64,000 nt of DNA from an uncultured delta proteobacterium. Its GTDB lineage: Bacteria; Desulfobacterota; Desulfobacteria; Desulfobacterales; JAFDCJ01. Where the stretch lies: assembly GCA_963769935.1 (NCBI GenBank), contig CAVYNY010000013.1:352001-416000 (forward strand), read 5' to 3'. The position numbers and the translations under genes were made by a program. Within the stretch, counting starts at the first letter, position 1. The number at the start of each line of letters is the position of its first letter. Positions 1 through 64,000 of this stretch are shown here, in pieces. The notes below the pieces were generated by a model. That model ran no database searches and had not been told where the DNA came from. It saw nothing but the letters and a program-made list of their open reading frames with translations.

Positions 1-1333
1 AATTAAGTACCTCCAGGAACGTCGCAGCGAACTGGGCGGCCTGCTGCCGGCACGCTTTGAATCCGTACCGGTTTTCCGGCCTCCGGGCCGGCAGTTGTAC
101 ACCGAGTTTTTTGAAGGCACCGGCGATCGGGAGGTGGCCACCACGATGGCGATGGTGCATCTGCTGGGCAAGCTTTTAAATGATAAAAAGATCGGCCGGT
201 ACATCGTGCCTATCGTGCCCGATGAGGCCCGCACCTTCGGGATGGAGTCTTTGTTTCGCAAATTCGGCATCTACTCGCATGTCGGGCAGAACTACGAGCC
301 GGTCGACAGGGAAAGTCTGCTGTATTACAAAGAGGCCAAGGACGGGCAGATCCTCGAAGAGGGCATCACCGAGGCGGGATCGATGTCGTCTTTTATCGCG
401 GCCGGTACAGCCTACTCGACCTTCGGCATCAATATGGTGCCGTTCTTCTTTTTCTACTCGATGTTCGGCTTTCAGCGGATCGGCGATCTGATCTGGGCCT
501 CCGGCGATGCCCAGGCCCGCGGCTTTATGCTGGGTGCAACGGCCGGGCGCACAACCCTCGCCGGTGAGGGCCTGCAGCACCAGGACGGCCACACCCACAT
601 CCTGGCCCTCGGCAATCCCTCGGTGCTGACCTATGATCCGACGTTTGCCTATGAAGTGGCGGTTATCGTCCGCGAGGGCCTGCGCCGCATGCTGGAAGAC
701 GGCGAAAACATCGTCTACTATCTGACGGTCATGAACGAATTTTACAAAATGCCCGCCATGCCGCAGAATGTCGAGGAGGGGATCCTGAAAGGAATTTATA
801 AATTCCGGGCTTCCGGCAACAAGCGGGCCAAAATCAAGGCCCATTTATTCGGCAGCGGGACTATTCTGAATGAGGCCATCAAAGCCCAGGAACTGCTTGA
901 AAGCGATTACGGCGTGGCCGCCGATGTCTGGAGCGTGACCAGCTACAAGAGTCTTTACTGGGATGCGACCGATACCGAACATTGGAACTATCTGCATCCG
1001 GACCAGGAGCCGAAATTGTCATATCTCGAGCAGCAGCTGGCCGATGAGCAGGGGGTTTTTATTGCCGCCTCCGATTATCTCAGAGCCCTGCCGGCCTCGG
1101 TAGCCAAATGGCTGCCCGGGCCGACGATTTTACTCGGGACCGACGGCTATGGCCGCAGCGACACCCGCGAAAGCCTGCGCGATTTCTTCGAGGTGGATGC
1201 CCGTCATATCGCCTATGCGGCCCTGGGCGCCCTGGCGCGCGATAATCGGGTCAAGATGTCCACGGTGAAAAAGGCCCGCAAGCAGCTTAAAATTAACCCG
1301 GAGAAAACAAACCCCTTGTTTACCAAACCATAA
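1..1333 (+). CDS. aceE: Pyruvate dehydrogenase E1 component, homodimeric AceE type (5' partial)
   Basis: Frame open from position 2 (IKYLQERRSELGGLLPAR...). AceE motifs PIVPDEARTFGME, EEGITEAG, YSMFGFQRIGD, GRTTLAGEGLQHQDG, LGTDGYGRSD. Confidence 0.96.
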   Translation, partial: IKYLQERRSELGGLLPARFESVPVFRPPGRQLYTEFFEGTGDREVATTMAMVHLLGKLLNDKKIGRYIVPIVPDEARTFGMESLFRKFGIYSHVGQNYEPVDRESLLYYKEAKDGQILEEGITEAGSMSSFIAAGTAYSTFGINMVPFFFFYSMFGFQRIGDLIWASGDAQARGFMLGATAGRTTLAGEGLQHQDGHTHILALGNPSVLTYDPTFAYEVAVIVREGLRRMLEDGENIVYYLTVMNEFYKMPAMPQNVEEGILKGIYKFRASGNKRAKIKAHLFGSGTILNEAIKAQELLESDYGVAADVWSVTSYKSLYWDATDTEHWNYLHPDQEPKLSYLEQQLADEQGVFIAASDYLRALPASVAKWLPGPTILLGTDGYGRSDTRESLRDFFEVDARHIAYAALGALARDNRVKMSTVKKARKQLKINPEKTNPLFTKP

Positions 1334-1335
1334 GT

Positions 1336-1640
1336 TGTAAGGTGCAGGGTTCAGAGTTCAACAGGTTCAGGGTTGAAGGAAACATAGGCCGGACAAGTTA
1401 GAAAAAGATAATGGGCTTCAACACAATTCTCATAAACATGCAGGTATCAGTATAGCTAACCGCAGAGAACGCAAAGGTCGCGGAGATTATTTTAGTTTAT
1501 CCTTTCAATCATACTGAGTCTTTCTCTGCGCTCTCTGCGAACTCTGCGGTGAAATTTTAAGTTTCCTTTTCGATCAAACTGGAAACTGCGGCTGCCAGCG
1601 GCGTTGCTGACGCCTGAAACCTGACACCTGAAACCTTACA
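1336..1640. repeat. Nested inverted short tandem repeats between aceE and aceF
   Basis: Outer arms TGTAAGGTGCAGGGTTCAGAGTTCA... (1336-1379) and ...CCTGAAACCTGACACCTGAAACCTTACA (1613-1640), ~7-mers. Inner arms AACCGCAGAGAACGCAAAGGTCGCGGAG (1458-1485) and TCTCTGCGCTCTCTGCGAACTCTGCGGT (1523-1550), 9-mers. Confidence 0.8.
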
Positions 1641-1691
1641 GTTTTTACAACCTATTGCCAGACAAACGCCCTAAGGGCCCAAGGAGCCGGT

Positions 1692-3074
1692 ATGATAGTT
1701 GATGTCAGGATTCCGGAAATCAGTGAAAATGTCAAATCGGGAAAAATTGTCAGCGTTTTGGTTCAAGTCGGCGACCTGATCGAAATCGACGATGTATTGG
1801 TTGAGTTTGAAACGGAAAAGGCGCTCGTGGAAATTCCCTCTACCGTTAAAGGCAAGATTACCGAAATGCTCGCCAAGGTCGGCGACGAAATGAGGGTGGG
1901 CGACGTGATTGCCAGAGTAGACACCGAGACCCAGGGCTCTGTTAAAGGTGAGCCGGAAAGCGACCCCGCATGAGGCTGCCGAGAGGGAAGCTGCGGTGGA
2001 AGTAGCCGGCCGAGGCGCCGCAGGCTCAAAAGCCGGCAGAAGAAAAAACAGAGCGCCGGACCAGAAAAAAAAGCGCCGGTTGAAGAACCGGAAAAGCCGC
2101 CGGTCGCGCCCGAGCCGTCGGAGGAGGAAGTCAAAGACGTCGATCGACCCGGCGCCGGCGGACCGGCGCCGGCTTCACCGTCGGTACGCCGTTTTGCCCG
2201 TGAACTGGGCATCGATATCCATGCAGTCAAAGCCAGCGGACCCGGCGGCCGTATTACCGAAGCCGATGTTAAAGCCTACGTCAAACAAGACGAGCGGCCG
2301 CACGGCAAGGCTCCCGTTCAAGCCGCCGCTGCGGGAGTCTTCCAGGAACCGGCGCTGCCCGACTTCAGCCGCTGGGGAGACATCGAGACGGTTGCACTGG
2401 AAGCCGTGCGCCGCATAACGGCTGCCAATATGTCCACCGCGTGGCGCACGGTGCCGCACGTCACCCAGTTCGACCAGGCGGATATCACCGGACTGCAGGA
2501 ATTTATCAAAAAGAATGCAGAGAAAGTCGCCCGCAGCGGGGGCAAGCTGACCGTCACGGCCGTCCTCGCGAAAGTCTGTGCCGAAGCGCTTAAAAAATTT
2601 GCGCGCTTTAATTCCAGCATCGACACGGCCAACGAGCAGCTGATTTTCAAAAAGTACGTTCATATCGGAATTGCCGCCGACACGCCGCGCGGTCTGCTGG
2701 TGCCGGTGGTCCGCAACGCCGACCAAAAGAGCATCAGCCGGCTTGCCGCCGAGATCGCCGATCTTGCCGAACGGGCCCGCAACAAAAAGCTCAAGCCGGA
2801 TGAGATGGAAGGCGGCACCTTTACCATATCCAACCAGGGCGGCATCGGCGGCGTCAATTTTACGCCGATCGTCTTCTGGCCCCAGGCCGCCATCCTCGGC
2901 GTCAGCCGCGCCTCCGTTGCGCCGAAGTTTATCGACGGTGAATTCAGGCCGCGCAGCATGCTGCCCCTGGCCTTGTCGTTCGATCACCGGATTAACGACG
3001 GAGCGGATGCCGCGCGCTTCCTGCGCTGGGTGTGCGAATGCCTGGAGCAACCCTTTACGATGGTTCTTGAGTAA
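1692..3074 (+). CDS. aceF: Dihydrolipoamide acetyltransferase E2 (one lipoyl domain), interrupted in the linker as sequenced
   Basis: Lipoyl domain (ETEKA), E3-binding domain (ASPSVRRFARELGID) and catalytic domain (GGTFTISN, SFDHRINDG) are all in one frame. In-frame TGA at 1971-1973; Ala/Glu/Pro-rich linker text runs through the other two frames over ~1958-2058. Confidence 0.9.
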
Positions 3075-3108
3075 AAAAACTGAAAGCTTCCACGGTAGAG
3101 AGGATCAA

Positions 3109-4575
3109 ATGGCAGACAAAAAAACTCAAGTAGCGGTGGTCGGGGGAGGCCCCGGTGGATATGCAGCTGCGTTTCTGGCGGCCGACCTCGGGCTGGAAGT
3201 TACCTTGATCGATCCGGAAAAAAACCCCGGCGGCGTGTGTCTGTATCGCGGATGCATTCCGTCGAAAGCCCTGCTGCACGCCGCCAAAGTAATCGATGAG
3301 GCGCGGGAGGCCCAGGTCTGGGGTCTTCAGTTCAGCGGGCTCAAAGTCCAGCACACCAAACTGCAAAAATGGAAAGACGACGTGGTTGCCAGGCTGACCG
3401 GCGGATTGGGTCAACTCGTCCAACAACGCAAAATAAATTACCTGCAAGCTTTTGCCGCATTCAAGGACAACCGGACATTGACCGTCCGAGAAGCGAACGG
3501 CCGGCAAAGTTCACTGAGTTTCGAGTTCGCCATCATCGCCACCGGTTCCGAGGCGGCAGGCATCCCGGGCTTTGAAATTGATGCCAAACGTCTTCTCGAC
3601 GCCACGGCCGCGCTTAATCTTGAGCAAATCCCCAAAAAGTTTCTGGTGATCGGCGGCGGCTATATCGGTCTTGAACTGGGGACCGTCTATGCCGCGCTCG
3701 GCTCCCAGGTGACGGTCGTGGAGATGACCGCGAGTCTGCTGCCGGGAGTCGACCCGGATTTGGTCCGTTTTCTGCACAAACGACTGGAAGAGCGGCTGGC
3801 CGCCATATTGCTGCAAACCACCGTCAAGGAGTTGAAGGTTCAAAAAAATGGTGTCAAAACTGCGTTGGAGGGCCCGGATGCCGATCCAAAAACGCATCTT
3901 TTCGACAAGGTCCTGCTGGCGGTGGGACGCCGTCCAAATTCCGCCGGCCTGGGCCTGAACACCACCGGCATTCAGGTCGACGGCCGCGGCTTCATCAAAG
4001 TGGACAATCAGCGGCGTACCGCTGAAAAACATATTTTTGCCATCGGCGACGTGGCCGGTGAACCCATGCTGGCACACAAGGCCTCCCATGAAGGCCGCGT
4101 CGCCGCCGAGGTGATCGCCGGCCGGCAGGTGGTCTACGAACCGGCGGCGATCCCGGCCGTCGTGTTCACCGACCCTGAAATCGCCTGGGCCGGATTGACG
4201 GAAAACGAAGCCCGCCGCCAAGGCATACCGCATGCAGTGGTCCGATTTCCGTGGGCCGCCTCCGGCCGCGCGGCCACCCTGGGCCGCAATGACGGTCTGA
4301 CCAAGCTCGTTGTTGATCCGCAGAGCGAACGTATTCTGGGTATGGGTATTGTCGGTTCCGGCGCGGGCGAAATGATCGCCGAGGGGGTACTGGCCATTGA
4401 GATGGGCGCCAACGTAACCGATGTCGGCCAGTCGATTCATCCACATCCGACCCTGACTGAAACCATCATGGAAGCCGCAGATCTGTTTCAAGGCAGCGCC
4501 ACCCACTTTTATCAACCCAGGCGCAAGAAGAAGACAGAAGACAGACGCCAGAAGACAGAAGACAAAGGGCAGTAA
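3109..4575 (+). CDS. lpdA: Dihydrolipoyl dehydrogenase E3
   Basis: GGGPGG, redox motif GGVCLYRGCIPSK, GGGYIGLE, HPHPT. Start at ATG 3109 after GAGAGG. Confidence 0.96.
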   Translation: MADKKTQVAVVGGGPGGYAAAFLAADLGLEVTLIDPEKNPGGVCLYRGCIPSKALLHAAKVIDEAREAQVWGLQFSGLKVQHTKLQKWKDDVVARLTGGLGQLVQQRKINYLQAFAAFKDNRTLTVREANGRQSSLSFEFAIIATGSEAAGIPGFEIDAKRLLDATAALNLEQIPKKFLVIGGGYIGLELGTVYAALGSQVTVVEMTASLLPGVDPDLVRFLHKRLEERLAAILLQTTVKELKVQKNGVKTALEGPDADPKTHLFDKVLLAVGRRPNSAGLGLNTTGIQVDGRGFIKVDNQRRTAEKHIFAIGDVAGEPMLAHKASHEGRVAAEVIAGRQVVYEPAAIPAVVFTDPEIAWAGLTENEARRQGIPHAVVRFPWAASGRAATLGRNDGLTKLVVDPQSERILGMGIVGSGAGEMIAEGVLAIEMGANVTDVGQSIHPHPTLTETIMEAADLFQGSATHFYQPRRKKKTEDRRQKTEDKGQ

Positions 4576-4752
4576 GGAAGTCGGAAAATTGGAACAGATT
4601 CCCTTCGCGGCTTCCCGGCTTTCTAGCCTTCCCGCTTCCCAGCCTTCCGGCATCTTTGAAGTCTGCTGACTGCCAAGCTTATGAGGTTGAATTTTCTATG
4701 TACTGTGTACTATGAACTATCAACTCAACGAACTCAATAAACTTAATCAACC
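4529..4752. repeat. Cluster of degenerate 7-, 8- and 9-mer tandem repeats
   Basis: (AGACAGA)n-like 4529-4572 inside the lpdA 3' end; GGAAGTCGGAAAATTGGAA with inverted (CTTCCCGG)n-like arm, 4576-4648; (AACTCAATA)n-like 4715-4752. Confidence 0.75.
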
Positions 4753-4762
4753 AGTTGTGACC

Positions 4763-6139
4763 ATGAAAGAATTCAATCAAGACCAGATTGCGGCCTTATC
4801 CGGCATGGTGGATGCCGACGGCTTTTCTACCGGCCAATCCAATCGCGAGCTGCATCTGCATGACATCTCGCCGCATCGCGGAACCCTGCCGGCAGGCATC
4901 ATCTGGCCCAAGACCACCTCTGAAGTCGCCCGGATTCTCACCTGGACCTATAAAAACGGAATCCCGGTTACCCCTTGGGGCGCCGGCACGAGCACCGAGG
5001 GCAACCCCGTACCGACACGCGGGGGATTGATCCTGGATATGACCCGCATGAACAAAATCCTCGAGATACGCCCGCAGGATCTTCAGGCCGATGTGCAGCC
5101 CGGTGTACTGCGCAAGGAATTGAACCGGCAAACCGGCCGCCACGGGCTGTTTTTCCCGCCCGACCCGGGAGCGGACGCCACCATCGGCGGCATGATCGCC
5201 AATAATGCATCCGGCGTTCAAACGATTAAATACGGGGCCACCAGAGATTATGTGATGCGCTTGACGGTCGTTTTGCCCGAAGGCCGTTTGATAAATACCG
5301 GGTGCAAAGCCCACAAATCCTCTTCCGGGTATGACCTGACACGGCTGTTTGTCGGATCGGAAGGGACCCTGGGTGTGTTAACCGAGGCCACCCTGAAATT
5401 GGCCGGCATTCCATCCCACCATCTGGCCGCCACGATTACTTTCCAAGACCTTGAAAGCGCATCCCGAGCGGTGGCGGCTCTTATGGGATCCGGCCTGGAA
5501 CCGGCTGCGCTTGAGCTGTTGCCGCCGGTTTTGATCAAGCTGATGAACCGGGAAAAAAATCTGAATATTCCGGAGGTGCCGTCGCTTTTCTGCGAATTTC
5601 ATGGGGTCAGCAAAACCACATTGCAGGAAAAAGCCGATCTGGCCCGCGAGCTGTGCAGTGAATGCGGCGCAACCGGATTTAAATTCGGCATCGAGGAAAT
5701 GGACCGCCGGGAATTGTGGCGCGCCCGACACGAGGCCTGGGAAACCATTCATCGCGCCCATCCCAAAAAAGAAACACTGATTATCGACGTTGCGGTTCCG
5801 ATCTCCCGCTACCCGGAAATGATCGTTTTTTCACAAAACCTCGTAGAGGAGCATCATGTCGACGGATATGTCTTCGGCCATGCCGGGGACGGCAATCTGC
5901 ATGTCGTCATAGCAGGTGACCCGCAGGACCCCAATGAGTGGTCTACCCTGGAAAAAATAAATCAGTTGATTGTTGAAAAAGCCCTCGATGTCGGCGGCAC
6001 CTGCACCGGAGAGCACGGAATCGGCATCGGCAAACGCAAATTTATGGAACTGGAGCACGGTGAGAGCTATCAGCTGATGCGTGGCATCAAGGATTTAATC
6101 GACCCCAAAGGATTGATGAATCCGGGGAAAATTTTTTAG
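4763..6139 (+). CDS. FAD-linked oxidase, GlcD/D-2-hydroxyacid dehydrogenase family
   Basis: GAGTS, PPDPG, ATIGGMIANNASG, GSEGTLG, GHAGDGNLH, GEHGIG, MNPGK. The upstream ATG at 4712 only adds repeat-derived residues. Confidence 0.9.
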   Translation: MKEFNQDQIAALSGMVDADGFSTGQSNRELHLHDISPHRGTLPAGIIWPKTTSEVARILTWTYKNGIPVTPWGAGTSTEGNPVPTRGGLILDMTRMNKILEIRPQDLQADVQPGVLRKELNRQTGRHGLFFPPDPGADATIGGMIANNASGVQTIKYGATRDYVMRLTVVLPEGRLINTGCKAHKSSSGYDLTRLFVGSEGTLGVLTEATLKLAGIPSHHLAATITFQDLESASRAVAALMGSGLEPAALELLPPVLIKLMNREKNLNIPEVPSLFCEFHGVSKTTLQEKADLARELCSECGATGFKFGIEEMDRRELWRARHEAWETIHRAHPKKETLIIDVAVPISRYPEMIVFSQNLVEEHHVDGYVFGHAGDGNLHVVIAGDPQDPNEWSTLEKINQLIVEKALDVGGTCTGEHGIGIGKRKFMELEHGESYQLMRGIKDLIDPKGLMNPGKIF

Positions 6140-6159
6140 GGCAAATGGAGATTAAAATC

Positions 6160-7437
6160 ATGGCATTTGAAACGACATTTACGATGGATACATCCAGTAT
6201 CAAGTTTGGTCCCGGCGTTACACGCGAAATCGGCTGGGACATGGAGGAACAGGGAGCACATCGGGTGATGGTAGTGACCGATCCCCATTTAGCCGGGAGC
6301 GAAGCGGTTGCCGTCACACTGGAAGCACTGCGCAAACATGGAATCGATGCCGTCCTGTTCGATCGGGCGAGTGTGGAACCGACGGATATCTCGTTTAAGG
6401 AGGCCGTTAAATTTGCCGAGGATGGGAAATTCGATGGATTTGTAGCCGTCGGCGGCGGCTCCAGCATGGATACCGCCAAAGCCGCCAATCTTTATTCAAC
6501 CCACCCGGCCGATTTTATGACGTACGTGAATCCGCCTGTTGGCAAGGGCGTACCGGTGCCCGGGCCGCTGAAGCCGCTGATAGCGATTCCGACAACAGCC
6601 GGCACCGGCAGTGAAACGACCGGGGTGGCCATTTTTGATCTGGTCGAGATGAAGGCCAAAACGGGCATTGCGCACCGCGCGCTGCGTCCGGTCAAAGGGG
6701 TTATTGATCCCGACAATACCCGCTCCCTGCCCAAGATGGTCGCAGCCAGCACGGGTTTGGATCAGTTAGCCCACGCCCTTGAAGCATTGACGGCTTTGCC
6801 GTTTAACCAGCGGCCCGCCCCCGAACATCCTAAATTAAGACCCGCCTATCAAGGTGCCAATCCGATCAGCAACATCTGGGCTTCCCAGGCAATTAAAATG
6901 ATTTCCAAGAATCTCGTCAGGGTCATTGAAGATCCGTCAAATGACGAAGCCCGCGGTGAAGTTATGCTGGCGGCCACCTATGCCGGAATCGGCTTCGGCA
7001 ATGGCGGCGTCCATCTGGCCCATGGTATGTCATACCCGGTGTCCGGCATGGTTCGCGACTACGTTCCTGAAGGCTACCCTCCCGGAGTCCCTCTCGTTCC
7101 ACACGGAATGGCGGTGGTGCTCAACGCACCGGCAGTTTTCAGATTTACGGCCCCCGTGAATCCGGAGCTGCACCTGTACGCAGCGAAGCTCATGGGCCAA
7201 GACATTTCGGGTGCCAAACTCGAAGATGCCGGTAAAATCCTCTCAAATGCCATTGTGGAGCTGATGCAAAAAGTCGGGATGCCGAACGGATTAAAGGCCG
7301 TGGGTTTTGGCCCGGAGGATGTTGACAAACTCGTCCAGGGTACCCTGCCCCAGCATCGGGTGACCAAATTGTCTCCGCGTCCGGCCAGTGCCGAGGATTT
7401 GAGACAATTGTTTCTGGATTCGATGGTGCTTTGGTAA
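6160..7437 (+). CDS. Hydroxyacid-oxoacid transhydrogenase (ADHFE1/HOT-like iron-containing ADH)
   Basis: GGGSSMDTAK, YVNPPVGKG, PTTAGTGSETTG, RPAYQGANP, GVHLAHGMSYPV, LPQHRVTKLSP are typical of the HOT subfamily. GGAG RBS at 6147. Confidence 0.88.
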   Translation: MAFETTFTMDTSSIKFGPGVTREIGWDMEEQGAHRVMVVTDPHLAGSEAVAVTLEALRKHGIDAVLFDRASVEPTDISFKEAVKFAEDGKFDGFVAVGGGSSMDTAKAANLYSTHPADFMTYVNPPVGKGVPVPGPLKPLIAIPTTAGTGSETTGVAIFDLVEMKAKTGIAHRALRPVKGVIDPDNTRSLPKMVAASTGLDQLAHALEALTALPFNQRPAPEHPKLRPAYQGANPISNIWASQAIKMISKNLVRVIEDPSNDEARGEVMLAATYAGIGFGNGGVHLAHGMSYPVSGMVRDYVPEGYPPGVPLVPHGMAVVLNAPAVFRFTAPVNPELHLYAAKLMGQDISGAKLEDAGKILSNAIVELMQKVGMPNGLKAVGFGPEDVDKLVQGTLPQHRVTKLSPRPASAEDLRQLFLDSMVLW

Positions 7438-7439
7438 AA

Positions 7440-7739
7440 TCAGAGAACACTTTTATCCAGTAGATAGTAGCGGCGGTCATCCGTAACGGCGACGATTTTT
7501 TCGGCCACCAGGCTTTTGAGCGCTACTGTTCGATGGTCCCTCAATCCTATTCTTAAAAAGGGCCGTTTGGCATACGGCAGGACGACGGCCGATTCGGGAT
7601 TAAACGCTTGCCGGCTTTTGAGATCTACAATTATGCTCAGGTAAGCCTTTTTTGTCTTCCAGCCATGAAATTGCCGGCTCAAAATAAGCGCGGCCCCCAG
7701 TAGAAGAATGCTTATGATCACTTGAAATGATTCAGGCAT
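7440..7739 (-). CDS. Small hypothetical protein with N-terminal transmembrane helix
   Basis: 99 aa ORF filling the gap between convergent genes, AAGGTG upstream, hydrophobic N-terminus. Confidence 0.7.
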   Translation of the reverse strand: MPESFQVIISILLLGAALILSRQFHGWKTKKAYLSIIVDLKSRQAFNPESAVVLPYAKRPFLRIGLRDHRTVALKSLVAEKIVAVTDDRRYYLLDKSVL

Positions 7740-7914
7740 GACACCTTGTTACCTTCCGGATAGGGCATTATGGTATTGTAACTCTTAGTAAACACAGAAT
7801 GCACCATAACATGTTCGGCCCCGCCGGTAAAGCCTTTGAGACTTAAGCGCGGCGGCTTAATTGCTGTATGCTGCGCCTGTATTTTCTTTCTTTATTGCAT
7901 CCGCTGAAAAAATT

Positions 7915-8781
7915 CTATCTCACGGGAATCTCGCCCTCCTCGGTAATTACATGATCGATCAGGTCAAAGTCCACTATGTCGTGGGAAAAGGTTGTTTGCG
8001 TGTAAATCAGATTTTCTTTGGATTGCTGTTGGTCTTCCTTATGTATTTTCTGTCCGGCGACGCTCTGGTGAGCGAATTTAAGGGAGTTTATCAGCAGGTA
8101 AACCGGAATTCCGTTCAGATGGCACAGCCCGGCAATGTTGGCCGAACCGATCGTCGTGATCACCTTTCGATCCGGTGTAACGGAGGTGGCGCCCAATAAA
8201 ACCTTTTTGGCTGTGCTCATAAAGTGACTCAGGTTGTATTCCGGGATGACCAAATGATCGATACCGCTGGCGTCAAGATCCCGGATGAGCTGCTTGATCC
8301 GGACAAAGTGCTGTTCCAGGACGATCACTTGAAATTGCCGCTGAAGATCAGAATGCGCCGACATCAGAGCGTTGCGAACCGGCAGGCTGGGCGAATGGGC
8401 GATGATGACGTCGCCGTCCTCGATCAAGCGTCGGCCGTGCTCGACAAGGCGATCAATCGCAGAATTAAATAGAGCCAGTTTTTGATCAAGAATCGCCAGT
8501 GCGCAAGCTTTGGCTTCGTTTAAAGATTTCCCGAAGTGCGGCCGCATTTCCGCTTCGAACGCTTCAATCAAGTGAACCAGCGGGATGATTTTAGGCTGCG
8601 TGTTTTTTATGACCTCATCCAGTTCCAGGACCAGATTTTCAAAAGCGTGCGGCGGGCATCTCAGTCTTTGAATCGAATCACGAATAGATTGTAAGGCTAC
8701 GATGGTGGTACGGGAGGTTCCCATGACCACTTCGTGGTCTCGAAAAAGTTGGTAAAGACTCTCCAGTTCAATCGGTTTCAT
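7915..8781 (-). CDS. eIF-2B alpha/beta/delta / ribose-1,5-bisphosphate isomerase-like protein, catalytic residues apparently altered
   Basis: Starts MKPIELE with ATGA overlap on the upstream stop. Helical N-terminal domain, then DGDVIIAHSPS, KVLLGA, GIPVY, KF, FSHD, DHVITEEG. Confidence 0.8.
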   Translation of the reverse strand: MKPIELESLYQLFRDHEVVMGTSRTTIVALQSIRDSIQRLRCPPHAFENLVLELDEVIKNTQPKIIPLVHLIEAFEAEMRPHFGKSLNEAKACALAILDQKLALFNSAIDRLVEHGRRLIEDGDVIIAHSPSLPVRNALMSAHSDLQRQFQVIVLEQHFVRIKQLIRDLDASGIDHLVIPEYNLSHFMSTAKKVLLGATSVTPDRKVITTIGSANIAGLCHLNGIPVYLLINSLKFAHQSVAGQKIHKEDQQQSKENLIYTQTTFSHDIVDFDLIDHVITEEGEIPVR

Positions 8782-10082
8782 GACAACACCCGCAAATATA
8801 AAACCAGCAACACGGAGGCAACCGCCAACGACAACACCGTTGCCATCAGGCTGGTTTTGAAAAATTCCCGAAAACTGATGTCGTATCCATATTTTCGCGC
8901 TATGCCGCCGGAAACGATATTGGCCGACGCCCCGATCAAAGTCAGGTTGCCGCCGAAACATGCTCCCAGCGAAAGGGCCCACCAGAGAATATTGTTGGGT
9001 ATCGGCTGGGATTCCAGCATCATACGAACAATCGGGATCATGGTGATGGTGAACGGTATGTTGTCGATAAAACCCGACACAATTCCGGACACCCACAAAA
9101 CCAACAACACCATTACATAAGGATTATCGCCCGCCCTTAAAAAAATATTGCGGGCCATCCACTCGATCACCCCTTCTCTTTCCAGGATACCGACCAGGAT
9201 GAACAGAGCCGAGAAAAACAGCAGGGTGCTCCACTCGATTTCCAGCAGTATTTCATCCACATTAATGCGCGTGACAACAAATAAGAGCATTGCAACGCTG
9301 AGCGCCACCACACCGGGCGTAATTTTTGTAATGGTCTGGGTGACGAACAGCAAAATGGCCAACCCCAGGCAGGCAAGGCTTTTGGCGAGAAACAGCCTAT
9401 CGATGGTAATGTTGAGGAAGTCGAATTCGATTTTTTCGATCAGCAGTTGAACTGAAAAAAGCTTGGCGAGATTCGTTTCGATCGGGCGGAATTGATCCGC
9501 ATTCCTTATCCAGCAGTAAAGAATCACCACCACAAAAGAAAGGACCACGGGCGGCGTCAAATACAAGGCAAACTGGTTGAATGTCAGGCCGACTTTGGAA
9601 CCGATAATGATGTTCGGCGGGTCGCCGATAAGAGTGGCCGTTCCCCCCAGATTGGAGACCATTGCCTGAACAATGACATAGATCTTAGGGTCGAGGCCCA
9701 TACCGCGGGTGAGTTCGATAACCATGGGCACCATGATCAGCACGGTCGTTACATTGTCGAGAAAGGCCGAGATCGTGGCAGTAACAATTGAAAACAGCAC
9801 CAGTATCCTGAGAGGGCTGCCGCCGGTCAACTTGGCGATGCGCACGCTCAGGATGGCAAAAAACCCCGACTTGCGTAAAACAGCCACGATCACCATCATT
9901 CCCGTCAGCAGCATGATGGTTTCAAAGTCAATGTAGCCGGCCGCCGTGCGCACATCGACCACTCGCACCATGAGCAGGACCATCACCCCGAGTAATGCCG
10001 CCACCGCCTTGTTCAGCACTTCGGTGGCAACCAGACCATAAACGGCAACGAACACCAGGATTGATATCAGTTTACTTTCCAT
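8778..10082 (-). CDS. ArsB/NhaD (IT superfamily) transporter
   Basis: About 11-12 TM helices; SAFLDNVTT, SNLGGTATLIGDPPN, SGFIDNIPF, GGNLTLIGASAN. Confidence 0.9.
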   Translation of the reverse strand: MESKLISILVFVAVYGLVATEVLNKAVAALLGVMVLLMVRVVDVRTAAGYIDFETIMLLTGMMVIVAVLRKSGFFAILSVRIAKLTGGSPLRILVLFSIVTATISAFLDNVTTVLIMVPMVIELTRGMGLDPKIYVIVQAMVSNLGGTATLIGDPPNIIIGSKVGLTFNQFALYLTPPVVLSFVVVILYCWIRNADQFRPIETNLAKLFSVQLLIEKIEFDFLNITIDRLFLAKSLACLGLAILLFVTQTITKITPGVVALSVAMLLFVVTRINVDEILLEIEWSTLLFFSALFILVGILEREGVIEWMARNIFLRAGDNPYVMVLLVLWVSGIVSGFIDNIPFTITMIPIVRMMLESQPIPNNILWWALSLGACFGGNLTLIGASANIVSGGIARKYGYDISFREFFKTSLMATVLSLAVASVLLVLYLRVLS

Positions 10083-10252
10083 TGGCAGGATTCTCTCACG
10101 ATGATTGCCGAGATGCAGCAAACAGTGTTCTGTTTGAACTATTCATTAAAAATGGTGCAGCCTTTTGTTGAAGACTGCGCCATATGGTTACAGATTCAGC
10201 CGCCCGTCGATTAAGAATAAACATTAGCGGGACTCTTTCAATAGGCCATAAG

Positions 10253-10268
10253 AGCAACATGAATGCCA
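10253..10268 (-). promoter_or_regulatory. sigma54 -24/-12 promoter for the transporter/eIF-2B-like operon
   Basis: Minus strand TGGCAT-TCATG-TTGCT. Confidence 0.75.
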
Positions 10269-10593
10269 AATCGTCTAATCACCAATGGTAAAAACATCTA
10301 CCTGTAAATAATAGACTATTCTATACGATCCGGATAAAGTTTCTGCGTGGTTGGAGGGCAATAGTGTCGGTGATTTTTTCAAGTTGGAAAAGGTTCTGAA
10401 AGCAGGGGCAAGTTTGAGACAAGATGGTACCGCCGGATGTGGTGCCAGCGGATAAACAACAAGATGGATCGCGACGGACATTCAAAATAATATCTACGTA
10501 ACATCCCTGAACTGCTTTGAATTCCGATATCACCGGCACCTGTTTTGGAAAAGCAGGGCAAGTGGCATTAATCTCAGGAGGAAGTATCTGGCA

Positions 10594-10609
10594 TGGCACG
10601 CCTCTTGCT
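10594..10609 (+). promoter_or_regulatory. sigma54 -24/-12 promoter for the USP gene
   Basis: TGGCACG-CCTC-TTGCT is a perfect consensus match, 40 bp before the ATG; AAGGAGG RBS follows. Confidence 0.85.
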
Positions 10610-10649
10610 CTCCTATTGTAGGCAGAAACTCTGAGAAAGGAGGGCCAAG

Positions 10650-11088
10650 ATGTTTGAAAAAATTCTATACCCCACTGATTTTTCGGATGTGGCGCGGAAA
10701 AGCGTTGGCCTATATCAAAAGACTTAAAGACAGCGGCGCCAGAGAGGTGGTTGTTCTGCATGTGATGGATGAACGCGGCATCGAATCCGTGCGCCGATAT
10801 TTTGGACCCAATGAGTTTGAGAAGCTGAAAAAAAACAAAAAAGTTGAAACTGAAAAACTGCTGCAGGATATAGCAAAAGAATTAACCGAAGCAGGTTTGA
10901 AAGTAAAGCTGCGGGTCGAAACCGGGATTCCCGTCCGAGAGATCCTGAGGGTTGAGGCTGAAGAGGGCGTTTCGGCTGTGGTCATCGGCTCTCACGGGAT
11001 GAGCAACCTTCAGGAAATTTTCCTCGGTTCTGTTTCGGAGAAAGTTATCCGAAAAAGCAAAATGCCGGTTTTTGTCGTAAAAAGGTAA
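10650..11088 (+). CDS. Universal stress protein (one +1 frameshift near 10698-10701)
   Basis: ATG 10650 reads MFEKILYPTDFSDVARK. An extra A in AAAA shifts to ALAYIKRLK...VIGSHG...LGSVSEKVIRKSKMPVFVVK. Confidence 0.88.
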
Positions 11089-11134
11089 TTTTTGGGAAAT
11101 CGGCCACACTTGGATTTACTATCACGCCCACTTT

Positions 11135-11270
11135 CAGGCTTCGCTCTTCGAGCTACGACCCGACAAGCCGTTAGAGCTCGCAGAGACCGCGGTCCGCCGG
11201 AGGCGGATTTCTTTCGCCGCAGGCGGCTGTAATCCCAGACCTCTGTGACCTCTGAGCGCTCTGTGTGAGA
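11135..11270. repeat. REP-like hairpins and 9-mer tandem repeat between convergent genes
   Basis: GCTTCGCTCTTCGAGCTACG, TCCGCCGGAGGCGGA hairpin, CTCTGTGACCTCTGAGCGCTCTGTGTG (same unit family as 1523-1550). Confidence 0.55.
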
Positions 11271-11310
11271 TGTTGTTTTATATAAGATATCAGCCGGCGG
11301 CCGAAGATAT

Positions 11311-12953
11311 CTATTCGGACTTGGCTTTGCGCTGCAGCTCCAGCTTCTTTAACTCCCGGCGCATAATTTTGCCGGTGGCGGTCATGGGCAGTTCCTTGAC
11401 GAATTCGACTTCGCCGGGGGTATTCATGGGCGGCCAGCCGCGTCTTGACGAAGTTCTTGATATCTTCGGCCACATCCGGACCCGGCGTCACTTCCGCTTT
11501 GGGCACGATAAAGGCTTTGACAATTTCGGTGCGCACTGCGTCCGGGCTGCCGATCACCGCCACCATGGCCACGGCCGGATGTTTCATGAGGCAGTCTTCG
11601 ATTTCAGCCGGTCCGATGCGGTAGCCGGCACTGGTGATGACATCATCCTGGCGGCCGTTGAACCAGAAATAGCCGTCGCCGTCTTTTTTGGCCAGATCTC
11701 CGGTCAACAGCCAATCCCCGACAAATTTTTTGCGGGTGGCATCCGGGTTGTTCCAGTATTCCAGAAACATCACCGGATCGGGTCGCTTGACTGCAATTTC
11801 CCCGACGGTTCCCTGCGACACGGGGTTGCCCGCTTCATCAACGACATCAACCACATGGCCCGGGATGGCGCATCCCATGGACCCGGGCCTGGATTTCCAT
11901 GATTTCGGCACAGCAGCCCACGATGAGATTGCACTCGGTTTGGCCGTAGAATTCATTGATCGTCAGTCCCATCACTTCCCTGCCCCAGTCGAGCAGCTCT
12001 TCACCCAGGGTTTCACCACCGCTGCCGATACTGCGCATGGCGTAACTGTGGCGGTTTTGCGGATCTTTGACCTGGCGCATCAGCTTCAAGGCCGTCGGCG
12101 GCATAAAGGCGTTGCGAATGCCGTAGCGGGCGATCAGATGAAAGGCTTTTTCGGCGTCGAATTTCTTGGCCCGATAGGCCAGCACCGGAATGCCGTGATG
12201 CCAGCTGGGAAAAAGCACATCGATGAGTCCGCCGATCCAGGCCCAGTCCGCCGGGGTCCAGAAAAAATCGTCCTCGCGGGGAAAAAAATTATGAGGGAAC
12301 TCCACGCCCGGCAAATGCCCCAAAAGCGTGCGATGGGCATGCAGGGCGCCCTTGGGTGGTCCGGTGGTACCGGAGGTGTAAATAATAAGGGCCGGATCAT
12401 CGGCCTTCGTTTTTACCGGCGCGAAATCCGGCGACCCTTTCGCAAGCGTCTCCCGGAAATCCAGCACCTTCGCATGTCTTTCGCCGCCGGTCACCAGGAC
12501 GGTTTGAAGGTGCGGCAAATTCGGCCAGATTTCAAGGATCTTCGGCAAATTGGCCCCATCCGTAACAATGGCTCTGGCCTGGCTGTTTGTAAGGCGGTAC
12601 GCGAGGGCATCGGTGCCGAAAAGGGTAAACAGTGGAATGGAGATGGCACCGATTTTATAGGCGGCAATGTGGCTGAGGGCGGTTTCAGGGCCTTGCGGCA
12701 ACAGAATGCCGATCCGGTCGCCGATATCAAGACCGCAGGCTTTGAAGCCATTGGCCAGCCGGTTGGAAAGTCGTTTGAGTTCCCAGAACGTGTATTTTTC
12801 GACCAGTCCGTTTTCATCCTCGTAAATCAGGGCCAGGCGGTAGCGCTGCCCGGCCCATTTATCGCAGATATCCGCCCCGATATTGTAAAAGTCGGGAATC
12901 TCCCAGCGAAATGAATCGTACACCTCGGTGTAGTTTCGGCCGAATTTTAACAT
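11311..12953 (-). CDS. Acyl-CoA synthetase (AMP-forming), two +1 frameshifts as sequenced
   Basis: YTSGTTGPPKG, YGQTE, TGD, GRQDD, and C-terminal ELPMTATGKIMRRELK in a third frame ending TAG at 11311-11313. Shifts near 11891 and 11415. Confidence 0.88.
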
Positions 12954-13012
12954 AATCTTTCTCCTAATTAATCCGCCCTGTAAAACAGCTTATCCCGGGT
13001 TGCAGATTGTTT

Positions 13013-13951
13013 TTAACTGTCGTAGAGGATCTTAAGCATCTTGATAAGCTTTTCGTCCCGCCAGCGGCTCAGTTCCGCCGGTGATCGATCGCCTATTTCC
13101 TTCTTCAGGCCTTCCGTCAGCACTTCTTTGGTCTGAGGCGGCAGGGTGGTCCAGGAGGCCAGGCTTTCAAATACGGTTTTGACAGCCGGGCCGAAGTGAT
13201 CGATAAAGTGGTCCATCCCGCCTCGGCCCCCTCCCAGATGATAAATCAGGTGCGGGCCCATAATCGCCCAGCGCAGTCCCGGACCGGCGCACACGGCTTT
13301 GTCGACGTCTTCGACGCTGGCAATGCCCTGGACGACAAGGTCGACCGCTTCGCGCCACAATGCCTGTGCCAGCCGGTTGGCGATGTGGCCGGGGACCGCC
13401 TTTTTCAAAACGACCGGCACCTTGCCCAACGCCTCGTAAAAGCGTTTCATTGCGGAAATGCTGTCGTCATCCGTTGCTTCGCCAGGTACCAGCTCAACCA
13501 GCGGAATCAGGTGCGGCGGATTGAAGGGGTGGGCAACGAGACAGCGGCCGGGATGACGGGTGACTTTCTGGATCTCGGTCATGAGCAAGCCGGATGAGCT
13601 GCTCGCCAGAATCACATCGGGTCCGGTTTCAGCATCCAGCTCCCGAAACACCTGCTGTTTGACCTCATAATTTTCAGCCACACATTCCTGAACCAGCTGG
13701 ACGTCCGCCACGGCTTGCGCAAGCCCCTCGGTGGCAACTATCCTCGATTTGGACCCTTCGACCATCTCCGGGGCCAGGATCGCCAGTGCCCGGAGCTGCT
13801 CGATGATATCGCCGGCCTGCTGATGCCCCTGGCGACAAGTTTGGACATCGACATCATACATCTTTACCGGAAAGCCTTTGGCAGCATAGAAGGCCGCCCA
13901 GCTCGACCCGATCACCCCCGTCCCAATGATTGCTATGGCTTCGATTTTCAT
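13013..13951 (-). CDS. 3-hydroxyacyl-CoA dehydrogenase family (carnitine dehydrogenase / lambda-crystallin-like)
   Basis: GTGVIG, QECVAE, ASSSSG, AHPFNPPHLIPLVE, GHIANRL, GPGLRWA. Confidence 0.88.
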   Translation of the reverse strand: MKIEAIAIIGTGVIGSSWAAFYAAKGFPVKMYDVDVQTCRQGHQQAGDIIEQLRALAILAPEMVEGSKSRIVATEGLAQAVADVQLVQECVAENYEVKQQVFRELDAETGPDVILASSSSGLLMTEIQKVTRHPGRCLVAHPFNPPHLIPLVELVPGEATDDDSISAMKRFYEALGKVPVVLKKAVPGHIANRLAQALWREAVDLVVQGIASVEDVDKAVCAGPGLRWAIMGPHLIYHLGGGRGGMDHFIDHFGPAVKTVFESLASWTTLPPQTKEVLTEGLKKEIGDRSPAELSRWRDEKLIKMLKILYDS

Positions 13952-14158
13952 CTCTGATGGCTCCACAAATTAAACGATCCGTTTCATCTCAATCTATATT
14001 ATTTATTGGCCGCAATTTCATTTTCAGTATTTCATAGCATATCAATAAAATTTTTTACAAGAAATTGACAACATTTTTCTCGACATATCGCCTAGAAGCA
14101 TGTAATGAAATTTGTATCAAATAGTCTACACTCTGTAAGGTCGGTATAGGGGGAAGCC

Positions 14159-15586
14159 ATGCTTGAAACGTCCGATCACTTGAAAAAAAAGGACCTGCTG
14201 AAGCAGCTGGAAATGTACCGGCTGGTTTTTGACAGCATCCACAACGGCGCCATCGTCACGGATGCCGAGGGGTACATCACCCATTTTAACGAACCTTACG
14301 GGGAATTTCTCGGCGTAAACCCTTCGGAGCAGATCGGCAAACATTGCACCAAAGCCGTGGAAAACAGCCGCATGCACCTGGTGGCCAAAACCGGAATCCC
14401 CGAAATAAACCAATCCCACCGGATTATGGGACAGAACATGGTCGTCCAACGCATCCCGATTAAAAAAGACAACCGGGTCATCGCCGTATTCGGACAGGTG
14501 ATGTTTAAAGACGTCAAAGATGTCCGCAAGCTGGCGGCCGAGCTTTCGCTCCTGGAGTCGAAAGTAAAGCTTTACGAAGAGGAGCTGATCAATCTTCGAT
14601 CGACCCGTTATACCTTTCACAGCATTATTGGAAAAAGTGATGCCATCCGGTCACTCAAGCAGGAAGCGCTCAAAGCAGCCTCCAATCACTATTCGGTATT
14701 AATTTCAGGAGAGAGCGGAACCGGCAAGGAGCTATTCGCCCAGGCAATTCATCACGCCAGTGCGCGTAAACTCTACCCGTTTGTACGGATCAACTGTGCG
14801 GCGATTCCAAGAGATCTGCTGGAGTCCGAGCTTTTCGGATACGAAAAGGGCGCATTTACCGGTGCCAGATCCGAGGGCAAACCCGGCAAGTTTGAACTGG
14901 CCCACCAGGGCAGCGTATTTTTGGATGAAGTGGGGGACCTGCCGCTGGAGATGCAGCCCAAATTGCTGCGGGCCATTGAAGACAATGAATTTGAACGGGT
15001 GGGCGGCACTAAAATCATTCGATCAAATTTCCGGGTAATAGCGGCCACCAACCAGAATCTCGAAAAAATGCTGGCCGACGGTCTATTCCGCAAGGATCTC
15101 TTTTATCGTCTTAACGTGATTCCGCTGCACATCCCGCCCCTGCGGGAACGCAAAACCGACATTATTGCCATTGCCGAATACCTGCTCAAACAATTGACAG
15201 TGGAGGCGAATATACCGCAGATAAGACTGGATGAGCAGGCGCAGAAAGCGCTCGAAAATTACGAGTGGCAGGGAAATGTCCGTGAATTGTCCAACGTGCT
15301 TGAAAGGACGATGTCGGTGCTGGAAGGTGATACCATCCGGCTGGAGAATCTCCCGTTTTATCTGCATCGCACCAGCCGGCTTGAAGTGCCGGCCAGCCGT
15401 TCTTCCTTGAAGGATGTGCAGGCCCGGACGGAAAAAGAAGCCATCTGCTTTGCCCTCAAGGAAGCGAATAACAACAAAGCTCAGGCAGCCAAAATTCTCG
15501 GCATTCACCGCACGCTGCTCTATAAAAAAATGAATAAATACCACATCCCCCTTGATCTTCAGGCGCCGAAGATGGGCCTGCTTTAG
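14159..15586 (+). CDS. PAS-domain sigma54-dependent transcriptional activator (Fis-type HTH)
   Basis: N-terminal PAS, GESGTGKE, GAFTGA, FLDE, DLFYRLNV, GNVREL, AAKILGIHRTLLYKK. Confidence 0.93.
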   Translation: MLETSDHLKKKDLLKQLEMYRLVFDSIHNGAIVTDAEGYITHFNEPYGEFLGVNPSEQIGKHCTKAVENSRMHLVAKTGIPEINQSHRIMGQNMVVQRIPIKKDNRVIAVFGQVMFKDVKDVRKLAAELSLLESKVKLYEEELINLRSTRYTFHSIIGKSDAIRSLKQEALKAASNHYSVLISGESGTGKELFAQAIHHASARKLYPFVRINCAAIPRDLLESELFGYEKGAFTGARSEGKPGKFELAHQGSVFLDEVGDLPLEMQPKLLRAIEDNEFERVGGTKIIRSNFRVIAATNQNLEKMLADGLFRKDLFYRLNVIPLHIPPLRERKTDIIAIAEYLLKQLTVEANIPQIRLDEQAQKALENYEWQGNVRELSNVLERTMSVLEGDTIRLENLPFYLHRTSRLEVPASRSSLKDVQARTEKEAICFALKEANNNKAQAAKILGIHRTLLYKKMNKYHIPLDLQAPKMGLL

Positions 15587-15640
15587 CGGCGGCAACAGCA
15601 TATCGGCTAAATTTTTGTTGAAAACATAAGGAAAGCACCC

Positions 15641-17326
15641 ATGATCATAGGTTTGGATATCGGCGGCACGCACACCGATGTGGTCCTGCTGGACAAGGGC
15701 GGGCTTCTGCGGGAGATCAAGGTTCCCACCGATGCGACCGACCTGTTTCAATGCGTATTAGCGGGTTTATCGGCGATCACCGAGGACATTGACACTGCCG
15801 GGATAACCCGCATTGTCCTGAGCACCACCCTGGCCACCAATGCCATTGTTCAAAATCAACTCCCGCCGGTGGGGATGATTGTTTCCAGCGGCCCCGGCAT
15901 CGATCCTGAATTCTACCGCACAGGCTCCCACTATTTTACCGTCGCGGGTTCTATCGACCACCGGGGCCGGGAAATCGAACCCATCAATCCCGCTGAAATC
16001 AAATTCGCCGCCGAGCAGATGCAGAAAGACGGCATCCGCCAGGTCGGTGTCGTGGGAAAATTTTCCACCCGCAATCCTTCCCATGAACTGGCCATCAATT
16101 CGATCCTGCAGCCGTCTTTTGCAAAGGTTTTTATGGGCCACCGGACATCCGGCAATCTGAACTTCGGCCGCCGCATCGCGACCACGTATTTAAATGCCGC
16201 CGTGTACCCTTTGCACCAGGAGTTCTATCAGGCCGTGCAAAAATCCCTGGCCGCCAAAGGATTAAACCTGCCCCTGCGTCTTCTCAAGGCGGATGGCGGC
16301 AATATGAAATTTGAGTCTTCCATCGACTATCCGGCCCAGACGATTTTCTCCGGTCCGGCCGCCAGCGTGATGGGGGCGGTGGCCTTCGGCTCGGATAAAG
16401 AAGACACCCTGGTGATGGATATCGGAGGAACCACAACGGATCTGGCGGTTCTCATCGGCCGGGCGCCGGTTTTGAATCCGCTGGGGATAGAGCTGGCTTC
16501 CTACAAAACATTGATCCGTTCCCTTGAAACCCTTTCAATCGGACTGGGCGGCGACAGCGCGGTCAAACTTGCCGATGGAGCAATCTGCCTCGGCCCCGCG
16601 CGACGCGGACCGGCCATGGCCTACGGTGGGCCTTGTCCGACACCGACGGATGCGCTTTTCGTACTGGAGAATATCCCGGACGGCAGCCGCGAAAAGTCAA
16701 TTCAGGGCCTCAAGCCTCTGGCCGACCGGCTGGGACATTCTGTTGAATCTCTGGCTGCCGAAATCATGGATATCGCCTGCCAAAAAATATTCACAGCGAC
16801 CCGGCAATTGGTCCATCAGATCAACTCCAAACCGGTTTATACGGTCCATGAGCTTATGGAGGGCTATCAGGTGCGGCCAAAAAACGCTCTTGTACTGGGG
16901 GGGCCCGCGCCGTATTTTGCCAAGTATCTGGCAGCTATCTCGGAATACCGGGTCCGGGTGGTTCCCCGCTGGAAAGTGGCCAACGCCATCGGGGCGGCCC
17001 TGGCGAGAACCACCTGTGAAATCACCCTTTTCGCCGATACGGTGCGGCGAATGGCCGAGGCCCCGGAGGAAAATTTCAGACAGCGGATTGACTATTCGTT
17101 TGACAGGGAGGCCGCCGTCCAACAGGCCCTTGATCTGTTGAAGACCAAGGCCATTGCACGCGGCGCCAATATCGACTATCTGGAAATGGAGGTGGTTGAA
17201 AGCCTTGAGTTCAACATGGTGCGCGGCTTCAATACCACCGGCAAAAACATCCGGGTCAAAGCACAGGTCAAGCCGGGATTAATCCACGGATATGATGAGG
17301 CCATCCGAAAGTTATATGGGCCATGA
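15641..17326 (+). CDS. Hydantoinase/oxoprolinase family (A-type) protein
   Basis: GLDIGGTHTD, STTLATNA, SGPAAS, DIGGTTTD, GLGGDS, PTPTDA, ANAIGA. Confidence 0.88.
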   Translation: MIIGLDIGGTHTDVVLLDKGGLLREIKVPTDATDLFQCVLAGLSAITEDIDTAGITRIVLSTTLATNAIVQNQLPPVGMIVSSGPGIDPEFYRTGSHYFTVAGSIDHRGREIEPINPAEIKFAAEQMQKDGIRQVGVVGKFSTRNPSHELAINSILQPSFAKVFMGHRTSGNLNFGRRIATTYLNAAVYPLHQEFYQAVQKSLAAKGLNLPLRLLKADGGNMKFESSIDYPAQTIFSGPAASVMGAVAFGSDKEDTLVMDIGGTTTDLAVLIGRAPVLNPLGIELASYKTLIRSLETLSIGLGGDSAVKLADGAICLGPARRGPAMAYGGPCPTPTDALFVLENIPDGSREKSIQGLKPLADRLGHSVESLAAEIMDIACQKIFTATRQLVHQINSKPVYTVHELMEGYQVRPKNALVLGGPAPYFAKYLAAISEYRVRVVPRWKVANAIGAALARTTCEITLFADTVRRMAEAPEENFRQRIDYSFDREAAVQQALDLLKTKAIARGANIDYLEMEVVESLEFNMVRGFNTTGKNIRVKAQVKPGLIHGYDEAIRKLYGP

Positions 17327-17358
17327 AGCCAGGATATTCGGACACTAAGATGCAATCA

Positions 17359-17436
17359 ACGGAGTGTTGGAGTATTGGCCGGCGGTATTGAGGTCCATAT
17401 TTTATTACTCCAATACTCCATTACTCGAGCACTCCA
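17359..17436. repeat. Inverted 8-mer tandem repeat
   Basis: GGAGTGTTGGAGTATTGG ... TTACTCCAATACTCCATTACTCGAGCACTCCA. Confidence 0.75.
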
Positions 17437-17502
17437 AGACCGAGACTTTCAATGATTGCCGGCAAAATTAGAATTGCACCAGCTAGTTAAGAGGAACTGA
17501 CC

Positions 17503-18837
17503 ATGTTACACGCCAAGCACAAAACCGGACTCGTTTTTTTTCCGGCTTTCGACTGGGCCATCAGTCCCACCCATCCCGAAAGAGAAGAGCGGCTGCTCTA
17601 CACCCAGGATCAGATATTCGAAGAAGGGCTTTTTGATATCGAAGGCATTACGGAGCTCAAACCGGATCCGGTCCTTTTACAAGATATCCAGCGCGTTCAT
17701 TTCTGTGTGCCGGATGTGTGGCGGGTGACGACTGAATCACATTTTATCAGCGCCGGCGGGGCGAAGACCATCGGCATGGCGGTTCTCGACGGACAGATCG
17801 AAAAAGGTTTTGCCCTTGTCCGGCCGCCGGGGCATCACGCCATGCGCATCGTGCACGGCGCCAGGGGATTTTGCAATATCAACATTGAAGCCGTCATGAT
17901 CGAATACCTGCGCCGGGCTTATGCCATCCGCAAGGTAGCCATCGTGGATACGGATTGCCACCACGGCGACGGCACCCAGGACATCTACTGGCATGACCCG
18001 GACACGCTATTTATTTCGCTTCACCAGGACGGGCGGACCCTGTATCCCGGATCCGGCTTTCCAAATGAACTGGGCGGAATCAATGCGGTGGGCAAAACCC
18101 TGAATATTCCCCTGCCGCCGTACACATCCGACGAGGGATATTTATATGCCGTCGAGCACATTGTCATGCCGATTCTGGCCGAGTTTGAACCGGATATCAT
18201 CATCAACTCAGCCGGCCAGGATAACCATTATACGGATCCCATCACCAACATGAATTTCTCAGCCCAGGGATACGCCCGCATGACCGAGATCTTAAACCCC
18301 GATGTTGCCGTCCTGGAGGGTGGTTATTCCATCGAGGGTGCGCTGCCGTATGTCAACGTCGGAATCGTTCTTGCCATGGCCGGCGTCGACTTCAGCAAGG
18401 TAAAGGAACCCAATTACGATCCGGACAGGTTTCGGCAGACACCGGACGTGACCGATGGCATCGAAAAAATCGGTGAAACCGTCCTCACCATCTGGCAGCA
18501 AAGGGCCGGCATACGGGATCAGCTCATGCAAAAGACTGATCCCAGGCAGCGAACGCGCAACATTTTTTATGATACCGATGGAATCCGTGAATCTCAAAAC
18601 GAACAGATCCGGATCTGTCAGGATTGCGGCGGCGCGCTGCGCATTGAATCGTCCTCGGACCGCGGTTTCCACATCCTGGCCGTTCACATTCCCCGCAACG
18701 CCTGCGGCAACTGCCGGGAAACGGGCTATGAATGGTACGATCGGGCGGATACCGATCAATTTGATATGATTTTCCTGCAGGACCGACCCGAAGACCGCTA
18801 TCATGTGAAAGGCACAGGGCCGGATAGTAAAATTTAA
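17503..18837 (+). CDS. Histone deacetylase family amidohydrolase with C-terminal CxxC...CxxC extension
   Basis: RPPGHHA, GFC, DTDCHHGDG, GQD, EGGY; C-terminal CQDC and CGNC. Confidence 0.9.
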   Translation: MLHAKHKTGLVFFPAFDWAISPTHPEREERLLYTQDQIFEEGLFDIEGITELKPDPVLLQDIQRVHFCVPDVWRVTTESHFISAGGAKTIGMAVLDGQIEKGFALVRPPGHHAMRIVHGARGFCNINIEAVMIEYLRRAYAIRKVAIVDTDCHHGDGTQDIYWHDPDTLFISLHQDGRTLYPGSGFPNELGGINAVGKTLNIPLPPYTSDEGYLYAVEHIVMPILAEFEPDIIINSAGQDNHYTDPITNMNFSAQGYARMTEILNPDVAVLEGGYSIEGALPYVNVGIVLAMAGVDFSKVKEPNYDPDRFRQTPDVTDGIEKIGETVLTIWQQRAGIRDQLMQKTDPRQRTRNIFYDTDGIRESQNEQIRICQDCGGALRIESSSDRGFHILAVHIPRNACGNCRETGYEWYDRADTDQFDMIFLQDRPEDRYHVKGTGPDSKI

Positions 18838-18935
18838 CGGATATTTAACTGAAAAGAAGGCAATCCAGGCAGATAGCTTTCAATTTTACTTGCCTTAGGA
18901 TTGCTGAACCGATTGCCAAGACCGATGGAGTCCCG

Positions 18936-18981
18936 TTTGGAATTTTGTATTTTGATCATTGTTATTTGGAATTTGTTATTT
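18936..18981. repeat. Degenerate T-rich 7-mer tandem repeat
   Basis: TTTGGAATTTTGTATTTTGATCATTGTTATTTGGAATTTGTTATTT. Confidence 0.6.
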
Positions 18982-19012
18982 TTCGTCCCTGAATGCCGGT
19001 CCCAAGCCGCTT

Positions 19013-19933
19013 ATGAACAAGTATAGACAGACTGACATACGCCATAACCTCCTGTTGCGTTCTCAAATCATTAAGGCGGTTCGCAGCTTTTTTATGGATC
19101 GCGACTACCTGGAGGTCGAGACTCCCATTCGCATTCCCGCACCGGCACCCGAAGCGCATATCGACGCCGTCGCAAGCGGGGATTGGTTTCTGCAAACCTC
19201 ACCGGAACTGTGCATGAAACAACTGCTGGCCGCCGGATTTCCCCGCATTTTTCAAATCTGCAAGTGCTTCCGGCACCGGGAAAGAGGCCGCAAACACCTG
19301 CCTGAGCTCACTATGCTGGAGTGGTACCGTGCCGGCGGGAATTACCTCCATTTGATGGAAGACTGCGAAGAACTTCTCATTTTTATTGCCCACCAACTGG
19401 GCAGGAAGGGAAAACTCAGTTACCGCAATCGTCAAATCGAACTGGCAAGACCGTGGTTGCGCCTGTCGGTGGCAAATGCATTTCAGAAATATGGTTCGGT
19501 ATCCATGGATGAAGCCCTGGCCGCCGGCAGCTTTGATGAGGTAATGGCCTTTGAAATAGAGCCGCACCTGGGCGCTCCCGTCCCGGTATTCTTGTGTGAC
19601 TACCCGGCGCCGCAGGGCGCACTGGCCCGCCTAAAGCCGCGCGACTCGCAGCTGGCTGAACGATTCGAGTTGTATGTGGCAGGTCTTGAGCTATGCAACG
19701 GCTTCAGCGAGTTGACCGATACCGCCGAACAACGTCGGCGCTTTGAAAAAGAACAACATTTGCGCCGTTCCTTGAATAAAACGAATTACCCGATGCCGCA
19801 CCAGTTTTTAGCAGCACTCTCCGATATGTCCGAAGCCGCCGGCAATGCGTTGGGGATCGACCGTCTGGTGATGCTGTTTGCAGACGCCGATAAAATCGAC
19901 GATGTGGTTGCCTTCACGCCGGAGGAGCTTTGA
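19013..19933 (+). CDS. epmA: EF-P beta-lysylation protein EpmA (GenX/PoxA)
   Basis: LysRS catalytic core without anticodon domain: EVETP, LQTSPELCMKQLL, FR-E, MLEWY, ERFELY, ELCNGFSEL, GNALGIDRL. Confidence 0.92.
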   Translation: MNKYRQTDIRHNLLLRSQIIKAVRSFFMDRDYLEVETPIRIPAPAPEAHIDAVASGDWFLQTSPELCMKQLLAAGFPRIFQICKCFRHRERGRKHLPELTMLEWYRAGGNYLHLMEDCEELLIFIAHQLGRKGKLSYRNRQIELARPWLRLSVANAFQKYGSVSMDEALAAGSFDEVMAFEIEPHLGAPVPVFLCDYPAPQGALARLKPRDSQLAERFELYVAGLELCNGFSELTDTAEQRRRFEKEQHLRRSLNKTNYPMPHQFLAALSDMSEAAGNALGIDRLVMLFADADKIDDVVAFTPEEL

Positions 19934-20001
19934 CTGGCGGCTGGATGCTCGATACTGAAAGTAGAAAGAATCCCTCGTCTCGCGCCAGGGCGGGCTGAAA
20001 C

Positions 20002-20706
20002 CTAATTTTTCTCATCCTCCGGCTGTCCTCCGTTATCTGTCTTCTGTTCTCCGTCATCTGGCCTCTGTCCTCCGTCCTCTGTCGTCTGTCCTCCGTCTTC
20101 CGGCAGCTGGCCACCGTCACCTGCCTTCTGAATTATTCGCTCCAGCACCTTTATTTTGACTTTGTCTTTGGTGTCCGCCAGCTTGGCTTTCGGCCCGGCG
20201 AGTTTATCCTTGACGTCTTTCTGGTATTTGTCCACCGCTGCATAGGACAGATAATAGCTGATAACGGCTAAAGGCAAACCGATAATCGCGCCGCCCACCG
20301 TCATGGCCTCAAACGCCTGGGGCGCTTTTTGAAGCATGGCCTTGAGCGTACTCCAAGTGGGGCTCAACGGCATATTGAACACTGGATCCAGGCTCAAAAA
20401 TTTGGCACCGGTGATATAGGCAACGCCATAAATTATGGGGGCGGTCAGCGGATTTGAAATCCAGACACCGATGGCGGCTGAAAGTTTGCTCCACTTAAAG
20501 AGGGCCGCAATAAAGACGGCAATCGGCGTCTGCACGCCGATGGTCGGGGTCATTCCGACAAAAACACCCAGCGCAAAACCAAGGGCAACCTCCCTGGGTT
20601 CGCCCCTGATCTGTATAAATCTTTTATAGACCCTGCGAATAATGTCGAGCAGGCTTTCCTTCTGACCTTGCTTTATTTCTATTTTCCGATTCGACCTGTT
20701 GACCAA
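20002..20706 (-). CDS. DUF2062-domain membrane protein with repeat-derived C-terminal tail
   Basis: PREVALGFALGVFVGMTP and WISNPLT. TTG start after GGAG. Tail DGGQLPEDGGQTTEDGGQRPDDGEQ comes from a 7-mer repeat. Confidence 0.85.
   Translation of the reverse strand: MVNRSNRKIEIKQGQKESLLDIIRRVYKRFIQIRGEPREVALGFALGVFVGMTPTIGVQTPIAVFIAALFKWSKLSAAIGVWISNPLTAPIIYGVAYITGAKFLSLDPVFNMPLSPTWSTLKAMLQKAPQAFEAMTVGGAIIGLPLAVISYYLSYAAVDKYQKDVKDKLAGPKAKLADTKDKVKIKVLERIIQKAGDGGQLPEDGGQTTEDGGQRPDDGEQKTDNGGQPEDEKN
20013..20107 (-). repeat. Degenerate 7-mer tandem repeat (GACAGAG/GACGGAG)
   Basis: About 13 units; same family as the repeat at the lpdA 3' end. Confidence 0.8.
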
Positions 20707-20824
20707 ACATTTTCTCCGTAAAACAAAACATCAGCAATTAGGCAGCCGGGCCAAATGAGCCAGGTCTTGCAGGGTTGAGCAAAGATTCCTGGCCCAGAGG
20801 CCAGGCATTGATTTCGCCCCAGCT

Positions 20825-20854
20825 TCCGGCTCGTAGAGCCTACAGCGCGGAGAG
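20825..20854. repeat. Dispersed hairpin repeat, copy 1
   Basis: TCCGGCTCGTAGAGCCTAC...CGGAGAG; the first 19 bp recur exactly at 52811-52829. Confidence 0.8.
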
Positions 20855-21092
20855 AGGGGTTGTTTTTAGCCGTCAGATAACCCATGGAATATGTTTACGG
20901 CACAGCCAATCTTCTCTGACCTGGCCCAGTGGACCAGGTTTTCAATGCTATGATAAATTCGCACCGAAGCTCTTTAGATATCATTTTTCCATGGTATTTA
21001 AAACTCAAATCCGAATCCGACCTTAGATTTCAGCTCGGGCGCCTGCCAAAACAACGGCTGGTCTGATCAAAAAAAACTTTGGTCATGAGCTG

Positions 21093-21150
21093 ACGTAGGG
21101 TCGGCCTCTGCGCCGACCCATATCGGCGGGCACGGAGACCCGCCCTACGT
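21093..21150. repeat. GTAG-type REP doublet
   Basis: ACGTAGGGTCGGCCTCTGCGCCGACCC-atatc-GGCGGGCACGGAGACCCGCCCTACGT: two inverted GTAG-led hairpins. Confidence 0.75.
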
Positions 21151-21236
21151 AAGCGGTCGGAATAAACCAAGTCTCATATGAGTGAATCCAGGCGATTATC
21201 CATTTCCAGTTTATTCAGGGTATTGGGGACGCAACC

Positions 21237-24200
21237 CTATTTATCCATGACCACTCGAACCTCCAACGGTCCGATCTGATCAAGGTGCACATCGCGCTGC
21301 GGGAAGGAAATGCTGACACCGGCCCGCCGGAATTCCTGGTCAACGGTCTGGTTCAGTTTGTGCAGCATCGGCAACCAGTCATTGATGCCGTTGATGAAGA
21401 CCCGCAATTCGAAATTAAGGCTGTTGTCGCCAAAGCTGAGAAACACAGCCTGCGGTTCCGGGTTCCCAAGGACCAATGAATTGGCTTCAGCGGCCTTGAG
21501 CATCAATTTTTCCGCCAGGACGGTATCGGAACCATAAGCGATGCCGATTGGAATTCGGATGCGGATAATATTGTCCGAAAGGGACCAGTTGATCAATCTG
21601 CCGGTGATGAATTCCTTGTTGGGAACGATGAGTTCCTTGCGGTCCCAATCCAGGACGGTTGTCGCCCGAATTCGAATCCGGGTGACGGTGCCGCTGACAT
21701 CCGCGATGGTGACCGTATCTCCGATGCGAAACGGCCGTTCAAAGAGGACAATCAGACCGCAGATGAAATTGGCAACAACCTCCTGCAGGCCAAAGCCGAC
21801 GCCGACGCCCAGGGCGGCAATCAGCCACTGGATACTGGACCATTTAATGCCGATAGCTGTGAATGCGGCCACAATCCCGATAGCGGTAATCGCGTAGTTA
21901 AATATCGTGGAAATTGCATACCGCAACCCGGCATCCATCGGAAACCAGTTCAGCAGGATGATCTCCAACAGGCTGGGCAGATTTTTGGCGGCAACCACGG
22001 TGACGATGACGACAATGACGGCGATCATCAGATCGGCCAGCGTAATCGGCACCATGGTGCGGACGCCGTCTGCCTCACTGCTGTAGCTCCAGAGTTGTAT
22101 TTTCTCTAAAAAGTTCAGCGCCGGCAGTACATTCGCCCAAATCAGCCAAAGCCCGACCAGCGCTGAAAAGAACAGCAGGGTTCGCAGCAAGGCTCTGTTT
22201 TTCTCATAAATTTCATCAAAATTAATTTCCGGCTCCTCGATACCGACGCCTTCACCTTCACCGGCGCTCGCTTGCCCTTCTTTTTCCTGTTTCTCGGCCT
22301 GGGCCTCTGATTTGCGCCTGATTTCCTCGAAGGCCAGCCGGCGCTGGGTGATAAAAAACCAGCGCAGCACAAGATCCTTCACAATAATGAGACCGAGCAA
22401 CAGGGCGATGGTTTCGCCCAATCGCAGGTACAGGGCAAAGGCCGAATAATAGTAGCCCATCACCGCCAGCACCGCCAGTACCAGAGGAACCCCCACGGCC
22501 AGCGGATACCAGATAAACCTCGACCGTACCAGCCAGCCTTCACGACGGCTGCGGGTTAACATCGAAAAAATCTCTCCCGAAAAGCGCAGCATGTAAGCGG
22601 CCCACAGGGAAAATCCCGCCATGAGTACGGTCAGCGCCAGCCGTCCCAGCGAATCCGTATAGTCGGTATCGTTTTTGGTTTGAACGGTGGCGATGATAAA
22701 GCTCATGGCCGTCAACAACGGGATAAACCACTGCAGGCTGAACCGCAAAGCGCGCCTCACGCTCTCCGGCCACTTGAAATGCACTTTGGCAACGCCTGCC
22801 TTCCAGCAAAACTCATACATGAACAGCGCACCGATCACCGTCCGGCCGGCGAAAATGAGACCGTTGCCCACAGCCTGCGTGAAATCCTGCAGCAGCGGCA
22901 AATTCACCAGCTGCCAGCCTGTAAATATCATCAGCAGCGGCCAGCCGAAGGCCACCCGGCCGGTGAGCGCCAGGGCCCGCAATGTCAGACTGAAGGAATC
23001 GGATTTTACGGAGTAGACGCCGCGGGCGACCTGCGACAAGTGCTGGTGGGCCCGCCGCCTCAGGCCCATAAAAGCAAGAGAGGCCAGCAGTGCCAGCATC
23101 CACAGGAAGGGATTGTCCATAAGGGACTGCTGCAAATCCTGCACGGCCAGCCACCAGTTGAACGGACTTAAAAGCCATTGCAGCGCTGCGAGCAAATTGC
23201 GCAGGTCCTGCAGGCCGACACTCTTGGCACTGCGAATCCACAGCAGATGTTCATCCAGAAAACGGGCTTCTTCCTGGGCTTTGACGGCAACCTGCTGCTC
23301 AACAAACTCGAGACTCTGCAGGTTTTTAAATAAGCGCTGGTATTCGGCCTGCAATTTTTTCAACAATTCGCGCCGATCATTGAGCAGACGGCGCAGTTCG
23401 GTTTTCAGTGCTTCGATGTCCGCACCCGGCGGGAGGCTTTCGCTCTGTAAAATGCGATTCATTGCCTGCTCCGGGTCCGCCAGTTCCCGGCGCTGCCGGT
23501 CAAGATCAACTTGAACCGAACGGATTTCACCCATTTGCACCTGGCGCCGATCCGAATCCCGGCGAAAGCTCTCCACACTCGGCAGCCCCCGGCGCTGTTC
23601 GCGCAAAGCGAGTCCTATGGCTTCGGTGTGCATGGGGTATTTAACCTGCTCCTGCGCCAGGGCGAATTCCTCTTCGATTTGCTTCAACTGGTCCTGTTTG
23701 AGCTTCAGTCTGTCAACGACTTCGGCTTCATCGGCAATGACCTTTTCAAGCATCTTGCCCAGTTCGATATTAATATCAAATTGCTTTTGAATGACCGGCG
23801 GCATGCCTACCGCAGTATTTTTGGCCTGCTCGGCAACCTCGCGCTCCTGCTTGGCTGCCAGTTCGCGAGTCCGTTGAACCTCGGCCTGCCAATTTTTAAC
23901 CAGGGCTTCCTGCCGGACAACCTCACGGGCTGCCAGGTCGTGTTCCGCCGAAACAAGGGCCGTCAGGATGTCGTTGTTGGCAAGCCGGCTTTCAAAGGTA
24001 TTGATTTTCGCCGTGATTTGGGACTGTTCGGCCGACAGCGCAACCTGCCGGGTCTTGGCCACCGGCGGCACCTCAGCGGGCCCCGGACCCGCTTTCAATT
24101 CCCCGGATATTTCCTGCAGCCGCTTCCGGTCATTGGCTATTTCCGGCTGCAAATTGGCGGGCTGGTTCTTTAAGGCATTCAACTGGTCGGTCAACTTCTT

Positions 24201-24674
24201 TAGATTGTCGGCGGCACTGGATAAATCCGCCTCCATTTTTCTCAGGCGCTGTTCGAGTTGGTCGGGTTTCAATTTGGCGGCGGCCGCAGCAACATCTTCC
24301 GGCGGCGGCAGGGATCGATCCAGCTCGGCTTCGATGGCCTTGATGCGCTCGGGGGCAGCCTTCACCCGTTGTCTGATATCCTCGGCTTCCTGTCTGAACT
24401 GCTCTTCTCTCTCGCGGAAGATGATCGCGCGATCCAGATAACTCAAAACGTTTTTTTTAACATCGTCTGCCAGATCTCCTGCATTTTCAGCGGCGGACCG
24501 CCACTTTTTCAGCTCATCCAGGCTGATACCGCCGGACGCCCCGGCTTCGATCCCGGAATTGCCGGTTCCGGCAGCGGTTTGAATCTGCTTTTGTGAATAT
24601 GCGCTTTGCGGGAGTGCTGCGACAAAAACGAACACAAGTACGGCCGCCGCCAATTTCAGATATGACTTAACCAT
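21237..24674 (-). CDS. MscK/KefA-like large mechanosensitive channel
   Basis: Signal peptide, long coiled-coil periplasmic region, multi-TM region, MscS core GVGVGFGLQE..ANF..GLI.LFERPFRIGD, PNKEF, FPQRD. Confidence 0.92.
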   Translation of the reverse strand: MVKSYLKLAAAVLVFVFVAALPQSAYSQKQIQTAAGTGNSGIEAGASGGISLDELKKWRSAAENAGDLADDVKKNVLSYLDRAIIFREREEQFRQEAEDIRQRVKAAPERIKAIEAELDRSLPPPEDVAAAAAKLKPDQLEQRLRKMEADLSSAADNLKKLTDQLNALKNQPANLQPEIANDRKRLQEISGELKAGPGPAEVPPVAKTRQVALSAEQSQITAKINTFESRLANNDILTALVSAEHDLAAREVVRQEALVKNWQAEVQRTRELAAKQEREVAEQAKNTAVGMPPVIQKQFDINIELGKMLEKVIADEAEVVDRLKLKQDQLKQIEEEFALAQEQVKYPMHTEAIGLALREQRRGLPSVESFRRDSDRRQVQMGEIRSVQVDLDRQRRELADPEQAMNRILQSESLPPGADIEALKTELRRLLNDRRELLKKLQAEYQRLFKNLQSLEFVEQQVAVKAQEEARFLDEHLLWIRSAKSVGLQDLRNLLAALQWLLSPFNWWLAVQDLQQSLMDNPFLWMLALLASLAFMGLRRRAHQHLSQVARGVYSVKSDSFSLTLRALALTGRVAFGWPLLMIFTGWQLVNLPLLQDFTQAVGNGLIFAGRTVIGALFMYEFCWKAGVAKVHFKWPESVRRALRFSLQWFIPLLTAMSFIIATVQTKNDTDYTDSLGRLALTVLMAGFSLWAAYMLRFSGEIFSMLTRSRREGWLVRSRFIWYPLAVGVPLVLAVLAVMGYYYSAFALYLRLGETIALLLGLIIVKDLVLRWFFITQRRLAFEEIRRKSEAQAEKQEKEGQASAGEGEGVGIEEPEINFDEIYEKNRALLRTLLFFSALVGLWLIWANVLPALNFLEKIQLWSYSSEADGVRTMVPITLADLMIAVIVVIVTVVAAKNLPSLLEIILLNWFPMDAGLRYAISTIFNYAITAIGIVAAFTAIGIKWSSIQWLIAALGVGVGFGLQEVVANFICGLIVLFERPFRIGDTVTIADVSGTVTRIRIRATTVLDWDRKELIVPNKEFITGRLINWSLSDNIIRIRIPIGIAYGSDTVLAEKLMLKAAEANSLVLGNPEPQAVFLSFGDNSLNFELRVFINGINDWLPMLHKLNQTVDQEFRRAGVSISFPQRDVHLDQIGPLEVRVVMDK

Positions 24675-24730
24675 TCCACGCCTTCCGGATCTTTCAGCTA
24701 TACGATTGATAATTATCTGCATCCTGTGGT

Positions 24731-27193
24731 TTAAATCTCTTTTTTTTCAGACTTTCCTTTTTCCTCTTTATCCGCACCAAATTTCTGAATCGCCACTGCC
24801 AGCTCATCCAATTTACGATCGACCAGAAAGTTGATCGTTTCCGCCGGATATTTACCGTCGGTCTGTTTAGCGCCGGCCGGTTTACCGGTCAGGATCTCGA
24901 TGCCCTCATCAATATTTTTAACGGCATAAATTCTGAAACGCCCCTCTTTGACCGCTTCAACCACGTCCTTGCGCAGCATGAGATCCCTGACATTGCTCTG
25001 GGGAATCATGACGCCCTGACTGCCGTTGAGCCCCTTGTGGCGGCAGCAGTCATAGAATCCCTCTATTTTCTGGTTGACCCCGCCGATGGCCTGAACCTCT
25101 CCCTTCTGGTTCACGGAGCCGGTGACGGCGATGTCCTGCCGGATCGGCACCTCCGACAAACTCGATAGCAGGGCGTAGATCTCGGTTGAAGACGCACTGT
25201 CGCCGTCCACCCCGCTGTATGACTGCTCAAAGGCAATACTGGCACTCATGGCCAGGGGTTTGTCCTGAGCATATTTTTTCCGCAGATAACCGCTTAGAAT
25301 CAGCACGCCTTTGTTGTGGGTATTGCCGGACAGGTCGGCCTCGCGCTCAATATTGATGACCCCGGCGCGCCCCATGGAGGTGGAGGCCGTGATGCGGGAA
25401 GGTTTGCCGAACATATAATCGCCCAGTGAGAAAATCGCCAGTCCGTTGACCTGGCCGACGACCTCGCCTTCCGTATCGATCATGAGGCTGCCGCGGTCGA
25501 TCATCTCCTGCAGGCGCTCCTCCACCAGGTTGCAACGGTAGATTTTGGCGTCGATCGCCTGGTCCACATGGCGCTCGCCCACAATCGCATCGCCGGCCTG
25601 ACGGGCCCAGAAATCCGCTTCGCGAATCAAATCCGCAATGGCCGGAAAGGTGGTGGCAATTTTTTCCTGCCGGCCCGTCATCCGTACGGCCTGTTCAACG
25701 AGTGCCGCGGCTGCTGTCCGGTCAAAAGGTTTCAACTGCTCTTCATCCGTGGCCATTTTGATAAATTCCGCAAACTGCTGAATGTTCTGATCGGTATTGG
25801 GCATGGCGGTATCAAAGTCGGCCCTGACTTTAAATATCTTGCCGAGGTCCTCGTCATAATATCCAATCAGCTGGTATAAATAGGCGTCACCGATCAAAAC
25901 GACCTTAACCTTCAAATCAATGGGCTCCGGTTTCAAACCGGTCGTGGTGAAAAAATACATGGGATCGAAGGTCTGAATTTCAAGTTTTTTGCTTTTTAAG
26001 GCACGCTTCAAGGCCTGCCAGACGCCGGGTTCGATAACGGCGTCCTTGAGGTTGAAAACGAGATAGCCGCCGCTGGCCTTCACCAGTGAGCCGGCTTTGA
26101 TCCTGCTGTAATCGGTGCGCCAGACTCCGCTGCGATCGACCACGCGCTCGATGGCGCCGAAAATATTGCGGTAGTTAGGATACTCCTCGATAATAACCGG
26201 TGGACTCTTGCGCTGGCTGTTGTCAACCAGCAGGTTGACCCCGTATGGTTGAAACCTGTCGATCTCGGGCATGATCGCCGGCAGCCCCGGAATTTGAACG
26301 GCACTCTGGGGACTGAATATTTTCAGATTGTCGGCCATGTCTTCCAGCATATCCTGCAGATATTGCTTCACTTTCTCGTTACGAAATTTTTGTATGAGCG
26401 TTGCCGTCAAATCGGAGGCGGTTTTCATGAAGGTTGCGCGATCCATTTTTTCGAGCTTTTGCGCCACCTCCTTTTGTAGGTCTCTTATTTCCAAAAAGAT
26501 TTGATCGATCTGATTTCTCAAGGTGGCATGCTTCTGGCTTATTTCCTCAAATTCCGCTTTGGGAAACCGCCCTTTTTCCACCATTGCCTCGAGCTGTTCA
26601 ATGGGCACCGGCTTGTCGTCAACCAGCGGCATGACGTCCGGCTTTTTGAATTGCCCCATTTGAACGTCGACAATCGCAAACCCCTCTTCCTTTACTTTTT
26701 GATCCAGTGATTTAAAAAAGCCGTTCGCCTGGCGTTCATAGGTTTCCGTAATTTCCTTTTTCATGTTGATGTATTCCTGGCTCTCGAACAATTGCGGAAT
26801 ATCTTTCTGCAGCGTATCGACCAGCCATTTGACATCGCGTTTGAATGTGGATCCGACCCCACCGGGGAGTCGAATTAATATGGGAGTTTCAGGATCTTTG
26901 AAGCAGTTGACGTAGCAAAGATCGTCCGGCGCCTGGTCTTTTTTGGACATCTCCTCCAGCAGCCGTTTGACCGTCGCCATTCGGCCCGATCCCGCGGCGC
27001 CTGTTACGAACACATTATAACCGGGTTTGTCCATATTAATGCCGAACCGAAATGCCTGCACCCCTCGGTGCTGGCCGATGATTTCTTTGAGCGGTTTGAG
27101 ATCGGCGGTTGTTTCAAATGAAAGCCTGGCGGGATCCAGTCGCCATCGAAGTCTATCGACAGGAACCTCTGGGTACGATGTTGCTTGGGACAT
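24731..27193 (-). CDS. LonC-like (S16) protease with degenerate AAA module
   Basis: IIGQHRG, Walker A-like GAAGSGR, GQVNGL, FEQSYSGVDGDSAS (catalytic Ser), IGGVNQKIEGF (catalytic Lys). Confidence 0.9.
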   Translation of the reverse strand: MSQATSYPEVPVDRLRWRLDPARLSFETTADLKPLKEIIGQHRGVQAFRFGINMDKPGYNVFVTGAAGSGRMATVKRLLEEMSKKDQAPDDLCYVNCFKDPETPILIRLPGGVGSTFKRDVKWLVDTLQKDIPQLFESQEYINMKKEITETYERQANGFFKSLDQKVKEEGFAIVDVQMGQFKKPDVMPLVDDKPVPIEQLEAMVEKGRFPKAEFEEISQKHATLRNQIDQIFLEIRDLQKEVAQKLEKMDRATFMKTASDLTATLIQKFRNEKVKQYLQDMLEDMADNLKIFSPQSAVQIPGLPAIMPEIDRFQPYGVNLLVDNSQRKSPPVIIEEYPNYRNIFGAIERVVDRSGVWRTDYSRIKAGSLVKASGGYLVFNLKDAVIEPGVWQALKRALKSKKLEIQTFDPMYFFTTTGLKPEPIDLKVKVVLIGDAYLYQLIGYYDEDLGKIFKVRADFDTAMPNTDQNIQQFAEFIKMATDEEQLKPFDRTAAAALVEQAVRMTGRQEKIATTFPAIADLIREADFWARQAGDAIVGERHVDQAIDAKIYRCNLVEERLQEMIDRGSLMIDTEGEVVGQVNGLAIFSLGDYMFGKPSRITASTSMGRAGVINIEREADLSGNTHNKGVLILSGYLRKKYAQDKPLAMSASIAFEQSYSGVDGDSASSTEIYALLSSLSEVPIRQDIAVTGSVNQKGEVQAIGGVNQKIEGFYDCCRHKGLNGSQGVMIPQSNVRDLMLRKDVVEAVKEGRFRIYAVKNIDEGIEILTGKPAGAKQTDGKYPAETINFLVDRKLDELAVAIQKFGADKEEKGKSEKKEI

Positions 27194-27343
27194 TTTTCCC
27201 TCCTTCTTTGGTCAGCTTCCTGCCGGCGGCCACAGGTTCAAGCTTCACCGGTCAGGGTGCCTTTGTTGAGCGATGTGTCAGCCGGAATATCTCGCAACAG
27301 CGTCGCCCCTGAAATGCGATCCATTGCGCGCTGCTCAGGGCCG

Positions 27344-27790
27344 CTATTTAATTTCAATATTGACGCCCCGGGCTTCAGCCGGCGCGCATTTCGGCAGGAC
27401 AATCTCCAATATTCCATCTTTGTAGGCAGCTTTCACTTCCGCAGTCTTGATGCGGCAGGGAAGCGCAATGGTTCTTGAAAATGATTGCGATCTTTTTGCT
27501 GACCGCTCATAGTTTTCTCCTTTGTCGACGGTGTTCTCGCGTATTTCTCCGCGCAGGGTCAGAGAGTCATCCGTAACCGAAACGCGCATATCTTCCGGCT
27601 TCATGCCCGGCAGTTCGACTCTCAAGGTAACCGTGTTCTGCGTTTCGGACAGGTCCAGCGAAAAAGATTCGGCGGTCTCCACGAGGAAAAGCGGGACCCC
27701 GAATTCCCGGCGGAACCTTTTAAAAAGATGATCCATATCACGGCGCAGCCGGTCGATCTCCTGTTTGCGCCACACGATTAATTCGCTCAT
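27344..27790 (-). CDS. Hsp20/alpha-crystallin small heat shock protein
   Basis: ELPGM, FSRTIALP, AAYKDGILEIVLPK; AGGAGG RBS. Confidence 0.93.
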   Translation of the reverse strand: MSELIVWRKQEIDRLRRDMDHLFKRFRREFGVPLFLVETAESFSLDLSETQNTVTLRVELPGMKPEDMRVSVTDDSLTLRGEIRENTVDKGENYERSAKRSQSFSRTIALPCRIKTAEVKAAYKDGILEIVLPKCAPAEARGVNIEIK

Positions 27791-27839
27791 GGGCAGGCCT
27801 CCTTTGTACGGGTGTTATAGTGAAAACAGACCGGATTGG

Positions 27840-28904
27840 TCATAACCATTTCTTTTTCTTAAACCAGAATATCATTAAGACAAAAATCGTGATCAGCACC
27901 AGCCAGAGCGCAGGGTAGGCCCAGTGCCACTTGAGCTCCGGCATGTATTCGAAATTCATCCCGTAAATGCCGGCAATAAAGGTCAGCGGAATAAAAATGG
28001 TGGCGATGATGGTTAACACCTTCATCACCTCGTTCATGCGGTTGCTGACAGTGGATAGGTACAAATCGGACAATCCGGAAAGCACATCGCGGAATAACTC
28101 GATCGTATCGATGACCTGGATGGTATGGTCGTAAACATCTCTCAGAAAGATATGGGTGGTTTCCCGGATCAGTTCCGACGGGTCCTTTATGAGGCTGTTC
28201 AGAACCTCCCGCAGGGGCCAGACGTGTCTGCGGAGAAAAATCATTTCCCGTTTAAAATGATGGATCTCTTCAAGCATCCGGGGGGTGGTGTTTTTCAGCA
28301 ACTGCTCTTCAAGGAGCTCGATTTTATCGCCCAGCTTCTCCAGGATTACGAAATAGTGATCGACGATGGCGTCCATCAGGGCATAGGCCAGGTAATCACA
28401 GCCGGATTTGCGAATTCGCCCCCGGGCTTTTCGAATCCGTTCGCGCACCAAATCAAACACATCCCCTTCTTTTTCCTGAAACGAGAGCAGAAAATGGGGC
28501 CCCAGCACCAGGCTGACCTGTTCGGCGGTGATGTGCCCGACGGTTTCATCATAAACCAGCATTTTTAGGACGATGTAGATATAATTTTCGAATTCTTCTG
28601 CTTTCGTGCGCTGGCCCGTATTGACGATATCCTCAAGAACCAGGGGATGAATTCCGAAATGGACGCCGATTTTTTCAATGACATCGGTCTCGTGCAGTCC
28701 GTCCACGTTGATCCAGGAAACCGGCGGCGTATCCCGGTAGGGAAATGACGCTTCGATGGCCGGCAGCTGTTTTTCCTGCAAGTTTTCGGAATCATAATTC
28801 ATCAGCGAGATCTTGATCGTTTCAATTTTCTTATCTCCGATATGGACCAGACTACCCGGCGATAGACCGGCTTTTTTCGAGGATTTCTTGGTAAAGCGTG
28901 GCAT
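27840..28904 (-). CDS. corA: Magnesium/cobalt transporter CorA
   Basis: HPLVLED, MKVLTII, GIYGMNF, MPEL. Confidence 0.95.
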   Translation of the reverse strand: MPRFTKKSSKKAGLSPGSLVHIGDKKIETIKISLMNYDSENLQEKQLPAIEASFPYRDTPPVSWINVDGLHETDVIEKIGVHFGIHPLVLEDIVNTGQRTKAEEFENYIYIVLKMLVYDETVGHITAEQVSLVLGPHFLLSFQEKEGDVFDLVRERIRKARGRIRKSGCDYLAYALMDAIVDHYFVILEKLGDKIELLEEQLLKNTTPRMLEEIHHFKREMIFLRRHVWPLREVLNSLIKDPSELIRETTHIFLRDVYDHTIQVIDTIELFRDVLSGLSDLYLSTVSNRMNEVMKVLTIIATIFIPLTFIAGIYGMNFEYMPELKWHWAYPALWLVLITIFVLMIFWFKKKKWL

Positions 28905-28988
28905 TCGAGGTCACCTCATTATTTATGGCTGTGTGTGTCAATTCGGGGCTAACTGCTCTTTAAGCCGGTAAAATCATAAACATTCCCC

Positions 28989-29516
28989 CTATCTTTGCTG
29001 AACGGATAGTAAAAGCTCCCGGCAGCGATTCAGCAGGCTGATGGATGATTGAATAGTCAGGCGCTCTTTGCGGATCAGCGGTGCTTCAAAAAAATTCGGC
29101 GGGAAAATGGTGTAATTGATCTGAATCTGGCGGTACATATTTTCAATTTGCCTGACGGAGTTCTCCAGGCTTTGAATCCTGACATCATAAAACTTGACGC
29201 GGTTTTTCGCTCGCAAATCGATAAACAGCGTCAGCAGATCCCGCTCGTATTCACAGATGGTACTGATGGTGGAGTTGGCCAGCACCGAGGAGAGAAAAAT
29301 ATTCTTTTCCTGGTTGTAGTTTTCGTTGGCACGGGCGGACGCGTCCATCTTCAGCTGGATGTCGCCGAACGCGTCTATCGTCGCCGACAGATCCGCCAGG
29401 GCAGCTTCGAGCTCCGGTCGAACGTCGGCAAACCCGACCGGCGCGCCCGCGACCGGCAGGACCGGTGAAAAGAAATACCAGACGGCCAGAAAAATAAATA
29501 CGAGTTTTCTTTTCAT
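28989..29516 (-). CDS. Hypothetical exported helical protein
   Basis: Signal-peptide-like MKRKLVFIFLAVW...VAGA; start could be 29525. Confidence 0.7.
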   Translation of the reverse strand: MKRKLVFIFLAVWYFFSPVLPVAGAPVGFADVRPELEAALADLSATIDAFGDIQLKMDASARANENYNQEKNIFLSSVLANSTISTICEYERDLLTLFIDLRAKNRVKFYDVRIQSLENSVRQIENMYRQIQINYTIFPPNFFEAPLIRKERLTIQSSISLLNRCRELLLSVQQR

Positions 29517-29712
29517 TTGATGCATCCCCCTCCCATGATGAATTTTCAGCTTCAGTCCCGGCATCAGGTAGTAAAAGACGGAACCGATTTTCCCTTAATC
29601 GGCATCTTATGTCAAGCACAGTCCATGCAAAGCCGGGGAAAGTTAAATCCGAACTTCTACGACTCAGAAAATAAAGTTTTTTTATCAACTCGAATCGGGC
29701 GAACCCCTCACC

Positions 29713-30025
29713 ATGGAAAAATCACGGACATCCATCGTAAAAAAATCACTGGTCTCAGGGATACTCGTGGGAAACTATAAACTCAAGCTGCTGTTGATTT
29801 ACTGCGGTCTTTATCTGGCGGCGGTTTTGTGTGCCAGCGCCCTTAAATACCTGATCAGCTACCTCCAGACGATATTCTGCCGAAGCTTCCCGATATCGAC
29901 CCGATATTTCTCGAAGAAAGTCCGCTGCAGCGGAAAGAATTGAGGAGATGGGAACCTATGATGAGCTGATGGAGAAGAGAGGTTTGCTGTATGAACTGGC
30001 CACGGGGAAAAGCGGATCTAATTAA
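29713..30025 (+). pseudogene. Internally deleted remnant of an ABC exporter (permease + ATPase)
   Basis: 5' part reads like a TM segment (LLLIYCGLYLAAVLCASALKYLISYLQT). 3' part, in another frame, reads GK-IEEMGTYDELMEKRGLLYELA*, a typical ABC exporter C-terminus. Confidence 0.65.
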
Positions 30026-30054
30026 TTGTCTTTTAACCTGACGCGGTTCTGATA

Positions 30055-30996
30055 TTAGACCGGTACGTATCGCAGATAAACGACGAAATTCAGGACAATG
30101 GCCACAAAACACGCCACTACCGGCGTAAAAAACCATCCAATGAATATATTCCTCAGGGTTCGACGGCTCATGGTATTGATGCCTTTAACGATGCCGATGC
30201 CTAATACCGCACCCACGACGGCCTGGGAAGTCGACACGGGCACCCCGACAATGGTGTAAAAATGAACGGTGACGGCCTCAGCCAATATCACGATCAATGC
30301 TGAAAAGGGATCCAGCTGGATGAGTTTCCGGCCGACGGTTTCCATGACGCCCCGGCTGAAAGTCAAAATCCCCAGGGCGATGCTCAAACCGCCCAACAGC
30401 GCCGCCGCAAAAACGCTCAACTGGCCGGCTCCCACAAAAACGGCGGTTACGTTGGCAACATTATTGGCACCCAGCGCATAGGCGGCATACGATCCCGCCA
30501 GGATCAGCGACGCACGCAGAAAGATATCGGAGTTGAACAGGTCGATAGGAAGCCCGTTATAGAGGGCTGCCAGTATTTTGTATATCAAGACGGCCATCAG
30601 CAGGCCCCCGATCGGCGTCCCGACCCAGCACAGGAATACCTTGCTCAGGTCGCCCAGATTCAGCTGACGGTTGATGAATCCGATACCCAGAATGGCACCG
30701 ACAGCGGCCTGTGAAGTAGAAACCGGAAGCCCCAGAAAGGTCATGACGGTCACCGTAACGGCTGCCGATACCGAAGCAACGACCGCTTTTTTTAATGTCA
30801 GACTTGTGATGCCTGCCAGGGTTTCAATGCCGGCCCGTCCTTCCAGGAGCGCTCCCAGCAGGACAAAAATAGAGGCTAAAATGGCAGCCGTCCGGAACTT
30901 GACCATTCTCGATGCCACGGCCGAGCCGAAGACATTGGCAGCGTCATTGGCGCCCAGAGACCATCCCAAAAAAATACCGCCTAAAAGAGAAAGCAT
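30055..30996 (-). CDS. PiT family inorganic phosphate transporter
   Basis: Two signature repeats: GANDAAN / GANNVAN and PVSTSQA twice. Confidence 0.93.
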   Translation of the reverse strand: MLSLLGGIFLGWSLGANDAANVFGSAVASRMVKFRTAAILASIFVLLGALLEGRAGIETLAGITSLTLKKAVVASVSAAVTVTVMTFLGLPVSTSQAAVGAILGIGFINRQLNLGDLSKVFLCWVGTPIGGLLMAVLIYKILAALYNGLPIDLFNSDIFLRASLILAGSYAAYALGANNVANVTAVFVGAGQLSVFAAALLGGLSIALGILTFSRGVMETVGRKLIQLDPFSALIVILAEAVTVHFYTIVGVPVSTSQAVVGAVLGIGIVKGINTMSRRTLRNIFIGWFFTPVVACFVAIVLNFVVYLRYVPV

Positions 30997-31646
30997 TAAA
31001 CCCGCCTTTTCATCGTCATGATGTTTATCCGTTTCGACACCCTGTCGGCCTGATCTGATATTTCGCCCAGCACAATGACTATCTCTTTTAACTGCAGTTT
31101 GAGATATGGCTCTACATCGGTTTCAAAGAGTTTGGTGATGATGCGCCGCTCGATATGATCGCAGTGGCTCTCGTTTTGATCAATGGTCGACATTAAGGCC
31201 CGGACGCCCTCTTTTTTCTTGATCCACACATCAATTTGCTTGGCCATCAGATCGCAGCTTTCCATGGAAACCCGGATAAGTTCCTGAATGTCGAGGATCA
31301 AGAAATCAGGAAAGCTTAGCTTTTGCGTACGAACCATGTTTAAGACCTGCTCGAAGGAACGCGGCACCGCATCGACCTTTTCAAGCAGCGCCATAATATC
31401 TTCGCGGGATTCGGGGATCAGGGCCCGGCTGTACATGAGTTCATTTATTTCATCCCGCAGGTCGTCGGCCCGGGACTCGAACTTGTGGGTCTGCTCCATT
31501 AGAAAACAAAAATCGTCGCTGACCCCTGTTTTCAAACACAAATTCATGGCCTTGACAAAATGGTTTTGAGTCATGCCCAAATTTTCCAGGTAATTGTAAA
31601 TCAGAGATTCAAGCTGGCGCTCTTTTTTAAAAAACACACTTAGCAT
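30996..31646 (-). CDS. DUF47 (PhoU-like) phosphate transport regulator
   Basis: ESRADD, ESHCDH, SDQAD repeats; stop overlaps the PiT start. Confidence 0.88.
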   Translation of the reverse strand: MLSVFFKKERQLESLIYNYLENLGMTQNHFVKAMNLCLKTGVSDDFCFLMEQTHKFESRADDLRDEINELMYSRALIPESREDIMALLEKVDAVPRSFEQVLNMVRTQKLSFPDFLILDIQELIRVSMESCDLMAKQIDVWIKKKEGVRALMSTIDQNESHCDHIERRIITKLFETDVEPYLKLQLKEIVIVLGEISDQADRVSKRINIMTMKRRV

Positions 31647-31875
31647 CAGAATTCACTCCTAACTTGATATTGGTTCAAAATCACATCCATTCCCCTAATC
31701 GGAACAGGCATCCGACGCCGCTCTATGGCCGGATTTTAAGCGATAGGTCCTGAAATTCTCGCAGCGTCCGTCCGCTATTACCTCTCATTTCCTCGACAAA
31801 AAAGTGGTGATACCCTACTTCATGTTGTAAACTTTTTCAACCGCCAAGCTTTCCTGTTATATGGCGGCAAAACAG

Positions 31876-31921
31876 AGAACAGATGGTTCTCAAACCGGAG
31901 GGCATCAGAACTCCGTCTTCC
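31876..31921. promoter_or_regulatory. Pair of palindromic activator sites, 31 bp apart
   Basis: AGAA-CAGATGG-TTCT (31876-31890) and AGAA-CTCCGTC-TTCC (31907-31921). Confidence 0.65.
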
Positions 31922-31990
31922 GATTTTAAGCGCATTTCAGACCTCTTTCACCTGTCGGATCTCATTTTCTCTGATTTGCACCATTGCGCT

Positions 31991-32006
31991 GGGCATATTT
32001 TTTGCG
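31991..32006 (+). promoter_or_regulatory. sigma54-like promoter upstream of the DksA/TraR remnant
   Basis: GGGCAT-ATTTT-TTGCG with correct GG-N10-GC spacing. Confidence 0.55.
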
Positions 32007-32131
32007 CCAAGTGATTTGGGATCGAAATTCGGATTTAACTTTCGCAGGATATTTTGGGTCACCGGAAAAAAAGGGCAGGATACCATTAAAACAGGATACC
32101 ATTAAAATAAGATCAGGCTGCCGGAAGACGA

Positions 32132-32345
32132 ATGACAGCCCGGGAGCTGAAAGAAGCCAAACAAATCCGGCTTAATCGAAGAATCAAGCTATGGCAGGAA
32201 ATCAGCAAAGAGATCCAGGAGACGCTGCGTCGAATAAAAAACGGCAAATACGGCTGCTGTCGGGAAGACGGGAACTGGCGTCGGCCGACCCGCCTTAAGG
32301 CTGTGCCGTATGCCGTTTTTTGCCTATCCCGACAGGCGAACGTTG
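32132..32345 (+). pseudogene. Degenerate DksA/TraR zinc-finger remnant
   Basis: EIQETLRRIKNGKYGCCREDG...RLKAVPYAVFCLSRQ: DksA C-terminal pattern with the second Cys of each CxxC lost. Confidence 0.7.
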
Positions 32346-32360
32346 CGATCCTGCGATATT

Positions 32361-32654
32361 CTATTCATCGTCGTCCAGATTGTAATTGGTCCGGTAGTCA
32401 TTTTCATCATGCAGGACCTCATAGCCGGTTACCAGTATCCTGTTTTTGCCCTTCGGATCCCGGCTGACATATCCGGTGACCCGAACATCATTTTCAATTT
32501 CTTTGCCAAGTTTCTCTACCCACTCGTTCGCTTCAACCACATACTCCTCATCTCCAGTGGAGATGGCAATTCCCTTGACCCAACCTTTATCTTCAATTTC
32601 ATAGACAAAACCAATCAAGGTTTCTTCTTTTTCGGCTGTATTATTTATAAACAT
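32361..32654 (-). CDS. Small beta-rich hypothetical protein, paralog A
   Basis: AAGGAGG RBS. G..KGIAIST.DEEYVVE...L...I...VRVTG....G...I.V..Y pattern shared with 50559-50837 and 63519-63758. Confidence 0.85.
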   Translation of the reverse strand: MFINNTAEKEETLIGFVYEIEDKGWVKGIAISTGDEEYVVEANEWVEKLGKEIENDVRVTGYVSRDPKGKNRILVTGYEVLHDENDYRTNYNLDDDE

Positions 32655-32753
32655 TTATTAATCCTCCTTGGGCGCAACCTTTACGTCTCGCAATTACTAC
32701 AACTGAATCAAATTGCAGAAATTCTTCTCGATTCCGGAACCACGCTCCGCTAA

Positions 32754-32909
32754 GGGTTCACGAAAAAATATGTTCACAATTCTAGGCGTTGCGGCGCCCG
32801 TCTGGCAAAGCGCGAAAACGCGGGAATATCTGGATATTCCGAGCTTTCGCAACGCTGCCAGGCGGAATGCAGCGGCGGTTAAAATGTGAAGTTAATTTTG
32901 AGTGAGCCC
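32754..32909. mobile_element. 156 bp MITE, copy 1
   Basis: Imperfect ~25 bp TIRs GGGTTCACGAAAAAA...TTCACA / TGTGAA...TTTTGAGTGAGCCC, flanked by TAA...TAA. Central palindrome GGAATATCTGGATATTCC. Second copy at 53031-53186. Confidence 0.88.
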
Positions 32910-32985
32910 TAAGCCCGGCATGACGCCGATAGTTGCCGGCTCGATGGTATCATCTTGGCGAGCGGCACGGACCATTAGTCTGGAT

Positions 32986-33182
32986 AGCAAAAAGCGTGCT
33001 AAATTTATAACCCTTTGAAATCAAAGCGATCATTGCGCAGGCCGATGAGGAACCGGAACAGCCGATTCCGAAATACCGCCGGATTTTGCTCGAATCAGGA
33101 ACTGCTGATTCCGATTGGATCAGGCTGAATTCGAAAAACTATATTAATTCTCGATCCTTACGAACTTTGCACTCTTTTTGCA
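32986..33182. promoter_or_regulatory. Divergent control region: two palindromic sites and two imperfect sigma54 promoters
   Basis: Minus TAGCAC-GCTTT-TTGCT (32986-33001); GGAA-CAGCCGA-TTCC (33055-33069); GGAA-CTGCTGA-TTCC (33098-33112); plus TTGCAC-TCTTT-TTGCA (33167-33182). Confidence 0.65.
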
Positions 33183-33297
33183 TATATAGGCCTTGAAATA
33201 TAAGTTAACTTTGCCTGAAAAATAGCTTAAAATATATATAGAGACGGCGATTAGAAGAGGGCTTCCAAGGCACCTGTCGACATGGAGATGTAAGATT

Positions 33298-34530
33298 TTG
33301 GATAAAAACGATCACCTAAGTTGTTCATTTTGCGGCAAAAATCAAAACGATGTCAAAAAATTAATTGCCGGACCGGCCGTGTATATCTGTAATGAGTGTA
33401 TTCTGCTGAGCGCAGAAATCCTGAATGAGGAACTGCAGGCGGAAGAAATTGCGACCCGGCGGATATTGACGCCGCGGGATATCAAGGCCCGGCTGGATGC
33501 CTATGTCATTGGACAGGATGCGGCCAAAAAAACGCTCTCGGTCGCCGTTTACAACCACTACAAACGTCTCGGTGTTCCCAGCATGACAGACGAGGTGGAG
33601 ATTCAGAAAAGCAATATCCTGCTCATCGGTTCGACCGGAACCGGCAAAACCCTGCTGGCCCAGACTCTGGCCCGCTTCCTCGATGTACCGTTTGCCATCG
33701 CCGACGCCACCACCCTTACCCAGGCCGGGTATGTGGGCGAAGACGCTGAAAACATTATCCTTTATCTGCTGCAGAATGCGGGCTACGACCTGGAGCGCAC
33801 CCAACGCGGGGTGGTCTACATCGACGAAATCGACAAGATTGCCAGAAAACCTGGATTTTCTTCGACAACCCGCGACGTATCGGGCGAAGGGGTCCAGCAG
33901 GCGCTGCTGAAGATTCTCGAGGGAACGCTCACCAGCGTACCGGTAAAGGGGGGGCGCAAACATCCCCAGCAGGATTTCGTCAAGGTTGACACCACCAACA
34001 TCCTTTTTATCTGCGGGGGAACCTTCACCGGGCTGGACCGAATTATTCAACGCCGTCTGGGTGCCAAAGTTATGGGGTTCGGCGCCAAAATCGCCCGGCA
34101 GCAGGAACGCGAATCCGGTGATATCTTGAGAATGGTCCAGCCTGAGGACCTGCTGGATTTCGGCCTGATTCCCGAATTTATCGGTCGCCTGCCGGTGTTA
34201 GCCGCCCTGCCGGATCTCAATCGGGAGTCCTTGGTGCGGATATTGCTGGAACCTAAAAATGCCATTGTCAAACAGCTGCAAAAACTCTTTGAAATGGAGG
34301 GGGTGCACCTCAGATTTACCGAAGAAGCGCTGAAGGCCACCGCCCAAGAGGCCATCGGTCGCAAGTCCGGCGCCAGAGGACTGCGGACCATTTTAGAGGA
34401 CTGTCTGCTGGATATCATGTATGAGCTTCCTTCCCTTGAAAATGTCAAGGAGTGTGTCATCGATGAAGATGTGGTTTTAAAAAAGGGCAAGCCCTTTTTA
34501 ATCTACGAATCGGTTAAACAACTTGCTTAG
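33298..34530 (+). CDS. clpX: ATP-dependent Clp protease ATP-binding subunit ClpX
   Basis: CSFC..C..C zinc domain, [44 protein letters not shown] loop, GARGLR. Confidence 0.95.
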
Positions 34531-34567
34531 GTGGAACATTTACAATCCCAATCGATAGGACCGCGTA

Positions 34568-35314
34568 ATGAAACGATTTGTCAAAGACATCGATCCATAT
34601 AGTACTATGGTTTTTGTTATATTTTGGCTGGCCTGCTGCGGGGCACTTCTTATTCCGGCATCGGCCCTCGGCGAAAATTCGGTTGCCGATGCAATCATTT
34701 CATTGGAAGTAGCCGATAAACCCTTGGGGGAAGTACTGGAAAACATCTCGGACGCCGCAGGCTGTCAATTCAATATCGATGCCAGCTGGGAAGATTATCC
34801 CATCACGGCATCTTTCAAAAATGAACCCTTGTACCGGGTTTTAAAAAGAATCTTTCGCGATCTCAACAATGCCGTCATTTACGGTTCGGATCGCAAAATA
34901 AAGATAATTATTTACGATGAAAGCGCGCCCGCCGGTAAGAAGACCGGCTATGCGATTGCCATCAAACCGGCCGAAACCGCCATGTCGCAAGCCCAGCCCG
35001 ACAGTGATGCAACTGCCCCCCAACCTGAAGTCCCGGCTGCTGAAGACAGCAGCAGTGCGGAAAATATCGAACAGCCCTCGGAAGAAAATGCCGGGTCGGT
35101 TTCGGAAGCAAATCAGGCCGGCACTGAAAACACGGAAGTCAATGAAGAATCCGGTGAGACGCAAGCCGAAGAGAAGACCCCGGCCGTTGAGACGGAACAG
35201 AATGACAACACCGCTGTTCAAAACAGCAGTCCAACCGAATCGACCGGGTCCGCTGCCGACAGCTCGGAGAGTACCGAAAAAAAAGAAAACAGTGAGGAAT
35301 CCAATCAAAATTAA
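34568..35314 (+). CDS. Hypothetical exported protein: secretin-N/STN-like domain plus acidic disordered tail
   Basis: Signal peptide; ISLEVADKPLGEVLENISD...ITASFKNEPLYRVLKRIF; Glu/Ser/Thr-rich C-terminal half. Confidence 0.7.
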   Translation: MKRFVKDIDPYSTMVFVIFWLACCGALLIPASALGENSVADAIISLEVADKPLGEVLENISDAAGCQFNIDASWEDYPITASFKNEPLYRVLKRIFRDLNNAVIYGSDRKIKIIIYDESAPAGKKTGYAIAIKPAETAMSQAQPDSDATAPQPEVPAAEDSSSAENIEQPSEENAGSVSEANQAGTENTEVNEESGETQAEEKTPAVETEQNDNTAVQNSSPTESTGSAADSSESTEKKENSEESNQN

Positions 35315-35639
35315 ACCCGAATTGAATAAGCGGCCGGAAGACATGCGGCAGTCGCCGACATTTGTAACCGGGGCGCAAATTCAAGAAGTTCTTGCAACTT
35401 CTCAGCAGCTGAAAATACCGGCCTGCAGAAGTGAGAATTGATCCTGCCTGAATATCATGCCTGGCAACCCAAAAAATCATCATATGGCGACGATTTTTTA
35501 TTGACCCATCCAATGCTGTCGGGTTAGAGAATACCCGCCAATTGCCATATCGCCGGAAAAGTAGAATAAAATTTCGCCCGGCCGCTGTCCCGGTCCATCG
35601 CGGGAACCGGCCGCCGTGGACGAATCACCTTTCAGGCCC

Positions 35640-36851
35640 ATGAAACGACCCATCATCCGTTTTTATAATGTCTTCAAAAAATTCGATGCCAACCAGGTGC
35701 TGGCCGGCGTCAGTCTGAGAATTTTTCAAGGGGAAGTAGCCACCATTATGGGCAAAAGCGGCGTGGGCAAAAGTGTACTGCTCAAGCACATCATCGGCCT
35801 TTTGCAGCCGGATGCGGGTGAAATTCTCCTTTACGGGCAGCCCATGTCCAAGATGAAGGCGTCAAAAATCAACAAGCTGCGGGCCAAGTTCAGCTACGTT
35901 TTTCAGGATACGGCGCTTTTCGACTCCCTGACCGTCTACAACAACATTGCCCTGCCCCTGCTGGAAGGGACATCAATGGCAAAATCGGAAATCAGGGAAC
36001 GGGTGCAGCAAAAAATGCAGCAGTTCGAGCTGGAGGCGTTTCGTGACAAATTTCCCGCCCAGCTATCCGGCGGTATGAAACGGCGGGTCGCCCTGGCAAG
36101 AGCGCTGGTAACAGATCCTGAGGTGGTTTTGCTGGATGAGCCGACCGCCGGCCTTGACCCTGTACGCCGCAACGCGGTATATGCCATGATTGTGGACTTC
36201 CAGAAAAAATTCGGCTTTACCGCGGTCATGATCAGCCATGAAGTCCCGGATGTCTTTTTTTTCTCCCAACGAATCGTCATGCTGGATGAGGGTAAAATCC
36301 GGTTTGAGGGCTCCCCCGAGGAGCTTCAGCGCTGCTCCGACTCGGCGGTTCAGCTGTTCATCCAGGGCTTGGAAAAGCCGCGCGACGCCCTGACCGGCAT
36401 GGCTACGCCGGTGCAGGGGGAACGCAAATTCCATGAAGCGTTGGCGCACCTGCAGCGTCACCAGATTGTCTTCTCCGTGGTGATGCTCACCGTTGAAAAC
36501 CTGGCTGAAATTAACGAAAAAATCGGGCATGTGGGAGGCCAGACCATGCTCAAAAACTTTGCCGCTCAGATAAAGCAGCGTCTCGACCTCACCGATTCCT
36601 GCTCCCGCTACAGCATGGACAAGATACTCGTCGTGCTGCACAACGCCGGCATCGACGACGCCCGCCGGTTTGCAACCCGGCTGGCCCGGGAACTGAAAAC
36701 TGAGGATCTGATACACAGAAACGAGAATCCTGATCTGTCGGTTCGGATCAGCGCCGGCTACGCCCAGGCCGAAGAAGACAGCCTGATCAAAGCGGTGCTG
36801 GCAAATGCGGAATCAAAAGACAGCCTGTACTACGAATTTGAGTTGAAATAA
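35640..36851 (+). CDS. MlaF/Mkl-like ABC ATPase fused to a degenerate GGDEF domain
   Basis: GKSGVGKS, LSGGMKRR, LLDEP, SH. C-terminal NLAEINEKIGHVGGQTML...SRYSMDKILV...ISAGYA is a GGDEF fold without the signature. Confidence 0.85.
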   Translation: MKRPIIRFYNVFKKFDANQVLAGVSLRIFQGEVATIMGKSGVGKSVLLKHIIGLLQPDAGEILLYGQPMSKMKASKINKLRAKFSYVFQDTALFDSLTVYNNIALPLLEGTSMAKSEIRERVQQKMQQFELEAFRDKFPAQLSGGMKRRVALARALVTDPEVVLLDEPTAGLDPVRRNAVYAMIVDFQKKFGFTAVMISHEVPDVFFFSQRIVMLDEGKIRFEGSPEELQRCSDSAVQLFIQGLEKPRDALTGMATPVQGERKFHEALAHLQRHQIVFSVVMLTVENLAEINEKIGHVGGQTMLKNFAAQIKQRLDLTDSCSRYSMDKILVVLHNAGIDDARRFATRLARELKTEDLIHRNENPDLSVRISAGYAQAEEDSLIKAVLANAESKDSLYYEFELK

Positions 36852-36866
36852 CACTCCTGATCGAAA

Positions 36867-39116
36867 TTAGAGTGACTTGCAGTAAATGACTTTGTTGTCG
36901 CCCGGAGCGTAGAATTCCGTTAGCACCGCATCCAGCCGGTAGCCGGCATTTTCATAAAAGGCGCGCGTGCTGGCATACTGCAGGCGCTGGGAGGTGTCCA
37001 CATAGATGCGGCTGCCGCCGGCATCCCGGATCAGGTGCTCGGTCTCCTGCAGCAGCCTTTGCCCCAGCCCTTTGCCCTGTATATCCGGATGCACCGCAAT
37101 CCAGTATAGATCGTAGCTGCCGACGGTACACGAAATCTGCCCGTAGCAGGCATAGCCCACCAGGCGGCCGTACTGTTCAGCCATCACGAAATTGTAACCG
37201 CTGGCCGCACCCCGTGCAAGGCGCTCCTGGGCTAGTTCCTCGGCCACATCGACCTCCTCCTGCGAAAAAAAGCCGGTAACCTCAACCAGATGACGAATGC
37301 GTCCGGGGTCTTCCGGCTGCAGTTCATGCCGCAGTTGAATGCCTTGCAGCCTTTCAGGCGAAACTTTGTGGCTTTCGGCCCAACGCTGGGCCGCAAAGGA
37401 CAGCCCTTTAAAGAAATGCAGGGCATTGGTTCCCAGACTGCGGGTCCGATAGCCCCCTTCCTGGACCACCAGCGTCGGCAGGCCCAAACCACCGATCAGG
37501 CGACCGTTGGCCTCGAAATCTTTGGCATTCAGGGACCAGGTACCGGTGGGATCCCCTTTGGCCGGATCCAACCCCAGCGCCACGACCAGGAAATCGGGTT
37601 TAAAATCCGCGATGCGGCGCAGGGCCTTTTCCAGTGCCTTGAGGTGGGCGGCCCCGTCGACGGCCTCCGGCAGCGGCAGGTTCAGGTTGAAGCCCTCCCC
37701 TTCTCCCTCCCCGCACTCCTCCTTGAAACCGCTGAAATAGGGATAGGCAAAGGTGGGATGGCCGTGAATCGAAACGGTCAGGACATCGCTGCGGCGGTAA
37801 AAAATATCCTGCTGCCCGTTGCCGTGGTGATAGTCGATATCCAAAATGGCTACCCGGCCGTACGCGGTCAGGTATTCGGCCGCGATGGCATTGTTGTTGA
37901 AATAACAAAAGCCGCCGAAGTTGCGCCGCTCGGCGTGGTGTCCCGGCGGGCGCACCAGCGCGTAGGTAATCCTGCGGCCTGCCAGCAGCTCGCGGGCGGC
38001 GGTCAGCGCGCAATCGACACCCCGGCGCGCCGCCGGAAAGGCATTGCGATGTATAGGGGTGAAGGTGTCGATACAGTAGTAGCCGGCGAGCACCGAGGGT
38101 TCGTGCGGCGGCCGCGTCTTGTTGCGGATGGGAAAAATGTACGGGTAAAGGGATTTTTTCTCGTCGACTTCCCGGCAGGCCCGCCGCAGATAGTTGACAA
38201 AATCGGCGTCATGGACGGCATAAAGGTGCTTGTCCGGAAATTTGCGCGGTTTGACTTCAACGAACAGCCCGTGGGGCATCAGGGCCGCAGTAATGCTGCG
38301 AATGCGAACCGGGGATTCCACGTAACCGCGATCATGCACATGATGGATGTCATGGCGGTCATTAATGACGACCACGATCTGCTCATCGGATTGCGACGTC
38401 ACGGTCGCGCGCACGGCTTCGGGCTTGACATAGCGAAAAGGACGCAGCTGAACCGGGTCGTCGCGAAAGGAACGGATAACTTTGGTCACGTATTCAGGCG
38501 GACAGTAGTCCGCGTATTTGCGCTCCAGCAAGGCGCGTACGGCTTTCCTGGCAAAACTGCAGCGCGGCGCTTTGATCCGGTCCAAACCGTCGTAAACCAG
38601 ATGCGGCATGCAGCGGTCACCAGGTTTGACCGGCAGTTCGTAGTTCGTGTTGATGATCGGTCGCGCGCCGTAGCGTTCGTAAAAGCGCAAACGCGCCCGG
38701 TTCTCCTTTAAAAGGGCTTCGTCCGGGCAGGCTTCGAATTCGTCGGGCAGGCATTCAAAAAACAGACCTTTGGCGTCCAGGGCCACCGCTTCGCGGCGCA
38801 CGCGGTCGTAGAGGGCCCCGCCGAAACCCCCGCCGGTTTTGCCCTTGACGGAGGCAATCCAGTCTAAAAAACAGAAGCCGATCTGCGGTTCGTGCAGCAG
38901 CATGGCAAACCCCAGCACGCGCCGGCGCAGGTTCTCGGCCACAAAAAGGATGCTGCGCAAGCGCTGTTTGAATGGATTGCGCAGCTTTTCACCGATCAGA
39001 TCAATTTCTTCGGCCGGCACTGCACTGAAGCGGCTCTGCAAAATGGCTTTAACCTGCCGCAAAATTTCGCGGTTGACCGGCACGATATCATCATAGATAC
39101 GACGTATTCGGAGCAT
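36867..39116 (-). CDS. GNAT - HDAC/acetylpolyamine amidohydrolase - GNAT fusion protein
   Basis: N-terminal GNAT-like part (GGGFGGALY, RLRFYERYG); HDAC RPPGHHA, GFCYFNN, DIDYHHGNG, GLD, EGGY; C-terminal GNAT HPDIQGKGLG, RAFYENAGY. Confidence 0.9.
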   Translation of the reverse strand: MLRIRRIYDDIVPVNREILRQVKAILQSRFSAVPAEEIDLIGEKLRNPFKQRLRSILFVAENLRRRVLGFAMLLHEPQIGFCFLDWIASVKGKTGGGFGGALYDRVRREAVALDAKGLFFECLPDEFEACPDEALLKENRARLRFYERYGARPIINTNYELPVKPGDRCMPHLVYDGLDRIKAPRCSFARKAVRALLERKYADYCPPEYVTKVIRSFRDDPVQLRPFRYVKPEAVRATVTSQSDEQIVVVINDRHDIHHVHDRGYVESPVRIRSITAALMPHGLFVEVKPRKFPDKHLYAVHDADFVNYLRRACREVDEKKSLYPYIFPIRNKTRPPHEPSVLAGYYCIDTFTPIHRNAFPAARRGVDCALTAARELLAGRRITYALVRPPGHHAERRNFGGFCYFNNNAIAAEYLTAYGRVAILDIDYHHGNGQQDIFYRRSDVLTVSIHGHPTFAYPYFSGFKEECGEGEGEGFNLNLPLPEAVDGAAHLKALEKALRRIADFKPDFLVVALGLDPAKGDPTGTWSLNAKDFEANGRLIGGLGLPTLVVQEGGYRTRSLGTNALHFFKGLSFAAQRWAESHKVSPERLQGIQLRHELQPEDPGRIRHLVEVTGFFSQEEVDVAEELAQERLARGAASGYNFVMAEQYGRLVGYACYGQISCTVGSYDLYWIAVHPDIQGKGLGQRLLQETEHLIRDAGGSRIYVDTSQRLQYASTRAFYENAGYRLDAVLTEFYAPGDNKVIYCKSL

Positions 39117-39210
39117 CTTTACAAACTCTTTATCTCTGTCTCAACCCGGACAAGACGGTTGGACTGAAAGGGAAATCCCGATTCATCGGGGAACCATAAA
39201 GTGCACATTA

Positions 39211-39283
39211 ATCACGAAAGCACGAAAGGACGAAAACACGAAATGTAGAGAAGATAAATTTCGTGTTTTCAAGATTTCGTGAT
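39211..39283. repeat. Inverted 8-mer tandem repeat (CACGAAAA) inside the kamA operon
   Basis: ATCACGAAAGCACGAAAGGACGAAAACACGAAAT ... ATTTCGTGTTTTCAAGATTTCGTGAT; same family at 61677-61735. Confidence 0.8.
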
Positions 39284-39325
39284 AATAATATTTTTCCATA
39301 AAATGCAAAGAAATCACAATTAAGA

Positions 39326-40378
39326 CTAATGCAGATCGGCCGACCGGATGCGGCGGTATTGCGGCTGCTCGATCCCGTCGGCAACAATCCGTTTTACCGC
39401 CAGGGTAAAATCGATCCCGGCCCGCGCCAGGGCGGCGGCAAAACCGGCGTCAGGGCTTAGACACGGATTGGCGTTGATTTCCAAAATCCAGGGCCGTCCC
39501 TGCCCATCGACCCGATAATCGACCCGGGCATAGCCTCGCAGTCCGAACAATTGCCAAGCTTGCAAGGCCAAGGCCTGCAGCTCGTCGAGCAGGGGGTTGT
39601 CTTCGGTACCGAAATCGAACCTGCGGGGCGTGCGCTGATAATCGTCGGAGTTCACGTCCCATTTGGCACGATAACCGACAATCCGCGGCTGGCCGGCGCC
39701 AAACCCTTCGAAGCTGATCTCGGCCGGCGGCAACACCTGCGGGCCCTTGGGACCGGCCAGGACGGACAAATTAAATTCCCGGCCTTCGACAAAGACCTCG
39801 GCAAAACAAACTCCGCCCAGCGAGGGGGCGCGCCTTTGCATCGTCTGCTCCAGGCTCTGATCGCAGGTGTCTTCGACGATATTGTCCGCCTCCAGACCCA
39901 CCGAGGCATGCTCCCATAAGGATTTGATGATCCAGTGCTGCCCGGAAGAAGCCTGCCGGCCGACAGGCCGTAAAGATGGCGCCGACGGCAAATCCTGTGG
40001 GCAGGGTCCGGTCCAGGCCGGGGTCGGCAACTGCGCGGCAACCATGCGCTCTTTGGCCATTACCTTGTGGGATGTCAACCAGATGGCTTCGGCAGGGGCG
40101 CCGGTGTACCGCAGCCCCATGGCATCCAGCAGTGATGGAACCAGATGAATCAGACATCCGTGTCCGGCCAGAGACTCCACCAGGTTGAACACGAGATCCG
40201 GCCGCTGGGCTTGCAACTGATCGCGCAGCTGTCCCAACTCCAACCCGGCGGGCAGCGAAAAAGTCTCGTGACCCAAAGCCCGCAAGGCCTTTCGGACGGC
40301 ATCCACCTGGACCAGCACGTCCTGCTCATCCGCCGGACCGTCGTCCGTCACGGCGTTGTAAACCACCGACACACGCAT
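39326..40378 (-). CDS. D-Ala-D-Ala ligase-like ATP-grasp protein 2
   Basis: VFNLVES, YTG, IIKS..EHASVG, EVFVEGREF, ARVDYR, LEINANP. Confidence 0.9.
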   Translation of the reverse strand: MRVSVVYNAVTDDGPADEQDVLVQVDAVRKALRALGHETFSLPAGLELGQLRDQLQAQRPDLVFNLVESLAGHGCLIHLVPSLLDAMGLRYTGAPAEAIWLTSHKVMAKERMVAAQLPTPAWTGPCPQDLPSAPSLRPVGRQASSGQHWIIKSLWEHASVGLEADNIVEDTCDQSLEQTMQRRAPSLGGVCFAEVFVEGREFNLSVLAGPKGPQVLPPAEISFEGFGAGQPRIVGYRAKWDVNSDDYQRTPRRFDFGTEDNPLLDELQALALQAWQLFGLRGYARVDYRVDGQGRPWILEINANPCLSPDAGFAAALARAGIDFTLAVKRIVADGIEQPQYRRIRSADLH

Positions 40379-40477
40379 TGTTAGCTCCCACGCTTCTGCG
40401 GTCCGCACCATCATTCGCAGGACGAAAGATCAGATTAAGCCGACCTGGATACGCCGGGTCTGAACTAAAATTCGGAC

Positions 40478-41536
40478 CTATCTGCTTTCTCCCCCTGCAG
40501 CAGCCTGGCGCTGCGAGTCGATGATCTTTCCGGAAACTGCCTGCGACCGCGGCGAAGTCATCCGCCGGCGGGCGGAGGCCATGATTTTTTCGATCAGCAC
40601 CTGATAGGACATGCCGATCCGACTGCAGATGATCGGCAGATCCGAATGCTCCGGATGCAAACCGGCCAGGGGGTTGACTTCCACGAACTGGGGGTTGCCG
40701 CGAGCATCGCAGCGGATATCGATCCGGCCGGCGTCGCGGCAGCCCAGCACGCGCCAGGCCTGCAAAGCAATCGCCTCGGCTTCCCGCACCGTGGCATCCG
40801 CCGCGGCATCAACCAGCCGGTATTCCACCAGTTCTTCACAATTTTCTTTGTTCTCATACGAATAGACCTGGGGTTCGGCGGCCGACCGCAGATGGAGTTC
40901 AATCGAGCCTAAAACTGCGGAATCCATTCCCGTTCCGACCAGACCGACGGTGAACTCGCGCCCCGGCAGGAATTCTTCTACCAGGACCGGCTGCCGATAG
41001 GCGCCAATCAGCTCGGCGCAGCGGGGCAGCAACTCCTCGCGTTGCCGGATGACGGAGGCCGGCGTGACCCCTTTGCCCGTCCCCTCAGCTACCGGCTTTA
41101 CGAAAAATGGCGGATCGAAAGTCACTGGCTCTGCCTGACGGCCGTCTTCAACCACCAGAAAATCCGGGGTCGGCACGCCGGCGTCACGGATCACCCGTTT
41201 GGTAAGGCCCTTGTGCAGCGACAAACTCATGACCAGCGGATCGGAAAAGGTATACGGGATATCATAGGCTTCCAGTAGGGCGGGTACTTGGGCCTCGCGG
41301 CCGAATCCTCTCAAACCCTCGGCGATATTGAATACCATATCCCAGCGGTCCCCTGCAACCAGCCGCTGTGCGAGGCGCATGACATTGCCGATGCGCTCCG
41401 TCCGGTAGCCGAGATCCTGCAAGGTCTGCTCGATGGCTTCAATCGTATCCGGGCGGTCGAATTCGGCCGTCTCCGCCTCGTCGTAGCCCATCGCGCGATA
41501 ATCATCGCGCAAATCATAGGTAAGTCCAATCTTCAC
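40478..41536 (-). CDS. D-Ala-D-Ala ligase-like ATP-grasp protein 1
   Basis: GTG start after AGGAG; VFNIAEG, VKPVAEGTGKG, EEFLPGREF, GRIDIR, VEVNPLAGL. Confidence 0.9.
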   Translation of the reverse strand: MKIGLTYDLRDDYRAMGYDEAETAEFDRPDTIEAIEQTLQDLGYRTERIGNVMRLAQRLVAGDRWDMVFNIAEGLRGFGREAQVPALLEAYDIPYTFSDPLVMSLSLHKGLTKRVIRDAGVPTPDFLVVEDGRQAEPVTFDPPFFVKPVAEGTGKGVTPASVIRQREELLPRCAELIGAYRQPVLVEEFLPGREFTVGLVGTGMDSAVLGSIELHLRSAAEPQVYSYENKENCEELVEYRLVDAAADATVREAEAIALQAWRVLGCRDAGRIDIRCDARGNPQFVEVNPLAGLHPEHSDLPIICSRIGMSYQVLIEKIMASARRRMTSPRSQAVSGKIIDSQRQAAAGGESR

Positions 41537-41565
41537 GACATTTCTCCTACTGCAAACCACGTCAT

Positions 41566-42900
41566 TTATTTCAATGGGCTTTCCGCGACCGGTGCCTCAC
41601 ATCCGCCGGCGATGGGATAACGGTAGATGTCACCGGCATAGTTTTTGAGCAGCAAATCGTTGCCCTCGCGGCCCACCACATATTCCGGCAGGAGCGGAAT
41701 TTTGCCGCCGCCGCCCGGGGCGTCGATGACATAGGTCGGCACCGCGTAGCCGGTGGTGTAGCCGCGCAACCCGTGGATGACCTCCAGACCTTTTTCCACC
41801 GCCGTTCGAAAATGCCCCGAACCCAGAATGGGATCGCACTGGTAAAGATAATAGGGCCTGACCCTGATTCGCAGCAGCCCGTGCACCAGACTTTTCATGG
41901 TATCGACCTGGTCATTGACCCCGGCCAGCAGAACGGTCTGACTGCCGAGCGGAATGCCCGCATCCGCCAGGCGGGTGCAGGCCTCCTGAACTTCGGAGGT
42001 CAACTCGGCCGGATGGGTGCAATGTATGCTCATCATGAGCGGGTGATAACGCTTGAGCATCCGGGTCAGCGCATGGGTAATGCGCTGTGGCAGAACCATG
42101 GGCGCTTTGGTGCCGATCCGTATGATTTCGACATGCGGAATCTGGCGCAATCGCATCAGGAGGTATTCCAGTTTTTCATCGGGCAGGGTCAAAGGATCCC
42201 CGCCGGACAGGAGCACGTCCCTGACCGCGCTGTTCGCTTCGATATAAGCGAAGGCCTCCTCCCACTGCTGCATGTGAAAGGCCGCTTTTTGTCTTTGGCC
42301 TACCATGCGGGACCGGGTGCAGTACCGGCAATACGTGGAGCAGAACTCCGTCACGAGAAACAGGACCCTGTCCGGGTAGCGGTGGATCAACCCCGGAGCG
42401 GGGCTGTCGCTGTCTTCTCCGAGCGGATCATGCGATTCGCCCGCGGAATGCACATACTCGCTCGTCACCGGCACCACCGTGCGGCGCAGAGCCTGTTGGG
42501 GATCGTTCACATCGAGCAGGCTTGCATAGTAAGGGGTGATCGCGAAAGGCAGCGAATGACCATCATGGATCAGGGCCCGGCGTTCATCGTCTGAAAGACG
42601 GATAATCCGCTCCAGCCCGCTCGCGGTTGTAATTCGATTTCTCAGCTGCCAACGCCAGTTATGCCATTGGCTGGCGGTGGCTTCGGGAAAAAATTGTTTA
42701 CGAAAATTTTGCGTCCGTGGATTTTCCGGCAACAGCAGGTTTACCGGTTCCCGGGGTAAGGATTTCATCCCGGGTTTTTTTATATTTGGCAGGATATTGT
42801 GTTCGCAATGCTGGCTTGATTCGGCGTCCATGCGGGGGAACGCCGCCAGCCCGGTACCGGGAGGCTCCGCCTCTTCCGTAGAAAAAATAACTTTTCGCAT
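41566..42900 (-). CDS. kamA: KamA family radical SAM enzyme (lysine 2,3-aminomutase-like)
   Basis: HRYPDRV, CSTYCRYC, LSGGDPL, QTVLL, YLYQCD, VIDAPGGGGK (PLP Lys). Confidence 0.92.
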   Translation of the reverse strand: MRKVIFSTEEAEPPGTGLAAFPRMDAESSQHCEHNILPNIKKPGMKSLPREPVNLLLPENPRTQNFRKQFFPEATASQWHNWRWQLRNRITTASGLERIIRLSDDERRALIHDGHSLPFAITPYYASLLDVNDPQQALRRTVVPVTSEYVHSAGESHDPLGEDSDSPAPGLIHRYPDRVLFLVTEFCSTYCRYCTRSRMVGQRQKAAFHMQQWEEAFAYIEANSAVRDVLLSGGDPLTLPDEKLEYLLMRLRQIPHVEIIRIGTKAPMVLPQRITHALTRMLKRYHPLMMSIHCTHPAELTSEVQEACTRLADAGIPLGSQTVLLAGVNDQVDTMKSLVHGLLRIRVRPYYLYQCDPILGSGHFRTAVEKGLEVIHGLRGYTTGYAVPTYVIDAPGGGGKIPLLPEYVVGREGNDLLLKNYAGDIYRYPIAGGCEAPVAESPLK

Positions 42901-42976
42901 ACTGTTTTATTCTCCTTTCTGAAGTCGTATTTTATTAACTGCGATCCGCGCCGTCCCTCAATTTACCGAACAGTTC

Positions 42977-42992
42977 AGCAATATATGTGCCA
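42977..42992 (-). promoter_or_regulatory. sigma54 promoter of the kamA operon
   Basis: Minus strand TGGCAC-ATATA-TTGCT. Confidence 0.85.
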
Positions 42993-43042
42993 GTATAGTA
43001 TTATTAATAATTACAGGCTATTATAAAATTATCCCAACTCGG

Positions 43043-43191
43043 CTTCGGAACCGCAAGTTCCGAAGTTTCACGACTTTGTTCGACTACCGCCTGTTTAGCC
43101 GCTTAAAAAGCGGCTATGGGGACATTGGCCGGCAACCCGCAGGACGAACTGCAAGTTCTTATCCGGCTCAAAAACAGGAATTGTCATATCT
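43043..43191. promoter_or_regulatory. Three palindromic activator sites upstream of kamA
   Basis: CTTCGGAA-CCGCAAG-TTCCGAAG (43043-43065); CGAA-CTGCAAG-TTCT (43145-43159); weaker GGAA-TTGTCAT-ATCT (43177-43191). Confidence 0.7.
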
Positions 43192-43518
43192 GATTTGCAG
43201 CTGTTTGCTGAAACCGGCATTTTCATCGCATCAAAAATCCATTGGCTGAATCATGCCTGTTCCCGGCAAACGCGTACCTGTGAGTGGAGTCATATTTAAC
43301 TTGACAACATCCATCCTAAAGTTGAATATTACCCTGATCCGTAGTTTCCGCATTCTATTCCGAATTTAAACTCAAATCAAAAAATTAGCCTGAAAATAGT
43401 GGGTTATTTATCGCGGCGGCGGTCAGGGGCAAAATTCGCTTCATTTCTTTGCCGCGTGACTTGGGATTGAGAACCGGTAATCTTTCACACTCAACACACT
43501 CAACAAAAGGGGGTTCCA

Positions 43519-44502
43519 ATGAAGAAATGGTATATCTGTTCAATGATCATCGCGGCGCTGCTGGTTTTGACCTTCAGCCCGCAGGCTGCGCTCGCGGCAA
43601 AGAAGCTTAAATGGGCCCACGTTTATGAAACCAGTGAGACATTTCACAAATGGGCCCTGTGGGCGGCTGCCGAAATCGAAAAAAAGACCGACGGCAAATA
43701 CCACATCGAAGTCTACCCGGCCTCTTCGCTGGGCAAGGAGGCCGACATCGTTCAGGGCCTGTCGCTGGGCACGGTGGACATCGTCTACGCCGGTGCAGCT
43801 TTCATCGCCAACACCTACGGACCCCTGGGCATCGCTGAGGCGCCCTTTGTATTTCGCGATTTCGACCACTGGAAAAGTTTTGCCAAATCCGATCTGTTTT
43901 CTGATTTCATCGCCGGCTATCATGATGCCTCCCAGGGCAATCAGATTACATCGGTGACCTACTATGGCGCCCGCTGCGTCACCTCCAACAAACCCATCAA
44001 CTCACCGGCCGACATGAAAGGTTTGAAAATCCGCGTGCCCAATGCACCCCTTTACCTGATGTTCACAGAAGCGGTCGGCGCCAACGCCGCTCCGATTGCT
44101 TTTGCCGAAGTCTATCTGGCATTGCAGCAGGGGGTCGTCGATGCCGAGGAAAACCCGCTGCCGACCATCAAAGCTAAAAAGTTCTACGAAGTCCAGAAGT
44201 ACATCAACCTGACCCAGCATATCGTCAACAATCTGGTTACCATTGTCGGTGCGCCGACCTGGAAGAAGCTGTCCGACGATGAGAAGAAAATATTCACCGA
44301 AACCATGCTGGCGGCGGCCGCCCAAAATTCAGTCGAGGTGCGCCGGCAGGAGGACGATCTCAAACCCTGGTTCGAGGAAAAAGGCAACATCATCAACGCC
44401 GTTGACCGCCAACCGTTCATGGATGCCGTCAAGCCCTTCATCAACGGCCCCAAAGCGACCTGGAGTAAAGACGATTACAATCGGCTGGAGGCCATCAAAT
44501 AG
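43519..44502 (+). CDS. dctP: TRAP transporter substrate-binding protein (DctP/SiaP-like)
   Basis: Signal peptide, YPASSLG, GLKIRVP, EVYLALQQGVVD..ENP, FYEVQKY. Confidence 0.93.
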   Translation: MKKWYICSMIIAALLVLTFSPQAALAAKKLKWAHVYETSETFHKWALWAAAEIEKKTDGKYHIEVYPASSLGKEADIVQGLSLGTVDIVYAGAAFIANTYGPLGIAEAPFVFRDFDHWKSFAKSDLFSDFIAGYHDASQGNQITSVTYYGARCVTSNKPINSPADMKGLKIRVPNAPLYLMFTEAVGANAAPIAFAEVYLALQQGVVDAEENPLPTIKAKKFYEVQKYINLTQHIVNNLVTIVGAPTWKKLSDDEKKIFTETMLAAAAQNSVEVRRQEDDLKPWFEEKGNIINAVDRQPFMDAVKPFINGPKATWSKDDYNRLEAIK

Positions 44503-44526
44503 CTTGCGCACCAGAGGAGAAAAGAT

Positions 44527-45090
44527 ATGACCGACCAACGACCAGCCCCGGAAGAGAAGAGCCAGGAGGCCCCCGCGCCTGAGAATAACGACACAAATTC
44601 TTCCTTCAAATTCCGCGATTACTCCCTTGAGGACTATCTGGTTCTGATTATCTTCTGGGTGCTGGCCGGAGTCGTTTTTGCCCAGTTTTTCTCGCGCTAT
44701 GTCCTGAATTCAGCCATCACCTGGACCGAAGAGATTGCCCGCTATCTGCTGATTTCCGTCGGCTTCGCCGGATCGATTATGGCCGTGCGGAAAAATTCCC
44801 ACATCTTTGTGGAGGTTTTCTACCGATTCATGCCGCGGCGGCTGGCAATGATTGCGGCCCGGCTGGTTGATCTGATTAAAGTCGTGTTTTTCGGCATCGG
44901 CACCTGGCTTTCCTGGAAGATCATTCCGATTATGGCCCACCATCGGATGGTGTCGATCAATATACCGATGAGCTGGATTTACAAAGTCGTCTTTCTCAGT
45001 TTTCTCATCATGACCCTGCGAAGCATTTATCTCGCCTATCGCCATTTCAAATACCATTACGTCCCTTTGGCCGGTTTTTCAGACAAGTAA
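44527..45090 (+). CDS. dctQ: TRAP transporter small permease
   Basis: RYVLN, WTEEIARY, HIFV; 4 TM helices. Confidence 0.92.
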   Translation: MTDQRPAPEEKSQEAPAPENNDTNSSFKFRDYSLEDYLVLIIFWVLAGVVFAQFFSRYVLNSAITWTEEIARYLLISVGFAGSIMAVRKNSHIFVEVFYRFMPRRLAMIAARLVDLIKVVFFGIGTWLSWKIIPIMAHHRMVSINIPMSWIYKVVFLSFLIMTLRSIYLAYRHFKYHYVPLAGFSDK

Positions 45091-45109
45091 CACCGCAAGG
45101 ATCGTTTTT

Positions 45110-46387
45110 ATGATCAGTATCCTGTTCATAGCACTGTTCGTTCTAATAATCATCGGCGCTCCGATTGCCATCGCCCTGGGCGGCTCGTCGATGCTCTGGG
45201 TCTACCTGACACAGGAAATACCCGACTTTGCCATCATACACCGGATGGTCAACGGGGTGGATTCCTTCCCATTGCTGGCTGTGCCGTTTTTTATACTGGC
45301 CGGCAACATCATGAACGCCGCCGGCCTGACCAACCACATATTCGGCTTCGCCCGGGCCCTGGTCGGCTGGCTGCCCGGCGGGCTGGGCCACGTCAACATC
45401 GGGGCCAGCATTATTTTTTCCGGTATGTCCGGTGCCGCCGTGGCCGACGCCGGCGGGCTGGGTACCATTGAGATCAAGGCCATGTCCGACGCCGGCTACG
45501 ACACCGACTTTTCCGTCGCCGTGACCGCCTCCTCGGCCACCATCGGGCCGATTATCCCGCCCAGCCTGCCGATGGTGATCTACGGCGTGCTGGCATCCGA
45601 ATCCATCGGTCAGCTGTTTATCGCCGGGTTTATCCCGGGTTTGCTGATGGGGGTGGCGCTGATGATTATGGTTGCCATTTATGCCCACCGGCGGCACTAT
45701 CCCCGGGACGCCGGCTTCTCCGTGCGCGAACTGGGCCGCTCCTTTCTGGTCGGCCTGCCGTCGCTGTTCACGCCGGTGATTATTATCGGCGGCATCGCAA
45801 CGGGCATTTTCACCCCGACCGAGGCGGCCATCGCCGCCGTGTTCTACGGTCTCTTCCTGGGCCTGATCGTCTACCGCTCGCTCAGTTTTCGCGATCTGGT
45901 TCAGGTCAGCCTGGAGACCGTTGAAACCACGGCCATCATTCTGCTGATCGTGGCCGGAGCCTCCATTTTCGCCTGGATATTAACCGAGAACCAGATCACC
46001 GAACGTTTCGCCGCATTGATTCTGAACCTGAGCCACAACAAGATCGTGGTTTTGCTCCTGATAAACGCCATTTTATTCGTGGTCGGGTTTTTCATGGAAA
46101 CCATTGCCGCCATTACCATCCTGGTGCCGGTGCTGCTGCCCATCGCAGTGCAAGTGGGTGTCGACCCGGTCCACTTCGGCGTCATCATGGTGCTCAACCT
46201 GATGATCGGCCTGCTCACGCCGCCGGTGGGCATGGTGCTCTATGTTCTTTCCCGGGTGGCCAAGATACCATTCGAGCGCTGCGCATCGGCGACGCTGCCG
46301 TTTCTGATTCCGCTGGTTATCGTCCTGCTGCTGGTTACTTTTATCCCTCAAATTTCCATGTGGCTGCCCACCATGCTGCTGCGCTAG
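45110..46387 (+). CDS. dctM: TRAP transporter large permease
   Basis: LLAVPFF, SGAAVAD, IIPPS, FTPTEAA, HFG, TPPVG. Confidence 0.94.
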   Translation: MISILFIALFVLIIIGAPIAIALGGSSMLWVYLTQEIPDFAIIHRMVNGVDSFPLLAVPFFILAGNIMNAAGLTNHIFGFARALVGWLPGGLGHVNIGASIIFSGMSGAAVADAGGLGTIEIKAMSDAGYDTDFSVAVTASSATIGPIIPPSLPMVIYGVLASESIGQLFIAGFIPGLLMGVALMIMVAIYAHRRHYPRDAGFSVRELGRSFLVGLPSLFTPVIIIGGIATGIFTPTEAAIAAVFYGLFLGLIVYRSLSFRDLVQVSLETVETTAIILLIVAGASIFAWILTENQITERFAALILNLSHNKIVVLLLINAILFVVGFFMETIAAITILVPVLLPIAVQVGVDPVHFGVIMVLNLMIGLLTPPVGMVLYVLSRVAKIPFERCASATLPFLIPLVIVLLLVTFIPQISMWLPTMLLR

Positions 46388-46400
46388 GGAGATCAAAAAA

Positions 46401-47483
46401 ATGGCTCATTTTCCTTACGGCAATGATCCGGTCAAGCTCGAAAAGTATCGGGCTTTCTGGAACCGGGATGAGATCGCTCGTCCCCTGGTTGGTTTTTCCT
46501 TTGTCGGCTGGTTTCCGATGGAAGAGTTTGCGGTCTGTCGCAATTGGGTGTCGGCGGATTATCTCACCCTGGATATGGTCGAGCCGCAGGATTTCCTGGA
46601 TGATCATGTGCGTCTGGCCCGCGAAGGCGAGATGATCGAAGACGATATGATTCGCGGTGCCTGCCCGACCCAGGTAGCCGTTCCGTTTCTGCCGGCCATG
46701 CTGGGCAACCCGCTGCGCATTTTACCGCAAAACATTCTGGGGGTGGAACGTAAACTGACCTGGGAAGAGGCCTTTGCCGTAGACCTGGATACAGCGCATC
46801 CCTGGTACCGCAAGTACATGGCGTTTGTCGAGGCCCTGGTGGAAAGGGCCGCCGGCCGTTTCCCCGTCAGCCACGGTCCGGAAATCGGCCCCACCGACCT
46901 GCATGCGATTCTGCGCGGCCACAACGAAAGCATCATGGACTTGATGACGGCGCCGGAGAACTCGGCCAAACTCCTGTGGCATCTGGGCGAAATCGTACGC
47001 GATCTGTTTAAGGCCGTCTGGCAGCGGATCCCGCTTTTTCACGGCGGCTGGTTCGATGCCCAGTACTGTCTGTGGTCGCCGGGGCCGATCATCCGCATGC
47101 AGGAGGACGCCACCGCCGTCTACTCCCCCGACTTGTACCGCCGCCTGGTTCAGCCGGTGGACCGCATGCTGGCCCAATCTTTCAGCTGCAACTTCATGCA
47201 CCTGCATTCCACCTCCATGTTTCTGCTGGATGCGTTTCTTGAAATCGAGGAAATTCCCTGCTTTGAAATCAATAACGACGCCAGCGGCCCGCCGGTTGCC
47301 GATATGGTGCCGTACTTCCAAAAGGTTCAGAATGCGGGTCGTTCGCTGCTGATCAGGGGGGCCTTTACCCCGACCGAGCTGCAGCTGCTGATGGATTCCC
47401 TGGAATCTCGGGGACTTTTTCTCAACATCATGGTAAAAAGTATGGCCGAAATCGAAGCTCTCAGACCCATTGTCGGCAGGTAG
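46401..47483 (+). CDS. Uroporphyrinogen decarboxylase / MtaA-like TIM-barrel protein of unknown function
   Basis: GPTDLHAILRG, QEDATAVYSP..Y...V.P, MHLHS fit the URO-D/CIMS-like superfamily; follows dctM closely. Confidence 0.6.
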   Translation: MAHFPYGNDPVKLEKYRAFWNRDEIARPLVGFSFVGWFPMEEFAVCRNWVSADYLTLDMVEPQDFLDDHVRLAREGEMIEDDMIRGACPTQVAVPFLPAMLGNPLRILPQNILGVERKLTWEEAFAVDLDTAHPWYRKYMAFVEALVERAAGRFPVSHGPEIGPTDLHAILRGHNESIMDLMTAPENSAKLLWHLGEIVRDLFKAVWQRIPLFHGGWFDAQYCLWSPGPIIRMQEDATAVYSPDLYRRLVQPVDRMLAQSFSCNFMHLHSTSMFLLDAFLEIEEIPCFEINNDASGPPVADMVPYFQKVQNAGRSLLIRGAFTPTELQLLMDSLESRGLFLNIMVKSMAEIEALRPIVGR

Positions 47484-47516
47484 ATGCTGCAGCGGGATCA
47501 GGTAGTTTCCTCATTT

Positions 47517-49388
47517 TTATATTAGCTTATCCTGCGAGCGCAACAGCCGCAGCAGATACCGCTGGGCCAGGAGGTCGGAGCTGACCATACCAAGCACCTT
47601 TCCTTCATCCACTACCGGCATGGCCGAAATCTGGTTTTGCTCAAGGTCGGTAACAATATCCAGGATACTGGAAGCTGGATTTGCTGCAACCACCGTGCGC
47701 GTCATAATTGTTTCCACGCTTTGTTCGCACACATTTTCGGCCACGGCCTGGGTGATATCCCAGGCGGTAATCACGCCGACAAGTTTATCGTCCTGGGACA
47801 AAACAGCGATAATGTTGCTCTGGCTGTTTACGATCAGCGCTGCGGCAGCCTGCAGCTTGGCCTCATAGCTGATGGTGGGGATCGGTGCCATAATGTCTTG
47901 CGCCGTCCGCTTCCGTTCTTTGGCGGCAAGTCGCCCGAGGGCAATATGCTCTGCAGCTTGACTCGGCAGCAGGTCCGTGTCCGCGGCCAGCAGGTCTACC
48001 AGTTCCGTCATGTTGCGCCGAATCGCCGCTTCCCGGTGTGCGTTGCCCGCTGCCAGGCGCATTTCAGAGAGGGCTGCAAATTCAGTTTTATTTTCAGCCA
48101 GCCAGGTATCGACAGCCTGTCGATTGCCGAGCAAGGCCGCGGGAATCTGGAGATGCGCCGGGGTCGGGATAATGTGCTCCTGGGCGGCGAATATGACACC
48201 GCCGGAGTTGACCAGATAGTCATTGGCGATCATCACTCCCCTGCGACGATAAACTGCCCGCTCCATGCGGGTCCGCCCGGCTTTGCGATTCGGATCCGGT
48301 GAGTAGGTATTGGCCCCTTCGATAATGACCGACCAGCTTCCCATCTGATCGACACTCATGGAACAGGGATCGGAGGGGCGCACGCCTAAATAGTCGGCCA
48401 CGGGTGCCGCCGGGATGAAGCAAAAAGACGATTCCCGCAAGAGGTCGTCGGCATCTGTTGAAAATTTGGCGGAGTGGCGATGACCTGGGGGGGCGATTTC
48501 CGCTTCAAAATAATGAGGCGTTACCAGGCTGCCCTGCTTGGCCAGACCGATCAACTCGTTCACCGGCAGACCGGCTTTGTCGTAAAGATAACCATGCAGG
48601 TCGCTGATACCGACAACCTTGGCCAAGGGAAGTCTTTCGAACAATATGCGTGCCGTATGGGCGCCGACCGCGCCGAACCCCTGGATGATGACGGTCAGCG
48701 CTTCCGGAACGGGCACCTTGATTCGGGCAAATTGAGGCAGAACGGTCAGACGCGGCATGATTTCCAGCAGCCGCTCAAGGGCGATCACCAGGCCGCCGGC
48801 CGCAGCCCCGAGTTCATCGATACGGTTGCCGCCCATATCGGCGGGCTTGGAAACCGCGCTGTCGATGCCGTTTTCAACGGCAACCGTTTTCATGTCGGCA
48901 TCCTTGGTCCCGACATCCGGACCGGGTACATAGATGTCGCGATAACGAAAAAGCAGGCGCGCAAATCCCCTTACAATTTCAGCGTGCGCTTCGGGCGATG
49001 TTCCGGATTCGGCCACAATACCGGTCTTACCGCCGCCATAGGGAAGATCGGCGGCCGCATTTTTTAAAGTCATGCCGCGGGCAAGATTGTGGATGTCTGC
49101 CGGAGTGACGTCGGGCAGCATCCTGATGCCCCCCATGGAAGGGCTGCCCATGGCTAAATTGTCCACCACCAGGTAGCCGCCGATTTCCAAGTCGGAAGCT
49201 TCGTCCCACATGCAGGCAACCAATCGCGGACCGAGCCCGTCGCAGTTGATTCCCATGCGCGAGAGAAGCTGTTCGTCGGTGTAAACGAACTCCAGATAGC
49301 ACTTTCCGTTGCGCCTCTCGGTACGATTCTGAATGGCGGTTGCGGGTATATGATCCCTTAAATAGGCTTCCATGCTTGCGGGTATCAT
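47517..49388 (-). CDS. Glu/Leu/Phe/Val dehydrogenase with C-terminal CBS pair
   Basis: GGIR, MTLKNA, GGGK, GPDVGT, QGFGAVG, EGAN, NSGGV; CBS motifs DIM, LVGVIT..DI, MPVVD..KVLGMVS..DL. Confidence 0.9.
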   Translation of the reverse strand: MIPASMEAYLRDHIPATAIQNRTERRNGKCYLEFVYTDEQLLSRMGINCDGLGPRLVACMWDEASDLEIGGYLVVDNLAMGSPSMGGIRMLPDVTPADIHNLARGMTLKNAAADLPYGGGKTGIVAESGTSPEAHAEIVRGFARLLFRYRDIYVPGPDVGTKDADMKTVAVENGIDSAVSKPADMGGNRIDELGAAAGGLVIALERLLEIMPRLTVLPQFARIKVPVPEALTVIIQGFGAVGAHTARILFERLPLAKVVGISDLHGYLYDKAGLPVNELIGLAKQGSLVTPHYFEAEIAPPGHRHSAKFSTDADDLLRESSFCFIPAAPVADYLGVRPSDPCSMSVDQMGSWSVIIEGANTYSPDPNRKAGRTRMERAVYRRRGVMIANDYLVNSGGVIFAAQEHIIPTPAHLQIPAALLGNRQAVDTWLAENKTEFAALSEMRLAAGNAHREAAIRRNMTELVDLLAADTDLLPSQAAEHIALGRLAAKERKRTAQDIMAPIPTISYEAKLQAAAALIVNSQSNIIAVLSQDDKLVGVITAWDITQAVAENVCEQSVETIMTRTVVAANPASSILDIVTDLEQNQISAMPVVDEGKVLGMVSSDLLAQRYLLRLLRSQDKLI

Positions 49389-49504
49389 CGGCCGGTTACC
49401 CCCTTTGCTTTGCGCTTCGTAATTTTGAAGCATGTTGACTTATAACAAGTCATTCGAAAAGGCCCTCATCTCCTATTACCCGATAAAACGAGAAAACCAA
49501 AGTC

Positions 49505-50065
49505 TTACCTTCGCTTCAAAACCGACCGGCGCGCGTTAAAAAGGAAATAGGGCAACCGCCCGGCCTTGCCCACATCCCGCGCCATCTCCGTGATGTAGAA
49601 GGCATCGGGATCTTCTATTTTGACAATGTTCAATATCTGTTTCAATCCCCGACGGCGACAGGCGATATACAGCTCATCCACCGGCCCCCGCATACCCTCC
49701 CCCCTGAAAACGGTCACGGCCTGCCCCTTGGCCCTGATTCGATCCGCCAGCGGCCTGCCGGCCGTGCGGGTAAAGACTCTCAAAACGATAAAACCCAGGG
49801 CCAATTTGCGCTCAAGGCTGATTCCGACGACATTGCCGGTCGCATAACCGAAGGCATAGAAAAGGGCCAGGACCGGATGGGCGCCAATCTTATTGATAAC
49901 GGTACTCACCACCGTTATCCAGATGAGCAGTTCACAAATTCCAAGGAAAAATGCGATGACACTCCGGCCCTGAACCGTTACGATCACGCGGACCGTTCCA
50001 ATCGACACGTCGGCAATGCGGGCTGTAAAAATAAGCAAACCTGTTAGGAGGGTGTAAAAATCCAT
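49505..50065 (-). CDS. UPF0316 (DUF5698/DUF2179) membrane protein
   Basis: RIADVSIGTVR, YAFGYATGN..G, GEG..G, DPDAF. Confidence 0.85.
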   Translation of the reverse strand: MDFYTLLTGLLIFTARIADVSIGTVRVIVTVQGRSVIAFFLGICELLIWITVVSTVINKIGAHPVLALFYAFGYATGNVVGISLERKLALGFIVLRVFTRTAGRPLADRIRAKGQAVTVFRGEGMRGPVDELYIACRRRGLKQILNIVKIEDPDAFYITEMARDVGKAGRLPYFLFNARRSVLKRR

Positions 50066-50079
50066 TATCTGAATCAGAG

Positions 50080-50095
50080 AGCAACAGATATGCCA
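50080..50095 (-). promoter_or_regulatory. sigma54 promoter
   Basis: Minus strand TGGCAT-ATCTG-TTGCT, 14 bp from ATG 50065. Confidence 0.75.
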
Positions 50096-50235
50096 GGCAG
50101 GCCCCGACCGGGTGGAAAATTCCCCGCGGGCCGCTATGTCCCTGTTCTTAATTGAAAACATACGATCGGCTGGGACTTGAAGAATTAGTTAATAAATCTC
50201 GCAGCAAAAGACAAGTTTGCGATTAACGAAAATCT

Positions 50236-50282
50236 AGAACTCCCAGTTCTGATGGCCGTGAAAAACAAGAACTTTTCTTTCT
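50236..50282. promoter_or_regulatory. Pair of palindromic activator sites, 32 bp apart
   Basis: AGAA-CTCCCAG-TTCT (50236-50250) and AGAA-CTTTTCT-TTCT (50268-50282), between divergent sigma54 promoters. Confidence 0.62.
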
Positions 50283-50459
50283 GATTTGGAAGTGTCAATT
50301 GCTCCGGAGCCGGTCTTGGTTGGCAGGATTCCCTAAAATTAAAATTTGACCGGCAAAAAGTTTAAATTCACTTAGATGTTGATATCAAATCGAATTTCGC
50401 CCAGCCGTTGGAAACTGCATCCCTAAAAAAATTTGCTCTCCCAACTTGGGCGGGACGTA

Positions 50460-50475
50460 TGGCACACGCTTTGCT
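50460..50475 (+). promoter_or_regulatory. sigma54 promoter
   Basis: TGGCAC-ACGCT-TTGCT. Confidence 0.8.
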
Positions 50476-50558
50476 CATTTAGTTGGTCGGCGAAAAATGG
50501 ATAAACAAATTCCCGCAAAATCCGGTGTCCGGCTGGAACACAACTTGAGACCAGAATA

Positions 50559-50837
50559 ATGAAAAAACCGCAAAACCCGGAAGTCACCGGCATCATCATG
50601 CCGAATAATTGGGATAAGAACGGCAATGTCATTCAAATTGCAATTTACACAAATGAAGAAGAGATCTATCTCGTGGAACACAACCACCTGGGGCAGGAGC
50701 TTTTGAATCATATCAACCGCAGGGTCGCGGTCAGAGGCAAAAAAAGGGAACGCCTGGACGGCAACAGCTATATTGCTGTTCAAAAATATATTGTCCTGGA
50801 AGAGATAGTCGAAGACGAAACTTTAATGAAATCATAG
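50559..50837 (+). CDS. Small beta-rich hypothetical protein, paralog B
   Basis: VTGIIMPNNWDKNGNVIQIAIYTNEEEIYLVE aligns by eye with 63519-63758 and 32361-32654. Confidence 0.85.
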   Translation: MKKPQNPEVTGIIMPNNWDKNGNVIQIAIYTNEEEIYLVEHNHLGQELLNHINRRVAVRGKKRERLDGNSYIAVQKYIVLEEIVEDETLMKS

Positions 50838-52238
50838 TCCGTCTTTAAACGATTCTTTTTGAATACCATACTTTACCATCAACTTGTTCAATTGACGGGC
50901 GCTGATGCCGGCATCCTGCGCGGCACTGTTTACCCGGCCCTTGTTGCGGGAAAAAAGCTCCCTGAGGTAGTGGCGCTCAAAATTTTCGACGGCTCGGCGC
51001 CGGGCCTCGGCCAATGAAAGATTGACATTTACCGGCAACACGGCGGCCGGACCGCCGGATTCGAAAAGCTCGGCGGGAAAGCCGTCCGAGGTCAGCAGCG
51101 GCGCGGTCTCAAGAATATAGGCGCGTTCCATCAGGTTTTCCAACTCACGGATGTTGCCCGGCCAATGGTAGTTTTTCAGCGCCTGAAGAACCCGCGAATG
51201 GACGGAATGAATGTTTTTGCCGTATTTCAGGTTTAATTTTTTTAAAAATACTTCCAGCAGATAGGGGATATCCTCAATGCGGTCCCTGAGCGGCGGCACT
51301 TCAACGGCAAATACGTTCAGGCGGAAGTAAAGGTCTTTTCTGAACTCTCCCTTGTTGCTCATTCCGAATAAATCGGCGTTGGTGGCGGCGATGACTCGGG
51401 CGTCGGTCTGCATAACATCTTCACCGCCGACGCGGCTGAAGGTTCCGTCCTGCAGAACCTGCAGCATCTTGACCTGTGCCGGCGGCGAAATGGTGCCGAT
51501 CTCGTCCAGAAAAATGGTGCCGCCCCGGGCCATTTCGAATTTACCCGGTTTTCGGCGGATCGCTCCCGTAAAGGCGCCTTTTTCATGACCGAACAGTTCA
51601 CTTTCCAGCAAGGTGTCCGGAATCGCTCCGCAGTGCACGCTGATGAACGGGGCATCACTGCGGTGGCTGTGCCGGTGGATCATTCTGGCCAACAGCCCCT
51701 TGCCGGTTCCGGTTTCACCCATCAGCAGCACCGTAGCCCTGGTTGGTGCAACCGCCCGAATCTTTTTGAATACTTCCCGCATACCGGCGGTGTTCGTGTG
51801 GATGACTGCCAGCCACTCGGATTTCCAGAACTGGTCCCGCAGATAGTCCAGCTCCAGATTGGTGGTATGGGATTCATTCAGGGATTCGATCACCAGCCGC
51901 ACTTCGGACGGATCAATGGGGTAGGTCAGGTAGTTGTGAGCGCCGGCTTTCACGGCCTTGACGGCCTGTCGGATCGATTCTTTTGAGGCCAGCACCACGA
52001 ACTCTGTTAAAAAATTCGATTCCTTAAACGGCTTTACGGCATCCGTATAATCGTTGGCCGGCGAAGCTTCGCCCAAAACCGTCAAATCGGAAAAGATAAC
52101 ATCGAATAAACGCTGACGGTGAAGACCGAGCGCACCCTGAATACTGTCCGAATGCTCCGTATGATAGTCCGGCGGCAGCGATGACCGGATCAGGCGGGCA
52201 ATCTCTTGGTCCGGTGCTATAATGAGCACAGATTTCAT
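50832..52238 (-). CDS. sigma54-dependent activator with atypical receiver domain, paralog 1
   Basis: GETGTGKG, VHCGAIP, GAFTGA, FLDEI, GNIREL, HTH AAQDAGISARQLNKLM. Confidence 0.93.
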   Translation of the reverse strand: MKSVLIIAPDQEIARLIRSSLPPDYHTEHSDSIQGALGLHRQRLFDVIFSDLTVLGEASPANDYTDAVKPFKESNFLTEFVVLASKESIRQAVKAVKAGAHNYLTYPIDPSEVRLVIESLNESHTTNLELDYLRDQFWKSEWLAVIHTNTAGMREVFKKIRAVAPTRATVLLMGETGTGKGLLARMIHRHSHRSDAPFISVHCGAIPDTLLESELFGHEKGAFTGAIRRKPGKFEMARGGTIFLDEIGTISPPAQVKMLQVLQDGTFSRVGGEDVMQTDARVIAATNADLFGMSNKGEFRKDLYFRLNVFAVEVPPLRDRIEDIPYLLEVFLKKLNLKYGKNIHSVHSRVLQALKNYHWPGNIRELENLMERAYILETAPLLTSDGFPAELFESGGPAAVLPVNVNLSLAEARRRAVENFERHYLRELFSRNKGRVNSAAQDAGISARQLNKLMVKYGIQKESFKDGL

Positions 52239-52545
52239 TTACTTATACCTAATCCGGCAAAGCCGGTGGGAAGCGGACGGGTGCTCCCCGGGTGTAAATC
52301 CCGATTTATTGGGGATCTAATTGCCACAAAGCGAAACCTTCGATTTGCTAATTTCTTTTCGTCTTCGCGGCAAATTTACTTTGTCATAAAATGCACTGAA
52401 TCCGCAAGCTAAAACACCGGATGCGGACGGAATAATTTTTGCGATGATAGCGTATAATCGATCAAAAAAAAATGGCAAATTTTTCAATTCCCCAAAAAAT
52501 GCTCTCGCTGAAATACCGAGATAGGGAGTCTGCTGTTCGCCGGAT

Positions 52546-52791
52546 TTGAACCCGATTGTAAAAGAACCGCCGGAGACAAAGTGCAGTCAAATTCCGCATC
52601 AATTTATAATCAGAACGGGTGTGCCTTTTCAGGAGCTGGTACAAGCTGCTCTGGCGGAAAAGGTCGATATGGTGGTGATGGGTACCAAGGGAAGAGGCAA
52701 CATTGCCGGTATCTTGATGGGCTCGCAGGCCGAAAAGATGTTTCGCCATTGCCCGGTGCCGTTGCTCAGTATTCGGGAAAAAGAGGATTAA
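52546..52791 (+). pseudogene. C-terminal fragment of a universal stress protein
   Basis: GVPFQELVQAA..EKVDMVVMGTKGR...LMGSQAEKMFRHCPVPLLSIR; no recognisable N-terminal half. Confidence 0.72.
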
Positions 52792-52810
52792 AATTGACGT
52801 GATCCCGGCC

Positions 52811-52952
52811 TCCGGCTCGTAGAGCCTACGCCTCGGAGAGATACTGGTTTCTGGATACGACTCGACTGAGCTCGCCGAAGTCTAGATGTTTCTGGATCTC
52901 ACTTGCAGCGAATCCCGGAATATCCAGCATCAAGTATCCAGCATCCAGCATC
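52811..52952. repeat. Dispersed hairpin repeat copy 2 plus inverted 7-mer repeat
   Basis: TCCGGCTCGTAGAGCCTACGCCTCGGAGAG; GATACTGGTTTCTGGAT ... ATCCAGCATCAAGTATCCAGCATCCAGCATC, with a hairpin GACTCGACTGAGCTCGCCGAAGTC nested inside. Confidence 0.75.
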
Positions 52953-53030
52953 GTCCCGGCAGAAACGACTGCGTTACTTCTACCCCACATGAAGAGTTAA
53001 ATACAATTATGCGACGTTAGGGTGAAGTTA

Positions 53031-53186
53031 GGGTTCACGAAAAAATTAATTCACAGTTTTAGGCGCTGAGGCGCTCTTCCGGCAAAGCGCGAAAACGCAG
53101 GAATATCTGGATATTCCGAGCTTTCACAACGCAGCCGGAAGAGATGGACCGGCGTATAAAATGTGAAGTTGTTTTTGAGTGAGCCC
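53031..53186. mobile_element. 156 bp MITE, copy 2
   Basis: Same TIRs and core as 32754-32909, flanked by TTA...TTA; the right TTA is the stop codon of the adjacent minus-strand gene. Confidence 0.88.
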
Positions 53187-53543
53187 TTAGGCGACCTTCT
53201 GCAGTCTTTTCTCGATTCTGACGGTACCGGTATCCTTGCTGAACCAGCCGAAGAACAGAATCATATCCGGATGGTCGTCCAAAGAATTGTAATTTTTAAT
53301 CACCACGCCCTGGCGGGCCGCATCAGTGGGGTCGAAGACTCTGACTTCAAATGCATGCTTTTCCTCGGCTTTCGGACGCAGGGCACATTTCAGACTCCAC
53401 ACCCAATCCGGGTCTTCCTTCAGACGAGTCACCATATGCATTCCCACGCGGTCCGGCAGGTCCTTGGGTTTCGCTAATTTAACCTCACTGCTGCCGGAGG
53501 AATTTTCACCTTGTTTTTCCTTTTGCCAAAATTTCCAGCTCAT
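53187..53543 (-). CDS. Hypothetical protein (MSWKFWQK...)
   Basis: 118 aa ORF with globular composition, AAGG upstream and its own sigma54 promoter. Confidence 0.8.
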   Translation of the reverse strand: MSWKFWQKEKQGENSSGSSEVKLAKPKDLPDRVGMHMVTRLKEDPDWVWSLKCALRPKAEEKHAFEVRVFDPTDAARQGVVIKNYNSLDDHPDMILFFGWFSKDTGTVRIEKRLQKVA

Positions 53544-53600
53544 GACACCGACCTTTCAATTTCAGGTTTGTTGCCAGAAGAAGATGGATGATTTTATAAT

Positions 53601-53682
53601 AGCAAGTCTCATGCCAAATAGTAATTGAATGATTTTATTATAATTAGTATTATCGTAATCGAAAATCAGAACCGGAAATTCC
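53601..53682 (-). promoter_or_regulatory. sigma54 promoter plus palindromic activator site
   Basis: Minus TGGCAT-GAGAC-TTGCT (53601-53616); AT-rich spacer; AGAA-CCGGAAA-TTCC (53668-53682). Confidence 0.75.
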
Positions 53683-53714
53683 GACTTTTAAAAAACTTGA
53701 TTAGCGAGGAGCTA

Positions 53715-55156
53715 ATGGAAAGCCTCGGCTCACTGGGATTGATTAAAGCATTGCTTAATTGGCGGACAGCGCTGGACATCCTTCTGATGGCGGCCGGACT
53801 ATTTTTTTTGTACCGCACATTACTGCGTCTCGGAACCTGGCGGATATTTGTCGGCATTCTGGCGGCTTTAGGCCTTTTTCTCATCGCCAGTCTCCTGGAT
53901 CTCAGGGGCCTCGAATGGATTTTCGGCAACCTCAGTCAGGTAGCTGTGATCGCGCTGATCGTCATCTTTCAGCCGGAAATTAGAAAAATATTTGAACGCG
54001 CTGTATCGGTTAGACGCGCTGAAACGGGGATAGAGAGGATGAACTTTCACAAATAGCGGCCGAGTCCCTGTGGAAATTGGCCCAGCAGCACCGGGGAGCC
54101 ATTGTGGTCTTTCCCGGCAAAGAGCCCATCGATGAATGGCTTTCGGGCGGCTTTAAGTTGGATGCCAAGCCGAGCAGCCCCTTGATCATGAGCATCTTCG
54201 ATCCGAACTCGCCCGGACATGACGGCGCCCTCATTATTCAAAACGGAAAATTCAAGCGATTCGGCGTTCGCCTGCCGGTATCCCAGAGTTCCAGGCTGCC
54301 TGAAGAATACGGTACCCGCCACCACGCGGCCATGGGCCTGGCGGAGAAGTCGGATGCACTGGTTATTGTTGTATCGGAAGAACGCGGCCGGGTATCTATT
54401 TTCAAGGATCGCCGTTTCCGCACGGTGACCGACCTTGATCAAATCGGTAAAAGAATTATTTCCCATTGGAAAGACACGACTTCATACTTCAATAAAATGC
54501 CCGATCGAGAATCAAGGTGGAAACTACTGCCCCAGGTCTTTGCAAGTCTGGTCGTGGCGGTGTTTTTTTGGTCGACATTAATTACTGCCCAGGGCGAGAT
54601 GCTCGAAAAGATCATTGCCGTCCCGGTTGAATACACGGCATCCCCGGCCAATCTTATGCTGATCGGTGACAAGCAGAAAGAAGTCCGCCTGCATCTCGCC
54701 GGTTCGCGCTCAGACCTTGATTCCATTAACCCGTCGCAATTAAATGTAACGGTGGACCTTTCCAAGGCCGCCGCCGGCAAGCAAACCTTTCCAATTACCG
54801 CTGAAAATATTCGATTGCCGCGCGATGTCAAACTACTCGATGTAATTCCTTCCGGTGTGGAGCTGACCCTGGCCGAAATTGAAGAACGTGAAGTGCCGAT
54901 TATGCCGCAGTTGATCGGCAAACTGCCCGACAACCTGAAGATTTTGGATTTGAAAATTATTCCCGCCAAAGTTAAAGTGCTTTCGCCGGCCGCCGTTGGC
55001 AAGGACAATGCCGCCAGCATCATCACCACACCGATTTACCTTGAGGGCATTTACAACGATACCAGCGTCTTCTGCAAAATCATCGCACCATCGGCCTTTC
55101 AGCCGGCAGAAAAGCGCTGGCCGGATGTCGAAGTGCAGATCAAGGTAGGTAATTAA
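53715..55156 (+). CDS. dacA: Membrane diadenylate cyclase (CdaA-like) fused to a YbbR/CdaR-like region; one frameshift near 54026-54029
   Basis: 3 TM helices + VIFQPEIR, then in a shifted frame RGAIVV, SIF.P.SPGHDGA, GTRHHAA.G, VVSEERG; a further TM and YbbR-like beta domain (V.L.G...DL...L.VTVDLS). Confidence 0.85.
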
Positions 55157-55305
55157 TCCGCCCGGAAAGACAGCGCTTCCAGAGTTGTAAATTATTTTTC
55201 AAAAAATGAAAAAAGTAGTCACATCGAAGGGTGGCGGATTAATTACTTTATGCTGCGCGATAATATTTTTATATTTTCCTTTAAATTCATTCTATCTGCT
55301 AGCGA

Positions 55306-55521
55306 CTATTTTTGGGCTTTGTTTTTTTGTTGCTGCCTGCGTTTGGGAAATGCCAGCAGGAATCCGGCGATAACTCCCACGGCCAGCGTACCAAACAGCA
55401 TTAATGCCCTGGATATGGAAAAAGTCCACAACAGAAATTGGAATTCGACGACCTGCGTATTTTGAATGACAAAAATGAGCACGACCGCGATGAGTATGAT
55501 AAATAAAGTGTTCCTGAACAT
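55306..55521 (-). CDS. LapA/DUF1049 family small membrane protein
   Basis: IFVIQNTQVVEFQFLLW motif between two TM helices; AAGGAGG RBS. Confidence 0.85.
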   Translation of the reverse strand: MFRNTLFIILIAVVLIFVIQNTQVVEFQFLLWTFSISRALMLFGTLAVGVIAGFLLAFPKRRQQQKNKAQK

Positions 55522-55601
55522 AATCGCCTCCTTTCTGCTTTGGTGCTTCAGCAACAAAACGCACAGCGGTAAAAATTTTCTTTTGGAAAAATTATCAGCT
55601 T

Positions 55602-56450
55602 TTACCAGTGCGGCTGATTGCCGATGCGTTTGCCCATGACTTCAAGCGTATCCGACACCACCACAAAGGCATCCGAATCAACTTTGCGAATCAGCTCTTT
55701 TAACCTGGCAAGTTCTTGAAAGGTCATGACCGAGTAAAGAATGCGTCTTTCCTGTCCGCTGAAGCCGCCCTCACCCCGCACGACCGTGACGCCGCGCTGC
55801 AAGTTGTTGATGATTTCCTGTGAGATCTTTTCCCATTGGGGAGAGATGATCATGATGGCTTTGCGCTGGCTGAGTCCGGTAACCACCAGATTCACAAAGT
55901 GTGAAGTAACATATAAATAGATGAGAGTGTAAAGAACCATTTCCAGGGGGATTTTAAAAGCCGCCGCTATCATCAGCAACGCGTTGAAAACCATGACGGT
56001 CGTCCCGAGCCGGATGGAAAATTTTTTGTACAAAATAACCGAAAGGATGTCCAGACCGCCGGCCGATCCCAATGAGCGCAAAATGATGCCGGATCCCGTC
56101 CCGGTGACAATACCGGCCGTCAGGGCGGCGAGAATCATATCTTTTATCTGAAAAATCGGGAAGGGGTAAAGCATGACGGCCGAAAAAATAAAGAGACCGG
56201 CCAGGCTGTAGAAAAAAAACCGCCGTCCGACAAACAGCCAGCCGATTAAAAACAGCGGTAGGTTCAGTAAAAAGTAAATCACACCTACCGGCAGTGAAGG
56301 CAGCATGTAATGCACCAATAAAGCCAGACCCGTAACGCCGCCGGCCAAAAATTGCTTCGGTATAAGAATACCCTTGATGGCCGCAGCGCAGATAATGCTG
56401 CCGACGCTGATCAGCAGCAAATTCCATAACAGTGTTTTGATTGGTTTCAT
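55602..56450 (-). CDS. YitT family membrane protein
   Basis: [23 protein letters not shown]...GEGG, DSDAFV. Confidence 0.92.
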
Positions 56451-57508
56451 AAATCAAACCCCAATCCGGGTTTGCCGGTCGGATACAAAACCCCCTCCTT
56501 CAGGATGACGGCACCGGCCGATGGATCATTGATTAGATCCAGGTGGCCGTCCAGATCGGCATACACCACATTGGGGCGTGCCAGTGCAAAGTGCAGGCCG
56601 GCGGCGATCGCCAGGGCGGCCTCATCCATGCATCCCACCATGACTTCAAACCCCGCAGCCCGCGACACCGCATTGATGCGCACGGCTTCGGAAATTCCGC
56701 CGACTTTCATCAGCTTGATGTTGATCATGTCCACCAGACTGCGTCGTGCCAGACGAAATGCATCTTTTAGATTCATGATGCTCTCGTCGGCCATCACCGG
56801 AATCGGTGCCTTAGCGGTAATTCGTCCCAGCAATTCGAAATCCTGGCGGGCAGTCGGCTGTTCGATCAATTCCAGCCCGGCGGAGCGGGTTGCCTGCACG
56901 AAGTGCAGCGCATCTTCTTCATTATAACCCTGGTTGGCGTCGAAGCGAATTTCGATCCGCGGGCCCAGCGCTTCGCGAACTTTCAGGATGCGTTCGATAT
57001 CCTCGGCGGCATTTTTACCGCCTTTAATTTTGAGCACCCTAAAGCCCCTGTCCACATGCCCGCGCGCTTTGGCAACGGTTTCGGCCACCGGCAGGATGCC
57101 GATGGTGATGCTGGTTTTGATGCGGGTGCGAAACCCGCCCAGCAGCCGGCAGACCGGAAATCCGGCCGCCTTACCGAGAATATCGTACAGCGCCATGTCC
57201 GTCATGGCCGCGGCGGAGGGATGCTTGACCAGGATCGGCGCCAGTTTCTCGGTCAGCAACGCAATTCGCAGCGGATCGGATCCTTTCAGCACGGACTCGA
57301 TGACATCACCAAAAACCTTAACCACGGAATGCGGCGTTTCGCCGGTGACCTGCTCATCCGGGGCGGCACAGCCGAATCCGTTGATACCGGCGCTGGTCTC
57401 GATGCGCAAAAAAATATTCTCCACGGCCGCGATGGTCTCATAAGCGATCGTGTAGGGTTCCGTCAGCCGCATTTTAACCGGCCATATTTCAAGGCTGGTA
57501 ATTTTCAT
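56447..57508 (-). CDS. Dipeptide epimerase / N-acyl amino acid racemase (enolase superfamily, DgcA-like)
   Basis: LKIK, DANQG, EQP, ADES, NIKLMK.GG, DLDG. Confidence 0.9.
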
Positions 57509-57732
57509 TTATGGTAGTTCCTATGATGGATTTCTTCCAACGTCATATATTTTAGATCTGCTACCATCGCAACCAGATGGGCAATCAGGATTTCCCAAAT
57601 TTTACGGCCTTTGGCGGCGCCGGCCTTGGTGGGATCACCCCTTACCCCGGTTTTTGATATTTTGCGGGTAGGCGCATACCACCGAACGCCGCGCTTGGAG
57701 GTAAAATCCAGGTAGCGGCTGACACCGGAAAC
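57505..57732 (-). pseudogene. 3' remnant of a creatininase/amidohydrolase family gene
   Basis: Not in the ORF track. Translates ...KISKTGVRGDPTKAGAAKGRKIWEILIAHLV..., the creatininase C-terminal motif. Its stop overlaps the epimerase ATG (ATGA), and there is no start codon for this segment. Confidence 0.7.
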
Positions 57733-57751
57733 CTCTAAAAAATTAAAGCAC

Positions 57752-58825
57752 TCATCTCAGAAATTCCGCCAAAAGATCCGCCAAGCCATCCGCGCCGTCG
57801 CGCAGGACATCAAAGGTCGGCAAACCAATAACCTTTTGAACGGCATCGCATACCAGCGGTATCCGGTCGTCGGCAATTTCTTCATGATTTAGCGTGACGG
57901 CCACCACGGGTTTGCCGGACAACAGCTCGATTACCTGTACCTGGCGGGCAAGCGGATGAATCGGATAGCCGGGGAACCCATCATATTCCTTGCGGGCCGG
58001 GGCATGCTGCAGAACAACGACATCCGGCCGGCCGGCCGCCAGAATCTCAAAGCCGCCGGGATAGGCCGGATTCATCAAACTGCCCTGGCCTTCGATCACA
58101 ATAACCTCCGGTGCAGCTTCCTGCCAGGCGCGCCAGACGGCAAACTCGATCTCACCGGAAACAAAATCGTTGATCAGCGAATCCATGACGACACCGAATC
58201 TGGCACCCTGCATCCAGGCGGTCTGCCCGGTTCCAACCAGTTCGGCCCGTCGCGCTTTTCTGCGAAAAGCGTCGACAATCAGCCAGGCCGTGGTTCGTTT
58301 GCCGACGGCTGAATCGGTCCCCAGCACGGCGATTTTCAGAGATTTCACCTGTTCGATCAGACCGCTGAAAAAATGAAGTTCATCGCGCGGCGGCGGTTTG
58401 CGGACATCCCGTATAGCCACCCGGTGCTGGGCGGCCAGTTCCGCCATCTCACGATCATCGGAGAGAAAGTCGTGCAGCCCGCAATCCACGTTGAGACCGC
58501 AACTGATAGCGGTTTTAAGGTCCAGTCGGGCTGTCTTGCTGAGTCGACCGCCGTCCGGCGCCAATCCCATAACCAGGTGGGTGGCCGGCGCATCACCGTG
58601 CCGCGCTGCTTGCAGGGCATCTGCAATACCAGCAAAAATCGGAACGCCCTTGGGTTTGCCGTCCAGCACGTCGCCGGCATCGCGCCCGGCGTAATGCGAA
58701 TCGATCACGGACAATACGCGGTAGCGCTGGGTAAACCGCACCAGTCCATGAGCGGTTTTGCCGTTGAGTGTATTAAATCCCCCTTCACAATATACGATGG
58801 CGTTGCCTTCCGGCATTTGAGTCAT
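57752..58825 (-). CDS. DUF1611 family protein (DgcN-like)
   Basis: GKTAHGLVR, APDGG, GLHDFL, GTDSAVGKRTT, TGQT, DF.SGE.E, EGQGSL. Confidence 0.9.
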   Translation of the reverse strand: MTQMPEGNAIVYCEGGFNTLNGKTAHGLVRFTQRYRVLSVIDSHYAGRDAGDVLDGKPKGVPIFAGIADALQAARHGDAPATHLVMGLAPDGGRLSKTARLDLKTAISCGLNVDCGLHDFLSDDREMAELAAQHRVAIRDVRKPPPRDELHFFSGLIEQVKSLKIAVLGTDSAVGKRTTAWLIVDAFRRKARRAELVGTGQTAWMQGARFGVVMDSLINDFVSGEIEFAVWRAWQEAAPEVIVIEGQGSLMNPAYPGGFEILAAGRPDVVVLQHAPARKEYDGFPGYPIHPLARQVQVIELLSGKPVVAVTLNHEEIADDRIPLVCDAVQKVIGLPTFDVLRDGADGLADLLAEFLR

Positions 58826-59125
58826 ACTTTCCCCCCGTCAGCACCGCCACATAACGATCACCCGACAGGGGTTCACGCATGTGTCGGGTCATCAATGCAA
58901 TCAAGCCGGCCGTGGAAGCCGACAGCACCTGCAACCCTGCTTTCTGTCGAATCAAACTTGCATAATTGCGCACCGCGCAGCCCGTCGTAAATCTCATTGC
59001 AAATAAAAAGGTAAAATTAAGGTTGCCAAAAGTACTTGCGAGTGTCGAGCTATCCGCTTAATTTTGGGTTATATATCCGATAATTGTCAAGACCGATCAA
59101 TAGTATATGGCTTTTCCGATATGCG

Positions 59126-61432
59126 TCAAGGTCGATGCGATCTGTTGGACACAAACTTGTCGCCCGAAGCCTTCAATGCTTCCCGGACCCCGCGGATAGT
59201 GGTCCGGGCCAGAAGCGCGGCGGCGTAATCCCGGGCTTCGGCAATCTTTATGCCCGCTGCAGCTTGCTGGATCGCCGGTAAAAAGCTGGGATAAACACTG
59301 AAAATTCGAACCCCGATGCCGAGTAGAAAAGGAATATAGTCGGTTTCATGGGCCAGTTCACCGCATACGGACAGCTCCTTGCCGGCCTTTTCCGCTGCCG
59401 TAGCGATTTTGGACAGGCCCCTGAGTACCGCCGGGTGCCACGGCTCATAGTATTCGGCCACTTTGTCGTTCGATCGGTCGACGGCCAGCATGTACTGGAC
59501 GAAATCGTTGGTTCCGATAGACATGAAATCCGCTTCCGCCGCTATTTCATCAATTATCTCCAGCAGGGACGGGACTTCGATCATAATACCGATCAGCGGA
59601 TTTTTATGATGGGGGAAGTTGTTGTGTTTGAGATCGGCCAGACAATCGTCCACCGCCACTCTGGCCGACCTGAATTCATCCAGCGAGCCGATCATCGGAA
59701 ACATGATGCGCAGATCGTTAAAATCGGCTGCTGCTCTGAGAATGGCACTCAGCTGCTGTTGAAAAAGATCACGATGGCGCAGGGATAACCGAATGGCTCT
59801 TAATCCCAGGTCGGGATTCGACTCCCGGGATGTATCGGAATAGGACAGCAATTTATCGCCGCCCAGATCAAGGGTACGAATGGTCACCGGTCGGCCGGAC
59901 ATATCGTCGAACAGACGCCGATACACCGTGTATTGCTCTTCTTCCGAAGGTATTTCGGATCGAATCAAAAAGGGAAACTCCGTCCGATAAAGACCGACGC
60001 CTTCAGCCTTGAGCTCGCGCGCCAGAATCAAATCACGCAGCAAGTTGATGTTCGCCAGCAATCGAAGGCGCGTGCCGTCCCGGGTTTGCGTCACGGCTTG
60101 CATCGATTCGGCCAGGGAGGCGATAACCGCATGGATATCCTTCTGGGATTCAAACTGCTTGACGATCCTGGCCGACGGCTCCACGTATATATTGCCGATC
60201 TCAGCATCCATCAATACGGGAGTACCGTCGGGGATTTGCAGCAACTCCTCACGGTCGGCGATGATCATGGGGATCTGCAGGGAGCGGGCCAGAATGGCCA
60301 CATGCGAAGTTGCCCCGCCGCTGACCAGAATAATGCCTTTCACATCGTCAGATGCTATTTTCAAAACATCGGACGGGTAAAGCTTGTTGGCAATCACGAC
60401 GCGATTTCCACTAAAATACGTCTCTTGCCCGTTTGATTGTCTGAGATTGGCCAGCAGGCGCTCGGCAAGATCTTCGACATCGTGCGCTTTTTCCCGCAAA
60501 AGCGGATGACTGCTCGATGAAAATAAAGCCGCATAATGTTCGGAGACCGAACGGATGGCCTGGGCGACCGGTATTTTTTGACTGACGCGCGTCTTTATTT
60601 CCTCAACGAAATGAGCATCTTTGAGCATCATTATGTGGGCCGTAAAGATCAGTGAGGCACTCTCCGGCAGGCGCTCTGCAAAGCGGGACTGCATTTCTTT
60701 GATCTGCTCGACCGTTGCCAGCATTGCCCTTTGAAAATCGTTGAGCGTGTGCCCCGGATCGGATTCATGGTCCTCATTCAGCCGGGCGCCATGGTTTTTG
60801 TCGAGCCGCATGGAAGGCCCGAACGCAAAGCCGCCTGAGACTGTAACCCCTTTGATGAATTGCAGCCGGTCTTTAAAAATCTTGACTCGGGGAAGCTTTT
60901 GTTGGTGCCGGTTGTGATCCATTAGAAAGCGTGCATTTCCAATGGCGCCGGCCAGCTGGGACGCAATCGCCCGCATGGCAATCACGTCGCGATGATCGAA
61001 GTAGTCGCGTTTTTCGTGCTGCACGACCAGCACGCCGATTTTTTCCACCCCCCTGAGAATGGGCACGCCAAGCAGGGAATTAAATCGATCTTCTTCAGCT
61101 TCTTCAAAATATTTAAACCGCGGGTTGCGGCTGGCGAAACCTTCATTTATGGGTCCCCGGCTTTCAAAGATCGTGCCCACCAGGCCTTCACCCACTTGCA
61201 TGCGCACCCGGCCGACGGCAGCCGGATTCAATCCAATGGTTGCTTCCAGAACCAGCTCTTCATTTTCCTCATCGAGCAGATAAATTGAGCAAACATCCGC
61301 ATCCATATGCCGGTTGACCATTGCCACCGTTTGCCGTAAAAAGGATTCGATATTGTCACTGCCCGTTAGAAGAGCGGCCAATTCGGAAACGTCGCACAAC
61401 AGGTCTAAATGCTCACGGTTTTTTCTCGTCAT
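59126..61432 (-). CDS. ptsP: GAF-domain phosphoenolpyruvate-protein phosphotransferase (EI-Ntr-like)
   Basis: N-terminal GAF (CSIYL, GEGLVG), TSHVAILAR, GVGLYRTEF, RTLDLGGDK, LGLRAIR, SIGTND, CGE. Confidence 0.93.
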   Translation of the reverse strand: MTRKNREHLDLLCDVSELAALLTGSDNIESFLRQTVAMVNRHMDADVCSIYLLDEENEELVLEATIGLNPAAVGRVRMQVGEGLVGTIFESRGPINEGFASRNPRFKYFEEAEEDRFNSLLGVPILRGVEKIGVLVVQHEKRDYFDHRDVIAMRAIASQLAGAIGNARFLMDHNRHQQKLPRVKIFKDRLQFIKGVTVSGGFAFGPSMRLDKNHGARLNEDHESDPGHTLNDFQRAMLATVEQIKEMQSRFAERLPESASLIFTAHIMMLKDAHFVEEIKTRVSQKIPVAQAIRSVSEHYAALFSSSSHPLLREKAHDVEDLAERLLANLRQSNGQETYFSGNRVVIANKLYPSDVLKIASDDVKGIILVSGGATSHVAILARSLQIPMIIADREELLQIPDGTPVLMDAEIGNIYVEPSARIVKQFESQKDIHAVIASLAESMQAVTQTRDGTRLRLLANINLLRDLILARELKAEGVGLYRTEFPFLIRSEIPSEEEQYTVYRRLFDDMSGRPVTIRTLDLGGDKLLSYSDTSRESNPDLGLRAIRLSLRHRDLFQQQLSAILRAAADFNDLRIMFPMIGSLDEFRSARVAVDDCLADLKHNNFPHHKNPLIGIMIEVPSLLEIIDEIAAEADFMSIGTNDFVQYMLAVDRSNDKVAEYYEPWHPAVLRGLSKIATAAEKAGKELSVCGELAHETDYIPFLLGIGVRIFSVYPSFLPAIQQAAAGIKIAEARDYAAALLARTTIRGVREALKASGDKFVSNRSHRP

Positions 61433-61676
61433 GGCTTCTTTCCTGATACCAGGCATATATCATTAGGCTTGCCAACACTGCGTTCGGTCGATTCGACCCT
61501 ATACGGTAGTTTTAAAATCAACCGTAATTCGGCGATTGCAAAATTATTTATGGGTATAAATACCATTTTTGGGGAAAAAATAAAGAGCATTTCAATTGTG
61601 ATTTTCACCATCTCCTGATATAAATACTAAAGTGTTAACTGTAACTTCCTTTCATTTTATGAAAATTTTGTTTCCA

Positions 61677-61735
61677 GCACGAAAACACGAAATTAAAAAA
61701 GCACGAAATTTGTCTTTTCTCCTTTTCGTGTTTTT
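61677..61735. repeat. Inverted 8-mer tandem repeat (CACGAAAA)
   Basis: GCACGAAAACACGAAATTAAAAAAGCACGAAATT ... TTTTCGTGTTTT. Confidence 0.7.
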
Positions 61736-61870
61736 GCCTGCCCGGTTAAACCTTTTTTCTCTGTTTAACCGGGGTCCTTTCGCAATTAATTCCTTTTTTG
61801 GTTCCGGCTTGTCCGGGTTAAGGTCTGGTGATTTAGATTCGGAAACAGAAAGTCTGACTGGGATCTGCCA

Positions 61871-63271
61871 ATGAAATCAATTCTGGTGGTAAGCCGAGCG
61901 GAACACGCCTATGAACGCATTCTGTCGGTATTCAAATCAAACGACACAGTGAAAAAGGCTGCGGAAAGGACATCGGCGCTGGAGCTTCTCCATAAGAAGC
62001 GATTTGATATGATTTTCATTGATTTGAATGTGCTGAATAACATCGATGCCGGTGAGAATTACCAGGAAGCCCTGATGCCTTTCTGGCAGTTGCATCCATC
62101 CGTGGAAATCATTGTCATGACACCTCAGGAAAAGATACGCAGCGCCGTCAAAGCTGTCAAAGCCGGCGCCAGTGATTATCTCACCTACCCGCTGGACGCC
62201 GAAGAATTGAAGTTGGTATCGGAAAATATAAACAAAACCAGAATGTTGCAGTCTGAGCTGGACTACCTGCGGGGTCAATTCGGACGAACGGACTTATGTG
62301 AGCTTTTAATGACCCACAGCGAACCGATGAAGAAGGTTTATCAACAAATCCGGTCTGTATCCCCGACCAAGAGTACCGTGCTGCTGATCGGTGAAACCGG
62401 AACCGGCAAGAGCGTCCTGTCAAAGCTGATTCATCGGCAGAGCAACCGCAAAGATGCGCCGTTTATCAGCTTCCATTGCGGCGCTATACCGGACACATTG
62501 ATCGAAAGTGAATTGTTTGGACACGAAAAGGGGTCTTTCACCGGAGCGGTGCGCCGAAAATTAGGCAAATTCGAATTTGCAACGGGCGGTACGATTTTTC
62601 TGGATGAGATCGGCACGATCACTCCGGCAGCTCAAATCAAACTGTTGCAGGTTCTGCAGGACGGAACGTATCAACGGGTCGGCGGCGAAGAGACCCTGAA
62701 AACCGATGTCAGGATTATTACGGCCACGAATGCCGACCTTAAAAAAATGTGCGACGAGGGAACGTTCAGAAAGGATCTGTATTACCGACTGAATGTTTTT
62801 CCGATTGAGATTCCGCCCCTGCGGGAAAGATTGGATGATATCCCGCTGTTTATCGACACTTTTTTAAAAAAACTGAACCAATTTTCACAAAAAAAGATTC
62901 ACGGCGTGCACCCGCTGGTAATAGAGTTTTTTCAGAAGTACGCCTGGCCGGGTAACATCCGGGAACTGGAAAATCTGGTCGAAAGAGCCTGTATCCTGGA
63001 AGTCTCCTCTGTATTGACGCCGGAAAGTTTTCCCGGCGAACTCTTCGATCCCGAAACGACCTCTGTATTTATTCCTTCCAGTGAGCATATGAATCTGGCG
63101 GAGGCCAGGCAGCGGGGCATAGAGGAAATCGAAAGGAAATATATCAAGGATGTTCTAACCCGCAACAAAGGCCGGATTAATGAATCCGCCGGCGATGCCG
63201 GCATAAGTTCCCGTCAGCTGAATAAATTGATGAACCGCTACGGCATACGTAAAGAAGAGTTTAAAGTTTAA
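61871..63271 (+). CDS. sigma54-dependent activator with atypical receiver domain, paralog 2
   Basis: GETGTGKS, FHCGAIP, GSFTGA, FLDEI, GNIREL, HTH SAGDAGISSRQLNKLM; collinear with 50832-52238. Confidence 0.93.
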   Translation: MKSILVVSRAEHAYERILSVFKSNDTVKKAAERTSALELLHKKRFDMIFIDLNVLNNIDAGENYQEALMPFWQLHPSVEIIVMTPQEKIRSAVKAVKAGASDYLTYPLDAEELKLVSENINKTRMLQSELDYLRGQFGRTDLCELLMTHSEPMKKVYQQIRSVSPTKSTVLLIGETGTGKSVLSKLIHRQSNRKDAPFISFHCGAIPDTLIESELFGHEKGSFTGAVRRKLGKFEFATGGTIFLDEIGTITPAAQIKLLQVLQDGTYQRVGGEETLKTDVRIITATNADLKKMCDEGTFRKDLYYRLNVFPIEIPPLRERLDDIPLFIDTFLKKLNQFSQKKIHGVHPLVIEFFQKYAWPGNIRELENLVERACILEVSSVLTPESFPGELFDPETTSVFIPSSEHMNLAEARQRGIEEIERKYIKDVLTRNKGRINESAGDAGISSRQLNKLMNRYGIRKEEFKV

Positions 63272-63275
63272 ATCC

Positions 63276-63420
63276 GGAATCCAAAATTCCGGGTATCAAA
63301 AATATCGGAATCTGCAATTCCTAACCCATCGTCTCACAAACCCCCACAGTCGGCTTTATTTTCACGTCCCATCAGCCGTCCCTGTTCGCCCCCCTGCAGC
63401 GAGTCGGAACCAATGGTTCC
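63276..63420. promoter_or_regulatory. Three palindromic activator sites
   Basis: GGAA-TCCAAAA-TTCC (63276-63290), GGAA-TCTGCAA-TTCC (63307-63321), GGAA-CCAATGG-TTCC (63406-63420). Confidence 0.78.
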
Positions 63421-63474
63421 GAAATTAATTTCATCCAAATAAAATAATAATACAATTTCAATACGTTAGGAATT

Positions 63475-63490
63475 TGGCATCAGGATTGCA
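63475..63490 (+). promoter_or_regulatory. sigma54 promoter
   Basis: TGGCAT-CAGGA-TTGCA. Confidence 0.8.
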
Positions 63491-63518
63491 CTGCATAGCT
63501 GTTCAAAAAGCCAGGATA

Positions 63519-63758
63519 ATGAAAGCAACATCTATGGACAGCATAAGAGGCATCGTCATACCTTCAGATTGGGACAGCAACGGCAATGTAATCTCGCTTT
63601 CGATTGCAACCCGTGATGAGGAAGAATACATCATTGAAAACCATCATGATCTCTCAGATCTAAAAAAGCTTTTGAGACGGGAAGTGGTGGTGAACGGTTC
63701 CATCAAATGCCGCAATAATTCTAAAGTTATCGACGTGAAGTCCATTCGGGTTGAATAA
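63519..63758 (+). CDS. Small beta-rich hypothetical protein, paralog C
   Basis: IRGIVIPSDWDSNGNVISLSIATRDEEEYIIE...REVVVNG; AGGA upstream. Confidence 0.85.
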   Translation: MKATSMDSIRGIVIPSDWDSNGNVISLSIATRDEEEYIIENHHDLSDLKKLLRREVVVNGSIKCRNNSKVIDVKSIRVE

Positions 63759-64000
63759 GGCGTTCCGTCGTATCCGGCAGCTTCGCAAATGTCCCTGACC
63801 CTGCAACCCCTCAAATCGGTATCTGTCAGCTATTCCTCAGGTTAGTCGGCCCAGCCGACGGAGAAAATCCCTTGATATTGGCCTGGTTTGGCGCAGCGGT
63901 TTTTACATTGCAGCGATAAACTTCGCTTATTTTTGGGCCAATCATTGCGAGGGGAGTCCCTTTGAAAAATTATTGCGCCGGATATCGAAATGAGGAGAAC

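Follow-up and report, generated by a model that had tools for sequence, protein, structure and literature searches.

The closest described relative of the system treated here is the DVU0619 regulon of Desulfovibrio (Nitratidesulfovibrio) vulgaris Hildenborough, whose sites were predicted computationally along with those of Desal_1331 and DvMF_1510 (Kazakov et al. 2015, PMC4641369). According to the accessible part of that paper, the motif was assigned to the regulator by co-localisation only, as a computational prediction, and DVU0619 is classed as a two-component response regulator; neither a pseudo-receiver nor an IHF site is mentioned in that part. Within the literature covered, which included few subscription papers, DVU0619, DVU0617, DVU0616, Desal_1331 and DvMF_1510 were found only in PMC4641369, and nothing was found on this activator family or on a comparable regulon of the Desulfobacterales. 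In NorR, three dimers form one hexamer, and about 130 bp of DNA have been estimated to wrap the ring (Tucker et al., PMC2831303).

The window analysed here is a stretch of 64 kb. The palindrome RGAA-N7-TTCY found in it is real and stands at fixed distances from sigma-54-type promoters, both here and in many relatives. It is proposed, with a probability of roughly 0.85, that this palindrome is the upstream site of two predicted DVU0619-family activators (50832-52238 and 61871-63271) within a fixed promoter cassette. This cassette would consist of two sites at a distance of 30-32 bp, a third one some 100 bp further on, an A+T-rich spacer with an IHF consensus and a -24/-12 box. A first, sequence-only reading of the window had listed 13 copies of the palindrome, and every coordinate proved right: 11 are exact matches to (G/A)GAA-N7-TTC(C/T) and two (43145 and 43177) carry one mismatch each. 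The window holds 16 exact matches in total, and the five that are not among the listed sites are intragenic (21622, 23257, 24555, 28234 and 55738). The four close pairs, described as 31-32 bp apart, measure 31, 32, 32 and 31 bp, and the five site-to-box gaps, given as 51-54 bp, measure 53, 54, 54, 51 and 54 intervening bases. Three of the five boxes cited as sigma-54-type stood up to inspection, whereas those at 33001 (TAGCAC) and 33167 (TTGCAC) lack the G at -25.

The complete arrangement is seen directly downstream of the gene of activator B (61871..63271, plus strand), with a distal site (63276..63290), a middle site (63307..63321) and a proximal site (63406..63420) located 185, 154 and 55 from a -24/-12 box (63475..63490, plus). 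An IHF-consensus match with one mismatch (63456..63468, plus) abuts the -24 element, and the predicted target is a small OB-fold protein of the cytoplasmic type (74-79 aa; 63519..63758, plus). The mirrored layout that had been noticed between this promoter, upstream of the gene at 63534 (paralog C), and that of the kamA-like operon was found to be correct: the latter has a box at 42977..42992 (minus), a proximal site at 43047..43061, 55 from it, and the imperfect pair (43145..43191) at 153 and 185. The operon itself (36867..42900, minus), a conserved predicted target, encodes a KamA-family radical SAM protein, two ATP-grasp ligases and a deacetylase-GNAT fusion. A further proximal site (53668..53682) lies 52 from a box at 53601..53616 (minus) and also 33 bp before the start of a split cdaA; an IHF-consensus match with one mismatch is present at this box (53622..53634, minus), and the predicted target is a 118-aa protein without Pfam family (53187..53543, minus), conserved as such in 10 promoters. 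The last five positions of the window (63996..64000) already belong to the three-site cassette that follows (sites C13:415996/416027/416128, box 416196), being the first letters of its distal site; this cassette precedes a 71-aa gene, dksA and an HU-like gene.

Other control regions are partial. Two sites 43 bp apart (33055 and 33098, spanning 33055..33112) serve two divergent boxes of non-canonical type, one site per box at a distance of 54-55; the boxes are 32986..33001 (minus), with an IHF match at 33008-33020, and 33167..33182 (plus). The second box precedes a copy of clpX (33298..34530, plus), a predicted target in this genome only. At -25/-24 these boxes have AG (33001) and TG (33167) instead of GG; the TG variant is listed for three D. 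vulgaris promoters and the AG variant is unlisted. GG and GC dinucleotides 10 bp apart are present at boxes 31991, 42992, 50095, 50460, 53616 and 63475. The pair 50236/50268 (50236..50282) has no proximal site and is placed between divergent boxes, 141/173 from the one before a DUF5698 gene and a GDH-like/CBS gene (50080..50095, minus) and 178/210 from the one (50460..50475, plus) before a gene for a small OB-family protein of 92 aa (50559..50837, plus), also a predicted target. Likewise without proximal site, the pair 31876/31907 (31876..31921) stands at the atypical distances of 101 and 70 from the weak box 31991, upstream of a DksA-like remnant, and is probably a decayed cassette. A third small OB-family protein, of 97 aa (32361..32654, minus), is a predicted target as well. 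Promoters with one site or one pair are likely to be weaker, or to share their sites with a divergent promoter.

The presence of three OB-family paralogs, of remnants (DksA-like, Usp, split cdaA) and of partial cassettes in the window might suggest that the cassette is a by-product of the recent duplication of promoter-plus-small-gene units, with many non-functional copies. As a general explanation this is very improbable indeed, although it may hold for the pair 31876/31907. When the promoters are pooled, conservation is confined to the motif, the IHF consensus and the -24/-12 box and does not extend to the spacers; the same layout is found upstream of unrelated genes (kamA, groES, the dksA unit, the 118-aa gene) in different genomes; and relatives have boxes 33001 and 33167, with the sites belonging to them, at the orthologous position. 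The IHF consensus occurs at a gap of 5-6 from the box in 56 of 96 promoters, against 0.44 in shuffled sequences and none of 99 other strong boxes; in this genome it is found in only 5 of the 15 candidate promoters. The sequence-only reading was silent on the IHF consensus, as it was on the pseudo-receiver domain, on a regulon beyond the window and on the prior prediction of the DVU0619 motif.

That reading had made its proposal depend on enrichment of the motif near sigma-54 boxes throughout the genome. The bare count gives no global enrichment in intergenic DNA (145 exact N7 matches versus 139-235 for spacers of 2-13), but the positional tie to the boxes is borne out. Within 250 bp of strong boxes, 17 sites with the N7 spacer were found versus 0-6 for nine other spacers, the window being included. 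A matrix built from nothing but the 13 window sites was applied to the 367 boxes outside the window: 8 of them show a site in the three distance windows, whereas shifted windows give 2.0 on average and 4 at most; at score 12 this matrix matches 234 coding and 83 intergenic positions. One 64-kb bin, which overlaps the second half of the window, holds 13 intergenic matches (next bin 5, mean 1.16; P 4.5e-8), a value that is not an independent test because the motif was picked from the same window; the independent tests are those outside the window and in other genomes. Measured from the -24 box, the sites cluster at upstream distances of about 55, 156 and 187 bp. Beyond the window, seven promoters bear two or three sites, and this genome has up to 15 candidate promoters.

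The assignment of the palindrome to the two paralogs, already predicted from the window, is supported by this tie outside it and by co-occurrence across genomes. Among the 61 activator-like genes of this genome, at least two sites directly downstream are found only at the two window paralogs. Of 18 close loci, 16 have at least two sites in the 700 bp that follow the activator; of 20 distant loci, 8 do, and the other 12 have fewer than two directly downstream. The pattern of promoter plus proximal site is present in 17 of 41 genomes of the phylum with the activator versus 4 of 259 without it; in its strict form it is missing from the other 24 of the 41. RNA runs X1-X4, from one study, are contigs of related strains and thus carry no start sites, strands or levels.

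The published system leads to the same family. RGAA-N7-TTCY fits, by eye, 9 of 9 published sites of the DVU0619 regulog in the accessible part of PMC4641369. At locus L132 the published sites start 2 bp past the stop codon of an activator of this family, and 54 bp separate them from the promoter; among 120 metagenome matches to one published site, the activator and the other sites are found only at this locus, and the remaining matches look like chance. The activator AAS95100.1, whose locus tag DVU0619 was inferred from the gene order of L132 (which includes just the first codons of the target), shares 49-50% identity with each of the two window paralogs and has the same receiver changes. Its best matches are these two proteins (449 and 444 bits; next 317) in a one-way test, and a quick tree places it in their clade with an SH-aLRT of 100.

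It is nevertheless conceivable that the sites are bound by another regulator, either another of the approximately 60 sigma-54 activators or a repressor outside this class. In supplementary file 2 of PMC4641369, as far as accessible, the helix given under DVU0619 resembles that of C17:186629 and not those of the window proteins, and the four genomes that show the pattern without a detected activator point the same way. However, these exceptions are at the level of the reversed-pattern background (6 of 300 genomes), no intergenic site lies within 3 kb of 56 of the 61 activator-like genes, and the activator whose gene stops 2 bp short of the DVU0617 sites bears the helix filed as DVU0621, which points to swapped labels; another binder is thus very unlikely. 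C17:186629 was itself considered and rejected, since its region has no sites near its boxes. NrfR (DVU0621; motif of the GTCA-N8-TGAA type, target nrfHA) was discarded as the system at work here because its motif differs; no nrfA-like gene was found among the families common to at least 4 of 49 loci.

Activator B (466 aa) is composed of a pseudo-receiver, an AAA+ domain with the loop GSFTGA and a putative Fis-type helix-turn-helix, and activator A (468 aa; 50832..52238, minus), with GAFTGA, is its paralog at 54% identity. The sigma-54 interaction domain PF00158 was recognised in both (E 1e-65 and 3e-68), while PF02954, the Fis-type helix-turn-helix, gave a weak match in activator A only (E 0.029). 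The recognition helix is conserved over 37 family rows, and the recognition segments of A and B, said to be nearly identical, are so on comparison. In the receiver alignment of these 37 rows there is no acidic pair, the lysine position is Tyr in 35 rows and Lys in none, the aspartate position has Asp in 30 and Glu in 7, and the Thr/Ser position has Thr/Ser in 16 and Ala in 17; the family member P0162, outside this alignment, retains the lysine. No histidine kinase domain was found among the 44 proteins of the window, and a kinase gene is near the activator in 2 of 50 loci, at 3.6 and 4.7 kb (with a crude query set and some short loci). Judging from these residues and neighbourhoods, the two activators probably sense their signal without a kinase. 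A plasmid collection queried with activator B gave no match at E 1e-90.

HrpR and HrpS act together as a mixed hexamer. By analogy, the two paralogs could recognise the same site but be needed jointly, or activator B alone could be active; two paralogs with the same helix exist here, and two activator matches are also found in G067, G221, G305 and G313. We regard this variant as unlikely, since most genomes have a single match (39 of 41 in one search), which implies that one protein suffices, and since the sigma-54 contact loop is kept in both paralogs. In the proposed mechanism, which follows that of NorR and further enhancer-binding proteins, the three sites would each take up an activator dimer and the three dimers would assemble into an AAA+ hexamer, IHF would bend the DNA and the hexamer would open the sigma-54 closed complex. 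Control would proceed without phosphorylation, as suggested by the receiver lacking the acidic pair and the lysine, and could be exerted by a small ligand or a partner protein.

With regard to the targets, the model of the small OB protein (pLDDT 89) forms a five-stranded OB barrel, whose two best structure matches have an rmsd of 2.1 over 70 residues (Z 9.5) and of 2.5 over 68 residues (Z 8.1), followed by matches to SSB/PriB/YgiW; the predicted fold does not reveal the function. Foldseek with this model returned nothing at E 0.001, solved structures searched at the sequence level with the OB alignment yielded no significant match, none of the window's small targets falls into a Pfam family, an Atlas search led to unnamed clusters, and an exported relative matches DUF5818 below the cut-off. 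The KamA-like protein stays below the cut-off of TIGR03820 (lysine 2,3-aminomutase AblA; 472.9 versus 525.4 bits) and passes the wider KamA family TIGR00238. In relatives the cassette precedes groES/groEL (7 promoters), dnaK, Hsp20, Usp and the dksA unit. The conserved targets (small OB-fold proteins, DksA/HU, the KamA-ATP-grasp-GNAT operon and the chaperones of relatives) suggest a role in stress, and the odds of a general or salt/osmotic stress response as the output seem about even. In this genome the groES/groEL and dnaK copies have no cassette, one clpX being the sole chaperone-type exception, which weakens the chaperone-stress reading here. Control of amino-acid or glutamate-peptide metabolism and nitrogen status is a tentative possibility, in view of the GDH-like protein, the DgcA/DgcN-like genes, PtsP, the RimK/RimB-like genes, the ATP-grasp ligases and KamA among neighbours and targets; on the other hand, the targets of relatives also include the chaperones, Usp and the dksA unit, and no glutamine synthetase or ammonium transporter is found among the first genes of 126 promoters. 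More speculative, and doubtful as a whole, is a phosphorylation-independent sigma-54 switch for general or salt stress in Desulfobacterota, parallel to sigma-32/HrcA, in which the pseudo-receiver activator would be restrained by its own small OB-fold target (feedback) and a portable 220-bp three-site-plus-IHF cassette would drive chaperones, DksA/HU and compatible-solute or peptide synthesis.

What had been predicted for one operon of unknown function in a model sulfate reducer becomes, by this analysis, a cassette of wide occurrence with a candidate regulon, which is likely to be larger than the one Desulfovibrio operon predicted in print and is probably stress-related. Its geometry is precise enough for scanning, and signal and binding are open to testing through the orthologue DVU0619 in D. 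vulgaris, a genetically tractable species. What is added to that prediction is the set of up to 15 candidate promoters, the kinase-less pseudo-receiver and the conserved targets; the surprise is moderate, because enhancer sites, IHF and sigma-54 form a textbook class of mechanism.

Compared with known systems, the DVU0619 regulon, as described in the accessible part of its source, shares with the window a motif of the AAGAAC-N5-GTTCTT type, three sites with a pair 29-31 bp apart, a 54-bp gap to the box and sites directly after the activator gene. It differs in its single operon of two hypothetical genes, against up to 15 candidate promoters and two activator paralogs here, and in the middle-to-proximal distance, which is 126 in D. 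vulgaris versus 98-103 in most promoters here, the distal pair being about 25 bp closer here. In deltaproteobacteria, the heat-shock control by sigma-32 and HrcA/CIRCE overlaps with the cassettes of relatives in its kinds of target (groESL, dnaK, clpX), and the accessible part of that account describes no sigma-54 route (Rodionov et al. 2004, PMC545781). FlbD/DVU1063, as far as its source was accessible, resembles the window activators in a receiver without active-site residues that is possibly not activated by phosphorylation, and is set apart by its motif (GGCA-N4-TGCC), its flagellar targets and a different helix (Rajeev et al. 2011, PMC3333781). NorR at norVW of E. coli also has three palindromic sites, with IHF between sites and promoter, and differs in its motif (GT-N7-AC), its GAF sensor for NO and its single operon (PMC2831303). 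The 130 bp or so estimated for its ring compare with the outer span of the present cassette, which is 129-136 bp in 49 of the 60 promoters with three sites, and with 155 bp in D. vulgaris.

All 13 copies of the palindrome (G/A)GAA-N7-TTC(C/T) announced by the sequence-only reading, two of them as imperfect, were found in the window (11 exact, two with one mismatch) with the spacings that it had given, and five more exact matches lie inside window genes. The same reading had placed five sigma-54-type boxes beside these sites; three of them stand, and the other two lack the G at -25 (33001, TAGCAC, and 33167, TTGCAC). Boxes 33001 and 33167 may nevertheless be weak promoters, because the relatives L003, L203 and L207 have these boxes and sites at the corresponding position and because TG variants of the box occur in three D. 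vulgaris promoters on a published list (PMC4641369). Site 53668 lies 33 bp 5' of the start of a diadenylate cyclase gene, cdaA, split between two frames (53715-54056 and 54077-55156). Other split or incomplete genes of the window are a DksA/TraR-like remnant (32132-32467), a 56-aa Usp fragment (52621-52791) and an acyl-CoA synthetase in two overlapping frames (11171-11956 and 11847-12953); an intact dksA is located directly beyond the window end, downstream of a full cassette. The window also carries two copies (32753-32913 and 53030-53189) of an element of about 160 bp with terminal inverted repeats that folds as one long hairpin, is present at 77 places in the genome and looks like a miniature inverted-repeat element.

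The bare motif is not enriched in the intergenic DNA of this genome (145 matches vs 139-235 with other spacers), where "intergenic" is only approximate because genes were called by a custom script (6,660 genes, 77% coding; assembly of 8.0 Mb in 41 contigs, the window being C13:352001-416000). Its matches are clustered, with 13 in one 64-kb bin and 5 in the next-highest bin. The proposed association with sigma-54 boxes was borne out genome-wide: 17 sites, window included, lie at 250 bp or less from a strong box, vs 0-6 for nine other spacers. Boxes were given a hand-made score, with the sigma-54 and IHF consensus motifs as reference, and each distance starts at the final base of a 15-bp site and ends at the T that precedes the GG of the box. 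With a matrix built from the 13 sites of the window, multi-site cassettes were found beyond it at C9:66319, C13:84019, C13:416196, C13:589824, C14:32915, C20:53274 and C22:436433, and the candidate promoters of the genome amount to 15 when eight window boxes are counted in. Outside the window, a site falls within the distance ranges 52-57, 153-159 or 184-190 at 8 of 367 boxes (shifted windows: mean 2.0, maximum 4), a test that is partly post hoc since these distances were set after the cassette scan outside the window.

The cassette consists of a site pair, a proximal site, a spacer with 72% A+T that holds an IHF consensus, and the box. Among 126 distinct promoters pooled from roughly 44 genomes, the proximal site is present in 96 (gap of 55 in 42), the pair in 90 and all three sites in 60; many loci were retrieved by the proximal pattern, which makes its gap circular, while the pair and the IHF site formed no part of that pattern. 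The pair is spaced by 30-32 bp in 88 of 90 promoters, within an allowed range of only 29-33, and the middle-to-proximal distances, 79-82 (3), 92-96 (7) and 98-106 (50), are compatible with helical phasing. An IHF consensus 5-6 bp 5' of the box was found in 56/96 promoters (0.44 in shuffles, maximum 3), and in the genome under study in 5/15 candidate promoters vs 0/99 other strong boxes.

Conservation follows the family of activators A (50832-52238, minus strand) and B (61871-63271, plus strand), the nearest named loci of the latter carrying a Desulfobacterales label. In 16/18 close and 8/20 distant loci, the 700 bp downstream of the activator contain at least two sites, a count from which L019 (a non-member, 42% over the AAA+ part) was excluded. 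In this genome the sigma-54 activator domain is matched 60 times, and among the 61 activator-like genes only the two paralogs are followed by at least two sites within that distance. The strict promoter plus proximal-site pattern occurs in 17/41 genomes of the phylum with the activator vs 4/259 without it (reversed pattern, 6/300), although kin are non-independent and, with five candidates scored per genome, carriers were possibly missed. Among near relatives it was found in 14/22 same-genus and 7/18 other same-order genomes (control 0/41). The enhancer cassette itself is real and conserved, and we put at roughly 85% the probability that it is read by DVU0619-family activators, whose binding is predicted from sequence.

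The recognition helices of activators A and B are nearly identical, as had been claimed, and the proteins are 54% identical overall. In the family receiver (37 aligned rows) the acidic pair is lost and the conserved Lys position is Tyr in 35/37; P0162, a family member not included in that alignment, retains Lys. Among the receiver-type activators of the genome found by pattern, Lys is kept in 21/23; A and B are the two that differ. No kinase was found in the window, and 2/50 activator loci have one, 3.6-4.7 kb off. This residue loss and the scarcity of kinases suggest that control is likely to operate without phosphorylation. Besides A and B, a third activator at 14159-15586, whose N-terminus is PAS-type as judged by eye, is close to divergent sigma-54 boxes without palindrome (10268, minus; 10594, plus), which precede a transporter of the CitMHS/ArsB type and a Usp gene.

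The first genes behind the 126 promoters most often encode a small-protein family (47, cytoplasmic and signal-peptide forms) that models as an OB fold; the exported form, commonly second after the cytoplasmic one, was found behind the same cassette at C20:53387-53671 and in loci L164, L173 and L205. Next in frequency come a 118-aa protein (10), groES/groEL (7), a 71-aa gene (6; here ahead of dksA and an HU-like gene), YitT, PilZ-like and KamA (5 each), one cluster with three members, Hsp20, and singles including dnaK, Usp, ptsP and clpX. The groES/groEL and dnaK copies of this genome gave one lone weak site and no cassette. The 118-aa protein (53187-53543), without any Pfam match, is encoded in 12/49 activator loci. 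A KamA-family radical SAM enzyme, two ATP-grasp ligases and a deacetylase-GNAT fusion occupy 36867-42900; KamA is present in 10/49 activator loci, and the score of the window copy against AblA is under the cut-off. KamA plus GNAT presumably resembles the N-acetyl-beta-lysine route. Among the neighbours that loci have in common are ATP-grasp/GNAT, DgcA/DgcN-like and RimK/RimB-like genes and a mannosylglucosylglycerate synthase-like glycosyltransferase (score below cut-off). From these targets we infer a stress or osmotic role.

Related to known systems, the three-dimer model comes from NorR (PMC2831303), and the literature consulted also included Rodionov 2004 (PMC545781) and PMC12316311; DVU0619 does not appear in the main text of Rajeev 2011 (PMC3333781). 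Kazakov et al. 2015 (PMC4641369) list nine sites of the same motif for DVU0619, Desal_1331 and DvMF_1510; every promoter has three of them, at spacings of 29-31 and 126 bp, ahead of a single operon with two genes for hypothetical proteins, and the regulator was assigned by co-localisation. Supplementary file 2 of that work gives DVU0619 a helix unlike that of activators A and B, and DVU0621 one like it. In the metagenome locus L132 (relevant stretch 323-616), the three DVU0617 sites of the publication are all present together with the promoter (gap 54), and the activator ends 2 bp ahead of the first of them; its helix is the one filed as DVU0621, and it clusters with AAS95100.1 of N. vulgaris (D. 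vulgaris). AAS95100.1, to which the tag DVU0619 would belong by gene order, has the same receiver changes, matches activators A and B best and falls in their clade. The two DNA-binding-domain labels are therefore probably swapped in that file. The motif and its DVU0619 assignment are already predicted in that publication; a regulon of the larger size, a geometry that includes an IHF site and the pseudo-receiver were not found in the literature searched.
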